From Hydrolagus colliei (Eukaryota): a stretch of 64,000 nucleotides of DNA. Shown here in pieces: positions 1 to 64,000 of the stretch. The notes below the pieces were generated by a model. It had not been told where the DNA came from. It did not search any database and saw only the letters and a program-made list of their open reading frames with translations. The stretch spans positions 8,308,001 through 8,372,000 of the forward strand of contig CM068752.1 of NCBI GenBank assembly GCA_035084275.1. The letters run 5' to 3'. The position numbers and the translations under genes were made by a program. Within the stretch, counting starts at the first letter, position 1, and the number at the start of each line of letters is the position of its first letter.

Positions 1-178
1 CTCCCAAAGTTTCCGTTATGGATCCTACTCAACGTCAGGTTCGACCAAGACAGACTTGATGTTTCCCAACAGGTGTAACTCACCCACACACAGGAACAGC
101 GTGAGGAGTGGAGCTATTGGAAAAGAAACTCCACAAGTCTCCAGTTCTGCTGAATATAGAAATCCTGTAAATGGTGAG
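1..178 (+). CDS. 3' end of clustered protocadherin variable exon V1 (truncated by window start)
   Basis: Frame from base 2 reads SQSFRYGSYSTSGSTKTDLMFPNR...YRNPVNGE, homologous to the tails of the downstream exons; ends GAG|GTGAGG (GT at 179). Confidence 0.93.
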
Positions 179-1348
179 GTGAGGTGCTTTAAAATAAACA
201 TCACTTGTTAGTTAGGGATTCCACGGGTGTTCGCAGCAAAATTCGTAGATATATTTCTATCGGTTACTTTTTGGTTTCAGAGTTGAAGCATCTGCGAAAA
301 AAAACAGCTGACACGCCAGTCTTCTAATATATGTATGTTGTATTTGTCCAGGCAGAAGTTGTATGCATAACGCAGTGTATTATATGTTCGTAAGTGTTTA
401 TATATGTATACATGATCTAGATAAAAATAACCACAACAAAATACAACAGTAAATACGTAGTTGTGGCTGTATAAATTAACAGTTCTTGCATATAAACACA
501 TGCGTCGTGCATTTAGCTTTCGGTGTATTACACTTTTAAACCAATCAAACTTGTTGTGGGAGGAATATCAGGGTTAGATTCCACCAATCTAAGAATGTTT
601 TGCTCAGGATCTGGTTTTGTATTGCCCGTCTTATCCAAAGAGAAGTCACCGCGGTCCTCATTGCTGGTACACATTTTAACCAGGGTATTGTCACGTTTGC
701 TATGTTATTCCTTGAAGAAACAAGTAGATGGCATTTACATTTCATTGTGTTTCTGGCGACAAAACTGTTCTTTTGTTCATTTTCAGGCATCCAAGCAAAG
801 CCAGGTTAGATATATAGCAGTCAATGTAGAGAGAGGTTCCTTATTTGGTTCTGCCGATAGATCTCAGCAGAATTATTTGTGCGAAGTGGATGCAGCATCG
901 TGCGTTCTGCTCAAGGTCATTTGGAGGCTCTCAGTAATCAAACTTGTTTCATTTGGAATAGTGACCAGGAAAACTCATACTGCACTTGTCAAGATACATT
1001 AGAACACATTTTACAAGAGGTGAATGGTCAATATGGTAACCTTCGGTAAAGCTCATTGCAGAATAACGTGATTATAATTGAATATCGGGATGCTAAGGCA
1101 AGTCTGTGATAGAAAAAACACACCTGTTGAATTCGGACAGAATCTTCTCTGTGTTTCTTACATTAAGTCTATATTTAATTGAGGTATGGATTGGTAGGCC
1201 TTATGGCAACAACTACAACCTTGTGCCAGTGAACTGTATTTAACAGACTGGTGAAAATATATAAGGAAATGAATTTAAAGGGTCAGTTCAATTATGGTTG
1301 TGCGCCCGTAAAGGTAAACGTACCACATTGGCTTACTCGAACGTCGTA

Positions 1349-1470
1349 GCTTTAAGAAAGGAGAGCTATTCTGATTGGTCTAGTGCGAATGTGCCTCCAT
1401 CCACCAATAAGTAGCTCGCATGTGACGGGAGATCCAGACTGCCCCCTTTTCCTTCCCATCCACCATTGCA
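1349..1470 (+). promoter_or_regulatory. V2 promoter cassette (GCTTTAAG / ATTGG / CCAAT / GAGATCC / C-rich tract)
   Basis: Motif block conserved upstream of all 11 complete variable exons; ATTGG 1374, CCAAT 1404. Confidence 0.75.
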
Positions 1471-1727
1471 TACGAACAGATACACAGTAAAATGGAGAGG
1501 GAGCTGCGGATCTTTGCAGCAGATTTTGACAAAGGCTGCTAATCGTGTTTGTAGAAGAAATATGGAGTTGTTTCCGAAGTAAACTTGGAGACTGTTTTTC
1601 AAACGTACAGGTATTTACTTACAATTCAGCTCAGCTGTTTAAGGGGGGAAATGGTTGATTCATAACAGTACCAAAGGAATTATTGAACAGTGTGGGTGCT
1701 GCTGAAGGGAAATGCTTTGTGCTGGAA

Positions 1728-4187
1728 ATGGGATTTTATACAATCAATTGCCCGTTAAAACGGCGGCCGTTCTTCTTTGTGACTTTCTGCTGGTGTGTAG
1801 TTTATGGGCAAATTCGTTATTCGATCCCAGAAGAGCTACAATTGGGCGCCTTTGTTGGGAATATCGCTGACGATTTGGGTTTAGCGGTGAAACAGCTGGG
1901 GACGCGCAGTTTCCGTCTTGTGTCTGGCCCTAGGAAACAATATTTAGACGTGAATTTGGAGAATGGGATCCTGTTTGTGAAAGACAAAATTGACAGGGAA
2001 GAGCTGTGTGGACCCAGTGTCACTTGCCTGTTGTCTTTCGAGATGGTTCTTGCCAATCCACTGAATCTGTACCGTGTTGAAGTGGAAGTTATGGATGTAA
2101 ATGACAACGCGCCCAGTTTTCCAAAGAGCCAGTTCCGCCTTGAAATCTCAGAGGTGGCGGCAGAAGGAGCTCGCTTCCCCCTTGAGTGCGCCCACGACCC
2201 CGACGTGGGAAGTAATTCATTGCAGACCTACCGACTGGCTGCAAACGAATATTTCAAATTAAACGTGGAGACCCGCCGAGGGGATGAAAAGTTACCGGTG
2301 CTCGTGTTGGATAAGCCGTTGGATAGAGAGAAACAATCGATTCACAGGTTAACGCTAATTGCGAAAGATGGTGGCGTCCCTGAAAGATCTGGTACAGCTC
2401 AGATAATTATCAATGTGGAGGATGCAAACGACAACATTCCTGTCTTCTCCCAGTCAGTGTATAGGGCCAGTCTGCTGGAAAACGTACCAAAGGGAACACT
2501 AGTAACGAGGCTAAACGCCACTGATTTGGACGATGGGACTAATGGTGAAATAGTATATTCTTTTAGTAGTCACACGTCTCCAAGAGTGAGCGAAATATTT
2601 GAGCTGAATTCAAGAACGGGTGAAATCAGAGTAAAAAAGAAATTGGACTTTGAGGAAAGTAGTGTATTTGAGATCAATGTGCAAGCAAGGGACAGGGGAC
2701 CTTCTGCAACGGCAGTGTACTGTGATGTGTTGGTGGATATTATTGATGTGAATGATAACGCACCTGAGGTGGAACTGACATCCTTGTCCAGTCCAGTTAG
2801 TGAAGATTCCTTGCCCGGGACTGTGGTGGCTCTGATCAGTGTAACCGATAAGGATTCCGGAGAAAATGGTCAGATACACTGTCAAATACCCAATCACCTT
2901 CCATTTGCTTTGGATTCGACCTCAAACAAATACTTCAGGTTGCTTACCCAGGGTCTTTTGGACCGTGAAAACATCTCCTCCTACGACATTACCGTGATGT
3001 GCAGCGACAGGGCAACCCCTCCTCTCACATCCAACAAAACCATTCGCCTGGAGGTTTCAGATATTAACGACAACGCACCACGCTTTCCTCTGTCTTTATA
3101 CAGGGCGCACGTTATGGAGAACAACCTTATCGGAGCTTCTATATTCACAGCCAAGGCTTATGATCCTGATTTCGGCCAGAACGCTCGAATCTCCTACTCT
3201 ATTTTGGGGAGCAGAGTTCAGGGTGAGCCGGTGTCCACTTATGTCCATATTAATTCAGAGAACGGCATCATAACGTCGCAAAGATCATTCGATTACGAGA
3301 AACTCAAAACTTTCCAGATCCAAGTACAAGCAAAGGACAATGGAGTCCCCCAACTCAAGAGCAACATCTCTGTGGATATAACTGTACGTGATCAAAATGA
3401 TAACGCCCCCGTGATTATTTATCCAATACCTGATCACGGATCGATAGTAAAAGAAAGTGTATCGCGGTTGGCAGAGCCAGGCTGCCTTGTTGCCAAGGTA
3501 TCCGCTACCGATGCCGATACGGGTCAAAATGGGCGTCTTTCTTACCAACTTCTCCTCGCTACTGACGCAGGCCTTTTTACAATATCACCCGATACAGGAG
3601 AAATCTGGACAATCCGCGGGATTGTAGACAGAGACGCCAAGAAACAAAGGTTGGTCATTGTAGCCAAGGACAGTGGAATTCCTTCGCTTTCAGCTACAGT
3701 GACCATAGTCTTATCAGTGACGGGTGGCAAAGTGGAAATGCTCTCTGATGTGAGTGACTTGTCGACAGATCCCGGGTTCACACCTGATTTAAGCCTTTAT
3801 TTGGTCATATCTCTGGCCACCATCTCTTCCGTGTTTTTCGTGATTTTGGTCATCCTGGCTGTGAAGGTGCACAGAAACAGAACCGTCATCGGTGACTATT
3901 ACTGCTGTTGCTTTGAAACCAGGCTCTCTCTGAACGGGATCCAGAAAGCCAGCAGAAACGTGCAGATACCCCCGAACTATGTCGAAGTGTTTGGAGGTGA
4001 CCCCCTTTCCCAAAGTTTCCGATACGGATCATATTCAACTTCGGGTTCTAGAAAAGGAGATGTGCTGCATTCCAACATGGGCGGTTCATCCACACAAAGG
4101 AATAACGCCAGAAGTGATGCCATTGGGAGAGAAGGACAACCACGGACAACGTATTCTGCAGACTATACGAACACTGTAAATAGTGAG
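1728..4187 (+). CDS. Clustered protocadherin variable exon V2 (signal peptide, EC1-6, TM, variable cytoplasmic segment)
   Basis: GQIRYSIPEE...GAFVGNIA start of EC1, repeated DxNDNxP/DRE/LDxE cadherin motifs, hydrophobic TM, PPNYVEVFGGDPLSQSFRY; true ATG at 1728; donor GAG|GTGAGG at 4187/4188. Confidence 0.95.
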
Positions 4188-5726
4188 GTGAGGCGCGTCT
4201 GAAAAAACAGCTAGTGCTTTCATTTTAAATGGGAAATTTATGCAGAATTTTATTTAGTTGCTAGAAGTTTCTGGAGTAATTTTAGTAAGTCCTTGTATTC
4301 AACTAATCTGTCCCTCGACCAACTCTCCAAATCGTTCAACCACTCGCCGGTGGGATCGCCTGTTAACCAGTCCCTACCTCTCTCCACTCTCCTTCCCATT
4401 CCTTCACTCTACAGGTTCTCGAAGCTACGAGGAGTTTGGGAGGACCTAGAAGCCATTTGGCCACCTCGCATGTTGACTTCTTCTCTGCTCATTCTGCCTC
4501 TAAGGCGATTATACTCACTTCCTTTGAAAACCTAATCTTTGCGCACCCCAAACAGTGAGTCCTTCACCCTGCCCCCCTCACCTCTCTCCAAAACTTCCCA
4601 GGCAGATCCATTGTAATACCTAGTCTAACATATTTTGGCAATTCTGTGTTACGGATCATTGGTGACTTTAGCGCCAGGAAGTGAATTATTTTTGTCGTTA
4701 TGGTCGAAGGCCTTTCAGGACAGTGTGGCACTCAACTGCACATGAAAGATCCGGTAGCTTTCCCCGTGCCTGTTAGGAATGTAAGTTGCAGTTATGCGTA
4801 AATTTCCAATTGATTTAGTAAGAGGGGAGTCTGTCATTTAAGACAATTGATATAATCGAATAGAATCCTTACGTGTTGTACTTACTTCGTGATTCTGTGA
4901 CTCACCAGGTTGTTCCAGGAAAATTGTTCACCTGATCAAAGGGGTTCATATAATAGACACGACTAGTTTTAAACAACATATCGAGTGAGATGCAGATTTA
5001 GGACAATATGTCTTTACGAAAAGTTTATAGATTAAGTTGGCAGCAACACTTACTGAAATGCGCTATACAAGTGTAATTTGTTGTTGGTGGAACAATAGTA
5101 TTGATGTACAGGGACCCAGTAAACGGTACTTGTCTAACTAAGATTATTCTATCTGATGAAGTTTGAGGATAATTATATAATCTAAAAATGTATTCATACA
5201 ATAGGAGGAGTGACCAAATAATAACGATGCTTTGGCTAAGGTTTTCAAGTGTGGTCCCTCAGAGCAGAGCAAAGGTGTTCCACTTGCCTCCCTTAAACAT
5301 ATCAGTTTATGGACATCGAAAGATGAAGAGGTGAGGGGGCTCACTGCAAATTCGAATATTGTATTATCTAATCAAACTGCAATGCCCAAGCAACTCGGCT
5401 ACAATGCACCACAAAACAACTATTGTAACTGATTTCAAGAGGCAATTGGGAGGATTTGTGCTTTTGTAGTACAGTACATGGATTGAAGAATACACAGTGG
5501 AAGCGTCCAAGTGATATTTACATCAGTGAAAACAATGGCTTTGTTGGACATAGGGACCTTTTCCTTTCGTCACCTACGTGATTCTTAGACTAACTACGAT
5601 AACAATGTTTGGGAGGAATTCGTGGGTAACAAATATCCTAAAGGTGAAAGGTGGTGTTGCTAATATTTTGAATGTAGATCGATCAATGTAAAACAGCCCC
5701 GAATGAAGATTTGCGGTGACATCCTC

Positions 5727-5835
5727 GCTTTAAGTAATGCTCCTCGAGGTGATTGGCTGATGGTGAGTTTGCCTGCTTGGACCAATGAGAAACCGTGATG
5801 TGGCTGGAGATCCTGACTGCACCTCCCCACCATCA
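5727..5835 (+). promoter_or_regulatory. V3 promoter cassette
   Basis: GCTTTAAG 5727, ATTGG 5752, CCAAT 5782. Confidence 0.75.
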
Positions 5836-6083
5836 CATACTAGCAGACACAGAGCAAAACCGGGACATTGAAGGGCGCACACTGTGTTTTGTGCAATCTC
5901 TGGCATCATAGGAAGATTCTGAAGAAAATATACATCGCCATTCACCACGAACAGGTACTTATCTACACATTAGCTGCTGTATTCGGTCAGAAGATTAATT
6001 GGTAAAGAGCATAATTCCAAGGAACTATTATTGAACGGCGGGTTGTGTGACGCTGCCACATTGGGAATGATTTTTTGCTGGAA

Positions 6084-8564
6084 ATGGAACGTAACCGAAC
6101 AAATTGGTTGATAAAATGGATTCCATTGTGCTGTATATTGTGCCTCCCGCGGCGCCTAGTTTCTGGCGAGATTCGCTATTCGATTCCCGAAGAGCTGCAG
6201 ACGGGAGCCTTTGTTGGGAATATCGCGGGCGATCTGGGTTTGGACGTGAAAGAGCTGTCGGCTCGCGGTTTCAGGATCGTGCCTGGCCCCAGCAAGCAGT
6301 ACTTGGGGGTGAATTTAGACAACGGAGTTCTGTTTGTGAAAGAAAAAATCGACAGGGAACAACTGTGTGGGGATTCCAGCCTGACTTGTGTGCTGTCTTT
6401 CGAAACAATGATCGAGAATCCTCTCAATCTGTATCGCGTTGAAGTGGAAATACTGGATGTGAATGACAATGCTCCCAGTTTCTCCAAGAGCCAGATCCGC
6501 CTGGAAATCTCAGAGTTGGCTGCCCCAGGAACACGCTTGGCTCTGGAGCGCGCCCACGACCCTGATGTAGGGACCAACTCCCTTCAAACCTACCAGCTCG
6601 GCCCGAACGACCATTTTATTCTGGTTGTGCAAACGCGCGGCTCCGATGGTAAGCTGCCAATGTTAGTGTTGGAAAGGCCGCTGGACAGAGAGAAGCAAAC
6701 GGGTTACAGGTTGGAGCTAATTGCCAAGGATGGAGGGATTCCCGAAAGATCCGGTACCGTTCAGATCATCATAACTGTACAGGACGCCAACGATAACGCG
6801 CCTGTTTTTCAACAATCACTTTACAGTGTCAGCGTATTCGAAAACACCGTCAAGGGGACACTGGTCCTTCAGCTAAACGCCACTGACTTGGACGATGGCT
6901 CCAACGGAGAGATAGTTTACTTATTCAGTAGCCACACGTCAGCTCGAGTGCGTGAACTCTTCTCTCTCAATGCCCAAACCGGTGAAATCAGACTGAAAGG
7001 AGCGTTGGATTATGAAGAAAAGAATGCGTTTGAACTCAATGTGCAAGCTGCGGATAAGGGTCCAAACTCGATACCGGGCTACTGTGATGTGTTGGTGCAG
7101 GTAACTGATGTGAATGATAACGCGCCAGAGATAACACTGACCTCTTTCTACAGCCCAATTGGTGAAGATGCTTTGCCTGGGACGGTGGTGGCTTTGATCA
7201 GCGCAACAGACAAAGATTCGGGCGAATACGGACGCGTGCAATGCCAGCTCGCCAACAACCTGCCGTTTCAACTCGTTTCCTCCCTGGAAAATTATTACAA
7301 GTTGCTGACGCAGCACTCACTGAACCGCGAAAATATCTCCGGCTACGACATCGCTGTTGTTTGCAGCGATGGAGGGAACCCGCCTCTCACATCCACTCAA
7401 AGCATCCGGGTGGAGGTGTCTGATGTCAATGATAACGCACCAGGATTCCCGCAAGCTTCCTACACGGCCCGTGTGCCGGAAAACAACGCGATCGGTTCAT
7501 CTATTTTCTCTGTGACTGCCTACGATCCCGATTCAAGCCTGAACGCCCAACTCACCTACACTATCCTGGAGAGTCGGGTTCAAGGAGAGTCGGTCAGCTC
7601 ATTGGTCTCCATGAATTCGGCCACTGGGACCATCGTGGCTCAACGATCGTTCGATTACGAGCAGCTCAAAAACTTTGAAATTCGGGTTCGAGCACTGGAC
7701 AATGGAGTCCCATCTCTGTCCAGTAACGTGTCTGTGAATGTAGTCATCCTGGACCAGAACGACAACTCCCCAGTCATCGTGTCTCCATTACCAGAGTTTG
7801 GCTCAACGGTGAAAGAGACTGTATCTCGGTTGGCAGAGCCAGGCTACCTGGTGGCCAAGGTTTCGGCCATTGACGCTGACACGGGGCAGAATGGGCGTCT
7901 GTCTTACCAGATTCTCCAGGCCACTGACCCGGGGCTTTTCACCATCTCCCCTGACACAGGAGAAATCTGGACCATCCGCAGTGTTAGGGACAGAGATGCC
8001 AAAAAGCAAAGGCTGGTCATTGTGGTGAAGGACAATGGAAGTCCCTCACTCTCAGCCACAGTGACCATCATGTTGTCGGTGGTGGGTGGCGATACAGAGA
8101 TGCTCTCTGACAGGAAAAGCTTATCTGTACCTGCTGAGTTCGGTTCACCATTGAGCCAGTACTTGGTCATTGCTTTGGGTTCAATCTCTTCCATTTTTCT
8201 AGTGGTTTTAATTATTCTCGCTGTTCAGGTTCACCTAAACAGAACTGCTTATGGTGCTTACAGTTGTGCTCTGTCTCCCTGCTGCTGCTTGGAAACGAGA
8301 CACTCTCTGAATGGGATTCAGAAAGCCAGCAGAAACGTTCAGATACCCCCGAACTATGTTGAAGTGTTTGGTGGCGACCCACTTTCCCAGAGCTTTCGTT
8401 ATGGATCGTGTTCTACTTCAGGTTCGAGCAAAGGAGATTTCCGGTTTTCCCACACTGGCCGAGCGTCCACACACGTGAATGACATCAGGAGGGAAGTTAT
8501 TGGGTTGGAGGGAAACCCACGGGTGTCTCACTCTGCAAATTATAGGAGCAATGAAAACGGTGAG
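6084..8564 (+). CDS. Clustered protocadherin variable exon V3
   Basis: Same domain layout as V2; ATG 6084; donor GAG|GTGAGG at 8564/8565. Confidence 0.95.
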
Positions 8565-9371
8565 GTGAGGCTCATTTGTTAAGCGAAACCTTGACGAATT
8601 TCTTTTAAATCCACACATCACCACGGAGAGTTTGCCGAAAGCAAGAAAGCGCATACCATGGCCGCTTCTTATTGGTTGCTTGATATAATATAAATGTTTG
8701 TGTCCAGGAAAACACAATTAGTTTTTTTTTGCTACAATATTGGTTGAAGCATTGTGATAGCTCCAAATCCTAACTCTTTATGGACTGTATCAATCTCCTT
8801 GATGGTGTAGTTATGAATTCGTATTTTGATCCAGCAACTATCAATGGAAATAAATATGCTGTACTTTAATCAACAAATGTACCTCGATTAAGCATCACAT
8901 ACATATATATTTAAAAATATCAAAATTGATAAACATTTCAACACAAAGCAGTAAAGGAGATATGAAATGGAAAATCTAGGGTTTGATTTGGATCACCACA
9001 AAGTATCGATACAGAGAGAAGTAGGAATGGCGGTAAAGATTTATGGAGGATATCGATTAGAGTGATATGGAGAGTATGCATTGTACGTATAGATCAAGGA
9101 TAGTTTTGAAAACAAAATCTATTTCCCAAGTTATGGTAACTTACGAGAAAAGAGGTATGTTGCTCACGTTATAAATGTTGTCACTCTGCTTTCTTGTGGT
9201 CAGTATGCTATATGTTTCTTTACAGGACTAGCAAAAGCAAAACAACATTTACCACTTTTGTCTCAAACTATTAGTTATTCAGCGATATGGTTTGGATTAA
9301 TAGTGTGGTTACCTGTAGCATTGCGCAGCAATACTGCGCTGGTTCAGGTTGAATTTGAGGAGTACATTCTT

Positions 9372-9492
9372 GCTTTAAGAAATGCACTGCGCTCTGATTG
9401 GATGAATGTGAGTTAGCTTCCATTCACCAATGAGAAGCTGGAATGCGACGAGAGATCCTGACTCCCCCCTTCCCCTTCCCATCCGCCATTGC
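9372..9492 (+). promoter_or_regulatory. V4 promoter cassette
   Basis: GCTTTAAG 9372, ATTGG 9397, CCAAT 9427. Confidence 0.75.
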
Positions 9493-9749
9493 AGACTCTC
9501 AGACAGACAGACTAACATTGGACAGCGAGCTGCGTAACGCTCTATCAGGACTCCTATGTGCAGCCATTGTGGTGTTCAATGGACAAAAAGGAAGTGTTTT
9601 TTGCAGCGATAGTCTGCGGTCTTGAACAATAACAGGTATTTCTCTACGTTCTAGTCCTTCATGTTAACAATGATATATACAGAACCTTTGCCGGGGGAAT
9701 GTTACAGCTGTGAGTCGTGCTGAAGCAATTGATATGTTTTATGCTGGAC

Positions 9750-12224
9750 ATGGGATATCATAAAATAAACTGGTGGCTAAAATGGCAGCTATTTTACTTA
9801 ACCTTCACTTGCTGGAAGCTAGTTTACGGCCAGATTCGTTATTCGATTCCTGAAGAATTGCAGTCTGGTGCCTTTGTTGGGAATATCGCACAGGATTTGG
9901 GTTTAGACGTGAAACGGCTGTCCGCTCGCAGTTTTCGCATTGTGTCCGGTCCCAGGAAGAAATACTTCGACGTGAATTTAGAGAATGGTATTTTATTTGT
10001 GAAGGAAAAAATCGACAGGGAAGAATTGTGCGGGAAAAGCCCCACTTGCAGGATATCATCCGAGGGCGTAGTTGAAAACCCCCCCAATGTGTATCCTATT
10101 GAAGTGGAGGTTTTGGATGTGAATGACAATGCTCCCGTCTTTCCCATGAGAAAATTCAGCCTTCAAATCTCGGAATTAGCGGCACCAGGGACTCGCTTTA
10201 CCCTGGAGCGAGCTCAAGATCCAGACGTTGGGATTAATTCCATTCAAAACTACGAACTGGTGGCGAATGAATATTTCAGTTTAAATATTCAGACCAGAAG
10301 TGTCGGCGGAAAGTCACCGGAACTGGTTTTGGAAAAACCGCTGGATCGAGAAATACACTCAAATCACGAGTTGGTGCTAATAGCCAAAGACGGAGGAATT
10401 CCGCAAAGGTCTGGCACCACAGAGATATCGGTCATAGTGGAAGATGCTAACGATAACTCACCAGTTTACTCGGAGCCACTTTACAGAGTCAGCCTATCCG
10501 AAAACACACCAAGAGGAACACTAGTCATCAAACTAAACGCCACTGACTTGGACGAAGGATATAACGGCGAGATCGTTTACTCGTTGAGCGGTCACACAAC
10601 GGACAGAGTGAGTGAACTTTTTAGTTTGGATTCCAAATCAGGCGAAATAAGAGTTCAAGGCAATTTGGACTTTGAAGAAAATGATGCGTTTGAGATTAAT
10701 GTGCAAGCAAAGGACAAGGGACAGAGTGCAATCCCAACATACTGTGAAGTATTGGTGAATATTATTGATGTCAATGACAACACACCTGAGGTGACACTGA
10801 GCTCTCTGTTCAGCCCAGTGGGTGAGGACGCGCTGCCCGGGACTGTGGTGGCTGTGATCAGTGCAGCAGACACAGATTCAGGAGCCAATGCACAAATACA
10901 ATGTCAGCTTAAAAACAAGCTTCCCTTCAAACTGGATTCCTCCTTAAAGAACTACTACAGGCTGGTTACACAGGAGCCGCTGGACAGGGAAAATGCCTCT
11001 GTGTACGACATCACCATTGTGTGCAGTGACAGAGGCTCCCCTCCTCTCACAGCCAACAAACACATACGGGTGGAGGTTTCTGATATCAATGACAACCCGC
11101 CCAGGTTTGGGCAGCCTTTATACACAGCTCACGTGATGGAGAATAACCTGGTGGGATCTTCCATTTACTCTGTGACAGCCTATGATCCGGATTCAAACCA
11201 GAACTCTCGGCTAGGCTACTCTATCCTGGAGAGTCAGGTTGAGGGGGAGTCAGTTTCTGGTTATGTTTCCATTAACTCAGACACTGGCGTCATTTTCTCT
11301 CGAATATCTTTTGACTACGAGCAACTCAGACAGTTTCAGATACTGGTTCAAGCTCAAGACCATGGTGTCCCAGCACTTTCCAGCAACGTGTCTGTGGATG
11401 TCACCATCCTGGACCAGAATGACAACGCCCCAGTGATCGTGTCCCCATTGGCCGAGTTTGGCTCAACAGTGACAGAGACTGTATCGGGATTCGCTGAGTC
11501 AGGTTACCTGGTCGCCAAAGTAACAGCCACTGACGCTGATTCCGGCCAGAATGCTCGTCTCTCTTATCAGCTTCTCCAGGCCACTGACCCTGGCCTGTTT
11601 ACCATCTCCCCCGGCACAGGAGACATCTGGACCATCCGCAGTGTCCAGGACAGAGATGTTAGGAAGCAAAGGTTGGTGATCGTGGTGAAGGACAATGGAA
11701 TCCCGTCACTATCAGCCACAATGACCATCATCTTATCAGTGGTGGGCGGTGATACAGAGATGATCAATGATAGGAAAGACGTATCTGTACCCCACGAATT
11801 TGACTCACCTGTTAGCCTGTACTTGGTCATTTCTCTGGCAATAATCTCATCGATTTTCCTGGTGGTGTTAATTATCCTCATTATTAAGATCCACAGACAA
11901 AGAACTGGGTTTGGTGACCCCGGTTACTCACTGTGTGCTTGTTGTTGTTTCTACCCAAGACATTCCCTAAATGGGATTCAGAAAGCCAGTAGAAATCTGC
12001 AGATTCCTCCCAACTATGTTGAAGTGTTTGGTGGTGATCCGCTTTCCCAGAGTTTCCGTTACGGGTCTTATTCAACTTCAGGTTCTTGCAAAGGAGGATT
12101 TCCATTGTCGAACCCGCTCAGTTCACCTACCCAGAGGAATAAAGACAGGAGTGAACCAATTGGGAACAATAGAATCCAACAGACATCGAATTCTGCAAGT
12201 AATAGGAATTGTGTAAACCACGAG
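9750..12224 (+). CDS. Clustered protocadherin variable exon V4
   Basis: Same layout; the ATG homologous to the paralogues is 9750 (another in-frame ATG at 9741); donor GAG|GTGAGA at 12224/12225. Confidence 0.94.
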
Positions 12225-12690
12225 GTGAGAGGCTTCTAAACAGAGTGGCAAAACCTCACGTTTTATTTTGAATTTCAGTTAGCCACAGGAAACGTCAATA
12301 TAAGAAATTTGGAAATGTATTATTGAAGCATGTGAGCAAATGTGGGTGTAACAAATGTTAGCATGCAGTTTTGTTTCTGTTGTGGTATTTTCTTAAAGTA
12401 ATACAACCCATTTCTATCAAGTGGTTTAATGGGTTCAATGTAGCAACCCAATGATCATCGCTAACGGTGGTATACTCTTCCAGCGCACGTGGTAGATGTT
12501 TGCTTCACGGAAGTTGATTGGTTTGGGTTAGTATTATTTTTTTACGAGAATAGCAAAACGAAACAAGAGTTACACTTTTTTGTCAAACTATTAGTGATTA
12601 AGCAATGTGGTTTGGAACACTGGTGTGGTTACTGTAGCATTGCGTAAGAACACTGCGCTGTTTCAGGTTGAAGTTGAGGAGTGCATTCTT

Positions 12691-12812
12691 GCTTTAAGAA
12701 ATGGACTGTGTTCTAACTGGCTGAATGTGAGTTGGCTTCCATTCACCAATGAGAAGCTGGATTGTGACGAGAGATCCTGACTCCCCCTCTTCCCCTTCCC
12801 ATCCACCATTGC
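12691..12812 (+). promoter_or_regulatory. V5 promoter cassette (first box mutated to ACTGG)
   Basis: GCTTTAAG 12691, ACTGG 12716, CCAAT 12746. Confidence 0.75.
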
Positions 12813-13062
12813 AGACTCTCAGACACAGAGTAACAGTGAACAGCGAGCTGCGTATCGGTGTGTTAGGGCTTCTGTTTGCATAAATAGTCGTGTTTTTAAC
12901 GAATTAAGATCATTCTCAGCGAAAGGCCTACGATTCTAGATGAGCTCAGGTTTTTGTAAAAGTATTTTATTGGAAAACATTATGATATATAAAGCAGTAA
13001 CCAGTGGAATACTGGAGCGGCGATGAGGCGTGCTGAGAGAAACAGAATGCGTTATATTGGAG

Positions 13063-15537
13063 ATGGCTCATAGCGGAATCATTTGTCTGATAAAATGGCG
13101 AGTATTATTCTTTTTATGCATCTCTTGGCATTTAGCTTGTGGACAGATTCGCTATTCAATTCCTGAGGAATTGCAACCCGGTGCCTTTGTTGGGAATATC
13201 GTACAGGATTTGGGTTTAAACGTGAAGGACTTGTCTGCCCGTAGATTCCGTCTTGTTTCTGGTCCCAAGAAGCAGTATTTGGAGGTGAACTTGGACAATG
13301 GTGTTTTAGGTATAAAGGACAAAATTGACAGGGAAGAGATTTGTGGACAGAGCCTGACGTGTGTGTTGTCTTTGGAGGGTGTGGTTGAAAACCCACCGAA
13401 TGTGTATCATATCGAAGTCGAGATTCTGGATGTGAATGACAATGCTCCCAGCTTCCCGAAGAAACAGTTTCGGATTGAAATCCCAGAGCTGGCTACTGTT
13501 GGGGCTCGCTTCCCTCTAGAGCGGGCTCAAGACCCAGACGTGGGAAGCAATGCCCTGCAGACCTACCAACTTATTGTGAATGAATATTTCAGCTTAAATG
13601 TACTGGCGGGTAGTGGGGATGGGAAACAACCTATGTTGGTGCTCGAAAAGTCCCTGGATCGAGAGAAAGTACCATCTCACAGGTTAGTGTTGATAGCTAG
13701 AGACGGTGGGGTCCCACAGAGATCAGGCACGGCTGAAATAATAATCCTGGTGCAGGATGCAAATGATAACGAACCTGTTTTCTCTCAGCCAGTTTATCAT
13801 GTCAATCTTTTGGAAAATACACCGAAAGGTAATGTAGTGATTAAATTAAACGCTACTGATCTGGATGATGGTCCCAACGGAAAGATAGTTTACTCTTTAA
13901 GTGATCACGCCTCAGATAGAGTGCGTAAACTATTTGCTGTGGATTCTGAAACTGGTGAGACCAGAGTTAAAGGAAAATTAGACTTTGAGGAAAATGAAGC
14001 ATTTGAGGTTAATGTAAAAGCGATGGACAAAGGACCGAACGCAATTTCGGTTTACTGTGATATTCTGGTGACCATTATTGATGTGAATGATAATCCACCT
14101 GAGGTGACCCTGACCTCTCTATTCAGCCCTGTGGGTGAGGACGCGCTGCCCGGGACTGTGGTGGCTGTGATCAGTGCAGCAGACAGAGATTCGGGAGCCA
14201 ATGGACAAATACAGTGTCAACTTAAAAACAAGCTTCCCTTCAAACTGGATTCCACCTTAAAGAACTACTACAGGCTGGTTACACGGGAGCCGCTGGACAG
14301 GGAAAATGCCTCTGTGTACGACATCACCATTGTGTGCAGTGACAGAGGCTCCCCTCCTCTCACAGCCAACAAACACATCCGGTTGGAGGTTTCCGATATC
14401 AATGACAACCCACCCAGGTTTGGGCAGCCTTTATACACAGCCCACCTGATAGAGAATAACCTGGTGGGATCTTCCATTTACTCAGTGACAGCTTATGATC
14501 CGGATTCAAACCAGAACTCTCTGCTCAGCTACTCTATCCTGGAGAGTCAGGTTGAGGGGGAGTCAGTTTCTGGTTATGTTTCCATTAACTCAGACACCGG
14601 CGTCATTTTCTCTCAACGATCTTTTGACTACGAGCAACTCAAACAGTTTCAGATACTGGTTCAAGCTCAAGACCATGGTGTCCCAGCACTTTCCAGCAAC
14701 GTGTCTGTGGATGTCACCATCCTGGACCAGAATGACAACGCCCCAGTGATCGTGTCCCCATTGGCCGAGTTTGGCTCAAGAGTGACAGAGACTATGTCGG
14801 GATTCGCTGAGTCAGGTTACCTGGTCGCCAAAGTAACAGCCACTGACGCTGATTCCGGCCAGAATGCTCGTCTCGATTATCAACTTCTCCAGGCCACCGA
14901 CCCTGGCCTGTTTACCATCTCCCCCGGCACAGGAGACATCTGGACCATCCGCAGCGTCCAGGACAGAGATGTTAGGAAGCAAAGGTTGGTCATCGTGGTG
15001 AAGGACAATGGAATCCCGTCACTATCAGCCACAATGACCATCATCGTATCGATTGTGGGCAGTGATACAGAGATGATCTATGATAGGAAAGACTTATCTG
15101 AACCTAATGAATTTGACTCACCTGTCAGCCTGTACTTGGTCATTTCTCTGGCAATAGTCTCATCGATTTTCCTGGTGGTGTTAATTATCCTCATTATTAA
15201 GATCCACAGACAAAGAACTGGGTTTGGTGACCCTGGTTGTTCGCTGTGTGCTTGTTGTTGTTTCTACCCGAGACATTCCCTGGATGGGATTCAGAAAGCC
15301 AGTAGAAATCTCCAGATTCCTCCCAACTATGTTGAAGTGTTTGGTGGTGATCCGCTTTCCCAGAGTTTCCGTTATGGGTCTTACTCAACTTCAGGTTCTT
15401 CCAAAGGAGGATTTCTGTTTTCGAACACGCACAGTACATCCACTGCGAGGAATAAAGCCAGGAGTGAACCAATTGGGAACGAAGGAAACCAACTGACATC
15501 GAAATCTGAGAGATATAGGAATTGTGTAAGCCATGAG
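13063..15537 (+). CDS. Clustered protocadherin variable exon V5
   Basis: Same layout; ATG 13063; donor GAG|GTGAGA at 15537/15538. Confidence 0.95.
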
Positions 15538-16162
15538 GTGAGAGGTTTCTAAACAGAATGCAAAACCTCACCTTTTATTTTGATTTTCAGTTGTCGATAG
15601 GAAACGCCAATATAAGAAATTTAGAAATGTATTTTTGAAAAATGGGCGATTGTTAGTATAAGAAAAGTTAGTTTCCAAATGTATTTGTGTTGTGGTCTTT
15701 ACTTGTTTTAAGAATTGCAAAACCTCAAATTTAATTTTGATTTGTAGTTTTCGATTCGAAACGTCGATATAGGAAATTTGGAAATGTAGTGTGGTAACTC
15801 GATGGGAGCGATTGTGTATATAACAAACTAGCTACCAATTTTTGTATGTGTGAAAGTATTTGATTGCAAAAAGACAAACCAATTATCTCTTGCGGTAACC
15901 TCAGATCCTTCAATGGTTACAAAATGTAGTCTGTAGCGGTATATTGCTCTGCCAACTGACATCTTAAACGGTGCCATTCTACTTTGTTGTGTTGAATACA
16001 ATATATTTTTGTTGCAGCAATAGCAAAAACGGAAGAACGTTCGAACTTTCGTCTTAATCCAGGAGCTATTCAGCGATGTGATTTAGAACTATAGTTTAGT
16101 TACCTGTAGCATCGTGTAACAATACTGTGCTTTTTCAGGTTGAAGTTGAGGAGTACAATCTC

Positions 16163-16288
16163 GCTTTAAGAAATGGACAATATTCTGATTGGCTGAATGT
16201 GAGTTTGCATGCATTCACCAATGAGAAGCTGGAATATGACGAGGGATCCTGACTCCCCCCCCTCTTCCCCTTCCCATCCACCATTGCA
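16163..16288 (+). promoter_or_regulatory. V6 promoter cassette
   Basis: GCTTTAAG 16163, ATTGG 16188, CCAAT 16218. Confidence 0.75.
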
Positions 16289-16536
16289 GACTCTCACACA
16301 CAGTGTAACCCTGAACAACGAGCTGCGTAACGGTGTGTTTAAGCTTCGGTTTCCACAACCGCTGGTGTTTTGGAATGAATTAGGAACATTCTCAGCAAAA
16401 AATCTACGATTCTGTTGAAGCGCAGGTATTAACGCAAGTGTTTGTTGTGGAAACAATGGTGCATAAAGCAGTAATCAGTGGATCATTTGGACGGCGATGA
16501 GGAAGGCTGTGAGAATCGGGATGCTTTATATTGGAG

Positions 16537-19011
16537 ATGGGTCACAGCGGAATGATTTGTGTGGTAAAATGGCGAGTATTATTCTTATTATTCGTGTCTT
16601 GGCGTTTAGCTTGTGGACAGATTCGTTATTCGATTCCTGAGGAATTGCAGCCCGGCGCTTTTGTTGGGAATATCGCCCAGGATCTGGGGTTAGCTGTGAA
16701 GGAATTGACTGCTCGTAGATTCCGCCTTGTCTCTGGTCCAAGGAAACAGTATTTGGACGTAAATATCGGCAAAGGGATTTTATTTGTGAAGGAAAAAATT
16801 GACAGGGAAGAGATTTGTGGACAGAGTCCGGCGTGTGCTCTGTCTTTGGAAGGTGTGGTTGAAAACCCACCGAATCTTTTTCCTGTGGAAGTGGAGATTC
16901 TGGATGTGAATGACAATGCCCCCAGCTTCCCCAAAAGCCAATTCCGCTTTGAAATCTCAGAGTTTGCTGCACCAGGATCGCAATTCGCATTGCAGTGTGC
17001 CCAGGACCCAGATGTAGGAACCAACTCGTTGCAAAATTATCAACTGGTTACCAATGAATACTTCAGGCTAAACATCCAGAGTGGAAGCGGGAATGAAAAG
17101 TTCCCGGTCTTGGTACTGGAAAACTCACTCGATAGAGAAAAACAACCGAGTCACAGGTTAGTGCTAATTGCCAAGGATGGAGGGGTTCCTGAGAGATCAG
17201 GCACAGCTCAAATAATAATCATAGTTCAAGACGCAAATGACAATGCACCTGTTTTCTCACAATCTATATATAGAGTGAGACTTTTAGAAAACGTAACGAA
17301 AGGGACGCTTGTTATCAAATTAAACGCTACGGATCTGGATGACGGTTCTAATGCAGACATAATTTACTCTTTAAGTGATCATACGTCAGAAAGAGTACAT
17401 GAACTATTTAGTGTGAATCCCCAAACAGGTGAAATTAGAATTAAAGGCAACTTGGATTACGAAAAAAACAGCATTTTTCAAGTTAAGGTACAAGCAGTGG
17501 ACAAAGGTCTTAACGCACTTCCTGCTTATTCCGAAGTTTTGGTCAATATCATTGACGTGAATGATAATCCACCTGAGGTGACCCTGGCGTCTCTATTCAG
17601 CCCAGTGGGTGAGGACGCGCTGCCCGGGACTGTGGTGGCTGTGATCAGTGCAGCAGACAGAGATTCAGGAGCCAATGGACAAATACAATGTCATCTTAAA
17701 AACAAGCTTCCCTTCAAACTGGATTCCTCCTTAAAGAACTACTACAGGCTGGTTACACAGGAGCCGCTGGACAGGGAAAATGCCTCTGTGTACGACATCA
17801 CCATTGTGTGCAGTGACAGAGGCTCCCCTCCTCTCACAGCCAACAAACACATCCGGGTGGAGGTTTCTGATATCAATGACAATCCGCCCAGGTTTGGGCA
17901 GCCTTTATACACAGCTCACGTGATGGAGAATAACCTGGTGGGATCTTCCATTTACTCAGTGACAGCCTATGATACGGATTCAAACCAGAACTCTCGGCTC
18001 AGCTACTCTATCCTGGAGAGTCAGGTTGAGGGGGAGTCAGTTTCTGGTTATGTTTCCATTAACTCAGACACTGGCGTCATTTTCTCTCAAAGATCATTTG
18101 ACTACGAGCAACTCAAACAGTTTCAGATACTGGTTCAAGCTCAAGACAATGGTGTCCCAGCACTTTCCAGTAACGTGTCTGTCGATGTCACCATCCTGGA
18201 CCAGAATGACAACGCCCCAGTGATCGTGTCCCCGTTGGCTGAATTTGGCTCAACAGTGACTGAGACTGTATCGGGATTGGCTAAGTCAGGTTACCTGGTC
18301 GCCAAAGTAACAGCCACTGACGCTGATTCCGGCCAGAATGCTCGTCTCTCTTATCAGCTTCTCCAGGCCACTGACCCTGGCCTGTTTACCATCTCCCCCG
18401 GCACAGGAGACATCTGGACCATCCGCAGCGTCCAGGACAGAGATGTTAGGAAGCAAAGGTTGGTGATCGTGGTGAAGGACAATGGAATCCCGTCACTATC
18501 AGCCACAATGACCATCATCTTATCAGTGGTGGGCGGTGATACAGAGATGCTCTCTGATAGGAAAGACGTATCTGTACCTCACGAATTTGACTCACCTGTC
18601 AGCCTGTACTTGGTCATTTCTCTGGCAATAATCTCATCGATTTTCCTGGTGGTGTTAATTATCCTCATTATTAAGATCCACAGACAAAGAACTGGGTTTG
18701 GTGACCCTGGTTGTTCGCTGTGTGCTTGTTGTTGTTTCCACCCGAGACATTCCCTGAATGGGATTCAGAAAGCCAGTAGAAATCTCCAGATTCCTCCCAA
18801 CTATGTTGAAGTGTTTGGTGGTGATCCGCTTTCCCAGAGTTTCCGTTACGCATCTTATTCAACTTCAGGTTCTTCCAAAGGTGGATTCCAATTTGCCAGC
18901 ACGCACGGTTCATCCACCCACAGGAACAAAGCCAGGAGTGAACCAATTGGGAACGAAGGAAACCAACTGACATCGAATTCTCCAAATTATAGGAATTGTG
19001 TAAGCTATGAG
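16537..19011 (+). CDS. Clustered protocadherin variable exon V6
   Basis: Same layout; ATG 16537; donor GAG|GTGAGA at 19011/19012. Confidence 0.95.
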
Positions 19012-19486
19012 GTGAGAGGTTTCTAAACAGAATGGCAAAACCTCACGTTTTATTTTGGTTTGCGGTTATAGATTATTTATCAAAAGAAGGAAATTGCACA
19101 TTTTTGGTGATTGTATCGATGGTGTTTGTAACGAAACTTCATCTGCAATTATATATACCTGCATTTGGCGTTATTATAAGACGTTTACTTTCCCTCTTGT
19201 GGTAAATTCAGCTTCCTTTAAGAACCCAGTACTTGTCTTTATTAGTGTATTATTTCTCTAGCTCACGTCATAATTGTTTGCCGAAGTGCTTTATTGTGTT
19301 GAATATGGGACATATAGCTATTGAGATGCATATATTAAGTGAAATATAAAAAACGAAGGAACGGTTGCAGACTTTTCTTGATCCAAAAGTTATGCATGAT
19401 TTGTTTTGGAATATTAGTGGAGTTGCAGGTAAGATTGCACAACAATACTGCGCTATTTTCAGGTTGAAGATGTGGAATACAATCTC

Positions 19487-19609
19487 GCTTTAAGAAATGG
19501 ACAGTGTTCTGATTGGCTGAATGCGAGTTTGCTTCCATTCACCAATGAGAAGCTGGGATGCGAGGAGAGATCCTGACTCCCCCCCTTCCCCTTCCCATCC
19601 ACCATTGCA
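19487..19609 (+). promoter_or_regulatory. V7 promoter cassette
   Basis: GCTTTAAG 19487, ATTGG 19512, CCAAT 19542. Confidence 0.75.
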
Positions 19610-19865
19610 GACTCTCACACACAGTGTAACACTGAACAGCGAGCTGCGTAATGCTGTTTTGTGGATTCGCTTTGTGGATTTATTGTGGTTCATCACGAAT
19701 TAGGCAGATGTTCCATTAAGAATCTGGGATGCTTAAAAACACAGGTATTTGTCTACATCGTTGTAGTTATAATCTTTAAAGACAATGCGTAGATAACTCA
19801 CATCGAGGGGCATATTTGAGCGGCGCTGTGTTGTGCTGAAAGAGTCGGAATGCTTTCCATTGGAA

Positions 19866-22340
19866 ATGGCTTATAGTGCAATAAACTGGTTGCTAAAATG
19901 GCAAAGATTATGCTTTATATTCACCACTTGCCATCTAGTTTGTGGACAGATTCGTTACTCGATTCCTGAGGAATTGCAGCCCGGTGCCTTTGTTGGGAAT
20001 ATCGCCCAGGATCTGCGGTTAGATGTGAAGGAATTGTCTGCTCGTAGATTCCGTCTCGTCTCTGGTCCCAGAAAGCAGTATTTGGGTGTAATTATCGGCA
20101 AAGGGATTTTATTTGTGAAGGAAAAAATTGACAGGGAAGAGATTTGTGGACAGAGCCTGACGTGTACTCTGTCTTTGGAGGGTGTGGTTGAAAACCCACC
20201 GAATGTGTATCATGTGGAAGTGGAGATTCTGGATGTGAATGACAATGCTCCTAGCTTTCCCAAGAGCGATTTCCACATTGAAATCTCGGAGCTGGCTGTG
20301 CCTGGAACTCGCTTCGCTCTGGAGTGCGCGGACGACCCAGATGTAGGTAACAATTCTCTTCAAATATACCGACTGATCCCCAATGAATATTTCAGCCTCA
20401 GTGTACAGACACGCAGCGGGGATGAAAAGCTACCAGTCTTGGTGCTGGAGAAACCTCTAGATAGAGAAAAGCAACAGAAACACGTGTTAGTGTTAGTAGC
20501 TAGAGATGGCGGTGTCCCTGTGAGATCTGGCACCGCTCAAATAATAATCAAGGTTAAGGATGCCAATGATAATGCCCCAGTATTCTCCCAGTCAGTTTTT
20601 CAAGTGAACCTACTGGAAAACGTAACGCAGGGAACGCTGTTTATTACACTGAATGCCACAGACCTAGATGATGGAGATAACGGAGAAATCGTTTATTCAT
20701 TCAGCAGTCACACATCCGCGAGAGTGCGAGAATTATTCGTTGTGGATCACAAATCTGGTGAAGTCAGAGTTAAAGGGAGATTGGACTATGAAGAAAATAC
20801 GGTCATCAACATTAACGTACAAGCCGTGGACAAAGGACCTAACGCAATTCCTGTGTACTGTGAAGTTTTGGTGAACATTGTTGATGTCAATGATAATCCA
20901 CCTGAGGTGACCCTGACCTCTCTGTTCAGCCCAGTGGGTGAGGACGCGCTGCCCGGGACTGTGGTGGCTGTGATCAGTGCAGCAGACAGCGATTCAGGAG
21001 CCAATGGACAAATACAATGTCATCTTAAAAACAAGCTTCCCTTCAAACTGGATTCCTCCTTAAAGAACTACTACAGGCTGGTTACACAGGAGCCGCTGGA
21101 CAGGGAAAATGCCTCTGTGTACGACATCACCATTGTGTGCAGTGACAGAGGCTCCCCTCCGCTCACAGCCAACAAACACATACGGGTGGAGGTTTCTGAT
21201 ATCAATGACAACCCGCCCAGGTTTGGGCAGCCTTTATACACAGCTCACGTGATGGAGAATAACCTGGTGGGATCTTCCATTTACTCAGTGACAGCTTATG
21301 ATCCGGATTCAAACCAGAACTCTCGGCTCAGCTACTCTATCCTGGAGAGTCAGGTTGAGGGGGAGTCAGTGTCTGGTTATGTTTCCATTAACTCAGACAC
21401 TGGCGTCATTTTCTCTCAAAAATCTTTTGACTACGAGCAACTCAAACAGTTTCAGGTTCTGGTTCAAGCTCAAGACAATGGTGTCCCAGCACTTTCCAGC
21501 AACGCCTCTGTGGATGTCATCATCCTGGACCAGAATGACAACGCCCCAGTGATCGTGTCTCCATTGGCCGAGTTTGGCTCAACAGTGACTGAGACTGTAT
21601 CGGGATTGGCTGAGTCAGGTTACCTGGTCGCCAAAGTAACAGCCATTGACGCTGATTCCGGCCAGAATGCTCGTCTCTCTTATCAGCTTCTCCAGGCCAC
21701 TGACCCTGGCCTGTTTACCATCTCCCCCGGCACAGGAGACATCTGGACCATCCGCAGCGTCCAGGACAGAGATGTTAGGAAGCAAAGGTTGGTCATCGTG
21801 GTGAAGGACAATGGAATCCCGTCACTATCAGCCACAATGACCATCATCTTATCAGTGGTGGGCGGTGATACAGAGATGCTCTCTGATAGGAAAGACGTAT
21901 CTGTACCCCACGAATTTGACTCACCTGTTAGCCTGTACTTGGTCATTTCTTTGGCAATAATCTCATCGATTTTCCTGGTGGTGCTAATTATCCTCATTAT
22001 TAAAATCCACAGACAAAGAACTGGGTTTGGTGACCCTAGTTGTTCGCTGTGCGCTTGTTGTTGTTTCCACCCGAGACATTCCCTGAATGGGATTCAGAAA
22101 GCCAGTAGAAATCTCCAGATTCCTCCCAACTATGTTGAAGTGTTTGGTGGTGATCCGCTTTCCCAGAGTTTCCGTTACGGGTCTTATTCAACGTCAGGTT
22201 CTTCCAAAGGAGGATTTGCATTTTCGAACACACACAGTTCCTCCATCCAAAGGAATAAAGCCAGGAGTGAACCAATTGGGAACGATGGTAATCGACTAAC
22301 GTCAAATTCTCGGAATGATAGGAACTGTGTAAACAACGAG
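19866..22340 (+). CDS. Clustered protocadherin variable exon V7
   Basis: Same layout; ATG 19866; donor GAG|GTGAGA at 22340/22341. Confidence 0.95.
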
Positions 22341-22917
22341 GTGAGAGGTTTCTAAGAGTAATTGTGAAACCTCATGTTTTATATTCGATTGTCCAGAATA
22401 GTTAGATTTCCATTTTGATTGTTCTTTCTATTGAAGATCCTCATTCTTGATCTTTGGTATCTTGCATGTGTTTAGATTTGATTACCTTTATGTATGTTTC
22501 TTCCAGGATTTCAAAATCAACTGAAGCAGTATAATTATATAACGGCCTTGTTTATTATGCCTTTGTTGTGATTCTGCTACATACGTCTTTCTTTCTCATT
22601 TTTACGATATTGTCACAGTGTAGTCATATAAGAAATTGTCATATAATCATGAAATCTATTCTCTTTTTACTTCAACAGTATACACGGATTAGTTAGAGAT
22701 TTGCATTAATAATCAGAGGGCGTCGTATACAAAATATGCATGTGTGCTTGAGGAACGAGGTTGTAACTGTTGACGTACTTAGCGTAGAGTTTTTTGTACA
22801 ATAAGTTAGCAGCGCAAGTAAAACCAATTGAAAAAAATAATTAAAGGCGAGGCATACTCGAAATTTATCCTTCAGTGCAATAATTGTACATTTTGCTCCT
22901 GTTGTGGAGACATTCTT

Positions 22918-23030
22918 GCTTTAAGACATGTCCTGTGCCGTGATTGGTCGAGTACGGGACCACCAATGAGAAGCTGAGATGTGAACAGAGATCTTGACCG
23001 CCCCCTTCCCCTTCCCCTCCACCATCACCA
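22918..23030 (+). promoter_or_regulatory. V8 promoter cassette (20-nt box spacing)
   Basis: GCTTTAAG 22918, ATTGG 22943, CCAAT 22963. Confidence 0.75.
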
Positions 23031-23293
23031 TCAGTCCATCAGATACCAGTGAACATTGGGTAGCGAGCTGCGTAAGGGAACGCTGGGATTATTTGTGCAA
23101 CGTTTTGTGATATTTACAGGAGCGGGATAATGATTCCAGGAGAAAACCTCAGCGAATTGTAATAAAAACATACAGGTATTTGTGTGTTACTTAGCGTGTC
23201 TGCTGGTAAAAATGACTCGTAACTAAATGTATTCGAGGGTTGATTCCACGGCGCCGTGTTGTTCTGAGGCTGTTGAAATGCTTTGTGCTGGAT

Positions 23294-25768
23294 ATGGGAT
23301 ATTATCAGATATGTTGGTTGATAAAATGGCATCTCCTGTACTGTATATTATACTCCTGGAGTCTGGTTTCCGGAGAGATTCGTTACTCGGTCCCTGAAGA
23401 GCTGCAACTGGGCGCCTTTGTTGGGAATATCGCGGACGATTTGGGGTTAGACGTGAAAGAGCTGTCGGCTCGCAGTTTCCGTATCGTGTCCGGTGCCAGC
23501 AAACAGTATCTGGACGTCAATCTGGCCAATGGGCATATTTTCGTGAAGGAAAAAATCGACAGAGAAGAACTTTGTGGGTCGAAATCCTCATGTGCTTTGT
23601 CTTTAGAAGCCGTGCTTGAAAACCCTCCCAACGTGTATCACATCGATGTGGAGGTTCTGGACGTGAACGACAATGTTCCCAGTTTCCCAAAGAGCCAATT
23701 CCGTTTGGAAATCTCTGAAGTGGCTGTGCCTGGGGCTCGTTTCCCTCTGGAGAGCGCACAAGATCCCGATGTAGGAACGAACGCCCTGCAAACCTACCAA
23801 CTCGCGGCAAACGAGTATTTCAGCTTGAACGTGGAAACCCGCAGCGGGGACGTGAAACTCCCGGTGTTAGTGTTGGAAAGCCGGCTGGACAGAGAAAACC
23901 AACCGACTCACAGGTTGGTGTTGTCCGCCAAGGACGGGGGAGTCCCTCAGAGATCCAGTACAGCTCAGATACTGATCACTGTGCAAGACGCCAACGACAA
24001 TGTGCCAGTATTCCCCCAGTCGGAGTACAAGGTCAGGCTCTTGGAAAATGTCCCTCAAGGGACAGTGGTAACGAAACTAAATGCCACGGACGCGGACGAA
24101 GGATACAACGGAGAGGTAGTGTACTCGTTTGCGAGTCACACTTCTGCAAGAATGCGTCAGTTATTCGCCTTGAATTCGAAAACCGGTGAAATAAGGGTGA
24201 AAGGACGCTTGGACCGTGAAGAAAACATTCCGTTTGAGATTAATGTTCAGGCAACTGATAAGGGTCAAAACGCTATCCCCACCTACTGCCATGTGTTAGT
24301 GGATGTTGTTGATGTGAATGATAACGCACCTGAGGTGACCCTGACCTCTCTGTTCAGCCCAGTCAGTGAAGCTTCACGACCCGGCACATTGGTAGCTCTG
24401 ATAGGTGCAACCGACAGAGACTCAGGAGCAAATGGAAAGGTGGACTGTCAAATTCTCAACCAGATTCCTTTCAAACTGGATTCATCCTCCAAGAACTATT
24501 ACAGGTTAGTCACAAGCAGACGACTGGATCGCGAGGACACCTCGACATACGACATTACTGTTGCCTGCAGTGACAGAGGCTCCCCTCCCCTCACAGCCAA
24601 GAAACACATCCGGGTGGAGGTGTCTGATATCAATGACAGCGCGCCACGGTTTGCCCAGCCTTCATACACAGCCCACGTGATGGAGAACAACGTTATTGGG
24701 AGTTCGATCTACTCAGTCACAGCTCTGGATCCGGACGCAAATGAGAACTCTCGACTGACCTACTGTATCCTGGAGAGTCAAGTTCAGAACACGTCAGTGT
24801 TCAACTACGTCTCCATTAATCCGCAGAATGGCGATCTTTTATCTCAGAAATCGTTTGACTTTGAACAACTCAAAAGCTTCCAGATCCTCGTTCAGGCACA
24901 GGACCAAGGAGAGCCGGCGCTGTCCAGTAACGTGTCTGTGGATATCACCATTCTGGATCAGAACGACAACTCCCCAGTCATCGTGGCTCCATTACCTGAG
25001 TTTGGCTCAACGGTGACAGAGACTGTATCTCGGTTGGCAGAGCCAGGCTACCTGGTGGCCAAGGTCTCGGCCATTGACGCTGACACGGGGCAGAATGGGC
25101 GTCTGTCTTACCAGATTCTCCAGGCCACTGACCCTGGGCTTTTCACCATCTCCCCTGACACAGGAGAAATCTGGACCATCCGCAGTGTTAGGGACAGAGA
25201 TGCCAAGAAGCAAAGGCTGGTCATTGTGGTGAATGACAATGGAAGTCCCTCACTCTCAGCCACAGTGACCATCATGTTATCAGTGGTGGGTGGAGAGGCG
25301 GAAATGCTCTCTGAAGTTAATGTTTTACCAGGAGATCCCTGGGTCACTTCTGATATCAGTATTTACCTGGTGATAGGCTTGGGAACAATCTCCACCATTT
25401 TTCTTGTTGTTTTAATCGTCCTGGCTTTTAAAGTCCACAACAACCGGAACGGTTTTGGAACCAATAGCTGTTTGCTGGGTACATGTTGTTGTTTGGAATC
25501 AAGGAGTTCACTGAATGGCATTCAAAGAACCAGTAGAAATATTCAGATTCCTCCCAACTATGTTGAAGTGTTTGGGGGTGATCCGCTTTCCCAGAGTTTC
25601 CGCTATGGGTCGTATTCAACTTCCGGTTCTTCCAAAGGAGGATTCCAATTTTCCACCACACACAGTTCATCCACCCATAGGAATAAAGCCAGGAGTGAAC
25701 CAATTGGGAGCGATGGAAATCAACTGGGATCGAATTCTGCAAATTATAGGAACTGCGTAAATAACGAG
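23294..25768 (+). CDS. Clustered protocadherin variable exon V8
   Basis: Same layout; ATG 23294; donor GAG|GTGAGA at 25768/25769. Confidence 0.95.
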
Positions 25769-26388
25769 GTGAGAGGTTTCTAAAGTTAATCATGAAACCT
25801 CGTGGGTTTGATACCCAACCAACGTATAATATAATGTTCGAATAGATGCGGATATGGGATCCATTTATATCAATGGGGTTCGATTTTCATTTCAGTTGTT
25901 TTTCCTATTCATTCTTCTCAGTCCTGATCTGCGATATCTTTCAAGTGTTCAGATTTAATTACAGTTAAATAAGTTTTTTGCAGGACTTCAAGACCTTGGA
26001 TTGATCATTTTCTGATTTTTTGTGAGTGATATATTTTAGGGTTTTGCTGCAGATTTAATTTCTTTCCAATCGTGTGTTATTATACAAACGTTGTACGGGA
26101 AATATACTCACGTGGTATTTTGATAATTAAATTCATTTTATTTACGTGAGCAAAAATCATGGACGAGTAGGAGGTTTGCTTTAATAATAACAATGAGTCA
26201 GACGTAAACGATGTAAGTGTGCGCTTTGTACTGGATTCCGAGCGTTATCAGAGGCCATGTAGAGCTGTCCTTAGAATACATGATAGGATCGCTAAATGCA
26301 CGTATGACATAATTAAAGGTGAGGTGTACCCTTAATTTACCTTTCACTTCAATAAGTGTAGTTTTACGCTTGTTGTGGAGACATTCTT

Positions 26389-26500
26389 GCTTTAAGACAT
26401 GTCCTCTGCCGTCATTGGTTGAGTACGGGGACACCAATGAGAAGCTGAGATGTGAACAGAGATCTTGACCGCCCCCTTCCCCTTCCCCTCCACCATCACC
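26389..26500 (+). promoter_or_regulatory. V9 promoter cassette (20-nt box spacing)
   Basis: GCTTTAAG 26389, ATTGG 26414, CCAAT 26434. Confidence 0.75.
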
Positions 26501-26764
26501 ATCAGTCCATCAGATACCAGTGAACATTGGGTAGCGAGCTGCGTAAGGGAACGCTGGGATTATTTGTGCAACGTTTTGTGATATTTACAGGAGCGGGATA
26601 ATGATTCCAGGAGAAAACCTCAGCGAATTGTAATAAAAACATACAGGTATTTGTGTGTTACTTAGCGTGTCGGCTGGTAAAAATGACTCGTAAATAAATG
26701 TATTCGAGGGTTGATTCCACGGCGCCGTGTTGTTCTGAGGCAGTTGAAATGCTTTGTGCTGGAT

Positions 26765-29239
26765 ATGGGATATTATCAGATATGTTGGTTGATAAAATCG
26801 CATCTTGTGTACTGTATATTATACTCCTGGAGTCTGGTTTCCGGGGAGATTCGTTACTCGGTCCCTGAAGAGCTGCAACTGGGCGCCTTTGTTGGGAATA
26901 TCGCGGACGATTTGGGGTTAGACGTGAAAGAGCTGTCGGCTCGCAGTTTCCGTATCGTGTCTGGTGCCAGCAAACAGTATCTGGACGTCAATCTGGCCAA
27001 TGGGCATGTTTTCGTGAAGGCAAAAATCGACAGAGAAGAACTTTGTGGGTCGAGAACCTCATGCGCTTTGTCCTTAGAAGCAGTGCTTGAAAACCCGCCC
27101 AACGTGTTCCATGTTGAAGTGGAAATACAAGACGTGAACGATAATTCTCCCCGTTTCGCAGAGAGCCCGATCCGCCTTGAAATCTCAGAGGTCGCTGTGC
27201 CTGGATCTCGCTTCGCTCTTGAGAATGCCCAGGATCCAGACGTGGGCACCAATTCCCTTCAAACCTACCAGCTTGATGCTAATGATTACTTTTCCCTTCA
27301 TGTTGACACCCTGAGTGGAGAGGGGAAGTTACCGGTGCTGGTGCTGGAAAAGCCTCTGGATAGAGAGAAACAATCAACCCACAGTTTAGTCCTAACGGCC
27401 ACAGACGGAGGTGTCCCGGTCAGGATCGGCACAGCTCAGGTCACAATATCGGTGCAGGATGCAAACGACAACGCGCCCACTTTCCTGCAGTCGGTTTACA
27501 GAGTCAGTCAGTTGGAAAACGCGCCCAAGGGGACCTTGGTGATTAAACTAAACGCCACCGACTTGGACGACGGCCCCAACGGAGAGATAGTTTATTCTTT
27601 CAGCAGTCACACATCTGCTCGTGTGCGTGAATTATTTGCGGTGAATTCCAGAACCGGCGAAATCAAAGTGAAAGGACGATTAGACTATGAAGAGAACACT
27701 GCGTTTAAGATCAATGTTCAGGCAACTGATAAGGGGCCCTCTGCTATCCACACCTACTGCCATGTGTTAGTGGATGTTGTTGATGTAAATGATAACGCAC
27801 CTGAGGTGACCCTGACCTCTCTGTTCAGCCCAGTCAGTGAAGCTTCACGACCCGGCACATTGGTAGCTCTGATAGGTGCAACCGACAGAGACTCAGGAGC
27901 AAATGGAAAGGTGGACTGTCAAATTCTCAACCAGATTCCTTTCAAACTGGATTCATCCTCCAAGAACTATTACAGGTTAGTCACAAGCAGACGACTGGAT
28001 CGCGAGGACACCTCGACATACGACATTACTGTTGCCTGCAGTGACAGAGGCTCCCCTCCCCTCACAGGCAAGAAACACATCCGGGTGGAGGTGTCTGATA
28101 TCAATGACAGCGCGCCACGGTTTGCCCAGCCTTCATACACAGCCCACGTGATGGAGAACAGCGTTATTGGGAGTTCGATCTACTCAGTCACAGCTCTGGA
28201 TCCGGACGCAAATGAGAACTCTCGACTGACCTACTCTATCCTGGAGAGTCAAGTTCAGAACACGTCAGTGTTCAACTACGTCTCCATTAACCCGCAGAAT
28301 GGCGATCTTTTATCTCAGAAATCGTTTGACTTTGAACAACTCAAAAGCTTCCAGATCCTCGTTCAGGCACAGGACCAAGGAGAGCCGGCGTTGTCCAGTA
28401 ACGTGTCTGTGGATATCACCATTCTGGATCAGAACGACAACTCCCCAGTGATCGTGTCTCCATTACCAGAGTTTGGCTCAACGGTGACAGAGACTGTATC
28501 TCGGTTGGCAGAGCCAGGCTACCTGGTGGCCAAGGTCTCGGCCATTGACGCTGACACGGGGCAGAATGGGCGTCTGTCTTACCAAATTCTCCAGGCCACT
28601 GACCCTGGGCTTTTCACCATCTCCCCTGACACAGGAGAAATCTGGACCATCCGCAGTGTTAGGGACAGAGATGCCAAGAAGCAAAGGCTGGTCATTGTGG
28701 TGAAGGACAATGGAAGTCCCTCACTCTCAGCCACAGTAACCATCATGTTATCAGTGGTGGGTGGAGAGGCGGAAATGCTCTCTGAAGTCAATGTTTTACC
28801 AGGAGATCCCTGGGTCACTTCTGATATCAGTATTTACCTGGTGATAGGCCTGGGAACAATCTCCACCATTTTTCTTGTGGTTTTAATCGTCCTGGCTTTT
28901 AAAGTCCACAACAAACGGAACGGTTTTGGAACCAATAGCTGTTTGCTGGGTACATGTTGTTGTTTGGAATCAAGCAGTTCACTGAATGGCATTCAAAGAA
29001 CCAGTAGAAATATTCAGATTCCTCCCAACTATGTTGAAGTGTTTGGGGGTGATCCGCTTTCCCAGAGTTTCCGCTATGGGTCATATTCAACTTCCGGTTC
29101 TTCCAAAGGAGGTTTCCAATTTTCCAACACACACAGTTCATCCACCCACAGGAATAAAGCCAGGAGTGAACCAATTGGGAGCGATGGAAATCAACTGGGA
29201 TCGAATTCTGCAAATTATAGGAACTGCGTAAATAACGAG
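26765..29239 (+). CDS. Clustered protocadherin variable exon V9 (5' half V10-like, 3' half V8-like)
   Basis: Same layout; ATG 26765; donor GAG|GTGAGA at 29239/29240. Confidence 0.95.
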
Positions 29240-29871
29240 GTGAGAGGTTTCTAAAGTTAATCATGAAACCTCGTCGGTTTGATACCCAACCAACGTATAA
29301 TATAATGTTCGAATCGATGCGGATATGGGATCCATTGAAATCAATGGGGTTCGATTTTCATTTCAGTTGTTTTTCCTCTTCATTCTTCTCAGTCCTGATC
29401 TGCGATATCTTCCAAGTGTTCAGATATAATTACAGTTAAATAAGTTTTTTGCAGGACTTCAAGTCCAACCGAATCTTTTGGATTGATGTTTTCTGATTTT
29501 TTGTGAGTGATATATTTTAGGGTTGTGCTGCAGATTTAATTTCTTTCCAATCGTGTGTTATTATACAAACGTTGTACGGGAAATATACTCACGTGGTATT
29601 TTGATAATTAAATTCATTTTATTTACGTGAGCAAAAATCATGGACGAGTCGGAGGTTTGCTTTAATAATCACAGTGAGTCAGACGTAAACTATGTAAGTG
29701 TGCGCTTTGTACTGGATTCCGAGCGTTATCAGAGGCCATGTAGAGCCGTTCTTAGGATACATGATAGGATCGCTAAATGCACGTATGAAATAATTAAAGG
29801 TGAGGTGTACCCTTAATTTACCTTTCACTTCAATAAGTGTACAGTTTTACGCTTGTTGTGGAGACATTCTT

Positions 29872-29985
29872 GCTTTAAGACATGTCCTGTGCCGTGATTG
29901 GTTGAGTACGGGGCCACCAATGAGAAGCTGAGATGTGAACAGAGATCTTGACCGCCCCCTTCCCCTTCCCCTCCACCATCACCAT
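29872..29985 (+). promoter_or_regulatory. V10 promoter cassette (20-nt box spacing)
   Basis: GCTTTAAG 29872, ATTGG 29897, CCAAT 29917. Confidence 0.75.
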
Positions 29986-30247
29986 CAGTCCATCAGATAC
30001 CAGTGAACATTGGGTAGCGAGCTGCGTAAACGAACGCTGGGATTATTTGTGCAACGTTTTGTGATATCTACAGAAACGGGATAATGATTCCAGGAAAAAA
30101 GCTCAGCGAATTGTAATAAAAACATACAGGTATTTGTGTGTTACTTAGCGTGTCTGCTGGTGAAAATGACTCGTAACTAAATGTATTCCAGGGTTGATTC
30201 CCCGGCGCCGTGTTGTTCTGAGGCTGTTGAAATGCTTTGTGCTGGAT

Positions 30248-32722
30248 ATGGGATATTATCAGATATGTTGGTTTATAAAATGGCATCTCGTGTACTGTAT
30301 ATTATACTCCTGGAGTCTGGTTTCCGGAGAGATTCGTTACTCGGTCCCTGAAGAGCTGCAACTGGGCGCCTTTGTTGGGAATATCGCGGACGATTTGGGG
30401 TTAGACGTGAAAGAGCTGTCGGCTCGCAGTTTTCGTATCGTGTCCGGTGCCAGCAAACAGTATCTGGACGTCAATCTGGCCAATGGGCATGTTTTCGTGA
30501 AGGCAAAAATCAACAGAGAAGAACTTTGTGGGTCGAGAACCTCATGCGCTTTGTCCTTAGAAGCTGTGCTTGAAAACCCTCCCAACGTGTTCCATGTTGA
30601 AGTGGAAATACAAGACGTGAACGATAATTCTCCCCGTTTCGCAGAGAGCCCGATCCGCCTTGAAATCTCAGAGGTCGCTGTGCCTGGATCTCGCTTCGCT
30701 CTTGAGAAAGCCCAAGATCCAGACGTGGGCACCAATTCCCTTCAAACCTACCAGCTTGATGCAAATGATTACTTTTCCCTTCACGTTGACACCCTGAGTG
30801 GAGAGGGGAAGTTACCGGTGCTGGTGCTGGAAAAGCCTCTGGATAGAGAGAAACAATCAACCCACAGTTTGGTGCTAACGGCCACAGACGGAGGTGTCCC
30901 GGTCAGGACCGGCACAGCTCAGGTCACAATATCGGTGCAGGATGCAAACGACAACGCGCCCACTTTCCTGCAGTCGGTTTACAGAGTCAGTCAGTTGGAA
31001 AACGCGCCCAAGGGGACCTTGGTGATCAAACTAAACGCCACCGACTTGGACGACGGCCCCAACGGAGAGATAGTTTATTCTTTCAGCAGTCACACATCTG
31101 CTCGTGTGCGTGAATTATTTGCGGTGAATACCAGAACCGGCGAAATCAAAGTGAAAGGACGATTAGACTATGAAGAGAACACTGCGTTTGAGATCAATGT
31201 TCAGGCAACTGATAAGGGGCCCTCTGCTATCCACACCTACTGCCATGTGTTAGTGGATGTTGTTGATGTAAATGATAACGCACCTGAGGTGACACTGACC
31301 TCTCTGTTCAGCCCAGTCAGTGAAGCTTCACGACCCGGCACATTGGTAGCTCTGATAGGTGCAACCGACAGAGACTCAGGAGCAAATGGAAAGGTGGACT
31401 GTCAAATCCTCAACCAGATTCCTTTCAAACTGGATTCATCCTCCAAGCACTATTACAGGTTAATCACAAGCAGACGACTGGATCGCGAGGACACCTCGAC
31501 ATACGACATTACTGTGGCCTGCAGTGACAGAGGCTCCCCTCCCCTCACAGCCAAGAAACACATCCGGGTGGAGGTGTCTGATATCAATGACAGCGCGCCA
31601 AGGTTTGCCCAGCCTTCATACACAGCCCACGTGATGGAGAACAACGTTATTGGGAGTTCGATCTACACAGTCACAGCTCTGGATCCAGACGCAAATGAGA
31701 ACTCTCGACTGACCTACTCTATCCTGGAGAGTCAAGTTCAAAACACGTCAGTGTTCAACTACGTCTCCATTAACCCGCAGAATGGCGATCTTTTATCTCA
31801 GAAATCGTTTGACTTTGAACAACTCAAAAACTTCCAGATCCTCGTTCAGGCACAGGACCAAGGAGAGGCGGCGCTGTCCAGTAACGTGTCTGTGGATATC
31901 ACCATTCTGGATCAGAACGACAACTCCCCAGTCATCGTGTCTCCATTACCAGAGTTTGGCTCAACGGTGAAAGAGACTGTATCTCGGTTGGCAGAGCCAG
32001 GCTACCTGGTGGCCAAGGTCTCGGCCATTGACGCTGACACGGGGCAGAATGGGCGTCTGTCTTACCAGATTCTCCAGGCCACTGACCCTGGGCTTTTCAC
32101 CATCTCCCCTGACAGAGGAGAAATCTGGACCATCCGCAGTGTTAGGGACAGAGATGCCAAGAAGCAAAGGCTGGTCATTGTGGTGAAGGACAATGGAAGT
32201 CCCTCACTCTCAGCCACAGTGACCATCATGTTATCAGTGGTGGGTGGAGAGGCGGAAATGCTCTCTGAAGTCAATGTTTTACCAGGAGATCCCTGGGTCA
32301 CTTCTGATATCAGTATTTACCTGGTGATAGGCTTGGGATCAATCTCCACCATTTTCCTCGTGATTTTAATCGTCCTGGCTTTTAAAGTCCACAACAACAG
32401 GAACGGTTTTGGAACCAATAGCTGTTTGCTGGGCACATGTTGTTATTTGGATTCGAGTAGTTCCCTGAATGGAATTCAAAGAGCCAGTAGAAATATTCAG
32501 ATTCCTCCCAACTATGTTGAAGTGTTTGGGGGTGATCCACTGTCTCAAAGTTTTCGCTATGGGACATGCTCAACGTCTGGTTCGAGCAAGAGAGACTTCA
32601 TGTTTTCCAACGAGGGCAGGTCATCTGCACACAGGAATAACCCCAGGAATCACTCTGTTGGTAAAGAAGGAAACTCACTGGCGTTTAACGCCACACCTTG
32701 TGCTATCAGTGTAAATACTGAG
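30248..32722 (+). CDS. Clustered protocadherin variable exon V10
   Basis: Same layout; ATG 30248; donor GAG|GTGAGA at 32722/32723. Confidence 0.95.
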
Positions 32723-33018
32723 GTGAGACGCCTCGTACGTTTGGTTTTATAGAATATTCTAGCATTTGGTGATGCCTTTTTGCCCAACCAGCCTTTGGTT
32801 GTTAGTAGTTTCTCCTCTGTTGGAGCTAATTATTCCCATCCATGTCTTTCCCGTAATCTTGTGTGTTGTTCCTCTGTTGTCGTGTCGAGTTAGAGATCAG
32901 GAATGATTTGGAAAGAATATGCAATGGTGGCTCCGGCTCTAGCAGCTGAATGACCTAGTTCCTATGTTTTTACATAGCTATGTTTGTATAGGTAACAAAA
33001 GCCAATGGAGAACTCAAC

Positions 33019-33029
33019 TGTGTGTGTGT

Positions 33030-33059
<30 letters not shown>
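33019..33059. repeat. (TG)6 microsatellite followed by ~30-nt poly-G run
   Basis: Seen directly. Confidence 0.95.
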
Positions 33060-33060
<1 letters not shown>

Positions 33061-33444
33061 AAGAAAGAATCAAACTTATCAGTATTTTAGGATTTTGTCT
33101 ATTCATATATTAATCACAAGTGCGGGGCTGTATGATTCACAGTGGTTATATACTGTATGTTGTCAGGAAGAAAGTTAATTAGCATAGGCTCCTTTAATAA
33201 AGGGACGAATAGGAGAATTGGCGAGATGGGTTCTGCTTATTCGTACGAATATCACATGTTCCATCTGCAGTACGATGTGTTTAACAGGCGGACGCGAAAG
33301 GTGTTAGTAAGTGAACTCGCGATCACAATGGTCGATTGGTGGTAAAGAGGTTATCGAACAAGTTTTTAATTGCGCCACAGTAAATGTATATTTATTTTTA
33401 CGCAGTTTTTTTTAAAAAGTTTGAATTTTTACGAAGACATCACA

Positions 33445-33566
33445 GCTTTAAGAAACGTTCAGCTTCCTGATTGGTAGGACGGGAGTGTGGCTCCGTTGAC
33501 CAATGAGAAGCTGTAATGTGACGAGAGATCCTGCCTGTCTCCTTCCCTCCCCCATTCCACCATCAC
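33445..33566 (+). promoter_or_regulatory. V11 promoter cassette
   Basis: GCTTTAAG 33445, ATTGG 33470, CCAAT 33500. Confidence 0.75.
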
Positions 33567-33827
33567 AGATCATCAGAGACAGACTCAATGTGAATGGCGA
33601 GCTGCCTTAGCGTTATATTAGCTTGCGCTGCCCACCGATTTACCGCAACCATTGCTACAAAATCGTAGGTATCTTGCGTGTGTGTGTGGGGGTGTGTGTG
33701 TGTGTGCTACTGTTCATCAGATATTCTTCTCCATAACAAAAATGTCTGAAAAGTCACTTTATTCCTAAGAAAATATTCAACGGTACCGGTGCCGTGATCA
33801 AGCGACTGAAATGCTTTGTGCTGTAAA

Positions 33828-36281
33828 ATGGGATGGTATAGGGTAAGCTGCTGGTCGCTCAAATGGCAATTGTTTTACTCAATCCTCTCTTGCTGGAGCC
33901 CAGTTCACGGGCAGATTCGTTACTCGGTCCCCGAAGAATTGCAACCCGGCGCCTTTGTGGGGAATATCGCGCAGGATTTGGGGTTGGAAGCCAGAGAGTT
34001 GGCGGCTCGCAGATTCCGCATCGTGTCGGGTCCCAGGAAGCAATATCTGGACGTGAATGTGGACAACGGGATGTTATTCGTGAAGGAAAAAATCGACAGG
34101 GAAGAGCTGTGCGGGGCCAGCCTGGCGTGTGTGCTGCCTCTGGAGGGTGTGGTTGAAAACCCGGTGAACGTATATCATGTGGAGGTGGAAATAGTGGATG
34201 TGAATGATAATGCGCCCAGCTTCCCAAAGAGCCAGTTCCGCCTTGAAATCTCAGAGGTGGCCTCGCCAGGGGCTCGCTTCGCCCTGGAATGTGCTCACGA
34301 CCCGGACATTGGAACCAATTCTCTGCAGACGTATGACCTGCTGGGAGACGAATATTTCAGCCTCAATATCGACCCACTGAGCGGGGATGGGAAGCTACCC
34401 GTATTGGTCTTGGAAAAGCCCCTGGACAGAGAAACGCTGCGGATCCACAGGTTAGTGCTGGTGGCCAGGGATGGTGGGGTCCCAGAGAGATCAGGCACCG
34501 CACAAGTGAACATCATAGTACAGGATGCAAACGACAACGCGCCGGTTTTCTCAGAGTCAGTCTATAGGGTTAGTCTGTCGGAAAACGTACCCAAAGGGAC
34601 TCCTGTGGTCAAAGTTAATGCCACCGACCTGGATGTGGGTCCTAACGGTGAGATCGTTTACTCCTTTGGCAGCCACACGTCGGGGAGAGTGCGTGAGCTG
34701 TTTGCGCTGAACGCCAGGACTGGTGAGATCAACGTTAAAGGGGAATTGGACTATGAGGAATATGGTGTGTATGAGATTAACGTGGAAGCAAAGGACAAGG
34801 GGTCTAATGCAATCCCCGCTTACTGTCATGTGTTGGTGGATGTTGTGGATGTCAATGATAACCCGCCTGAAGTCACCCTGACCTCCTTATTCAGCCCAGT
34901 GAATGAGGACGCGAGGCCAGGGACTGTAGTGGCTCTGATCAGCGCAACAGATAGGGACTCGGGGGATAATGGACAGGTTCAATGCCGGATAGCCAACAGT
35001 TATTACTTCAGGCTGGACTCATCCCTGAAGAACTATTACAGGTTGTTGACCCAGAGGCCGCTGGACCGTGAAAATATCTCCCAGCACGACTTGACTGTCG
35101 TGTGCAAGGACAACGGCTCCCCTTCTCTCTCAACCAACGCTACCATCGGGGTGGAGGTGTCTGATGTGAATGACAACTCCCCGATTTTCCTGCAGCCTCT
35201 GTACACGGCGCGTGTGATGGAGAATATCGTTATCGGGGCTTCCATTTTCTCGGTGACAGCTCGCGATCCGGATTCACACCGGAACGCTCAACTCTCTTAC
35301 TCGCTCCGGGGCGGCCAAGTGGAGGGGCAGTCGGTTTCGAACTACGTCTCTGTCGACTCGGCTTCTGGGGATATTTTCTCCCGGAGATCCTTCGACTACG
35401 AGCAGCTTAAAAGCTTTCAGATCCAAGTTGAGGTTCAGGACAGTGGGGAGCCGCCGCTCAGCAGCAACGCTTCAGTGGATATAATCATCCTGGACCAGAA
35501 TGACAACTCCCCAGTCATCGTGTCTCCATTACCAGAGTTTGGCTCAACAGTGACAGAGACTGTATCTCGGTTGGCAGAGCCAGGCTGCCTGGTGGCCAAG
35601 GTCTCAGCCACTGACGCTGACACGGGGCAGAATGGGCGTCTGTCTTACCAGATTCTCCAGGCCACTGACCCTGGGCTTTTCACCATCTCCCCTGACACGG
35701 GAGAAATCTGGACCATCCGCAGTGTTAGGGACAGAGATGCCAACAAGCAAAGGCTGGTCATTGTGGTGAAGGACAATGGATCACCATCGCTGTCAGCCAC
35801 CATGACCATCGTGTTATCAATAGTGGGCGGTGATGCAGAAACTCTCTCGGATGGGAACAAGTTATCAGAACGTCCCGAATCCGTTCCCCCTTTGAGCCTT
35901 TACTTAGTCATATCTTTGGGTGCAATCTCTTCCATTTTCCTGGTGGTGTTAGTCATCCTGGCAGTGATGGTTCACCGAAACAGAACTGGTTTGGCCGCCC
36001 GGAGTTGCTGTTCTCTGGCTGCTTGCTGTGGCTTGGAAAGGAGGCATTCGCTGAATGGGATCCAGAAAGCCAGCAGAAACCTCCAGATCCCCCCCAACTA
36101 TGTGGAAGTCTTTGGGGGCGACCCTCTCTCTCAAAGTTATCGCTACGGGTCGTGTTCGACCTCTGGCTCAACCAAAGAGGATTTCGGGTATGCCAAGGCG
36201 CACAGGAACGGAACGCTTCGGATGGAGGAACCCGCCACAATGTTAAACTGTGAACATTTTAGGAAATCTATAAAGAGTGAG
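33828..36281 (+). CDS. Clustered protocadherin variable exon V11
   Basis: Same layout; ATG 33828; donor GAG|GTGAGG at 36281/36282. The ORF-track extension to 36548 is intronic read-through. Confidence 0.93.
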
Positions 36282-36974
36282 GTGAGGCGCTGGATTGAGA
36301 GGTCAGATGGGGGGAACACACGTTGGGGGCAGGTATCTGTGGATAGATACCTGTCCACCGACACTCAATCTAGTCTGTGGAGGAGAGAGATATACCATTT
36401 TTTAGTACTGTATATTAATAGATATTTAAAGCGTCCACGTATCACTTTCACTTCTTCTCTTCGCAGTGTCAACCTGTTGTTGATTTATTTTTACAAAAAA
36501 AGTTGTGAATTGAGATTTCTCTCGAGTTTAATGCCCTCCTGGTGGTAGTAACTGCAATTGCAAATCATGCTCGCACTGATTTATTTGCACTGCCCTCCAA
36601 TGCTGCAAATAAGCTGCATCTGATAGTGTACAACAGTGAACTCTAAAATTCGTGTCCATTACTTTATCCACCCCCCCCCCATCCCACCATCGAGCTTCTT
36701 AATGTAGAATAGGTGTGATATACAGAAAATGTTAGGATCAAATTAAGGCCATTCAGCCCATCGAGCCTGTCCTGGAAGCTTACTGGATCAGAGCAGATCG
36801 TTTAATCCCATTTCACCTAAATGATAGTGATGAATAAGAATAATAACCGTTGGCAAAACAAGCCAGGTAGCTTAGCATTGAGTAGTGTCTGAAAAATCAA
36901 CGGGATAAAAGGGTATTTTTTGATTGAGCAACTTTAAACGCGAATGCCACGCCGAGCTTCACTGGGACGTGCTC

Positions 36975-37097
36975 GCTTTAAGTGGGAGCTGGGTTAGCGA
37001 TTGGTTGAACTTGAGCCTGTCTCCTTCCACCTATCGGGAGCCGAGTTGTGCCTGAGAGATCCACAGTGCCCTCTCCCTTTCTCCAGTCACCATCGCA
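36975..37097 (+). promoter_or_regulatory. V12 promoter cassette (second box mutated to CCTAT; most divergent copy)
   Basis: GCTTTAAG 36975, ATTGG 37000, CCTAT 37030, GAGATCC retained. Confidence 0.7.
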
Positions 37098-37403
37098 CAA
37101 TCAGATGCTGAGTGAAGACGTACATACACACATAGCCAGCCAGCTGCACAAGGCTATGGTTAGGCTGTGTGTGTGTGTGTGTATAAAGCTCCACCATGGT
37201 GATTGTAGAGGGATGGGGGGGTGGACGGAGAGGATTTATTTTCACACACAAACAAGTAATTTATTTGGAGCGCATCTGAGCTCTTTTTTTTCCTGGTTGA
37301 AATGGAATGTGAACAACTTTATTCCCTGGGATAATTGCTGAACGGAGTCGCAGTGTCACGTTGAAACACTTATTTTTTGTGGAGGCGATGCTTTGAGCTA
37401 GAG

Positions 37404-39884
37404 ATGGTATGTTATAAAATAGATGGACTCCTATTAAAATGGCCACTGCTTTGTGCCATATTCTCAAGCTGGGCGCCCCTAGTTTACGGGCAGATCCGCT
37501 ACTCGATTCCCGAAGAGCTGCAGCCCGGCGCCTTCGTTGGGAACATGGCACAGGATTTGGGGTTAGACGTGAAAGCACTGGCCGCTCGCAGTTTCCGCAT
37601 CGTGTCCGGACCCAGCAGTCGATATCTGGACGTGAATCCGGACAACGGGATCTTGTTCGTCAAGGAAAAAATCGACAGGGAAGAGCTTTGCGGCCAAAGC
37701 CTGGCTTGTGTGATAGCGTTCGAGGGGGTGGTCGAAAACCCCCCGAATCTGTACTATGTCGAGGTGGGAATATTGGACGTGAACGACAACGCTCCTGTTT
37801 TCCCCAAGAGCCAGGTCAGCCTTGAAATCTCAGAGCTGGCGGCTACAGGGTCTCGATTTCCCCTAGAGAGAGCCCTGGACCCAGACGTGGGCACCAACTC
37901 CCTGCAATCCTACCAGCTGATCGACAACGACTATTTCACCCTGGATGTGCAGACGCGAGGCGAGGACGATAAGCTGCCAGTCTTAGTGCTAGAGAAGTCC
38001 CTGGATCGAGAGAAACACTCAAGCCACAGGTTAGTGTTGATGGCCAGGGATGGCGGGGTCCCGGAGAGATCAGGCACCGCCCGGATCACCGTAGTAGTGC
38101 AGGATGCGAACGATAACGCGCCCGTTTTCTCGCAGTCGGTATATAGGGTCAGCCTGTTGGAGAACGTGCCCGAAGGAACCCTCGTCATCCGACTGAACGC
38201 CACCGATTCTGACATTGGCTCCAACGCAGAGATAGTTTATTCCTTCAGTGGTCTGATTTCTGCGAGAGTGAGGGAACTGTTTAGCGTGGATTCCAGGACT
38301 GGTGAGATCAGAGTGAGAGGGAAATTAGATTACGAAGAAAACAAAGTGTTTGAGATTAATGCACAAGCAAAGGATAAGGGACCATATGCAATGCCTGTTT
38401 ACTGTGATGTTCTAGTGAATATTATTGATGTCAATGACAACACACCTGAGGTGACCCTGGCGTCTCTATTCAGCCCAGTGGGTGAGGACGCGCTGCCCGG
38501 GACTGTGGTGGCTGTGATCAGTGCAGCAGACAGAGATTCAGGAGCCAATGGACAAATACAATGTCAACTTAAAAACAAGCTTCCCTTCAAACTGGATTCC
38601 TCCTTAAAGAACTACTACAGGCTGGTTACACAGGAGCCGCTGGACAGGGAAAATGCCTCTGTGTACGACATTACCATTGTGTGCAGTGACAGAGGCTCCC
38701 CTCCTCTCACAGCCAACAAACACATCCGGGTGCAGGTTTCTGATATCAATGACAACCCGCCCAGGTTTGGGCAGCCTTTATACACAGCCCACGTGATGGA
38801 GAATAACCTGGTGGGATCTTCCATTTACTCAGTGACAGGTTATGATCCGGATTCAAACCAGAACTCTCGACTCAGCTACTCTATCCTGGAGAGTCAGGTT
38901 GAGGGGGAGTCAGTTTCTGGTTATGTTTCCATTAACTCGGACACTGGCGTCATTTTCTCTCAAAGATCCTTTGACTACGAGCAACTCAAACAGTTTCAAA
39001 TCCAAGTTCAGGCTCAGGACAATGGAACGCCAAGACTGTCCAGCAATGTGTCTGTGGATGTCACCATCCTGGACCAGAATGACAACTCCCCAGTGATCGT
39101 GTCCCCATTGCCTGAGTTTGGCTCAACAGTGACAGAGACTGTATCTCGGTTGGCAGAGCCAGGCTATCTGGTGGCCAAAGTCTCAGCCACTGACGCTGAC
39201 ACTGGGCAGAATGGGCGTCTGTCTTACCAGATTCTCCAGGCCACTGACCCTGGGCTTTTCACCATTTCTCCTGACACAGGAGAAATCTGGACCATCCGCA
39301 GTGTTGTGGGGAAAGACCCGGCTAAGCAGAGGCTGGTCATTGTGGTGAAGGACAATGGGTCACCAGCGCTATCAGCCACAATGACCATCATCCTATCAGT
39401 GGTGGGCGGTGATTCTCAAACACTCTCTGATATGAGCAGCTTGGCTAAAGACCCTGGATTGGCTGCTGACATCAGCCTATACTTTGTTATTTCCTTAGGC
39501 ATCATTTCGTCCATTTTCCTGGTGATTTTAATCACTCTCTCTGTTAAGGTTTACAAACACAGACTGGGCCTGGGGGCTTCTGATTGCCTTCTGTGCACGT
39601 GTTGTTGCTTCAAAGCTAGACATTCACTGAACGGGGTTCAGAAAGCTAGCAGAAACCTTCAGATAATGCCCAACTATGTGGAGGTATTTGGTGGTGATCC
39701 ACTGTCTCAAAGCTATCGTTATGGGTCTTACTCAACCTCTGGTTCATCCAAAGGAGACTTCCTGTATTCCAATGCATGCAGTTCCTCCAAACGTGGAAAC
39801 AACATCGGGATTGGAGCACATGGGCCACACCAAGGCCCACGGGCAGCAGATCCTACAGATTATAGGAACAATTTAAATAGTGAG
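37404..39884 (+). CDS. Clustered protocadherin variable exon V12 (last intact variable exon)
   Basis: Same layout; ATG 37404; donor GAG|GTGAGA at 39884/39885. Confidence 0.95.
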
Positions 39885-40318
39885 GTGAGACTTCAAAGGA
39901 AAGGCACCTCAAGATTTTGAGATAGATGTGTGGATTTTCCATGCTGCATTCCAACACCTCGCTCTTGTCGAATTTCCTCTTTGCACTGATTTTCAGTAAT
40001 TTGGGTTTTTTGCTCAATTCACCAGCTCCCATGTTGCTTAATTGTGATATCTTTTCATTAGATGATCCAGCTATAAATGAGCTCTTCTAGTGATTCATCT
40101 ATTAAAATCATCTAATGAAAGGAAATTGCAAGTAATCAGACAAACCAGTATAATATGAAAACAATACTTGGTACGAGAAAAATTAAATACATTATTCCAA
40201 CCTGCTAAGTAATTCATCCTAAAGAGTTCAGTGTTTGTTATCTTTCTGATTGCTCTCAAATATACCTGACATCATTTAAATTACGATTTAATCAGGAAAA
40301 ATATTACAACAATGAACT

Positions 40319-40440
40319 TCACTGGATTATTCATTCAGAAAATGTGTTGGTCCAACCCTTAGATAACTCCAAACTATGTTGAAGTGTTCAGCCCTGATCC
40401 ATTCTCCCAGGCTTTGGGCTATGAGGTGTGCTGCGGTGAG
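40319..40440 (+). pseudogene. Degenerate relic of the 3' end of a Pcdh variable exon
   Basis: From 40363 reads ITPNYVEVFSPDPFSQALGYE versus IPPNYVEVFGGDPLSQSFRYG in intact exons; an in-frame TAG replaces the Gln codon just before; no recognisable EC domains upstream. Confidence 0.8.
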
Positions 40441-41614
40441 GAGAAAAATAATAGCTTGGGAATTTCTCACTATAACTGTTTCCCGGGCAGCATTGTGCCC
40501 TCCATATGTGAGACATGGATGTTCAAGTGTAGAATATTCTAAATTACTGGATATATATAATTTACAAGGTCAGGTATATTACCCAACATTGTGATTTATT
40601 TCCCTATCTAGTAATTTAAGGATATATCTAAAAGTTCCGTTCCAGATAAAGACTTAACTGATTAAATTGAATCAGTGAGTCTTTATCTGGAATGGAACTT
40701 TTCACTTTCTGTCTCCTACAGCAGTGCCATGTTGCCCTTACAGTGTAGATCATCTCGAAATATTTTTTTTTCAGCTAAAACTGAGGCTCTTATCAAAGCA
40801 ATAAAAATATTCCATTGTGCTCCATTTGCACACAACTTGAAGTTCGCGCACAGTCAAAGAGAGTTGGTTTTTGGTTGCATATTTTACAATTGGTGGAATG
40901 AGATGCTAAAGCACTAGATAAGCATAAAACATGGTGCCAGATATGGGAAGTGGGCTGTGCTTTGAGGAGCTAGACTAGCATTAAACAGTTGTGGATGTAA
41001 CAGTGATTATGTACTTGTTATAAAGCTGATAGAGATGCAGAAAAAGCAATATAAACTCTACATTAACAGGATTCATGGTTTTATTATGATATGATTCATG
41101 TGTTGAAGGAATCTTTTAGAAAGCTGGATAGATAGAATGAGTGAGACATGCATTACATCCGGGTGTATTGAAACATTCTGATGTTAACAAGCCAAATAGC
41201 TGGTCTGCGAGAAATCAGAAGATCTTAAGCATATACAGTACTTAATAAAAAATAATTTACTAGATACCTCTGCATGCAGTGTAACTGTACAGACTTATCA
41301 AAGAAGTAGTGCATGTAGAATATAATGTCAAGCAAACCTGAAATAATATATCTTGAATTGGAATTATCTAGGGTGAATAGTGATGGTGGATAATGAGGAA
41401 AATCTATCTTATCTTCTCACCTAGTTGTTTGACCCATTCTCTACTCTGCTAGCAGAACTAGTTCAGGGTATTTTCACTGGAATGTTGCCAACAATTTGGG
41501 ATAATGGAAAGTTGAAATGTTCTGATCATCTGGCTTGAGGATGTACCATTTTGCAAGGCTTTTTGCCTGAAAAGAGTTATGTGAATCCAGAAGTCATGCT
41601 TGATATTTTCACTT

Positions 41615-42815
41615 GAGTGGCACCTCAACCTTCAAGGCACAGTCCTTGACTGGTTTCATTCCTACTCACCATTTACACTTTGTATCTTCCAATGGTTTTT
41701 CCTCAAATCCCCGCACAGTTTCTCATGGCATCCCTCAGGGTTCTGTCCTCGGCCCCCTCCTTTTCACCATTTATACGCTCCCTCTGGGCGATGTCATCCG
41801 CAAACATGGGGTAAATTTCCACATGTATGCGGACGACACCCAGCTGTACCTTTCTGCCTCATCCCTCAACCCCCAGACCATCGATGTTCTGACAGCATGT
41901 CTGTCCGACATCGAGTCCTGGACGAGGGAAAACTTCCTGCAATTGAACGTGAGTAAGACCGAGGCCCTCCTGATCGGCTCAAGCCAGTGCCTCCGCACAT
42001 CGGGTGCTGCCAGCCTCAACATCCAAGGCTGTACTCTCCACCTCACAAAGTCAGTCAGGAACCTTGGCATCACGTTCGACCAAAAACTCTCCTTCCTCCC
42101 CCACATCCATGCCTTGACCGGCAACGCTTACTTCCACCTGCGCAACATTGCCAGGCTGCGCAATTATTTTACCCCTCACGCTGCCGAAACACTCGTGCAC
42201 GCGTACATCACCTCAAGGCTGGACTACGGAAACTCTCTCCTCGTCAGCCTCCCCAGCTCCTCCATTCACAGGCTGCAGGTCATCCAAAACTCTGCAGCCC
42301 GTGTATTATCCCGCACCCGCCTCCGCGACCATATAACCCCCACCCTCACCCGTCTCCACTGGCTCCCCATCCTCCAGAGGATCGAGTTCAAGATCCTCAT
42401 CCTCACCTTCAAGGCCTTACATGGCCTTGCCCTGCCCTATTTAACCAATTTACTCTCCCCCTACAAGCCCACCCGAACCCTCTGTTCAGCAGGACTTGGC
42501 CTGCTCCAAGCCCCCCGCCTGAACCGCCCCACCATCGGAGGCCGGGCCTTCAGTTTTTCTGCTCCGACCCTATGGAATTCCATCCCCTAATCCCTCCGTC
42601 TTGTTTCTTCTCTTTCCGCTTCAAGGCCGGTTTGAAGACTTTCCTCTTCATCCGTGCCTTTTGTTCCACCCCGAATTTTTTGACCTCCCCTACGTGTTTC
42701 ACCCCTCCCCGTACACTTCCCTCCCAGCTCGGGTCACACGCCTCCTGTGCAGCGCCTTGAGACGTCCTCCCGACGTGAAAGGCGCTTTATAAGTGTAATT
42801 TGTTGTTGTTGTTGT
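41615..42815 (+). mobile_element. 5'-truncated non-LTR retrotransposon (L2/CR1 group) with reverse-transcriptase C-terminal half and (TTG)n tail
   Basis: [16 protein letters not shown] and [10 protein letters not shown] motifs, [23 protein letters not shown]; premature stop at 42590; 3' end ...gtgaaaggcgctttataag...ttgttgttgttg. Boundaries approximate. Confidence 0.92.
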
Positions 42816-43379
42816 ATTGGAGACATTAAATTGGATGCACTGTAAATGCTAAGTTCCTAAGTTCTTCAAAAAAACAGAATTGTGTCCAAAGATGCTTTGA
42901 TCATCCAACTGTTTCTCAGTGATACCGAGAAAGAATGCAAGATTGATAGGGTATTATGCATTTCTATTTTGATTTAACTCTAGGAATTTGAATGGATGCT
43001 GTTCATTCATATTTAAGAAATAGGAAGGATGTTTACAAAATGTGATATTGGTAATTATTGTATAACACATTTAACGTTTGCTGATAAAAGGAAATAAGTT
43101 GTGCTTTTTGGAATCATTGGAAAAAATAATGCTGAAGTAGGCAACATATCAATGGCTAACTCTCAGCTGACCCAGTTCATTGTTGATATCAGAATTAGTG
43201 TTTGTCCACACAAAATCTCTGTAATTTGTTGGAAATAGGTTACGAGTGTTTGAGTCCATATGATTATGTTATTCGCATGTAGGATTTCTACTAAAATTGT
43301 GTTTAATGCTTCACAATGGTGGGTGAAAAGCTGTGGCATATTCAGTACAGGCTTTTATTTTCTGTTAAACAAGTCATTG

Positions 43380-43470
43380 GAGTTGAGGTACAGACTCAAC
43401 TAGCCATGATCTTATAGAATAATGGAACAGCTCAAGGAGCCGAATGGCCTATATCTGACCCTAAGATGTT
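43380..43470 (+). mobile_element. CR1-type LINE 3'-end fragment
   Basis: gagttgaggtacag...gccatga...ggaacag...gccgaatggcct, similar to the copy at 63615-63700. Confidence 0.55.
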
Positions 43471-43967
43471 AAAATGATGACTTGTGTGAAATATAGATAA
43501 ACTACTCAATGAAGTTAGCCCATGTAACAATGCCCATTGATCATGAAGATATATAGCTTTGATTTTGTTGTGTTCCTGTGACATGTGCTCTTCACAGTCT
43601 GTTGGTAGGGAGTTGACTGAGTGTCTAGTCTGTGTTGAACATACAGTAAGTGTGCTACCCACAACCGTGGATTTAGCTCAGCTAGTGACATCCTTTCATC
43701 TCAGCTGGAATGACAAGCTGCGTGCGAGGAATCAGTGATCAGTTTTAATGAATGCTTAAAACTGAGCTGACTATGGTGACTTTGGCAAGCTTGCTAATTG
43801 TTGCTTATCCTCTGATCAAAGGTCTTAATTTAGTGACAATGAATGAGGCATGGTACATGACAGCAAGGGACCACAACTACAGCAGGAGAGATATCAAAAC
43901 AAGCTGGTGACACTGTCTGAGACTGAGCTGTTTGCTATGATGAGCTTCATTCTATTTTAGAGTCCTA

Positions 43968-44090
43968 TAATTTAGTGGTTAGAGCACTCACCTTGAAAGT
44001 GAGATGACCTGGGTTCAATTTCCAAGCAGGGTGAAACATTGGTCAAGTTTCCTTACTCCACAAGCCTCGGTTTACCTGGCAGTAAAAGGA
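43968..44090 (+). mobile_element. tRNA-derived SINE 5' part
   Basis: A-box-like tagtggttagagc and B-box-like gggttcaatt, followed by a body shared with 53920-54065, 57273-57410 and (minus strand) 55130-55215. Confidence 0.7.
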
Positions 44091-44629
44091 GTGAATAACT
44101 AAAATCTTGTAATTGCTTAAAATCCCATCTTAATTTAATCTTTTCTGAAAGAAAGTAAGTAATATAGTAACAATAAGGTAATAGAAGGCGAATGATAAAT
44201 AGTAGACGAGGATGTTAATTTGCTGTTGGTATTAAATGATCTGTTTGTCACCAGTAAATTAGGAAGGTGTAACACAGTACAGTATTCTGCTTGTTATTCT
44301 AACAGTAGCAAATGAGTAACTGCAGACTGCTGTCAGCTTTACACATCTTTAATGTCTCCTCTCAGACTTGGCTCAAGGTTTTCCAGCCATTATTGATCAG
44401 TGGTGTGTTCCAAAGAGCAAGTGTCTTTGCAGTAAAATGGATCAACCTCATTGCTTATCACTATATTGGCAAGAGCAGCAACTCAGTGAATAGTGAAGGG
44501 ACATAGGCTTTACAAGATTGTAGGAGAACTCTGTAATGTAAGGAAATAAATGATTTATCACCACCATTTTAACAAAATATTAATTGTCAAGATCTTAGCG
44601 CAACATTTTAGAGCAGGATCGCTTTCTAA

Positions 44630-44790
44630 GGATCACTCAATCCATAACTGTTTGTTGGACACTGTTGTACACAATTGGCCGCTGAGTTTCACTCCTGCAA
44701 AATACGCAGTGAATCCAGTTTACAATTCATTCTGTGACCCGCTTTGAGACATCTCAAAGACTTGATAAGGCGCTACATCAACTATAAGTG
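44630..44790 (+). mobile_element. Deu-domain SINE 3' part with L2-like tail
   Basis: ctgtttgttggacactgttgtacacaattggccgctg...gctttgagacatct...taaggcgcta; resembles the DeuSINE core from memory, not database-checked. Confidence 0.6.
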
Positions 44791-45891
44791 TTAGTATCAT
44801 ACCTTCACTGGATTAAAATTAAAATAAATTTTCTGCATTTTTTTCCCCCACAAGATATTTTTTTTTGTTTCTTGTTAAGTAAAAGTTCTTTCTGTAAATT
44901 CTCCTGAGCGCCAAAATCTTTGGTGAGCAAGCGACTGATTATAATCAGTGGTTGCAACATCTTTACACCATCTGTGAATATCTTTCTGCCAGTGCCAGCT
45001 TAACGTCAACCATGCAAAACTGTTTTAGCTGTTCTGTGAAGATATGCTGGTTGAAATTCAAAGCTTGTATCATTTAACACCGGGCTATGTTCATTCCAAA
45101 CCTCTACACACCCTTGTAATGAGGAGATGCAGGGAAGGTTTAAACTGAGCTCAAAACATGAAGCAGAAAAAGACTATTCTTACCTAAGCAAATATCTCCT
45201 CTAATAATCCATCCAAAACACGCCAAACATAGAAGTGGACCACTTTTCAATTACTACATTGTCAATGGCATTAATTTATTTAAAAAATACCAACTCCCCA
45301 AATTCCGTCTGAAGCAGCAGAAATAAGGGGTAATCGCTCAGCTATTTAAAATATTTTTGAAAATTGCTGACAGACGTGATAAATTAGCCACGAGGGAGGG
45401 AAAAATGAATGAGGAGAAAGGCCATGGATTGTGTGCCATATAAAACAGAAAATATTTGACATCTTATTAAAAAAAACTTCCAGGTCAGATGAACAGGAGC
45501 ATCAGGAATAGCATAGAATAAGATGCAAAACCCATTGCGCTTTGGGTAACTAATCTGTGATAGTTCTGAATAAATAAAAACAGACAGTATGTTGGAACTT
45601 TGACACAGACACACATGTCAGGAATATGCAGTGTGCCGTAAAATAATTTTTTTCAGAGTCAATCCTCCATAGATTGATAACTAGTCTTACATATTAGAAT
45701 TTTGTTTTATGATTTTATAGTTTTTTAAACTGTGTTCCATAAGGCAATTTTATTCACCTTAAAGCAGGTGACTGTCAAAAGGTTCTCTCTATTGATTGAG
45801 GCAGAGGCGACAACTGATTGCATTTGGAGCTGAAGTAAATCACCATCGCAGGTTGTTTAATCTTTCTACTCTTTCTCTCGTTTCTTTGTAG

Positions 45892-45950
45892 GTGAAACAA
45901 CCGAACACTGAATGGCGTCACTCACAGGCTCATCGAGTGGAGGTGAACAG
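45892..45950 (+). CDS. Pcdh constant exon 1 (59 bp)
   Basis: Strong polypyrimidine acceptor ...tttctttgtag|, donor AG|GTAACT; phase-0 start matches all variable donors; encodes VKQPNTEWRHSQAHRVEVN(S), similar to mammalian gamma QAPPNTDWRFSQAQR and alpha PRQPNPDWRYS; 59 bp is the known constant-exon-1 length. Confidence 0.93.
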
Positions 45951-46784
45951 GTAACTCTTCATTTTCCTTCCTGTGCGTGTGTTGGCTTTAGGTATGTTCA
46001 GTTAACTCTGTGTATACGTTAAATATGTTTTCAATGGTACAGCATAAATAACCCTCCCATGGGTTTCTGTGCACGCTAACCATCCTCTAAATTCTTGTCT
46101 TTATTCTGATCCATGTTTGATAACCACCACAGGTCATCTCATCACTGTTTGTGGGGCACTGCTCTGAGCGATTGTCTGCCGCGTTTCACCCACAAAAATT
46201 CAGCCTCTCTGATTGCTTATCAAAGAATCCTGTTAAAAAATCACACATTTCAGACCCAGTACATCTTCAGAATCATACCCACTTTGCATAGTCCATCATT
46301 TTTAGCCATTTCATTGACATCTTTGGAGAAACAGCCATCGCAATTTAACCTGGTAAAAATCACTTTGAGTTCAGGTCAAGATTATCCAAACTGAGTACAA
46401 TATAACATAATCCTCGCATGATTTTAGATGGAGTGAGATCTCCAATCGGTTTATGTGCCAGTGACTGCCAAATTATTATTCCTTTGCATGAAACGAATTT
46501 TGATTCAGAACTGGAATCTGCTGTCTGTTTGCATTAGATGCTTCCGAGAGACACAAATGTGGAGGAAAATTCACATGGGGGGGGATAAAGTGGCACCACT
46601 CAAGCTAAAGTTTGATCAATGAAAACACATACCCCCACCACCCCTTCTACTTAGACAGTCACTGTGATTCGAATCCCCTGGAGTAACATGCAAAGTCATT
46701 GCAAAGTGCAGGCGGTAAGACTGCAGTATTGAAGCAATGAAACAGCAGCAATAAAACAACGAAATACAGTCAAAACACTTCATA

Positions 46785-46866
46785 GAATATTCTGTGAAGC
46801 ACTTTGAGATGTCTTGAATACATGATAAGGCGCTGTATCAAATGCAAAGATTATTATTATTATTAA
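46785..46866 (+). mobile_element. SINE/L2 3' tail with (ATT)n
   Basis: ctgtgaagcactttgagatgtc...taaggcgctgtatcaaatgcaaagattattatt, repeated elsewhere in the window. Confidence 0.65.
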
Positions 46867-47683
46867 ATATAGATTTAAGCTGTTCCTTCAGTCAAAGATT
46901 AGTCCGATTCTCCGCATCGAGAACAGAATTAGTTTATTTTCATTAGCGCCTGACACATTGTGTGATATCAGCTAGCACATATTCAAGAATAGAACATTAG
47001 AATTTGCACTGTGAAACTGTGGCAGATTCGCCAGTTAAGCTTTTCATTTAGATAACTAACCATTCCATGATTGCCGACACGCACACATATTACTACCCAC
47101 TATATTTGCCCAATGACTGGTCTACCTGCCTCTACTCATAGGCCAGGCAAATCAAATTAACCACAGTATGGATGGAACAGGGATGACTTGTGTCTTTTTA
47201 GGCCCTTCTTGCCTCCTCCGGCACTAAAACTCTCTTAATTTGCTCTGTAGGAACCTAAATGTCCATTGGTGGTCTCGTTTTCAGCCACTATGCCTTTAAC
47301 ACTCTCGCCCAATGCCTCCATCTTGCATCTTCCTTCCCCATCTTCAGATTGGCGCCTGAAGACATTCCTCCGCAACCACGCTGATGGTCACCTCCGAACT
47401 CCCCCTGGCTCAGATGTGTACATAGCCATTACCAAGCGCTCTGGGATGCTAACCTGCATGAGCAGCGCTGTATAAATCCAAGGTGTTGTCCTCCTGCTGC
47501 CTTGGGTGTTTACGACTGGTTGTCTGCAGCATCTAAAGTTGAATTACAATTGATCATTCGCTTAAAATATAAAATTTTTGGAGAAAGTGAAGCTCATTGG
47601 ATGGGTCAGTTCAGATGCTGTCTCTGTTTCCTTGCTACTCTCATTCGTGATGCTTAGTGAATGTACACCTATTCCTTCTGCAG

Positions 47684-47961
47684 TTCCCAGTATTTGGAGG
47701 AGGAAGTTGTGCAGAGAGATGTGCAGAGAGATGTGCAGAGAGAGGCGCAGAGAGAGGCACAGCGAGAGGCACAGCGAGACGCACAGCGAGACGCACAGCG
47801 AGACGCACAGCGAGACGCACAGCGAGACGCACAGAGAGATTCCCAGCGAGAAGTCCAATGTGAAGTGCAGCATAACGTGCAGCGTGACGTCCCCCGGGAG
47901 TTGGAGAAAGATCCTGGAGTTCCACGGAGAGCCGTGCCTGCAAAACCCACAGCCCACCCTG
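47684..47961 (+). CDS. Pcdh constant exon 2 (278 bp, contains coding 12-bp tandem repeat)
   Basis: Acceptor attccttctgcag|, donor CTG|GTCAGT; begins phase 2 (matches exon 1) and ends phase 1; encodes SQYLEEEVV(QRxx)15PRELEKDPGVPRRAVPAKPTAHP. Confidence 0.78.
47712..47891 (+). repeat. 12-bp minisatellite, 15 units (consensus CAGMGAGAYGYR), inside putative constant exon 2
   Basis: Visible tandem cagagagatgtg / cagcgagaggca / cagcgagacgca units, degenerate at the 3' end. Confidence 0.95.
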
Positions 47962-49979
47962 GTCAGTGCTGGTCAGGGCAAAACGAACACAACACATAGT
48001 ATTTGAGATTGATGTTCATAGGAACGTAGGAACGTAGCAGTTGGCCATTTGTGTGCTGGTGCTGGCTTTGTAATTATTATAAGGAATTGACATAAGTATT
48101 TGAAGTGAAATACTAGCTGGAAAGTTTTGGGGAAAGTACAATGAATTGGGGTTAGAGGAGATAGAGAAGCGAGCACCAGCATGGATAGCATAAAGGACTG
48201 AACTTAACATGCTGCAATTTCTATACTGGCCTCAGTGAGACTTGCATCAAGAAAGGTATAGAAGTCAATTGAGTTGAGAGGAGTGTAAAGTTTAACAGCA
48301 TAACTTCAGAAATTAAGACACGGGCTAATTTTCAGAACTCAAATAGAGCAAGGAGTACAAGTTGAGTATACAGGTTGCATACTAAGCTCAAATAATGTAT
48401 ATGTATTTTACTGAAAGCACATAAGTTTGCATTACAGTGTTCTCTTGCGGTGTTTCCATAACCCATGCCTGAGCTGTGTGTGACAATAGCAAAGCTATCC
48501 ATCTAATTTGTGGATTGCTTACAGAGTTTAAGCGTGCATTTGTCTTATCCAATGTGTCTATGTGGCAATACAGTCATCTTTTATGAGTGATTTAATATAC
48601 TCCTAGCGTTTTCCTCCAATGTATTGATGAGTAACCCCTGATGTCTCGGTTGGTAAGTACGTTTTCCAGTGTTGTACACATCCGTGAGGAGGAGTGACCG
48701 AGGTTGAATTCTCAGTCCGTGCGGAATGAGCTGATCGCAAAAGTTGGCTTGAGGTTGAGCTAAGAAATTGACCATCATCCACATTTCCTCTCCTAGTTGG
48801 TATCCAAAGACTATCTTTTCCCTTTTCCTTCCACATAGTGTGAGGTCTGAGGTTGGGCTCAGCTGAGATCCATTCCCCCTCCCCCCCCCCCCCCCCCATC
48901 GTGGAATAGACCGTTGACAATATCTAACATCAAATGTCCGCTGGGTTGAGGTACTGGTATTGACATGGATACGTACACCAATAAGGGCTTGAGGAGGTGC
49001 TGGGAGACAATTATTAATGTGAAAGAACCAGAAAAAGCAAGCTTTAAATTTATGAATTGATGAACCACAGCGATCCGTCTTCCAAATTGATGTCTCACAT
49101 GAAGAATCATCCCTAATTCATATAATTTAAATCTTAAATTAAAAAAAATTAATCTTCAATTTAAATCTTCAATTTTAATCATAAATTTAAATCTTAAATT
49201 TTAAGAGAAATATGACCCACAGGCTAAGGTGAGATAGAATTTCGAGCCTCTAATTTTAATACTATTTCAATTTCCTAAGTTGCTATGAAACCGAATTCTG
49301 TGTGAAAGCCAGGAACTGTCTGCGTGGTGGTGCCTGAGGGAAATACGTACTGGGTTGATTTTTACTGAGTGGGGGAAGGATGTAGTTGCTGCGTATGGAG
49401 TCTAAGCATTGAGATGTGTTGTTGAACAATGTAACTTCAGCCACTGCAGTTCCATTCATTGATACGTTTATGAATAATTAGTTTGTGTTATATTCAAACA
49501 TCTGGCAAAGTGTTAAACTGATTCACTGATGCTTGTGAACAGAATACAAATCTGAGAACATCACAGAGCTCTCTCTCACTCTCTCTCTCTCTCTCTTTCT
49601 CACTCTCTCTCTCACTCGCTCTCCCTTTCAACGTGATTTTTTTGAATGTATCAACACAAATACAGTGGCATTTCCAACATCTATCGTTTGCTTGTCTAGA
49701 CAAATTATTCTTCTAGGCCGGTTGAACCCATTTGTTATCCTACTTCAAACGTTTAAATCCTCTTTAGAGGAGCTCTGGATCATGTGCTGGTCTATGCCAG
49801 CTCAACTCTTTATGTTGCTTTTAATTATAACTTGCATCAGTTACCCACACAAACCTCTTCTCAAGATGCCTTGGTCTGATTGTCACTATTTACTTTAAGG
49901 CCCATTATGAATCATTACAGGAACCAATCTTATTCTTCGTGAAATATATTTTGAAAAGGAATATTCCCTTAAAAAGATG

Positions 49980-50130
49980 CTGTGGTCACTCAATCCACAG
50001 CTGTTTGTGGGACATTGCTGTGCACAATTAGCTGCTGCGTTTTGCCTACAAAATATGGAGTCACTAAACTTTACAGTATGTTCTGTGAAGCATTTTGAGA
50101 CATCTAAACGATGTGAGTAGGTGCTGTTCC
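49980..50130 (+). mobile_element. Deu-domain SINE fragment
   Basis: ctgtttgtgggacattgctgtgcacaattagctgctgcgttt...ctgtgaagcattttgagacatc. Confidence 0.65.
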
Positions 50131-53100
50131 TTGTCTCAATTGGTGATGTAATCAATATGGAACTGAGCAAAATACTTGCGAAATCACAGTTTTGACCCCA
50201 GTGGTTCCAAGCTTTGACAGGAAACAGCAGGATTTTGGCTGCCATTCACCATCAGCCACCTCTGGTGGAAATTGAAACTATGGCCATTACATCAGGACAA
50301 AGAGATTGTTTCCCCCACATCCTCTCAATTGGGATGTTTCCATTGTCAAAAGCCTTTGACTGAAAATAAAATGATTTTTGTTGGGGTGGGGTTAGAAAAA
50401 GGGTTCATTCATTGTGTCACAGACCCTGTGAGCGGATCCAGGTAGATGCTTCTTTCAGTTCAGACTGGAGTATTTATTTTAGCCTGGATCTCGCCAGTGT
50501 TTAGTCAGACACTGGCAGATTGTGTTTAAATTTCTGCACAAGTTGAATCTCTAAGGGATAGACAAGCAGTGAATAGGGATGCAGTCAAAGTCCAGCATTG
50601 CTCTGGCACTTGTTCTGCCAATCCTGTTATAAATTATAAACACTTCAGCCCTTGACATCCATCTGCTAATTTGGAAAGCTACTTTTGCTGCAAGCAATTT
50701 AATGTCAATTAGATGCAATTGCATAAACATGAGTGCACACTCCTACCCTCTCTGCCCACAATCACAAACCAAACCATAGCGTTAACCCTCAAAGCAGAGT
50801 CGTTCTGCAGCGTTGCGATCTCTGTGATATTCATACTTATTCTGTAATCTAAGGGTTAACAGCTCTATTTAGACCACTTTCTCCCCAGTGGATTGAACAC
50901 CCCAGTGATGTTTGAGTGTATGACACATTCATTTCAGTTGCCATGTTCTGATTGTTTGTTTCATCCGAATTCAAAATCGTAACAAAGCAAATTCAAAGAA
51001 AAAAGTTCAACGACAGTGCCCATTTCAAAACACCCTAATTGTGTTTTGATGCACTGGCCTTTAATCTTTCTGTTAGCGCTTTCTCCCCCTCCCCTTCCCC
51101 CCGCTCTTCTCAGACTGATTAAACAATCCAATATTTTATTTCATATAACAAGAACAATTGATGCCGCCTATTAGAGTTTGGGACAATGTGAACCACTTGA
51201 CTGGCGCAATGTTATTTATTGCGTAGAATGAGGTTGAAGTAAAAAAAAGCTTGGATAGAGTTGAAAGGGAATGATGAAAGATCAAGCGATAATTCTGTAC
51301 AACAAACAGTTTCCATTAGAAGGGCCAGCAGTGGCCCTTGGGGGGAAAATAAATGATAGTTTTTATGTCGTGTTTCTTTAGAATTCGTAGAAAAGCTACA
51401 GCAGTTTTGCAGTGAGGATATTAAATTGTTTTCAATGACTTGAAGTTAAGGCATGACATTGAGTCAATGCTTACATGATCTTGGCATTGATATAAGAGGT
51501 TGAGCTCATTGGAACATTCCTGGAACCCAAGTTATTTTGTAATTCTGAGAGAGGGGTCTGGCGTGCTAGTAAGTTACAATTCGAGAAAGTCAACTCACCA
51601 ATTTTGAAACGTATCGCTGTCTGGCGATCTTTCCTGCTGCTTGCCCAGCTAGGATCACCACCCTCTACTTATTCCTCTGGCTTAAAGGGTTAGCTAGAGC
51701 TGGCCAGGAGGATTTCCTTCCCCCCCACCCAGATAGACAGGTCTGTCCTCCCAGGTCCTGCCAATGAGCCAGGCTGCACTATTATATCTCCAGCAATGCC
51801 CTGGAATACTATGGACCCACCTGGTTCAGGAACAGGACTATTGAGACCGCCACAGAGAGCTGGCTCAATTCTGGCATTCTGTTGCCAAATTTGTCACCTT
51901 GGAACCAGTTCAGCTCCAAGGAGACCCCACTTACCACCCCACCCAAGGAGGATAGTCACTCATTGGTTGTTCAACATCTGATAAGCATGGATTTGAGGCC
52001 TCACTAGGTGAGGGGTAAAATTGGTTTGAAACATTTGAATAAAATTTTAATTAGCAAAGTAGGGGCTTGGGGGCAGAGCATTTGTGGAAAGAGGAACGTG
52101 ATCTCCGTGAACCAGAAAAAAAGTCACAATGTGTTAATTAGCATAAGGAGTGGGTAAAGAAACTGCAGCAAGATAACAGGAAATAGGAATATTTCACCGC
52201 CAGATTTTCTGGAGTGTTTGACTCTCCAACTCTATAATTACGATCTCAAGTTCCCTTTTGGAATCATACATTTGAGTTCATTTTCTAAAAGAGGACTCGA
52301 GTAAATAATCCCGAAAGGTTTCATGTTAAAAAGAAACAGCATTTATTCATCTTGAGCACATTGAGGCTGCCTTTCAGTGTTTGAAGTTATTTCTGTTTCA
52401 TCCAACGATGGCCTGGATCATTTCATCGTAACTGTGTATTATTTTTATAAATCTGCAGTTTGCTCGTCTCTGCAGTTCTCCTGAAGTGAATGTCAACATC
52501 TGGGGTTAAAAGCAAAGACGGGATTTAATGTTAATGTTAACACTTAATGTGCCTGTCAGTGCCATCTGTTTCTAGGACAGATTTTATCACCCACAAAACA
52601 AACTTGAATAGTACAGTACTAAATATACAGCATAATAATAAAGAATCATTATGTTTGACATAGTGCCTTGCATATCAGAGGGATATCTCAAAGTGATTCA
52701 CAGGATAGCCTGTAAAGTGTAGTTGTCAAATTTAAATATCAGGCAAAATTTCTGCACTTTTCAAAAAGAGCCAGCTTCTAAATTGAGACGGAATCTAACA
52801 ATTTCTTCATAATTGTAGAAAATTTTAAGAGAATGATGTTCAGGCTAGGATTGTATGGAATTTCAGTCCTCAGGTTACAATAGCGCACACCACCTGGCTT
52901 TGCTACACGAAACCAAAACGCAAACTCCTTCCCCTCACACGAGTTTTGGGCATCATTGACTATTATGAGCAGACATAGTCTACCTGCCCTCTTTCTTTGA
53001 AAGGCAGACATAATGATCTGAATGCAATGTCTTATCTTATCTTATCCTATCGCAGACTCAATTTACTGGAGTTTATTTAGAGCAATAACTTAATGTAATT

Positions 53101-53919
53101 TCATATAGCAATATAATCCAACTACCCTGCGTTTTAATTAGAGTGGGTATTGGAACTATTGATGTTTTATGCCTTTGAAGCTCTCCTCTCCTCTCTCTGT
53201 TTTGTTCGGTGAACACAAAATGGAGGCAATGTAACTCAGTGTTAAAGAGCAGATATGCTTTAAGAGAAATCCCCTCTCTATCCCCACTCCTAACCTCCCC
53301 CCTCCTCACCCCAAACTGCCCCCCTTCACGAACACACTCCTTCCTACCGCCAGCAAAAATCTATCTTCCTTCACTTAAGTAATTATCCCCTGGGCTTTGT
53401 GGATGCTGGATTTCATCAAATCCTGGCTGTCTCGAAACGATGGGTTCTGCAAATCTAATAATGTGGGAACCTGCTGGGATGACTAGCAGTTCTGGAGTAG
53501 AAAGAACATTGCTACTCTTTAAATCTTTTAAACTGGAGGTGGGTTCCCAGTGCTGAAGACGTCAAGCTGCACATAAAGCAACAGAACATCACAAATAAAT
53601 CTCAGCACAATATTTACTGCGCACTTGATTGTCTATTTATTTCCTGTCCTGTGCTGTGCTCAAAATAAATCCAGCCAAAGCCTTCATTCTCTGGAGTCAG
53701 TGTTTAGCATTGACTGGTGTAGTCATAGAATGAATCACCACAGAGACAGAGCAGTGAGTTGAGGGCTCAGGCGAGTCGCAGTAAATCCGTTAGCATTCAT
53801 AGGGTTTCTGGGAACCTGACCTGCTCTGCCTGACAATGAGCGCCGGTTGTGAGGAGCGGTGGCGGAGGGGTTTAACATTCTAGACTCCTCTGCAGTGAAA
53901 GCACGCAGGGAGTTATTTC

Positions 53920-54295
53920 CCAGTCTGGTCCTGAGGCATAGAACACTGGCCTCGCAAGCGAGAGGACCTGAGGTTTGTTACACAGGCAGGGCCAAATGTT
54001 GGCAAGTATCCTTATTCCACACGCAGTCCACTGTCTATCTAGCACTAAGTAGGAATCCGTTTGTTAGTCGATCAGCAGATCACTTTCTGGGAGTAATAAT
54101 CTTTTAAAAAATTTTAAAATAAATTTGCTCACTGTTTGTGTGACACTGCTGTGCGCAATTGGCTGCCATGTTTCACTCACAAAATACGCAGTCAATTTAC
54201 TTTACAATGTATTCTATGAAGTCTTCGAGATGTCTGAATGATACAATAAGGTGCTGTATCAAATGTAAGGCTTCTTCTTATTATTATTTATTATA
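53920..54295 (+). mobile_element. Near full-length degenerate SINE (tRNA-like head, Deu domain, L2-like tail)
   Basis: Head similar to the 43968 and 57273 copies; ctgtttgtgtgacactgctgtgcgcaattggctgcc core; taaggtgctgtatcaaatgtaagg...ttattatt tail. Confidence 0.7.
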
Positions 54296-54994
54296 TTGCA
54301 GCAGGCCATTGACACCCAGCACTAAAAGGGTTACCAGTTAGAGAAAAGGGCTTTGATAATTTGGAAATAAGGCACAGTACTGGTTCAAAATTGTGTTAAC
54401 AAGTTAAATAACCAACATTAGAATCAGGAAAAAAAATCTCAAGTGCTTAGATTTAAAAGCAGGCGGAGAGTGGGGGTGGTGGTGGGTGGTGGGGGGTGGG
54501 GGGGGGAGGGAGGTGGGGGAGAGGATGGAAAGATCCAGGAGACAGAATAGGAGTTCAAGGAGCGGAATAAGCATGTTGCTATGGAAACACTCGAAAGGAG
54601 GACAGAATTGAATTAATGATGTGCAAGTACCAAGCAGCACAGAGAGAGGAGAGCTACAAATAAAATAAACACCAACAGCAGCACTCTCCTAATTTCATAA
54701 TATTGCAGTTATTATTAGAGATATTGCAATATGGAATCATAGCAAAATGTTTGAGAAAGATGCATTAGCCTTGCCTCTTGCAGGACGCAATATTCAGACC
54801 ACGTCATTGTTCACGATGTGACTGGCAGTATTGCCGTGCCCTTGTGTACTTAGTAAACGGTTAGTTTGCTTTGAGGCCAGAAATTGAACAGATTGTACTC
54901 TAAATATAAAAACACTACTTGCCAACACAACCATATTAGTCACGGTCAGCGAGTTTATTGTTCACACCTAATCCCAATCTTTTCCTGAATTAAT

Positions 54995-55215
54995 AGTAAT
55001 AATAATAATAATCCTCTAATTGGGTATAGCGGCTTATCACGTCGTTGAGACGTCTTGAAGCACATCACAGAACCTACCGTAAAGTAGATCGACTGTGTAT
55101 TCTGTGGACAAAACAACAAATAACTGGATTCCTACTATAAACAGAGGAGTGTGGAGGAAAGAAACTTGCCTAACGTTTCGCCTCGCCTGGGAATCGAACA
55201 CAGGTCCTCTCACTT
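54995..55215 (-). mobile_element. SINE copy on minus strand
   Basis: Reverse complement gives a B-box (gttcgattc), the shared body, a ...gataagccgctata tail and (ATT)n. Confidence 0.65.
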
Positions 55216-56074
55216 CCTCTTCGATGGTCCCATCGGTCACTCCAAATCCCTTTCCCTCCACCCTCCCCATTCCTGACCCCCAGCTCAGGTGTGAAACATT
55301 GACTGTCCCGTGCCCTGGGATGTCCTTCTGATGTGAAAGGCGCTATACACGTGTAATTTTGTTGTTGTTTTTGAGGCTTACTCATCAGCCTCTGCACAAT
55401 TATGTCACATTTTGCCCACAAAATTAATGAATCAATTCACTTTGCAGAATATTCCGTGAAGCTCTTTGCGATGTCATCAAATGCAAGAATTATTATTACG
55501 GGACAGGAGCTATTACTGTATAAGGAAAGTAGTACAGAATATCATATTGTCCAGTACTGCACTGCCCAGCTCACATTGCTGTTGAATTAAAGGAACTGGC
55601 ATGGTCAGGTCAGAACGTGTGGAAAGGCATTTTGGCTGATTGCACCACTGATGCAGTATTAGCTAATATCAGGGCCTCAGTCTATCTGTGCAGCTGAAGC
55701 TCAGACTATTAATAGACTGAGGAATATGGTGTTGATGGAATTTGGCCAGGGATTAGAATACAAGCCTCCTCTGGGGGTGCTAGGCACAAACCTGGACCCC
55801 ATGATCTCCTCTAGTTCTTTGACTAACACAGTATCCTGCAGCAACTCGCACGTCTCATTTTAATGCTGATCTCAAACTCCTTTGCAAGTTCCAGGAGAAG
55901 TGGTTAGTTTCACACCACATCTCATTTACTCTGAGTTTGTCATATTCGTCTCATTATACATCCTCACATCCCACATGTTTGCTCATCAACGGCAGTGTCC
56001 ACTGATCCAGTTTCTTTCGAGTCCAGGAGCAAAGCTGTATCTATTCCCCAAGCAACAATTAACATTTACATTTA

Positions 56075-56493
56075 TAGAGTGCCTTTCACGTCCTCCCGAC
56101 GTGAAAGGTGCTCTATAAATGTAAATTGTTGTTGTTGTTGTTAAATTAATTCTTTCACTTGGCGTTTTCAAGTGCATCAGTGATAATCATTATATACTGT
56201 ACTTATAATGATAATATAATACAATACAATATATTATATTGGCCTCCGGTCTACCATCAATGGCTGTTCCTTCAACCACTCCATTCTGAAACTCTGGAAC
56301 ACTCTTCCTCTGTCCGAAACCTTGCTCCTTCCTTTCCCATCTTCAGGTCATGCCTGAAGACCTTTCTCTTTGACCGTGCCTAGAGTCAACTACCCTCTCT
56401 CCCTGGCTTGCCGTTGAGCTCCCCCATTATCAAGCGCTTTGGGATGCTACCCACTGTGAGGGCACTATATAAATGCTAATTGTTGTTGTTGTT
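56075..56493 (+). mobile_element. Two L2-type 3'-end fragments with (TTG)n tails
   Basis: cgtcctcccgacgtgaaaggtgctctataaatgtaaattgttgttg (near-identical to the end of the 41.6-42.8 kb LINE); second copy ctctggaac...ctgaagacctttctctttgacc...ttgttgttg. Confidence 0.7.
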
Positions 56494-57272
56494 AGTTTGG
56501 CACTACTGGCAATGAGTTTTTGGCTGCCCTGCTCTTGTACTCCATCAATTTATGAATTCGAAACTGAGATTGCGGCATTGTCCTTTAAATGCTCCTTGCT
56601 CAGACTTGTACTCATTTGAACTCATTCCTATTCATTAAATTCCATAGCAAACTCCTGCTTTCTTTCCATTCAGGAACTGAGTCCACACAATAGAATGTAG
56701 TTTTCAGTAGTTCATCAAATCGTTAGTACTGTACAAGGAACAACAAGAAAAAGGACCACAAACTTCTCCCAGCATCGCTGTTTGCTAGTCTTATCCAGGC
56801 ATTTAAAACATACTGTATTTCATATATTTTGATCCTTCTGCCTAGAATTAAGGTCTCATTGTTCTCTGGCACATATCCATAGAGCTTTCAAGATAGCATT
56901 ATCACTGTGGTTAGCTTTTCATAGTTGACTTACTTTCACTGTGTCGTAGACAAAGGAACTTCTCCATGTGAAATATCTCATGAATGAAATAACACAACGA
57001 TGGGGTTCAATTCAATTCAAATCCTTTGAGAAACAAATCATGGATGTGAAATGAAAGTAGCACGTCTCCCTTAACATCTCCCTTGAATATGTCAGTGCCA
57101 ATTCCCAAATGTAACACATTAAATAAAACTTGTTGAGTTCTAAGGCGGAGGCAGAGACATTTACTGGAACCTTATTAACACAAACTGCTGATACCCGTAG
57201 GACTTGCAAAAAGTGAGCCAGACCTAACTTATATACAGGAACTTTCTTTCCTTGTTCCTCCTCATTTTGTCC

Positions 57273-57410
57273 TGTAGCTGAGTGGTTAGAGCACTCGCCT
57301 CCCTCATAAGCGAGTGAACTGGGTTCGATTTCCAGCAGGGCAAAATGTTGGGCAAGCTTTTTTTATTCCACATGCCTCTGTTTACCCAATAGTAAGTAGG
57401 AACCTAATTG
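57273..57410 (+). mobile_element. tRNA-derived SINE 5' part
   Basis: tgtagctgagtggttagagc (A box) ... gggttcgattt (B box), then the shared SINE body; no tRNA acceptor-stem closure. Confidence 0.72.
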
Positions 57411-58167
57411 TTAGTTATTGGCAGATAGTCAATAATGATTTGGTAACTCAATCCACGACTATTTGTGGTGGGGGGTTGGTAGAGGGAAGGGGAGAAACTG
57501 GAAACTGAATGGACAAATCTTGCTGTGAATGGGTGAGGTCTGATAAAACAGGTAAAGGTGTTTGAGCAATCAAATGTTATATTTCTGAGGCTTGAAATTC
57601 CATCAAATCTTAGCCCCATACAACAAACATTCTGGTTTAATTTGGAAGACGTTTCTCTGGTAATCTGCGGTAAAGAGCCTCACAATTTGGTAAAGCAATC
57701 AGTCCAGATGTACCACAGCGGAATGGTCAAGGGCATCTAAACGAGGTAGGCTAATTTGAATTACGCTGCATTTTTATCAAATGGATACTATTAAGGAGCG
57801 GGTGGTGGGGGGGGTGGTATATTTCCCATTGCTATTTATTGCTTGACCTATTTGTTTTGCGTTGCTGTTGTTTTGCATTGGTGCTTTCCCCTTAACCCTT
57901 CACGATGCTTGTTCCGCTATTTATTTTCAACATTTTATTGCAATCTCACGCCTGTCCGCCTTCGGCGCTATGATTTTTTTCTGCATTATTTCATAAGTTA
58001 CCTGTTTTGCTTTCATTTCCGTTGTTTCCTGGATTTTATTCTATTGTGTTTCTCCTCCTCCCCACCCCACCTCCTCCCCCACTCCCTCCTCCTCACCACT
58101 CACCACCCACCACCTACCACCAACGCACACCCACAACGGTTCCCGCTACCATGTGTTCCTTCATCAG

Positions 58168-58278
58168 CTGGTAGAGAAGGGTGGACAATACCACGGACAA
58201 CTCCACGAACTCCGTTGCAGATGAACCTGGGTGCCCACCCACCAGGAGCCATGCGAAGTCAGTATTTTCTCCCCCAAG
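58168..58278 (+). CDS. Pcdh constant exon 3 (111 bp, phase 1-1)
   Basis: Acceptor gtgttccttcatcag|, donor AAG|GTGAGC; encodes (A)GREGWTIPRTTPRTPLQMNLGAHPPGAMRSQYFLPQ; phases fit the flanking exons. Confidence 0.72.
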
Positions 58279-61124
58279 GTGAGCACCCTTCCCCTCATCC
58301 AGTCTTGGTGATGTTCCTCACCATGGCACTTCTCATGGCTTTTAAGTAAGAAAGACTTCTTTGACTTATCGTAAGTGATTACTAACACATATAATGTATG
58401 AAGCGCTTACAGAAGTCTCAACAATGTGATAAGGTTGCTGTGTCAAATGCAAGGATTGTTATTATTATTATTTCCCAACTTTGTTCGTTGAACCATTAGG
58501 ACCAGATCCATGTCCTTTACTCCGCATGTGCTCTGAGTGTTTGGATCTGGAATGAATTCCTGAATGACTTGGACGGGACCAAACGGGTTGCTATTAACCT
58601 CACAAAGCTCTGTTAGCCGCGCAGACGTTCATTAGCTTTATTTCTAACGAGTGATTACTTGTTCTTTGCAACCACCTATCACTCTCGGTTGCCTCTCCGT
58701 TTCTCTCAAGAATATCAAAAACACAAAGCCACCCTATATATTAACCAATCCAGGATATGTCTGTCAAGGTGAGAGAGGTTATCTTGCTCTCTCTATTTAT
58801 TGTTGCAAAATCCCCTCCCCATAATGGAACTCTGCCAACATCCTATATTCCAGCTGAGAGCCTGCGTATCAAGTCAGCAGGCATTATCATGTTCAAATAT
58901 CAGTGGAGGATCGGATTCAAACTCAGTTCAGTGCAACCAGTGTTCCAACATTAGGACTTCCAGACTGCCTCAGCTCAGTGGCCTTTCGCTTCACCAAGTA
59001 AATTAATCAATTGGCATATTAATATTAATTAATATGTCAACGTAACAAACATCTACCATGGGAGATAGACAAACTGTGCAGACTCAGGTTTGTAGCTTTC
59101 AGAAGAGAAAAGGTGGACAGACAATTTAAGGCTCACTGCACAGCACAGAGTGCGGTGAGTGTGTAAATAAAGATTGATATCGGCAGTGGGGACAATCTGG
59201 GCGAATTCAAGAGGAGCTCGACAAATTGTTTGGCAAAAGAATGAAATTGAAGAGCATATGAGCAACATTTAAAGGGAAAGAAAATAATTCTAATGGGCAC
59301 AGTGAGAGAGTAGGATAATAAGATTGGACTGAAATAGTGAGCAAGCTAGCTGGCGAGAGATTTTCCCTGCAATTTCCATGTCAGCAAGTTAAAGAATCTT
59401 TTTCTTCAATGATATCCAACCAAGTTTAAACATATGATGCACTGTTTTTAATAACCTTCTCTTATGAAAGTCTCATTACTGGTGAATAATCCCTTTCTCT
59501 CTCCACACTGCCAAGCTATTTCTGTTGCCCTCTGGCTAAGCACAAGCTTGAAGAAGCTTGCTCGCCTATGTGTGTGTGTATGTGATTTCAGATCCCCTCC
59601 ATTTGCAGGGTGTGCTTTCAGCAATCGGAGAGAGCTACAGTGCTCTCAGTCACTGGCTGGGGGCAGAGCTCTGCTTCACAAATCCTACCCGTTCAGCCAT
59701 ATCCAATTTAATCAATGCTTGTATGGGAATACAATCCATATGTTGATTTATAAGGGGAATAAGCAAAATACATTTGATGTGTTAACCTATGAGAATGTCG
59801 AGACCGATTAGAATGAGTTGCTTAGATCCATATTGTTCACAGAGGCTATTCCCAGTACCCTGAAGGAATGATCAGGTATTAATCCTTTCATCTTGGAAAT
59901 GTCATCCGGAATGATTGGAGCGAGTTTCCCTCTTGTGAGCAGGAACATTGCCTTGCTCTCTCCGCGGATATGTATTAATGCAGCCACCATGCACTTACCT
60001 CCCAGAGGCGTTTATGGTGTGCTCTTGTTATTTCGGAGTCTTAAGACTGGTTCACATGGTTGTTAATTTCATGGTACATTTTGCCCACATACTATTGCAC
60101 AATGGGTCTTTTGGCTAAGTTAGGTTGGTGTGGGAAGCTTCAGTGAGATCAGAGTGTCAAGTGAGTTTCAAGACGGACATAGGTGGGTGTATGGCGATAG
60201 GGTAGAGCAGTGAGATTGAATGAATAACTTGGTCTGAGACACTCAATGGGCCAAAAAATGGCCTCCTTACCTGCTAACAAATGTCTGTCATTCCTTGTTG
60301 TTGGCCAATAAGAGCATTTATTTTTCTTTGTTTTGGTGAAATATTTATCGATAATTTTCCAAACGCAGAAAACAAAACAAGTCGGGGGCTGATGATGGCA
60401 CACTGGGTATTATGAAGGGTGATGCAGAGGCTGGCAGAGAGGGTCACACAGCCTGGTCACAGCTATAAAACAGCTCACATGATTGTGGATACACTACAAG
60501 GTCATGATTGAATCCATCCTGGGGAACACTGACATCTCTGGCAAGGAAAGGCACACACGAGACAGCTTGGAATACCATGAATAATTAAAAAGGGTATACA
60601 GTATTTTGGTTTCTTCGTCTAAGTCAGTGCTTATGGGATCTGTTTAAAGGAGGCTGTAGGACAAATCATCCAGGTATGGAGGCTGACCTCAATATTTCCT
60701 CTTAGCCTGTGTGGACACAGACAGTTAAATGATGTTTATGGTAAAAAAAATTCGACCGACTGATGTTTAACATGTACCACAGATTCGGAGGCTGGATTGA
60801 GGAGGGCTGCTGTGTTGGCTTCACGAAACCAATTCCCTCTCGACACTACCTCGCTGCATGAATTGTTCACTTATTCACCAGCTTCTGGGTAAAGAAATTA
60901 AATCTGCACTCCCTGTTTACTCCCCCCTCTTTGGGACTTAACACCACACACCCAGATCTCTGGGCTACATCGCACATACTATTGCAGTCAGGTCACTCGA
61001 CAGCCCTTGAAAAATCTTTTCCAGCATTGCGCAATCTCTGCCAATAACCCTCTCTCGTATATATGCAGCAAATGTGTTTCAGTTGTTAATTTCTTCCTAG
61101 TCGCTTTGTCTGGGTGGCTCGGTC

Positions 61125-61240
61125 CAGTTCTGATGAGGGATCTGGCACCCGAAACGTTAATCTACCTTTCTCTTTCAGATGCTGATAAATCTGCTTCTGC
61201 ATTTCCAGACTTTTCTGTTTTTGTTTCAGGGTTCCAGTCT
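61125..61240 (+). mobile_element. Interspersed repeat fragment (possibly Penelope-like or V-SINE-related end)
   Basis: ctgatgagggatct...cccgaaacgttaa...cagatgctg...catttccag...ttttctgtttttgtttcag resembles, from memory, a common fish/shark repeat; not database-checked. Confidence 0.45.
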
Positions 61241-62096
61241 TCACAGGTTTCCCTCTTTAATTAATCTCTTTGGCGTTCTCAGCTTTAACATCAAACTCAA
61301 GGGCTGGTCAGGCACTACTGCCCAGAGCTAATTAGGATAAAAGTATTACTGAATTACCTTAAAATCCCGTCTGAATTAGGCTGTCTTCCCTTTCCCACAC
61401 CAGGGATCCTTTGCCAAATTACCACCACCAACAACAACAACTTGCACAGTACCCGCCATTGTCAGCCAGTGTCTCAGAGCATTTAATTTAGAGCCATCTT
61501 AGGAAACAAGTTAGTTCCATGAGACTCTCATCCAAAAGGACCCGGGCTGAGTTTGGGCGCAAATACATCTCACCCAAACACTCTTCCATCCCAAGGAGAC
61601 GTTCATCCCATTAATCAGGTCTCGAGAGGTAAAAAGTGTCACCCAGTTCATACACTATACTAATCCTCAATAATACTCCAGAGAATGCCACAGAAGAGCC
61701 CATGGCATCTGCCCACTCATCCTAGCTATCAACTCACTGGGTCAGTATGAATAGGGGAACTGCAAACAGGCTAGTGGACTGATAGTGACACACAGCTCAG
61801 CTCAGCAAAAGCCATCAGCCAATAACGACACACCATCTCACAGGCTAGTAGTCAGTGTTCCTCACAGCAATGAGACCAATTGCACTGTTGTTAACTTCAC
61901 ACTGGCTGAGATCAGCTCACTAACCCATCAGAGGTGGAACCTGTGGCTTTCCCAGTCTGTAATACTACTTCTCCGCTGGGTAGTGATTGCACTCATCCTC
62001 TGAGCTACTCACTCACTCACTCACTGACTCACACTTGATAGCAGTGCACTGCGACACAGGTGATAACTGATGTTTGCACCCATTGTGCCCTAACAG

Positions 62097-62311
62097 AGGG
62101 CATCGAATCATCTCCAGTTCGGGCAGCAGGAGAGCAGAGCTGGACGCCCAGACTGGCCGTGAAGTTCCCCCCGCATCACCAGGCCACTGACTATCTACAC
62201 AATGTCTACATCCCGGGAACAACGGCCACCCTCTCCGGGAAATCCACCTCCGAACGCGAGGGGAAGAAATCCTTCATCACCTTCGGGAAGAAGAAGAAGA
62301 GCGGTAAATAA
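62097..62311 (+). CDS. Pcdh terminal constant exon 4 (coding part)
   Basis: Acceptor ttgtgccctaacag|, phase 1; encodes (E)GIESSP...DYLHNVYIPGTTATLSG...SFITFGKKKKSGK*; DY..NVYIPG..ATL is gamma-constant-like, while FITFGKK plus a Lys-rich end is alpha-constant-like. Confidence 0.92.
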
Positions 62312-63614
62312 GCTTTCAGCAGAACGAGAGAAACAGAGTTTAACAAAAGAACATTATTAATAATAATAATAGCAACAACAACAATATCGGCACTGCATGT
62401 CTGAAGCACGTTTTGTGTTTTTTTAGGAAAATGACTAAAATGTCACTTACTTACTTAAACCACTGGGACCAACCCGGTTTCCTTTTTTTTCCGCTGCCCT
62501 AAGTATTAGTTTGAAAGGGAATGGAGATTTTAAACTATAATAGGTATGTTCAGAGAGCTGGAATGCCTTGGAAGGAATCGGGACCCTTAAACCTAGCAAC
62601 TGCCATGGATGAAAATACCTTTGCACTATTAGAAATGTGCTGACTACATGTCTTCAATCGTTGACATGTGTAAAGTGCTGGTCATCAGTGTTGGTTATCA
62701 ATCACTGTTGTCAATCAGTTTCCAACCAAGCTGCTGGGTGCAAAGCAAAGTTTCTGAGCAGTCTAGCATTTCCCCCATGGGAAAAGAATTGGCTCAAACC
62801 ATCTCTCTCTCCAGCACACATCAACTGACTGGTTGAAAGCGCCCAGGGATTGAGAGGGATGCTTCATTGCAATTTTAAGTTCACTCCTTTTCTCACCAAA
62901 ATACCCAAGTAAAGTGAGAACCCCTTCTCCTGCTTCCCCCCCCGCCACCCACATCCACCCACAACCACGCCCCCCCCCCACCCCCCTCCCACCCACTCCT
63001 TCCCACCAGCCCCCAAGATGGTTAAAACGTTTGAAGAAAGATCCATTCCCTTTTTCAAAGACTTGTTACACATATTTCAACTATTGTCGGCAGCCACTGA
63101 TTTTACTCAATCCCATTCCCTAAGCTAACGTGTCTCCATTTAACAATTCCAACGTGTCACTCGGCCTTAACATAGATTAAGCAGCGTTTTGTCCCTAATT
63201 GTGCATGTTGCCCCATCCCCCGACCTCTGCCCCCCACCCTCTTCCCAGCCGACAAGGGTTATCGCTCTTATGAAATTTTCTGTAATTTATTTACCATCGA
63301 ACATCCCAGCTTTAATGTTCGGATGGTGTGTGGCAGATCATAAAAGAGAAAAACATGTGTGTATAAAACAAAGCAAAGCCTTCCTTCCTTTATGGGTTGA
63401 GTTGGGTCAGAACAATACCAACACATCCCATCCCATTCGTGGCCAAAGAGAAAGCTCCTTCCTGATATTCCTGATCTGACTCCATTGGAACTGTAGACAA
63501 TATTGGCTGTTTTATCAGGAGTTGGCCCCTGTCATAATATCTCAAAGAGATCTCATGATGGACAATGTCTGTTGCAAGGAAGAGAGACAGGCAGAGATTG
63601 AAATTGGAATTCAA

Positions 63615-63700
63615 TTGAGGTTGAGGTACAGATCGGCCATGAATGACGGAACAGGTTCGAGGGGCTGAATGGCCTACCCCTCTTCCTATATTCCTATAGG
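63615..63700 (+). mobile_element. CR1-type LINE 3'-end fragment
   Basis: ggaacaggttcgaggggctgaatggcctacccctcttcctatattcctat; a related minus-strand piece lies at ~36745-36772. Confidence 0.6.
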
Positions 63701-64000
63701 CAAGAAAGAGTGTGAGAAAGGGAGAAAGGGAAGAGTGGAAAAAGGGAACAAAGGACTAGAGGAAGGAAGGAAAAATATAAAATATTAATATGCTGAAAAT
63801 GCTTATAAATAAATTTTGTGGAACAAGGACTTGACTATTTAGATACCCCTTTAAGTCCTGAAATGTAATTTTTTTTTCTGAAAAACAGCAGCGATAACCC
63901 TATAATCATGATTTTTGTCTTCTGGACTGGAATAATGAGCCAAGGCTTTGTGAAAAGCCTTTGCTAACCAGTGCTAGAGCAAGCGCAAGTACTTTGTAGC

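Follow-up and report, generated by a model that had tools for sequence, protein, structure and literature searches.

The 64,000-nt stretch of Hydrolagus colliei DNA analysed here (the window) covers the 3′ part of the nu subcluster of the clustered protocadherins and contains 11 variable and four constant exons. In the wider locus, one delta, one epsilon, 29 mu and 18 nu variable exons follow one another, the delta, epsilon and mu labels being given by gene order. Each of the 11 open reading frames in the window encodes 824–906 aa, and seven further nu genes, one of them frameshifted, lie upstream. The nu variable genes are large tandem exons with a signal peptide, cadherin repeats, a TM segment and a 3′ donor. 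This end-of-exon donor was located for 17 of the 18 nu genes and reads AG/GTGAG (slash, splice junction) in all 17. All four shared constant exons were mapped and are orthologous to those of the nu subcluster of Callorhinchus milii, a related but not identical genome, whose nu8, nu9, nu13, nu15 and nu17 match variable exons at 78–90% over the first 330 aa.

1728..39884, + strand: eleven tandem variable exons, each closed by a phase-0 donor GAG/GTGAG
4188, 8565, 12225, 15538, 19012, 22341, 25769, 29240, 32723, 36282 and 39885, + strand: GTs of the end-of-exon donors in the window
40363..40425, + strand: 63-nt in-frame remnant or mini-exon, TAG/...GAG/GT, encoding ITPNYVEVFSPDPFSQALGYE, homologous to the variable-exon tail
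45892..45950, + strand: constant exon 1, 59 nt; acceptor strong, AUG at +20 out of frame, donor CAG/GTAACT
47684..47961, + strand: constant exon 2, 278 nt, with QRD/QRE repeats
58168..58278, + strand: constant exon 3, a 111-nt cassette with two in-frame Mets
62097..62311, + strand: coding part of constant exon 4 as far as the stop; identity with C. milii Pcdh-nu 97%

The remnant at 40363 is genomic, being present in read run X1, which behaves as DNA (its contigs cross introns); the joints in X1 contigs lie among repeats only. The exon 3 cassette, which does hold the in-frame methionines described in a first-pass annotation of this DNA, is found in some elasmobranch isoforms, but none of the retrieved C. 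milii nu proteins has it.

Promoters and leader sites of the nu variable exons

A promoter block recurs before each variable exon, its CCAAT box lying 169–226 nt upstream of the GT of a donor-like site in the leader.

1349..1470, + strand: promoter block of the first window gene, GCTTTAAG - ATTGG - CCAAT - GAGATCC - C-rich run
1608..1616, + strand: leader site CAG/GTATTT, GT 1611, ATG 1728; gene orthologous to C. milii nu9 (90% over the first 330 aa)
5952..5960, + strand: leader site CAG/GTACTT, GT 5955, ATG 6084
9633..9641, + strand: leader site CAG/GTATTT, GT 9636, ATG 9741 or 9750
12947..12955, + strand: leader site CAG/GTTTTT, the weakest copy, GT 12950, ATG 13063
16423..16431, + strand: leader site CAG/GTATTA, GT 16426, ATG 16537
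19742..19750, + strand: leader site CAG/GTATTT, GT 19745, ATG 19866
23173..23181, + strand: leader site CAG/GTATTT, GT 23176, ATG 23294; promoter near-identical to those at 26644 and 30127
26644..26652, + strand: leader site CAG/GTATTT, GT 26647, ATG 26765; one of the near-identical trio
30127..30135, + strand: leader site CAG/GTATTT, GT 30130, ATG 30248; one of the near-identical trio
33666..33674, + strand: leader site TAG/GTATCT, GT 33669, ATG 33828; a (GT)n microsatellite follows
37253..37261, + strand: leader site CAA/GTAATT (-1G lost, +4A), GT 37256, ATG 37404; gene orthologous to C. milii nu17 (84%)
1712..1730, + strand: example of a conserved block ATGCTTTGTGCTGGAAATG, present in all 14 site-bearing genes, with an out-of-frame AUG 16–17 nt before the start codon

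The first-pass annotation is right on the 11 GTs and on the 9-mers it quotes, all of which are in the sequence. Its distance of 111–159 nt to the ATG is right at the upper end; the first in-frame ATG lies 105–159 nt away, the third window gene having two candidates at 105 and 114 nt, and the sites at 33669 and 37256 are farther from their ATGs than the other copies. The motif (CAG/GTATTT) occurs at the same position in three of the seven upstream nu genes, so 14 of the 18 nu genes bear it; the claim that every variable gene has it is accurate for the window (11/11) and fails for the mu subcluster and for delta and epsilon.

The mu promoters resemble the CTCF-bound clustered protocadherin promoters of mammals and Xenopus, with their CSE and CGCT box, in that 28 of 29 hold TGTCGCTGTCTAC-like CGCT cores between ATTGG and CCAAT. 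A matrix built from these 28 cores and run over both strands of 434 kb (>11 bits) found no CGCT core in any of the 14 site-bearing nu promoters, while the nu2 promoter scores 14.1; a CTCF IUPAC consensus was uninformative, since true CSEs themselves differ from it at 2–5 positions. All 14 promoters with the leader site thus keep ATTGG and CCAAT without the CGCT (CTCF-type) element, a new finding of this analysis, and judged by sequence they fall outside the canonical CSE/CTCF type. Only four mammalian clustered protocadherin genes lack a CSE, as against all 14 site-bearing promoters here. GCTTTAAG was considered as a CGCT element and rejected; the mu core sits between ATTGG and CCAAT. Mu and nu leaders cannot be told apart by their CpG content. 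The association of CSE loss with the motif amounts to a single evolutionary contrast, that of mu with nu, rather than many; across 47 genes, a Fisher test relating CSE to donor gave p 0.008 but was set aside because it is confounded with subcluster. Neither the leader motif nor the CSE loss in nu is reported in the literature searched, which did not include the primary elephant shark paper (Yu 2008), where either may be mentioned.

Conservation of the leader motif

AGGTA occurs in 9 of the 11 window leaders, where dinucleotide shuffles give 1.3 and, in 1000 of them, never more than 5. With the near-identical trio at 23176, 26647 and 30130 collapsed, 7 of 9 leaders have it. The motif is not conserved in the mu subcluster (AGGTA in 6/29 leaders, 3.2 expected). 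Across 10 nu leaders, mean pairwise identity is 45% on a tree of 4.8 substitutions per site, and the conservation score of the motif was reached by none of 150 uniform-rate simulations and by 2–3 of 150 with gamma rate variation, indicating conservation of the block beyond the level expected from shared ancestry. The earlier description of a site in otherwise diverged sequence is apt in that the motif exceeds its 45%-identical surroundings, less so in that the leader holds other conserved blocks, namely GAGCTGC and the block with the out-of-frame ATG.

These data also bear on a reading without function, in which an ancestral 9-mer persisted because it was inherited, because local mutation is slow or because paralogous promoters undergo gene conversion. 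The 14 genes form one duplicate clade with three near-identical promoters, weak conservation extends to -19..-8 relative to the site, a few gamma-rate simulations do reach the score, the motif was chosen post hoc and the simulations did not include gene conversion. Against this, the leaders have diverged widely, no uniform-rate simulation matched the motif, and the site was kept in two genes despite insertions that shifted its position; we regard passive retention as quite unlikely.

Position counts over the 14 sites are -3C 12, -2A 14, -1G 13, GT 14, +3A 12, +4T 10, +5G 1 and +6T 11. The three copies that gained +4A or +5G all deviate elsewhere (AAG/GTAACT, CAA/GTAATT and CAG/GTTTGA), and two copies carry +3T, CAG/GTTTTT scoring 2.4 bits. 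T content rises from 0.26 upstream of the site to 0.37 downstream (12 leaders).

The substitution pattern bears on the choice between a signal in RNA and one in DNA. In the latter case the motif would be an element just downstream of the start to which a repressor of the ZEB type (Z-box CAGGTA) or some other factor binds, timing the firing of the CGCT-less nu promoters. Exact CAGGTA is present in 9 of the 14 sites; PMC2396950 describes this sequence as a ZEB1 Z-box, functional in the miR-200c promoter and conserved to zebrafish, and ZEB as also binding CAGGTG. All five deviations break CAGGTA, however, and none touches the GT, while CAGGTG is found in 0 of 18 nu leaders. ZEB binds through two sites, yet a second ZEB-type CACCT(G) lies within 120 nt in only 2 of the 14. 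A precedent for a dedicated promoter motif exists in Xenopus, where 22 gamma2 genes are CSE-less and have a separate motif of 13 bp some 200 bp ahead of the ATG (PMC4978886). Since the GT and -2A are invariant (14/14) and no copy reads CAGGTG, a donor-like signal fits the pattern better than a DNA-factor site, as first proposed, and a ZEB-type or other DNA element appears possible but rather improbable.

Donor class, acceptors and predicted products

The leader site conforms to the AG//GUNNN pattern, with GT, AG at -2/-1, +3A and a dispensable +5G, a class of 5′ splice sites recognized through U5 loop 1 (PMC11732430). It shares -2A, -1G, +3A and the lack of +5G with that class and is, by sequence pattern, a candidate member. 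All 17 end-of-exon donors found carry +4A+5G, and 13 of the 14 leader sites lack +5G. Matches to an 11-nt U1 complement number 6–9 for the 14 leader sites and 6.5–7.5 for the 17 end-of-exon donors, a fit to U1 as good as that of the real donors. On matrices other than those of MaxEntScan, the best donor score of 16 nu leaders did not exceed that of shuffled leaders (6.61 versus 6.07, p 0.16); by this crude measure a generic U1 site would therefore need no special conservation. A fixed sequence-specific site would, for the same reason, suit a protein such as ZEB.

No conserved strong partner acceptor is evident nearby, as the first-pass annotation had noted. Between site and ATG the best acceptors reach -4.4 to 6.0 bits at unrelated positions, compared with 13.3 for constant exon 1, on a matrix that gives two real constant-exon acceptors only 6.6 and 6.4. 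A local 5′ UTR intron was accordingly rejected: in 14 leaders no conserved branch point, pyrimidine tract or YAG precedes the start codon. Candidate acceptors in the signal-peptide region (YAG/YTT, CAG/ATT) are weak and reflect Leu and Gln/Glu codons. Within the variable exons, acceptor-like sites are found repeatedly at 1740 and at 1780 nt (11 of 12 for either), but the coding sequence there is almost the same from paralog to paralog. The motif could itself act as an acceptor or recursive (ratchet) site, YAG/GT, allowing a transcript begun at an upstream promoter to pass the variable exons downstream of it one by one: 12 of the 14 copies read YAG/GT, and for any gene farther upstream the copy falls within its long intron. 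There is, however, no polypyrimidine tract (pyrimidine fraction 0.35–0.59), acceptor scores are -0.6 to 7.4 bits with 12 of 13 below 4, and the copy at 37256 lacks the AG, making this reading very improbable.

The first-pass annotation proposed a regulated switch, with the leader donor spliced to 45892 in competition with the end-of-exon donor to give receptor or sterile RNA, in effect a post-transcriptional gate in promoters without a CTCF-type element. The leader site would be the cap-proximal donor, in keeping with a rule reportedly set out by Tasic in 2002; the acceptor of constant exon 1 is strong (13.3 bits), and its donor CAG/GTAACT, a real donor of the locus, also lacks +5G. Alternative donor pairs tend towards opposite classes (PMC11732430). 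Bird Pcdh-gamma RefSeq models do join short first exons to constant exon 1: in a search for short proteins (30–564 aa), 22 of 23 matches were bird Pcdh-gamma models, many of 125–250 aa. They resemble the proposed product in combining a short 5′ piece with constant exon 1 into a constant-region-only protein, but they are automatic models from another cluster and lineage and supply an in-frame AUG that 11 of the 14 nu leaders lack. No chondrichthyan short-first-exon model appeared among these 23 matches or among 11 long ones (939–1821 aa, from a search at 124–2000 aa), in a 90%-clustered protein set that non-coding models would escape. The lone chondrichthyan-type short match lies on a short assembly contig and begins only with constant exon 1, giving no information on its first exon, and no constant-region-only nu isoform was matched at 38–123 aa.

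The predicted products are also unfavourable to the switch. For most genes, splicing to constant exon 1 is predicted to give an out-of-frame ORF of 72 codons; an in-frame AUG with a frame open to the donor exists in only 3 of the 14 site-bearing leaders and is not a conserved feature. The RNA would thus be mostly out-of-frame and NMD-type. The intracellular-only product first envisaged is unlikely, because the out-of-frame AUG of constant exon 1 precedes the exon 3 methionines and so few leaders could supply an in-frame start. Taken as a whole, the switch seems to us unlikely; a U1-binding element, which the annotation had listed as an alternative, is favoured over it because the U6 side of the site is poor (+5G in 1/14, against AG/GTGAG in 17/17 end-of-exon donors).

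A candidate cap-proximal U1 docking site

Our preferred reading, held tentatively, is that the leader motif acts on nascent RNA as a donor-like, cap-proximal dock for U1 snRNP at which splicing would seldom be completed. Observed are the site, its conservation above background and its AG//GU character without +5G; a conserved local acceptor and the CGCT element are both lacking. Transcription would start some 100–150 nt upstream of the site, near the C-rich run behind the CCAAT box, as the CCAAT spacing given above suggests. U1 would pair with -3..+3 and +6..+8, and once docked could support elongation through the 2.5-kb first exon, whose real donor lies far from the cap. Matching poorly at +4/+5, the site would be passed on to U6 inefficiently, so that the downstream GAG/GTGAG donor would win, and leak splicing to constant exon 1 would yield the out-of-frame, NMD-type RNA.

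The closest parallels are promoter-proximal unspliced 5′ splice sites (U1 against Restrictor; telescripting), which likewise place a sense-strand donor-like site early in the presumed transcript without a partner acceptor. In mammalian reporters a sense 5′ splice site near the start protects against Restrictor even when unspliced, and weak sites protect better than none; they also protect less than strong ones, and splicing adds more, which counts against a U1 dock here (PMC12211998). The known examples, all from mammalian cells, are either genuine donors of first introns or sites inserted into reporters, unlike the nu leader site, a weak site before a 2.5-kb first exon with its own stronger donor. 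The dock is further weakened by the 29 mu genes, whose first exons are just as long although no site is conserved in them, by leader donor scores not above shuffles and by the two +3T copies.

Current accounts of isoform choice in clustered protocadherins invoke the binding of CTCF to the CSE. The variable exon is so large that some 2.6 kb separate the cap from the first donor. In the most far-reaching version, which we consider improbable, a whole protocadherin subcluster would have lost the CTCF-type element and come under post-initiation gating, each nu promoter firing and a U5-class leader donor competing with the U6-class end-of-exon donor cell by cell, under METTL16/LUC7-type control, to yield receptor mRNA or a sterile NMD substrate. 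Were the leader site a ZEB box or neutral, it would amount to a lineage-specific promoter detail. The 14-gene nu clade, which lacks the CSE and keeps its donor-like site close to the start, is a compact system in which to ask how CSE-less protocadherin genes are controlled, and equally whether selection retains an unspliced U1 site before a giant first exon.

Organization of the protocadherin nu locus

The window spans contig positions 8308001–8372000 of a 1.0-Gb genome and carries eleven tandem variable exons together with four constant exons (forward strand, window positions):

45892–45950, constant exon 1
47684–47961, constant exon 2
58168–58278, constant exon 3 (cassette, 111 nt)
62097–62311, constant exon 4 (last)

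Constant exon 4 shares 97% identity with protocadherin nu of Callorhinchus milii, and the variable exons are 78–90% identical to C. milii nu8, 9, 13, 15 and 17, so the window belongs to a chimaera-like fish and represents its nu subcluster. Extending the region by 350 kb on the upstream side and by 20 kb on the downstream side added one delta-like, one epsilon-like, 29 mu and seven further nu variable exons; delta, epsilon and mu labels were assigned by gene order from PMC2764143, and nu1–nu18 are positional numbers that differ from elephant-shark names. The gene nu3 (loci L027–L028, window-relative −21193 to −18768) is frameshifted, with no AG/GTGAG donor match (slash, exon boundary), and mu12 (window-relative −148553) is truncated.

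Constant exon 3 makes a fourth constant exon, present in shark isoforms, but the retrieved C. milii nu proteins do not have it; shark isoform pairs also differ by 14 aa. The QRDA repeat in constant exon 2 is expanded by 20 residues relative to C. milii. An imperfect 73-nt palindrome, 89% self-complementary, lies downstream of the last variable exon and ahead of constant exon 1 (40630–40702), and a high-copy repeat with reverse-transcriptase-like ORF remnants occupies 41600–42760 in the first constant intron. An isolated in-frame 63-nt piece (40363–40425), bounded by TAG and GAG/GT, encodes ITPNYVEVFSPDPFSQALGYE and is similar to the short tail found in variable exons of sawfish and white shark (protein records P0007 and P0011), whose last residues ahead of constant exon 1 are YE. 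Its homology ends at the AG, where the acceptor is weak (3.9 bits); the piece may be what is left of a variable exon since lost, or alternatively a cassette exon. Four Scyliorhinus torazame models (P0012, P0063, P0065, P0066) join a variable-exon donor to the Q/IRYS codon boundary of the variable exon that follows, which may be an annotation artefact.

A donor-like motif in nu leaders

The first-pass annotation had described a donor-like CAG/GTA site in the leader of every variable gene. All eleven GT sites are present at the positions claimed for the window, but the generalization extends only to the three nearest of seven upstream nu genes, which carry CAG/GTTTGA, AAG/GTAACT and CAG/GTACTA at the aligned place; the four most upstream nu genes have no site there, nor does the claim hold for mu, delta or epsilon. 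Within the region that starts 260 nt ahead of the first cadherin Tyr codon and ends at the ATG, 9/11 window leaders contain AGGTA against 1.3 expected from 1000 dinucleotide shuffles (six patterns tried on five gene sets); the count is 7/9 once three near-identical promoters are collapsed, and zero on the reverse strand. Mu leaders contain it in 6/29 cases against 3.2 expected (p 0.09; collapsed 6/22, p 0.04) at scattered positions, and AGGT[AG] was absent from the delta and epsilon leaders examined.

Ten of the 14 site-bearing leaders, omitting two duplicates and two genes with insertions, were aligned without anchoring. Mean identity was 45% over a tree length of 4.8 substitutions per site, and the best five- and six-column blocks scored 47/50 and 55/60. 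Simulations on this tree, with indels and realignment and with gene conversion outside the model, reached these scores in 0/150 runs at a uniform rate and in 3/150 and 2/150 when rates followed a gamma distribution of shape 2 (the fitted value was 2.96). The motif is real and clade-specific, and it appears to be under constraint; a neutral motif seems quite improbable.

A conserved out-of-frame AUG also lies 16–17 nt before the nu start codon within ATGCTTTGTGCTGGAAATG (e.g. 1712–1730), in 14/14 site-bearing genes and nu4, opening frames of 2–65 codons. Sawfish P0007 has the peptide ECVVLEM ahead of its start, which suggests that this block is conserved in elasmobranchs. AAAATGG(C), which resembles a YY1 site, recurs ~27–33 nt after each nu ATG (e.g. 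13090–13100), encoding Lys-Trp and forming an out-of-frame AUG in strong context.

Splice-site anatomy and predicted products

Over the 14 sites, counts are −3C 12, −2A 14, −1G 13, GT 14, +3A 12, +4T 10, +5G 1 and +6T 11. This is the pattern of the AG//GUNNN donor class in PMC11732430, where m6A:U pairs at +4 tend toward unfavourable; splicing use here is putative. End-of-exon donors read AG/GTGAG in all 17 found among the 18 nu genes. Matches to the U1 complement number 6–9 of 11 for leader sites and 6.5–7.5 for end-of-exon donors, and a frequency matrix gives 2.4–9.1 bits for 12 leader sites, 9.6–9.7 for six variable-exon donors and 6.4 for the constant-exon-2 donor. The best donor score per leader showed no excess over shuffles in nu (p 0.16) or mu (p 0.53), which speaks against donor strength having a particular role. 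As anticipated, no conserved acceptor precedes the ATG. A ratchet site would read the motif as an acceptor as well, and is very improbable given the lack of a pyrimidine tract in that reading.

Splicing from the leader to constant exon 1 had been proposed to yield a sterile or intracellular-only transcript. The predicted join gives an in-frame protein (240–278 aa) in 3/14 genes; in the remainder, the first frames are short upstream ones and one opened by an out-of-frame AUG at +20 of constant exon 1. The computed +20 frame spans 72 codons, and its stop lies ~98 nt short of the next junction, an arrangement typical of NMD substrates. Cassette exon 3 does contain two Mets from which an intracellular isoform could start, but the +20 frame precedes them, and that idea is weak. 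Protein searches found no nu isoform made of a leader piece and the constant region; they returned 22 bird Pcdh-gamma RefSeq models, which are automatic gene models, many with a short first piece joined to constant exon 1. A regulated sterile splice is unlikely.

Candidate roles and promoter context

The leader GT lies 169–226 nt after the CCAAT box and therefore, at the usual CCAAT-to-start spacing, would fall ~100–150 nt into the transcript. We tentatively favour a cap-proximal site at which U1 would dock and which would seldom complete splicing, because it looks good for U1 and poor for U6, has no local partner and would give junk if spliced. PMC12211998 describes how, in mammalian reporters, a start-proximal 5′ splice site in sense orientation guards against Restrictor even when unspliced, scaling with site strength. 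Against docking count the donor strength, not above shuffles, the +3T in two copies, and the fact that mu genes do without a site. CAGGTA is also the ZEB Z-box (PMC2396950) and matches 9/14 leader sites; however, all five deviating copies keep GT, CAGGTG does not occur among them and few sites have a partner nearby, leaving ZEB binding rather unlikely.

Mu and nu promoters share the order GCTTTAAG, ATTGG, CCAAT, GATCY and a C-rich run. Between ATTGG and CCAAT, 28/29 mu promoters (loci L011–L022) carry a TGTCGCTGTCTAC-like core, which presumably matches the mammalian CSE consensus and is taken to be the CGCT-box CSE. This element binds CTCF in mammals, according to PMC7811963 and PMC4978886. 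A matrix built from the mu cores matched 0/14 site-bearing nu promoters; across the nu promoters (1349–37100 and loci L026–L029) the core is absent from nu1 and nu3–nu18 and degenerate in nu2, although the ATTGG/CCAAT spacing is retained. Three genes, nu1, nu3 and nu4, have neither CSE nor leader motif. Our literature search, with the primary elephant-shark paper (Yu 2008), which may bear on both, outside its scope, found no description of the motif or of nu CSE loss. CSE loss and motif gain form a single contrast between clades, and the most useful addition made here is that the leader motif coincides with CSE loss.

Follow-up and report, generated by a model that had tools for sequence, protein, structure and literature searches.

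Judged by its sequence, the locus contained in the 64,000-nucleotide stretch of Hydrolagus colliei DNA analysed here (the window) is the already known chondrichthyan Pcdh-nu subcluster in one further species, and as a locus it is ordinary. Its products, the protocadherin-nu proteins, serve recognition between nerve cells. Our working hypothesis, to which we give a probability of about 0.88, is that the window carries a Pcdh-nu constant region with core exons 1, 2 and 4 and a cassette exon 3, and that the encoded tail has its ancestry in common with the tails of Pcdh-alpha, -gamma and -delta.

A Pcdh-nu subcluster was reportedly described in the elephant shark (Callorhinchus milii) by Yu and colleagues in PNAS in 2008, and its records are those which we take to be the GenBank ABV59349-ABV59363 series and UniProt B0YN86-B0YNA1. 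In RefSeq, nu proteins are labelled gamma-, beta- or PCDH10-like, which hides their nu identity. The elephant shark report (Yu et al., 2008) is cited in excerpts of both PMC2764143 and PMC4978886. Among 16 named C. milii nu proteins, the best matches of all 11 variable exons of the window are nu9-nu17, in collinear order and at 84-89% identity, and for the last variable exon nu17 ranks first of 8000 scored candidates. The array has the hallmark of a clustered protocadherin locus, namely large variable exons whose donors (11/11) are in phase with constant exon 1 (Table 1), and Pfam detects six cadherin stretches and Cadherin_C_2 in the last variable exon, the one scanned of the 11. No gene flanking the cluster falls within the window. 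In a search with exon 4, C. milii nu proteins (97% identity) take the first five of 19 places, and residues identical to C. milii nu number 17/19 in exon 1, 34/36 in exon 3 and 68/70 in exon 4. In an unrooted tail tree of 19 rows and 124 of 205 columns, built without the repeat and exon 3, the window tail is placed in the starred nu group (97/99), adjoining C. milii. The exon 4 matches, the variable exons and the tree thus bear out the initial annotation's suggestion of a non-alpha, non-gamma chondrichthyan subcluster of the kind described in elephant shark, and identify it as Pcdh-nu. Family knowledge and the matching phases suggest that, as in the alpha and gamma clusters, each variable exon would have its own promoter and be spliced to the common exons, so that each isoform would combine a different ectodomain with a common cytoplasmic tail. 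A search for canonical NRSE sites within 2 mismatches found none. Bare CGCT lies within 400 nt upstream of 8/11 variable exons, a count made without a chance control and not used as evidence.

Table 1. Positions of Pcdh-nu features in the window
Feature	Positions	Strand	Remarks
Intact Pcdh-nu variable exons (11)	1728..39884	+	about 2.5 kb each; phase-0 GAG/GTGAG donors
Last bases of the variable exons	4187, 8564, 12224, 15537, 19011, 22340, 25768, 29239, 32722, 36281, 39884	+	
Best elephant shark matches, in array order			nu9, 10, 11, 12, 13, 13, 14, 15, 15, 16, 17
Constant exon 1	45892..45950	+	59 nt, phase 0 to 2; 17/19 to C. milii nu
Constant exon 2	47684..47961	+	278 nt, phase 2 to 1
Exon 3, putative cassette	58168..58278	+	111 nt, symmetric phase 1 to 1; conserved across cartilaginous fishes
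Candidate alternative exon 3b	60783..60892	+	AG acceptor, phase 1, 36 codons then TAA
Last constant exon (exon 4), coding part	62097..62311	+	phase 1 to stop; NVYIPG block, FITFGK WIRS, basic end
Probable 3' UTR	62312..63813	+	ends at the only AATAAA/ATTAAA seen after the stop (63808)

The four constant exons drawn by the initial annotation are present in the DNA as it placed them, with 59+278+111+215 = 663 nt encoding 220 aa and TAA; AG precedes each exon, GT follows the first three, and the phases run 0-2, 2-1, 1-1 and 1-stop. Donors of the first three exons agree with MAG/GTRAGT at 8, 7 and 8 of 9 positions. In the C. milii database proteins P0020 and P0037 these four pieces are joined at identical boundaries, which puts the structure far beyond chance. 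From the DNA together with orthologous database proteins, the constant exons are predicted to be spliced in H. colliei as well, and the same orthologous proteins point to variable-to-constant splicing. The last constant exon matches Pfam Cadherin_tail (PF15974) with 37.1 bits against a cut-off of 22. Like the window, C. milii Pcdh-nu has the variable exon order nu9-nu17, constant exons 1, 2 and 4 and identical motifs, and exon 3 and element 3b are also present in its automated models, whereas exon 3 is skipped in its named nu proteins, whose tail is 163 aa long. The window differs further in having two variable exons that match nu13 and two that match nu15, in the 84-89% identity of its variable exons, and in exon 2, where a 12-nt tandem repeat encodes 15 tetrapeptides of the Q-R-D/E-V/A type, exceeding the C. 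milii repeat by 20 residues. These differences mark the window as coming from a holocephalan other than C. milii. In the run X1, which behaves as genomic contigs, may itself have given rise to the window sequence and was not used as splicing evidence, no variant is listed within the five exon stretches and the listed joints sit at repeats, away from exon ends; the listed pieces break inside the exon 2 repeat, so that its copy number is not bridged.

The fifth of these stretches, candidate exon 3b, was overlooked in the initial annotation. Its peptide is identical (36/36) to the end of the C. milii UniProt models A0A4W3JGI5, A0A4W3KA34 and A0A4W3KA36, and a weak possible donor follows position 60888. 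Either use of 3b, through its stop or through this donor, would give a predicted tail without FITFGK, and splicing seems to yield nu tails that carry the actin-recruiting motif and others that lack it. One alternative, which we regard as quite plausible though not as the favoured reading, is that 3b is a conserved non-coding element (an enhancer or splicing regulator) annotated as an exon by the automated C. milii pipeline. An identity at least as high as that of the accepted exons is surprising in a dispensable tail end and agrees with constraint at the DNA level; the splice sites are weak (acceptor 11/22 pyrimidines, donor 5/9), GC content hardly differs between codon positions, a single pipeline is the probable source of all three C. 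milii models, and no 3b homologue was found in the shark models. There is also a precedent, excerpts of PMC7811963 placing the mouse enhancer HS7 between Pcdh-alpha constant exons 2 and 3. However, the AG acceptor of 3b lies exactly at the C. milii model boundary and its phase is correct, no stop interrupts the reading frame before the TAA, and ATTAAA (60897-60902) follows 5 nt past it, a coincidence noticed after the fact that is expected in about 3.5% of cases within 30 nt.

In shark and ray models (11/11 species), the frame of the last exon is instead shifted by an insert of about 100 nt. Homology between this insert and 3b was considered and rejected: shuffle p values were 0.14-0.90 over 11 peptides, and with a back-translated matrix the score there was 10.9, below the background top of 17-19, while the exon 3 control reached 81. 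In the window, the shifted frame of the last exon contains stops. A search for exon 3 and 3b outside the group returned zero matches and is uninformative, since even shark proteins in which exon 3 is known to occur were missed.

With regard to the history of the tail, alpha (100/100) and gamma (100/99) each form a starred group of their own in the tree, and the window tail, which has a WIRS, lies with neither. The initial annotation had named grouping as an ordinary alpha or gamma orthologue as the outcome that would count against it; the groups are separate, but a sister relation of nu to either is not rejected (p-AU 0.44 for nu+alpha and 0.41 for nu+gamma, with 0.38 for nu+mu candidate), and nu+delta has support of 40/0. 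As the tree is unrooted, gain and loss of motifs are indistinguishable in it. It is nevertheless unlikely, in our view, that nu, instead of being a separate ancient subcluster, is the orthologue of gamma (or else of alpha or delta) that diverged in cartilaginous fishes. Affinity to gamma is seen in the NVYIPG block (score 60, against 26 for alpha), in exon 4 (103 against 76), in the p-AU value just given and in the profile search, where gamma provides 24/31 of the non-nu cadherin-tail matches, although such counts reflect database size; by score, delta tails (56.3 bits) rank above gamma tails (50.6 bits) in that search. Gamma rows, moreover, stand apart in their own group and lack the WIRS, and excerpts of PMC2764143 describe epsilon, mu and nu as having no orthologues in bony vertebrates. 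Orthology to gamma would be compatible with membership of nu and would alter only its history.

Exon 3 looks like a cassette exon, which would add 37 residues in frame to a core tail of exons 1, 2 and 4. Its peptide is identical at 34/36 positions to C. milii models and at 23-24/36 to those of 11 elasmobranchs, with 22/36 columns invariant, and resembles neither alpha (p 0.26) nor gamma (p 0.73), as had been noted initially. Among 105 proteins with the nu tail, a set of cluster representatives plus a few members that is no isoform census, exon 3 is skipped in 16/16 named C. milii nu proteins and included in 5/5 automated C. milii models; it occurs in some model of 11/11 elasmobranchs, 5/11 of which show both forms, the evidence for inclusion being automated gene models. 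We consider it improbable that all four exons are constitutive in H. colliei, as first drawn: the splice sites of exon 3 are strong (donor 8/9, acceptor 16/22 pyrimidines), the exon is well conserved, and 6/11 elasmobranchs have only exon-3-containing models among those compared, yet its symmetry, its absence from every named C. milii nu protein and the presence of both forms in several elasmobranchs all speak for a cassette. A fixed four-exon design is not supported: exon 3 is missing from the named nu proteins, and the core, as in alpha and gamma, consists of three exons. Junction reads that skip exons 2 and 3 or use others, or a tail grouping as an ordinary three-exon alpha or gamma orthologue, had been set down at the outset as telling against the initial reading, and the database proteins go part of the way, with exon 3 skipped and a three-exon core. 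A literature search covering titles and opening abstracts, with most subscription papers outside its scope, found no paper on nu splicing.

Without the repeat, the three-exon tail has 123 aa, against 124 for gamma, with which it aligns end to end, and it is collinear with alpha, gamma and delta tails; overall scores are 129 for nu versus alpha, 124 for nu versus gamma and 114 for alpha versus gamma. The motifs quoted in the initial annotation are all present in the window tail, but some of its assignments need revision. That exon 1 is specifically gamma-like is not supported, as it scores 53 for gamma and 49 for alpha. Exon 2, thought to be unrelated to either, occupies the position of constant exon 2, its greater length being due to the 12-nt repeat, and has an alpha-like start (24 against 13 for gamma). 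Nor does the mixture of motifs look peculiar to this subcluster, since both motifs occur in the tails of clustered Pcdh-delta. The best non-nu cadherin tails in the profile search (from which 60/92 matches, unrelated proteins mostly hit through the tetrapeptide repeat only, were dropped) are of delta type, headed at 56.3 bits by P0212 (protocadherin delta 1 of Chelydra, KAG6921651.1), which has a collinear tail with NVYIPG and FSTFGK, an F-x-T-F-G-K motif; the name delta is on only 1/5 delta-type rows, the other four being assigned by similarity. Delta differs in being a single-gene subcluster with one variable exon (excerpts of PMC2764143), and the delta rows compared lack the tetrapeptide repeat and exon 3 sequence and have FSTFGK in place of FITFGK. 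A search of the ESM Atlas gave no usable match. Pcdh-alpha has three constant exons, an identical FITFGK and similar exon 1 and exon 2 start, but its NVYIPG block has diverged, its lysine-rich end is longer, and it has four PxxP and its own starred group; Pcdh-gamma likewise has three constant exons, the closest NVYIPG block and a basic end, but differs in exon 2. The motif 'mosaic' is probably ancestral: the nu tail would derive from the same ancestral tail as those of alpha, gamma and delta and, like delta, would have kept both the NVYIPG block and the WIRS, with gamma lacking the latter, perhaps through loss, and alpha having a diverged block. A true mosaic formed by recombination of alpha-like and gamma-like constant regions, suggested by affinities that alternate from exon 2 start (alpha) to NVYIPG (gamma) to FITFGK (alpha), is scarcely credible, as the alternation falls inside one exon, delta tails have the same motif combination, all tails are collinear members of Cadherin_tail, differential retention is simpler and the segments compared were chosen after the alignment was seen.

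The sequence SFITFGKKKK was correctly called alpha-like and a match to the WIRS pattern, FITFGK being identical to the mouse Pcdh-alpha motif whose mutation to FIAAGK abolishes Pcdh-alpha rescue of migration (excerpts of PMC6047886). In all 5/5 aligned nu tails FITFGK is invariant, and its cytoplasmic location and agreement with the experimentally tested Pcdh-alpha motif are those of a WIRS-bearing receptor; given this motif identity, the nu tail may bind WAVE. Short F-x-T-F motifs do not always bind. Alpha and gamma are reportedly absent from cartilaginous fishes, and nu would then show which tail motifs a multi-isoform cluster has kept. The value of the locus is comparative, nu having retained the actin-recruiting WIRS. 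It is tempting to speculate, although we hold the combined proposal to be doubtful, that a splice-controlled WAVE on/off switch arose twice in the nu tail, through 3b in holocephalans and through the unrelated frame-shifting insert in sharks and rays, in parallel with the A and B tails of mammalian alpha, and that, taken with delta, the ancestral clustered tail of jawed vertebrates bound WAVE and gamma lost the motif. In alpha, an isoform without the WIRS end exists (P0171), and a 56-residue tail specific to the A type is described in excerpts of PMC3472330. If the WIRS-less nu isoforms are real, splicing-off of WAVE coupling recurs in three lineages, and it would be worthwhile to test what such tails do, the alpha B-type among them. 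PxxP motifs number 0-3 in the nu tail, versus 4 in the mammalian alpha row.

The four constant exons proposed in the initial annotation were all recovered when the sequence was checked, with coordinates, splice ends and phases as described: AG precedes each exon, GT follows the first three, and together they amount to 663 nt, encoding 220 residues and a stop. Located 5' of these exons are 11 long open frames, which are protocadherin variable exons, each ending in a phase-0 GAG/GTGAG donor compatible with exon 1. After the last variable exon, and before the first constant one, a frame matching reverse transcriptase marks a retroelement remnant. Two tRNA-like matches, the stronger of which falls in a high-depth repeat bin, are probably the heads of tRNA-derived SINEs.

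Positions of features discussed in the text (window coordinates)
Feature	Position	Strand	Details
Two variable exons, best match nu13	16513-22340		
Two variable exons, best match nu15	26687-32722		
Reverse transcriptase-like frame	41604-42587		328 codons; Pfam RVT_1
tRNA-like Rfam match	43961-44034		29.5 bits
Constant exon 1	45892-45950	+	phase 0-2
Constant exon 2	47684-47961	+	phase 2-1
tRNA-like Rfam match	57268-57343		48.2 bits
Constant exon 3	58168-58278	+	phase 1-1
Candidate exon 3b	60783-60892		36 codons, then TAA
Alternative C. milii end	60783-60889		36/36 residues identical
ATTAAA element	through 60902		five bases past TAA of 3b
Constant exon 4	62097-62311	+	phase 1-stop

The constant region is the already known Pcdh-nu. 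With exon 4 as sole query (E up to 10), 19 proteins were retrieved: five from Callorhinchus milii (elephant shark) that bear the name protocadherin nu (97 % identity), six from sharks or rays (87-89 %) and eight of gamma type that matched weakly (approximately 40 %). Identities with a four-exon C. milii model are 17/19 in exon 1, 34/36 in exon 3 and 68/70 in exon 4. When the 11 variable exons were compared with the 16 named nu proteins, their best matches (84-89 % identity) were, in order, nu9, 10, 11, 12, 13, 13, 14, 15, 15, 16 and 17; the paired nu13 and nu15 matches suggest either duplications in the window or losses in elephant shark. The window tail adjoins that of C. milii within the starred nu group when 19 tails are placed in a tree. 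From the identities we infer that the nu subcluster of a holocephalan other than C. milii is represented in the window by its 3' half. Exon identity, variable-exon order and the tree thus bear out the proposal of a non-alpha, non-gamma subcluster known in elephant shark, in which delta, epsilon, mu and nu clusters have been described (PMC2764143, PMC4978886); according to the former, epsilon, mu and nu are without orthologues in bony vertebrates (PMC2764143).

Four constant exons are present in the DNA, but the fixed four-exon design envisaged earlier is not supported, since none of the 16 C. milii proteins named as nu includes exon 3. Among the 318 database proteins examined, 105 with a nu tail, exon 3 is included in 5/5 automated C. 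milii models with that tail and in some model of all 11 elasmobranch species, five of which have both forms; what is counted here is gene models, taken from the representatives and members of clusters, and not transcript abundance. Exon 3 (111 nt) has equal phase at both ends, so that skipping keeps the frame, and the window and 12 database species show no variation at 22 of its 36 codons. Exon 2 owes its large size to a 12-nt tandem repeat encoding 15 tetrapeptides, which exceeds that of C. milii by 20 residues. Minus exon 3 and the repeat, the tail has 123 residues (gamma has 124) and is collinear in alignment, end to end, with gamma, alpha and delta tails. Judged from these sequences, the nu tail looks like a three-exon core plus a conserved cassette, exon 3, which is already in database models. 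According to the initial annotation, the first constant exon of mammalian alpha and gamma is 59 nt long. Alpha and gamma have three constant exons each (PMC2764143, PMC7811963). In a whale shark model (P0200), nine additional residues where exons 1 and 2 meet point to an alternative acceptor.

The tail had also been read as an alpha/gamma mosaic. With a single mammalian tail of each type as reference, the three-exon tail scores 129 with alpha and 124 with gamma, and alpha versus gamma gives 114. Exon 1, thought gamma-like, is not specifically so (53 gamma versus 49 alpha); in exon 4 the NVYIPG block is nearer gamma (60 versus 26 alpha), and the WIRS (WAVE-complex-binding) motif FITFGK is indeed alpha-like, being common to alpha and the window tail. 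Exon 3 resembles neither, as claimed, but exon 2 does not share this property, its first 13 residues being nearer alpha (24 versus 13 gamma, P 0.008, for a segment picked post hoc). A profile built from five nu tails in their three-exon form matched 92 proteins, of which 60 were dropped as unrelated, mostly matching the repeat; the 32 retained comprised 1 nu, 24 gamma, 5 delta-type and 1 alpha tail, together with 1 skate tail of unnamed type, taken as a mu candidate. Outside nu, the best tail belonged to a turtle protein that carries the name protocadherin delta 1. NVYIPG and FSTFGK occur together in all five delta-type tails, and therefore the NVYIPG/WIRS combination is not peculiar to nu; the motif set is common to nu and delta, and the combination would most simply be ancestral. 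The phylogeny called for earlier groups the tail with nu. Being unrooted, the tree does not prove that the combination is ancestral: nu+delta has support of 40/0, and nu+gamma (p-AU 0.41), nu+alpha (0.44) and nu+mu candidate (0.38) are none of them rejected. The possible mu constant region is a skate clustered tail (P0233, P0309, P0310) with an NVYIPG-like block and without WIRS.

By analogy with mammalian clusters, as covered in three reviews (PMC7811963, PMC7688460, PMC7339444), promoter choice would most likely select one variable exon, splicing would append the shared tail, and the ectodomain would give isoform-specific homophilic recognition. FITFGK would most likely bring in the WAVE complex, leading to branched actin, a step proposed because the motif is identical to that of mouse Pcdh-alpha, in which FITFGK-to-FIAAGK abolished rescue (PMC6047886). 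Our guess is that the exon 2 repeat is a flexible spacer and exon 3 an optional docking segment.

The remaining lead from the locus is a possible splice switch that would delete WIRS from the nu tail. In three C. milii UniProt models exon 3 is spliced to another 36-residue end, which the window encodes in candidate exon 3b, overlooked in the initial annotation. An AG lies just 5' of 3b, in the right phase. Whether it ends the transcript or serves as a 106-nt cassette (weak donor after 60888), the predicted tail lacks FITFGK. We put the probability that 3b is used as an exon at roughly 0.6; weak splice sites, GC that is flat by codon position and the probable single source of the three models tell against such use, as does the alternative that 3b is a conserved regulatory element. 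When exon 3 plus 3b served as query for related sequences, even the positive control was missed. Apart from exon 3b, models from 11/11 elasmobranch species (e.g. P0039, P0049, P0053, P0110) carry a different insert, of approximately 100 nt as inferred from peptides, that precedes the last exon (62097 in the window) and shifts its frame, so that FITFGK is lost; the shifted frame is open for approximately 50 codons in sharks and rays and has stops in the window. Homology of 3b to this insert was rejected. An alpha isoform of a bat in the protein set likewise lacks the WIRS end, and mice without the A-type alpha tail show axon defects (PMC3472330). Alternative nu exons may already be in the supplement of the 2008 elephant-shark paper.

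Follow-up and report, generated by a model that had tools for sequence, protein, structure and literature searches.

The repeat-bearing constant exon of the chimaera protocadherin-nu (Pcdh-nu) subcluster described here encodes a longer, tidier version of an old repeat, which is most likely a flexible spacer and not a new structural device. We analyzed a 64,000-nucleotide stretch of DNA (the window), which corresponds to the Pcdh-nu subcluster of a chimaera near Callorhinchus, placed by similarity only. A 12-bp unit is repeated in frame 15 times in the second constant exon, and the resulting peptide is probably a spacer, largely flexible and tolerant of length changes, that separates the membrane from a C-terminal WIRS motif.

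Organization of the Pcdh-nu Locus

The window contained tandem large variable exons, each encoding an ectodomain, a TM segment, and a short tail, together with shared small constant exons orthologous to those of C. milii nu (tblastn, all exons). The variable exons were ~2.5 kb each and all lay upstream of the constant exons. In the elephant shark, nu is one of four subclusters, which were defined by Yu et al. 2008, according to passages in PMC2764143 and PMC4978886. The following features were identified, in window positions:

1728-39884, + strand: 11 tandem protocadherin variable exons, with ORFs of 824-906 aa, each ending in a phase-0 GT donor
45892-45950, + strand: constant exon 1, 59 nt, phase 0 to 2, matching C. 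milii Pcdh-nu at 17 of 19 aa
47684-47961, + strand: constant exon 2, repeat-bearing, 278 nt, CAG acceptor and GT donor, phase 2 to 1, 92 full codons
58168-58278, + strand: optional constant exon 3, 111 nt, phase 1 to 1, included or skipped in database isoforms
60783-60888, + strand: candidate frame-shifting cassette exon, 106 nt (3n+1), with CAG and GT sites, 34/34 aa matching the end of a TrEMBL model from C. milii
62097-62311, + strand: last constant exon, coding part in the main frame, 97% identical to C. milii Pcdh-nu, Pfam Cadherin_tail PF15974; its second frame stops at 62188
62273-62290, + strand: FITFGK motif (from the translation), six residues identical to the WIRS motif of mouse Pcdh-alpha

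The FITFGK comparison used the mouse Pcdh-alpha WIRS motif as it appears in part of PMC6047886, and the constant domain of mouse Pcdh-alpha likewise carries this motif near its C-terminus. At E values up to 1, neither exon 2 nor exon 3 matched any Pfam family.

The gene is an added member of a known subcluster, and its family, exon, and repeat are all in public protein records. The C. milii nu protein names in those records were reportedly given by Yu et al. The C. milii proteins nu1-nu17 (e.g., B0YN97 / ABV59360.1) matched the window in subcluster, exon, flanks, and repeat type as well as in the last exon. The novelty that the sequence-only reading had seen in the repeat did not survive this comparison, as deposited C. 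milii Pcdh-nu entries such as ABV59360.1 already contain it. No paper on the repeat was found in the literature searched, which lay outside most subscription papers and Yu et al. 2008 with its supplement.

The 3' halves of several variable exons between 9741 and 39884 fell into near-identical groups (e.g., 23294, 26765, 30248), a pattern suggestive of recent duplication or gene conversion; in contrast, little conversion has been reported among elephant shark protocadherin genes. Directly after the last variable exon, at 40355-40430, a short degenerate remnant resembling the conserved juxtamembrane motif of the variable exons was visible by eye. A 255-aa ORF fragment at 41823-42590 is presumably the C-terminus of a LINE reverse transcriptase, and related SINE/LINE tails were dispersed in the introns.

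The Repeat Array in Exon 2

Three features were located within exon 2:

47712-47891, + strand: coding minisatellite, (Q-R-D/E-A/V)15, 15 x 12-bp units, in frame
47769-47834, + strand: perfect 66-bp core, the site of ~5 units gained relative to C. milii
47856-47879, + strand: units 13-14, in which a Cys unit directly precedes an Asn unit, used here as a landmark and present in 14/14 arrays

The 15 tandem coding units first read from the letters were confirmed by translation, by TRF, which placed the array at 47708-47851 with a period of 12, and by a shuffle test, in which period-12 identity was 0.85, whereas 2000 shuffles averaged 0.29 and did not exceed 0.40. The units run head to tail, preserve the frame, and match one another above chance. 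The Q-R-D/E-A/V pattern holds overall, although three units deviate from it (QRDS, QCEV, and QHNV). The description of identical central units and degenerate edges was also correct: units 6-10 were identical, the edge units carried 3-6 mismatches to the 12-base consensus, and units 3-5 and 11 were imperfect copies. Ongoing slippage in the repeat core is plausible. Seven in-frame CGA codons occur in the repeat (47712-47891), and each is a CpG site at which one transition can create a stop codon, cutting short all isoforms.

Splicing and Inclusion of Exon 2

The sequence-only reading had argued from splice phases that exon 2 must be included for the tail to be read in frame. The phases (2 to 1) were confirmed, but the inclusion is not obligatory on these grounds, as exon 1 joined straight to the last exon leads into the second frame of that exon and yields a 50-aa tail. 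This second frame ends 94 of the 132 nu-type tails we collected, where it is reached via an extra exon, and most annotated isoforms of sharks and rays use it. Within the last exon (62097-62250), the second frame is open for ~50 codons in the elasmobranch isoforms seen and stops at 62188 here. Dual coding of the last exon is possible.

Annotations from other species indicated that exon 2 is coding and common to isoforms, as had been claimed. Among the 218 proteins examined, 132 had a nu-type exon 1, and all 132 continued into the repeat exon; this count includes P0208, which was missed by the search pattern and carries the repeat exon behind a 9-aa extension. Two of the three protein retrievals used words from exon 2, which biases the set toward inclusion. 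Retrieval by the last exon alone found the repeat exon in 11/11. No isoform skipping exon 2 was seen among the 132 nu-type tails.

The 106-nt candidate cassette exon, a fifth constant exon that the sequence-only reading had overlooked, would cause the last exon to be read in its second frame, with loss of both the FITFGK motif and the Lys-rich end. Sharks and rays have a ~100-nt exon at the same position with the same effect on the frame, and no significant similarity was detected between the two exons (7/7 comparisons at chance). The predicted effect parallels the long and short tail isoforms of Pcdh-alpha, which arise through alternative splicing according to a section of PMC7339444. A shark-type frame-shifting exon was also considered at 51258-51353 on a weak tblastn match (E 0.009) and was rejected for its wrong exon order and poor acceptor.

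Copy Number, Conservation, and History

In-frame change of copy number, which had been anticipated from the repeat itself, was found between species. The 14 arrays comprised 15 units in the window, 10 in C. milii, 11 in each of 11 shark and ray species, and 13 in the skate Rhinoraja. Relative to the Cys-Asn landmark, elasmobranch arrays had six units before and three after (five after in Rhinoraja), and the chimaera arrays had seven or 12 before and one after. The five extra units of the window copy were central and Ala-rich, with the best five-unit gap against C. milii falling after unit 4 (37/40 aa identical). The two chimaeras also differed in proline content, the C. milii array having one Pro and the window array none.

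A contig from a relative (organism B) aligned without gaps to 47714-47913 with 11 differences, two of which were listed individually, and was unbroken through the center, which needs at least ~14 units. The length gain was therefore probably shared with this relative, and the perfect core would be younger. Past 47913, the same contig continued with 333 letters that did not fit, and the break fell at a GATC site, which is possibly a ligation junction.

Shark and ray Pcdh-nu orthologs (RefSeq entries named beta- or gamma-like) resembled the window in exon 2, the tetrapeptide array, and the Cys-Asn landmark, and differed in that their arrays were decayed, with 2-4 Cys. Prolines numbered 1-5 in 13/13 orthologs, and skates had also gained Gly. 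Orthologous elasmobranch units were 74% identical compared to 44% for non-orthologous units, and the elasmobranch array is therefore fixed. Shark-versus-ray identity was lowest in the repeat (65%), with 88% in exon 1, 77-79% in the repeat flanks, and 95% in exon 3. Departures at unit positions 2 and 3 were all R>C/H (58/58) and D/E>N (19/19), counts that are non-independent; these are the type expected from CpG decay, as judged from the proteins. Length was exactly 11 units in 11/12 elasmobranchs across the shark-skate split, dated to ~237 My in part of PMC11406177. This retained length, together with the landmark common to all 14 arrays, suggests more constraint than a plain spacer needs. A synonymous excess among the window units was not significant (6/13 vs. 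9/36 possible, p = 0.08).

The array occurs in both chimaeras and sharks/rays and therefore predates their split. These lineages separated more than 400 My ago. Outside the nu subcluster, bony-vertebrate Pcdh-gamma and -delta and a skate sister subcluster (P0127) have a homologous exon 1 and last exon and a second segment that starts alike, but this segment is only ~29-30 aa long and contains no array (boundaries by homology). The skate sister subcluster carries a two-unit seed at the same offset (p ~0.002), reptile delta-type tails carry one at offset 1 (p ~0.01), and none was detected in gamma tails (p ~0.6). No array was present in the gamma, delta, or sister-subcluster tails; of the 24 matches in an exhaustive search, the one with an array was a nu tail. 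In support of the earlier remark that no such repeat was known in mammalian Pcdh tails, the gamma and delta tails retrieved lacked it, and Pcdh-alpha tails are not known to carry one. QRDA-like repeats in unrelated proteins (18/26 matches, nine inspected) were set aside as convergent.

From these comparisons, the array appears to have grown from a two-unit seed still visible in the sister subcluster and Pcdh-delta. The 12-nt motif, present as about two units in a short ancestral exon, would have undergone in-frame amplification before the chimaera lineage diverged from sharks and rays. In the latter, the array is fixed at 11 units and has decayed. Along the chimaera line, about five Ala-rich units were added in the middle, as shown against C. 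milii, and renewed slippage is the presumed cause.

Predicted Structure and Alternative Explanations

The sequence-only reading had proposed a long single helix or an unusual coiled coil. A helix was modeled for the window copy: AlphaFold2, using a 13-row alignment, drew the window exon as one helix over residues 2-67 with a mean pLDDT of 75.6, four of five models above 70, and block pLDDT of 81-93 over the first 60 residues. This structure is not conserved, as all 13 orthologs carry prolines, C. milii has its Pro at the matching place, and the catshark exon under the same protocol was broken into two short helices (pLDDT 61.4). AlphaFold2 also draws confident helices in disordered regions such as alpha-synuclein, as noted in sections of bioRxiv 2022.02.18.481080, which weakens the model as evidence; the same source offers polyQ helices as a precedent. 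A Pro-free, Ala-rich 15-mer in this lineage could in principle form a continuous monomeric helix of ~60 residues (~9 nm), a stiff strut braced by i+3 D/E-R pairs and Gln side chains. Favoring it are a mean helix propensity that was the best of the 14 arrays (0.38 vs. 0.50-0.74 kcal/mol), the lack of Pro and Gly, and 11 opposite-charge and no like-charge pairs at i+3. The window copy resembles single alpha-helix (SAH) domains in being charged, Gln-rich, Pro-free, and predicted as a long helix, the last for this copy but not for the catshark ortholog. Text in PMC5812594 describes SAH domains as ~80% E/K/R with Asp rare, and one predictor it covers disregards like-charge i+4 pairs. By that standard, E/K/R made up only 30% of the window array, rising to a nearby 72% (43/60) when D, N, and Q were counted; Asp outnumbered Glu nine to five; and the i+4 pairs were 23 like and zero opposite. 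As SAH domains pair opposite charges at both i+3 and i+4, only half of their charge pattern is present, and the array is not SAH-like in this respect. We consider such a lineage-specific strut unlikely. The coiled coil fared worse, although a small hydrophobic residue does recur at every fourth position of the predicted helix. The hydrophobic moment peaked at 1.63 at a period of 4.0 and reached 0.16-0.38 at 19/5, 15/4, 11/3, and 7/2, outside the periodicity of ~3.33 to 3.9 expected of coiled coils; the portion of Hartmann et al. (PMC4786415) bearing on this places the upper limit near 3.9 and 4.0 outside the accessible range. Ala and Val would also make a weak core, and the orthologs contain prolines. 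A two-copy complex prediction of residues 1-75, with the alignment not used, scored 0.00, gave no verdict, and counts neither for nor against oligomers. An unusual right-handed coiled coil that oligomerizes the tails is very improbable.

Alternatively, the array could serve for multivalent interaction or for modification, either through a Cys/His landmark that is palmitoylated or binds metal or as a low-affinity repeat helping tails to cluster, to name two examples. Consistent with this, a Cys unit is followed by an R/H-Asn unit in all 14 arrays, in one register in all 12 elasmobranchs, with Cys and His four residues apart, and the 11-unit length was kept in 11 species. However, Cys, His, and Asn would be the expected CpG decay products of the unit, shuffling the units reproduced the Cys-Asn adjacency in 7-37% of trials per array (species being non-independent), Pfam gave no match, and the PDB yielded four compositional matches with E values of 10 or less, led by the RE/RD repeat of protein Red (E 0.009). 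We regard an interaction site as quite unlikely. The count of 15 might instead result from misassembly around a short perfect repeat. In two samples, one of which may be the source of the window, the short-read contigs broke at the perfect core, so that their units could not be counted, and the contig of a third reached the exon start only; rough loop depth in the two samples was 4.0x and 3.2x against an expected 3x, too noisy to call a longer allele. Against an error, the core spans only 66 bp, units 3-5 and 11 are imperfect copies, and the organism B contig needs at least ~14 units. An assembly error is thus highly improbable.

Proposed Function

The flexible spacer remains our preferred reading. 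With exon 3 skipped, the repeat is separated from the membrane segment by ~142 residues and from the WIRS-type motif downstream by 82. The peptide would be mostly flexible with partial helicity, and selection would act on the frame, on the register of four residues, and on the balance of charges, and not on the fold or the exact length. Through its motif, the nu tail would recruit WAVE. A bolder proposal treats the ancient coding minisatellite as a length dial on all Pcdh-nu tails: the chimaera copy, having lost prolines and gained Ala units, would be a new type of continuous period-4 single helix held by i+3 salt bridges and a Gln ladder, and its copy number, which may be polymorphic, would determine how far the WAVE-recruiting motif can extend, for the entire subcluster at once. 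We judge this combination decidedly unlikely.

The comparison across species shows that the common tail of a clustered protocadherin can hold a variable-length, low-complexity insert of 40-60 residues. The history of this insert is traceable: it began as a seed of two units, became fixed in sharks, and grew again in chimaeras. The resulting natural series (10, 11, 13, and 15 units; 0-5 Pro) is suited to testing the role of tail length and stiffness in protocadherin signaling.
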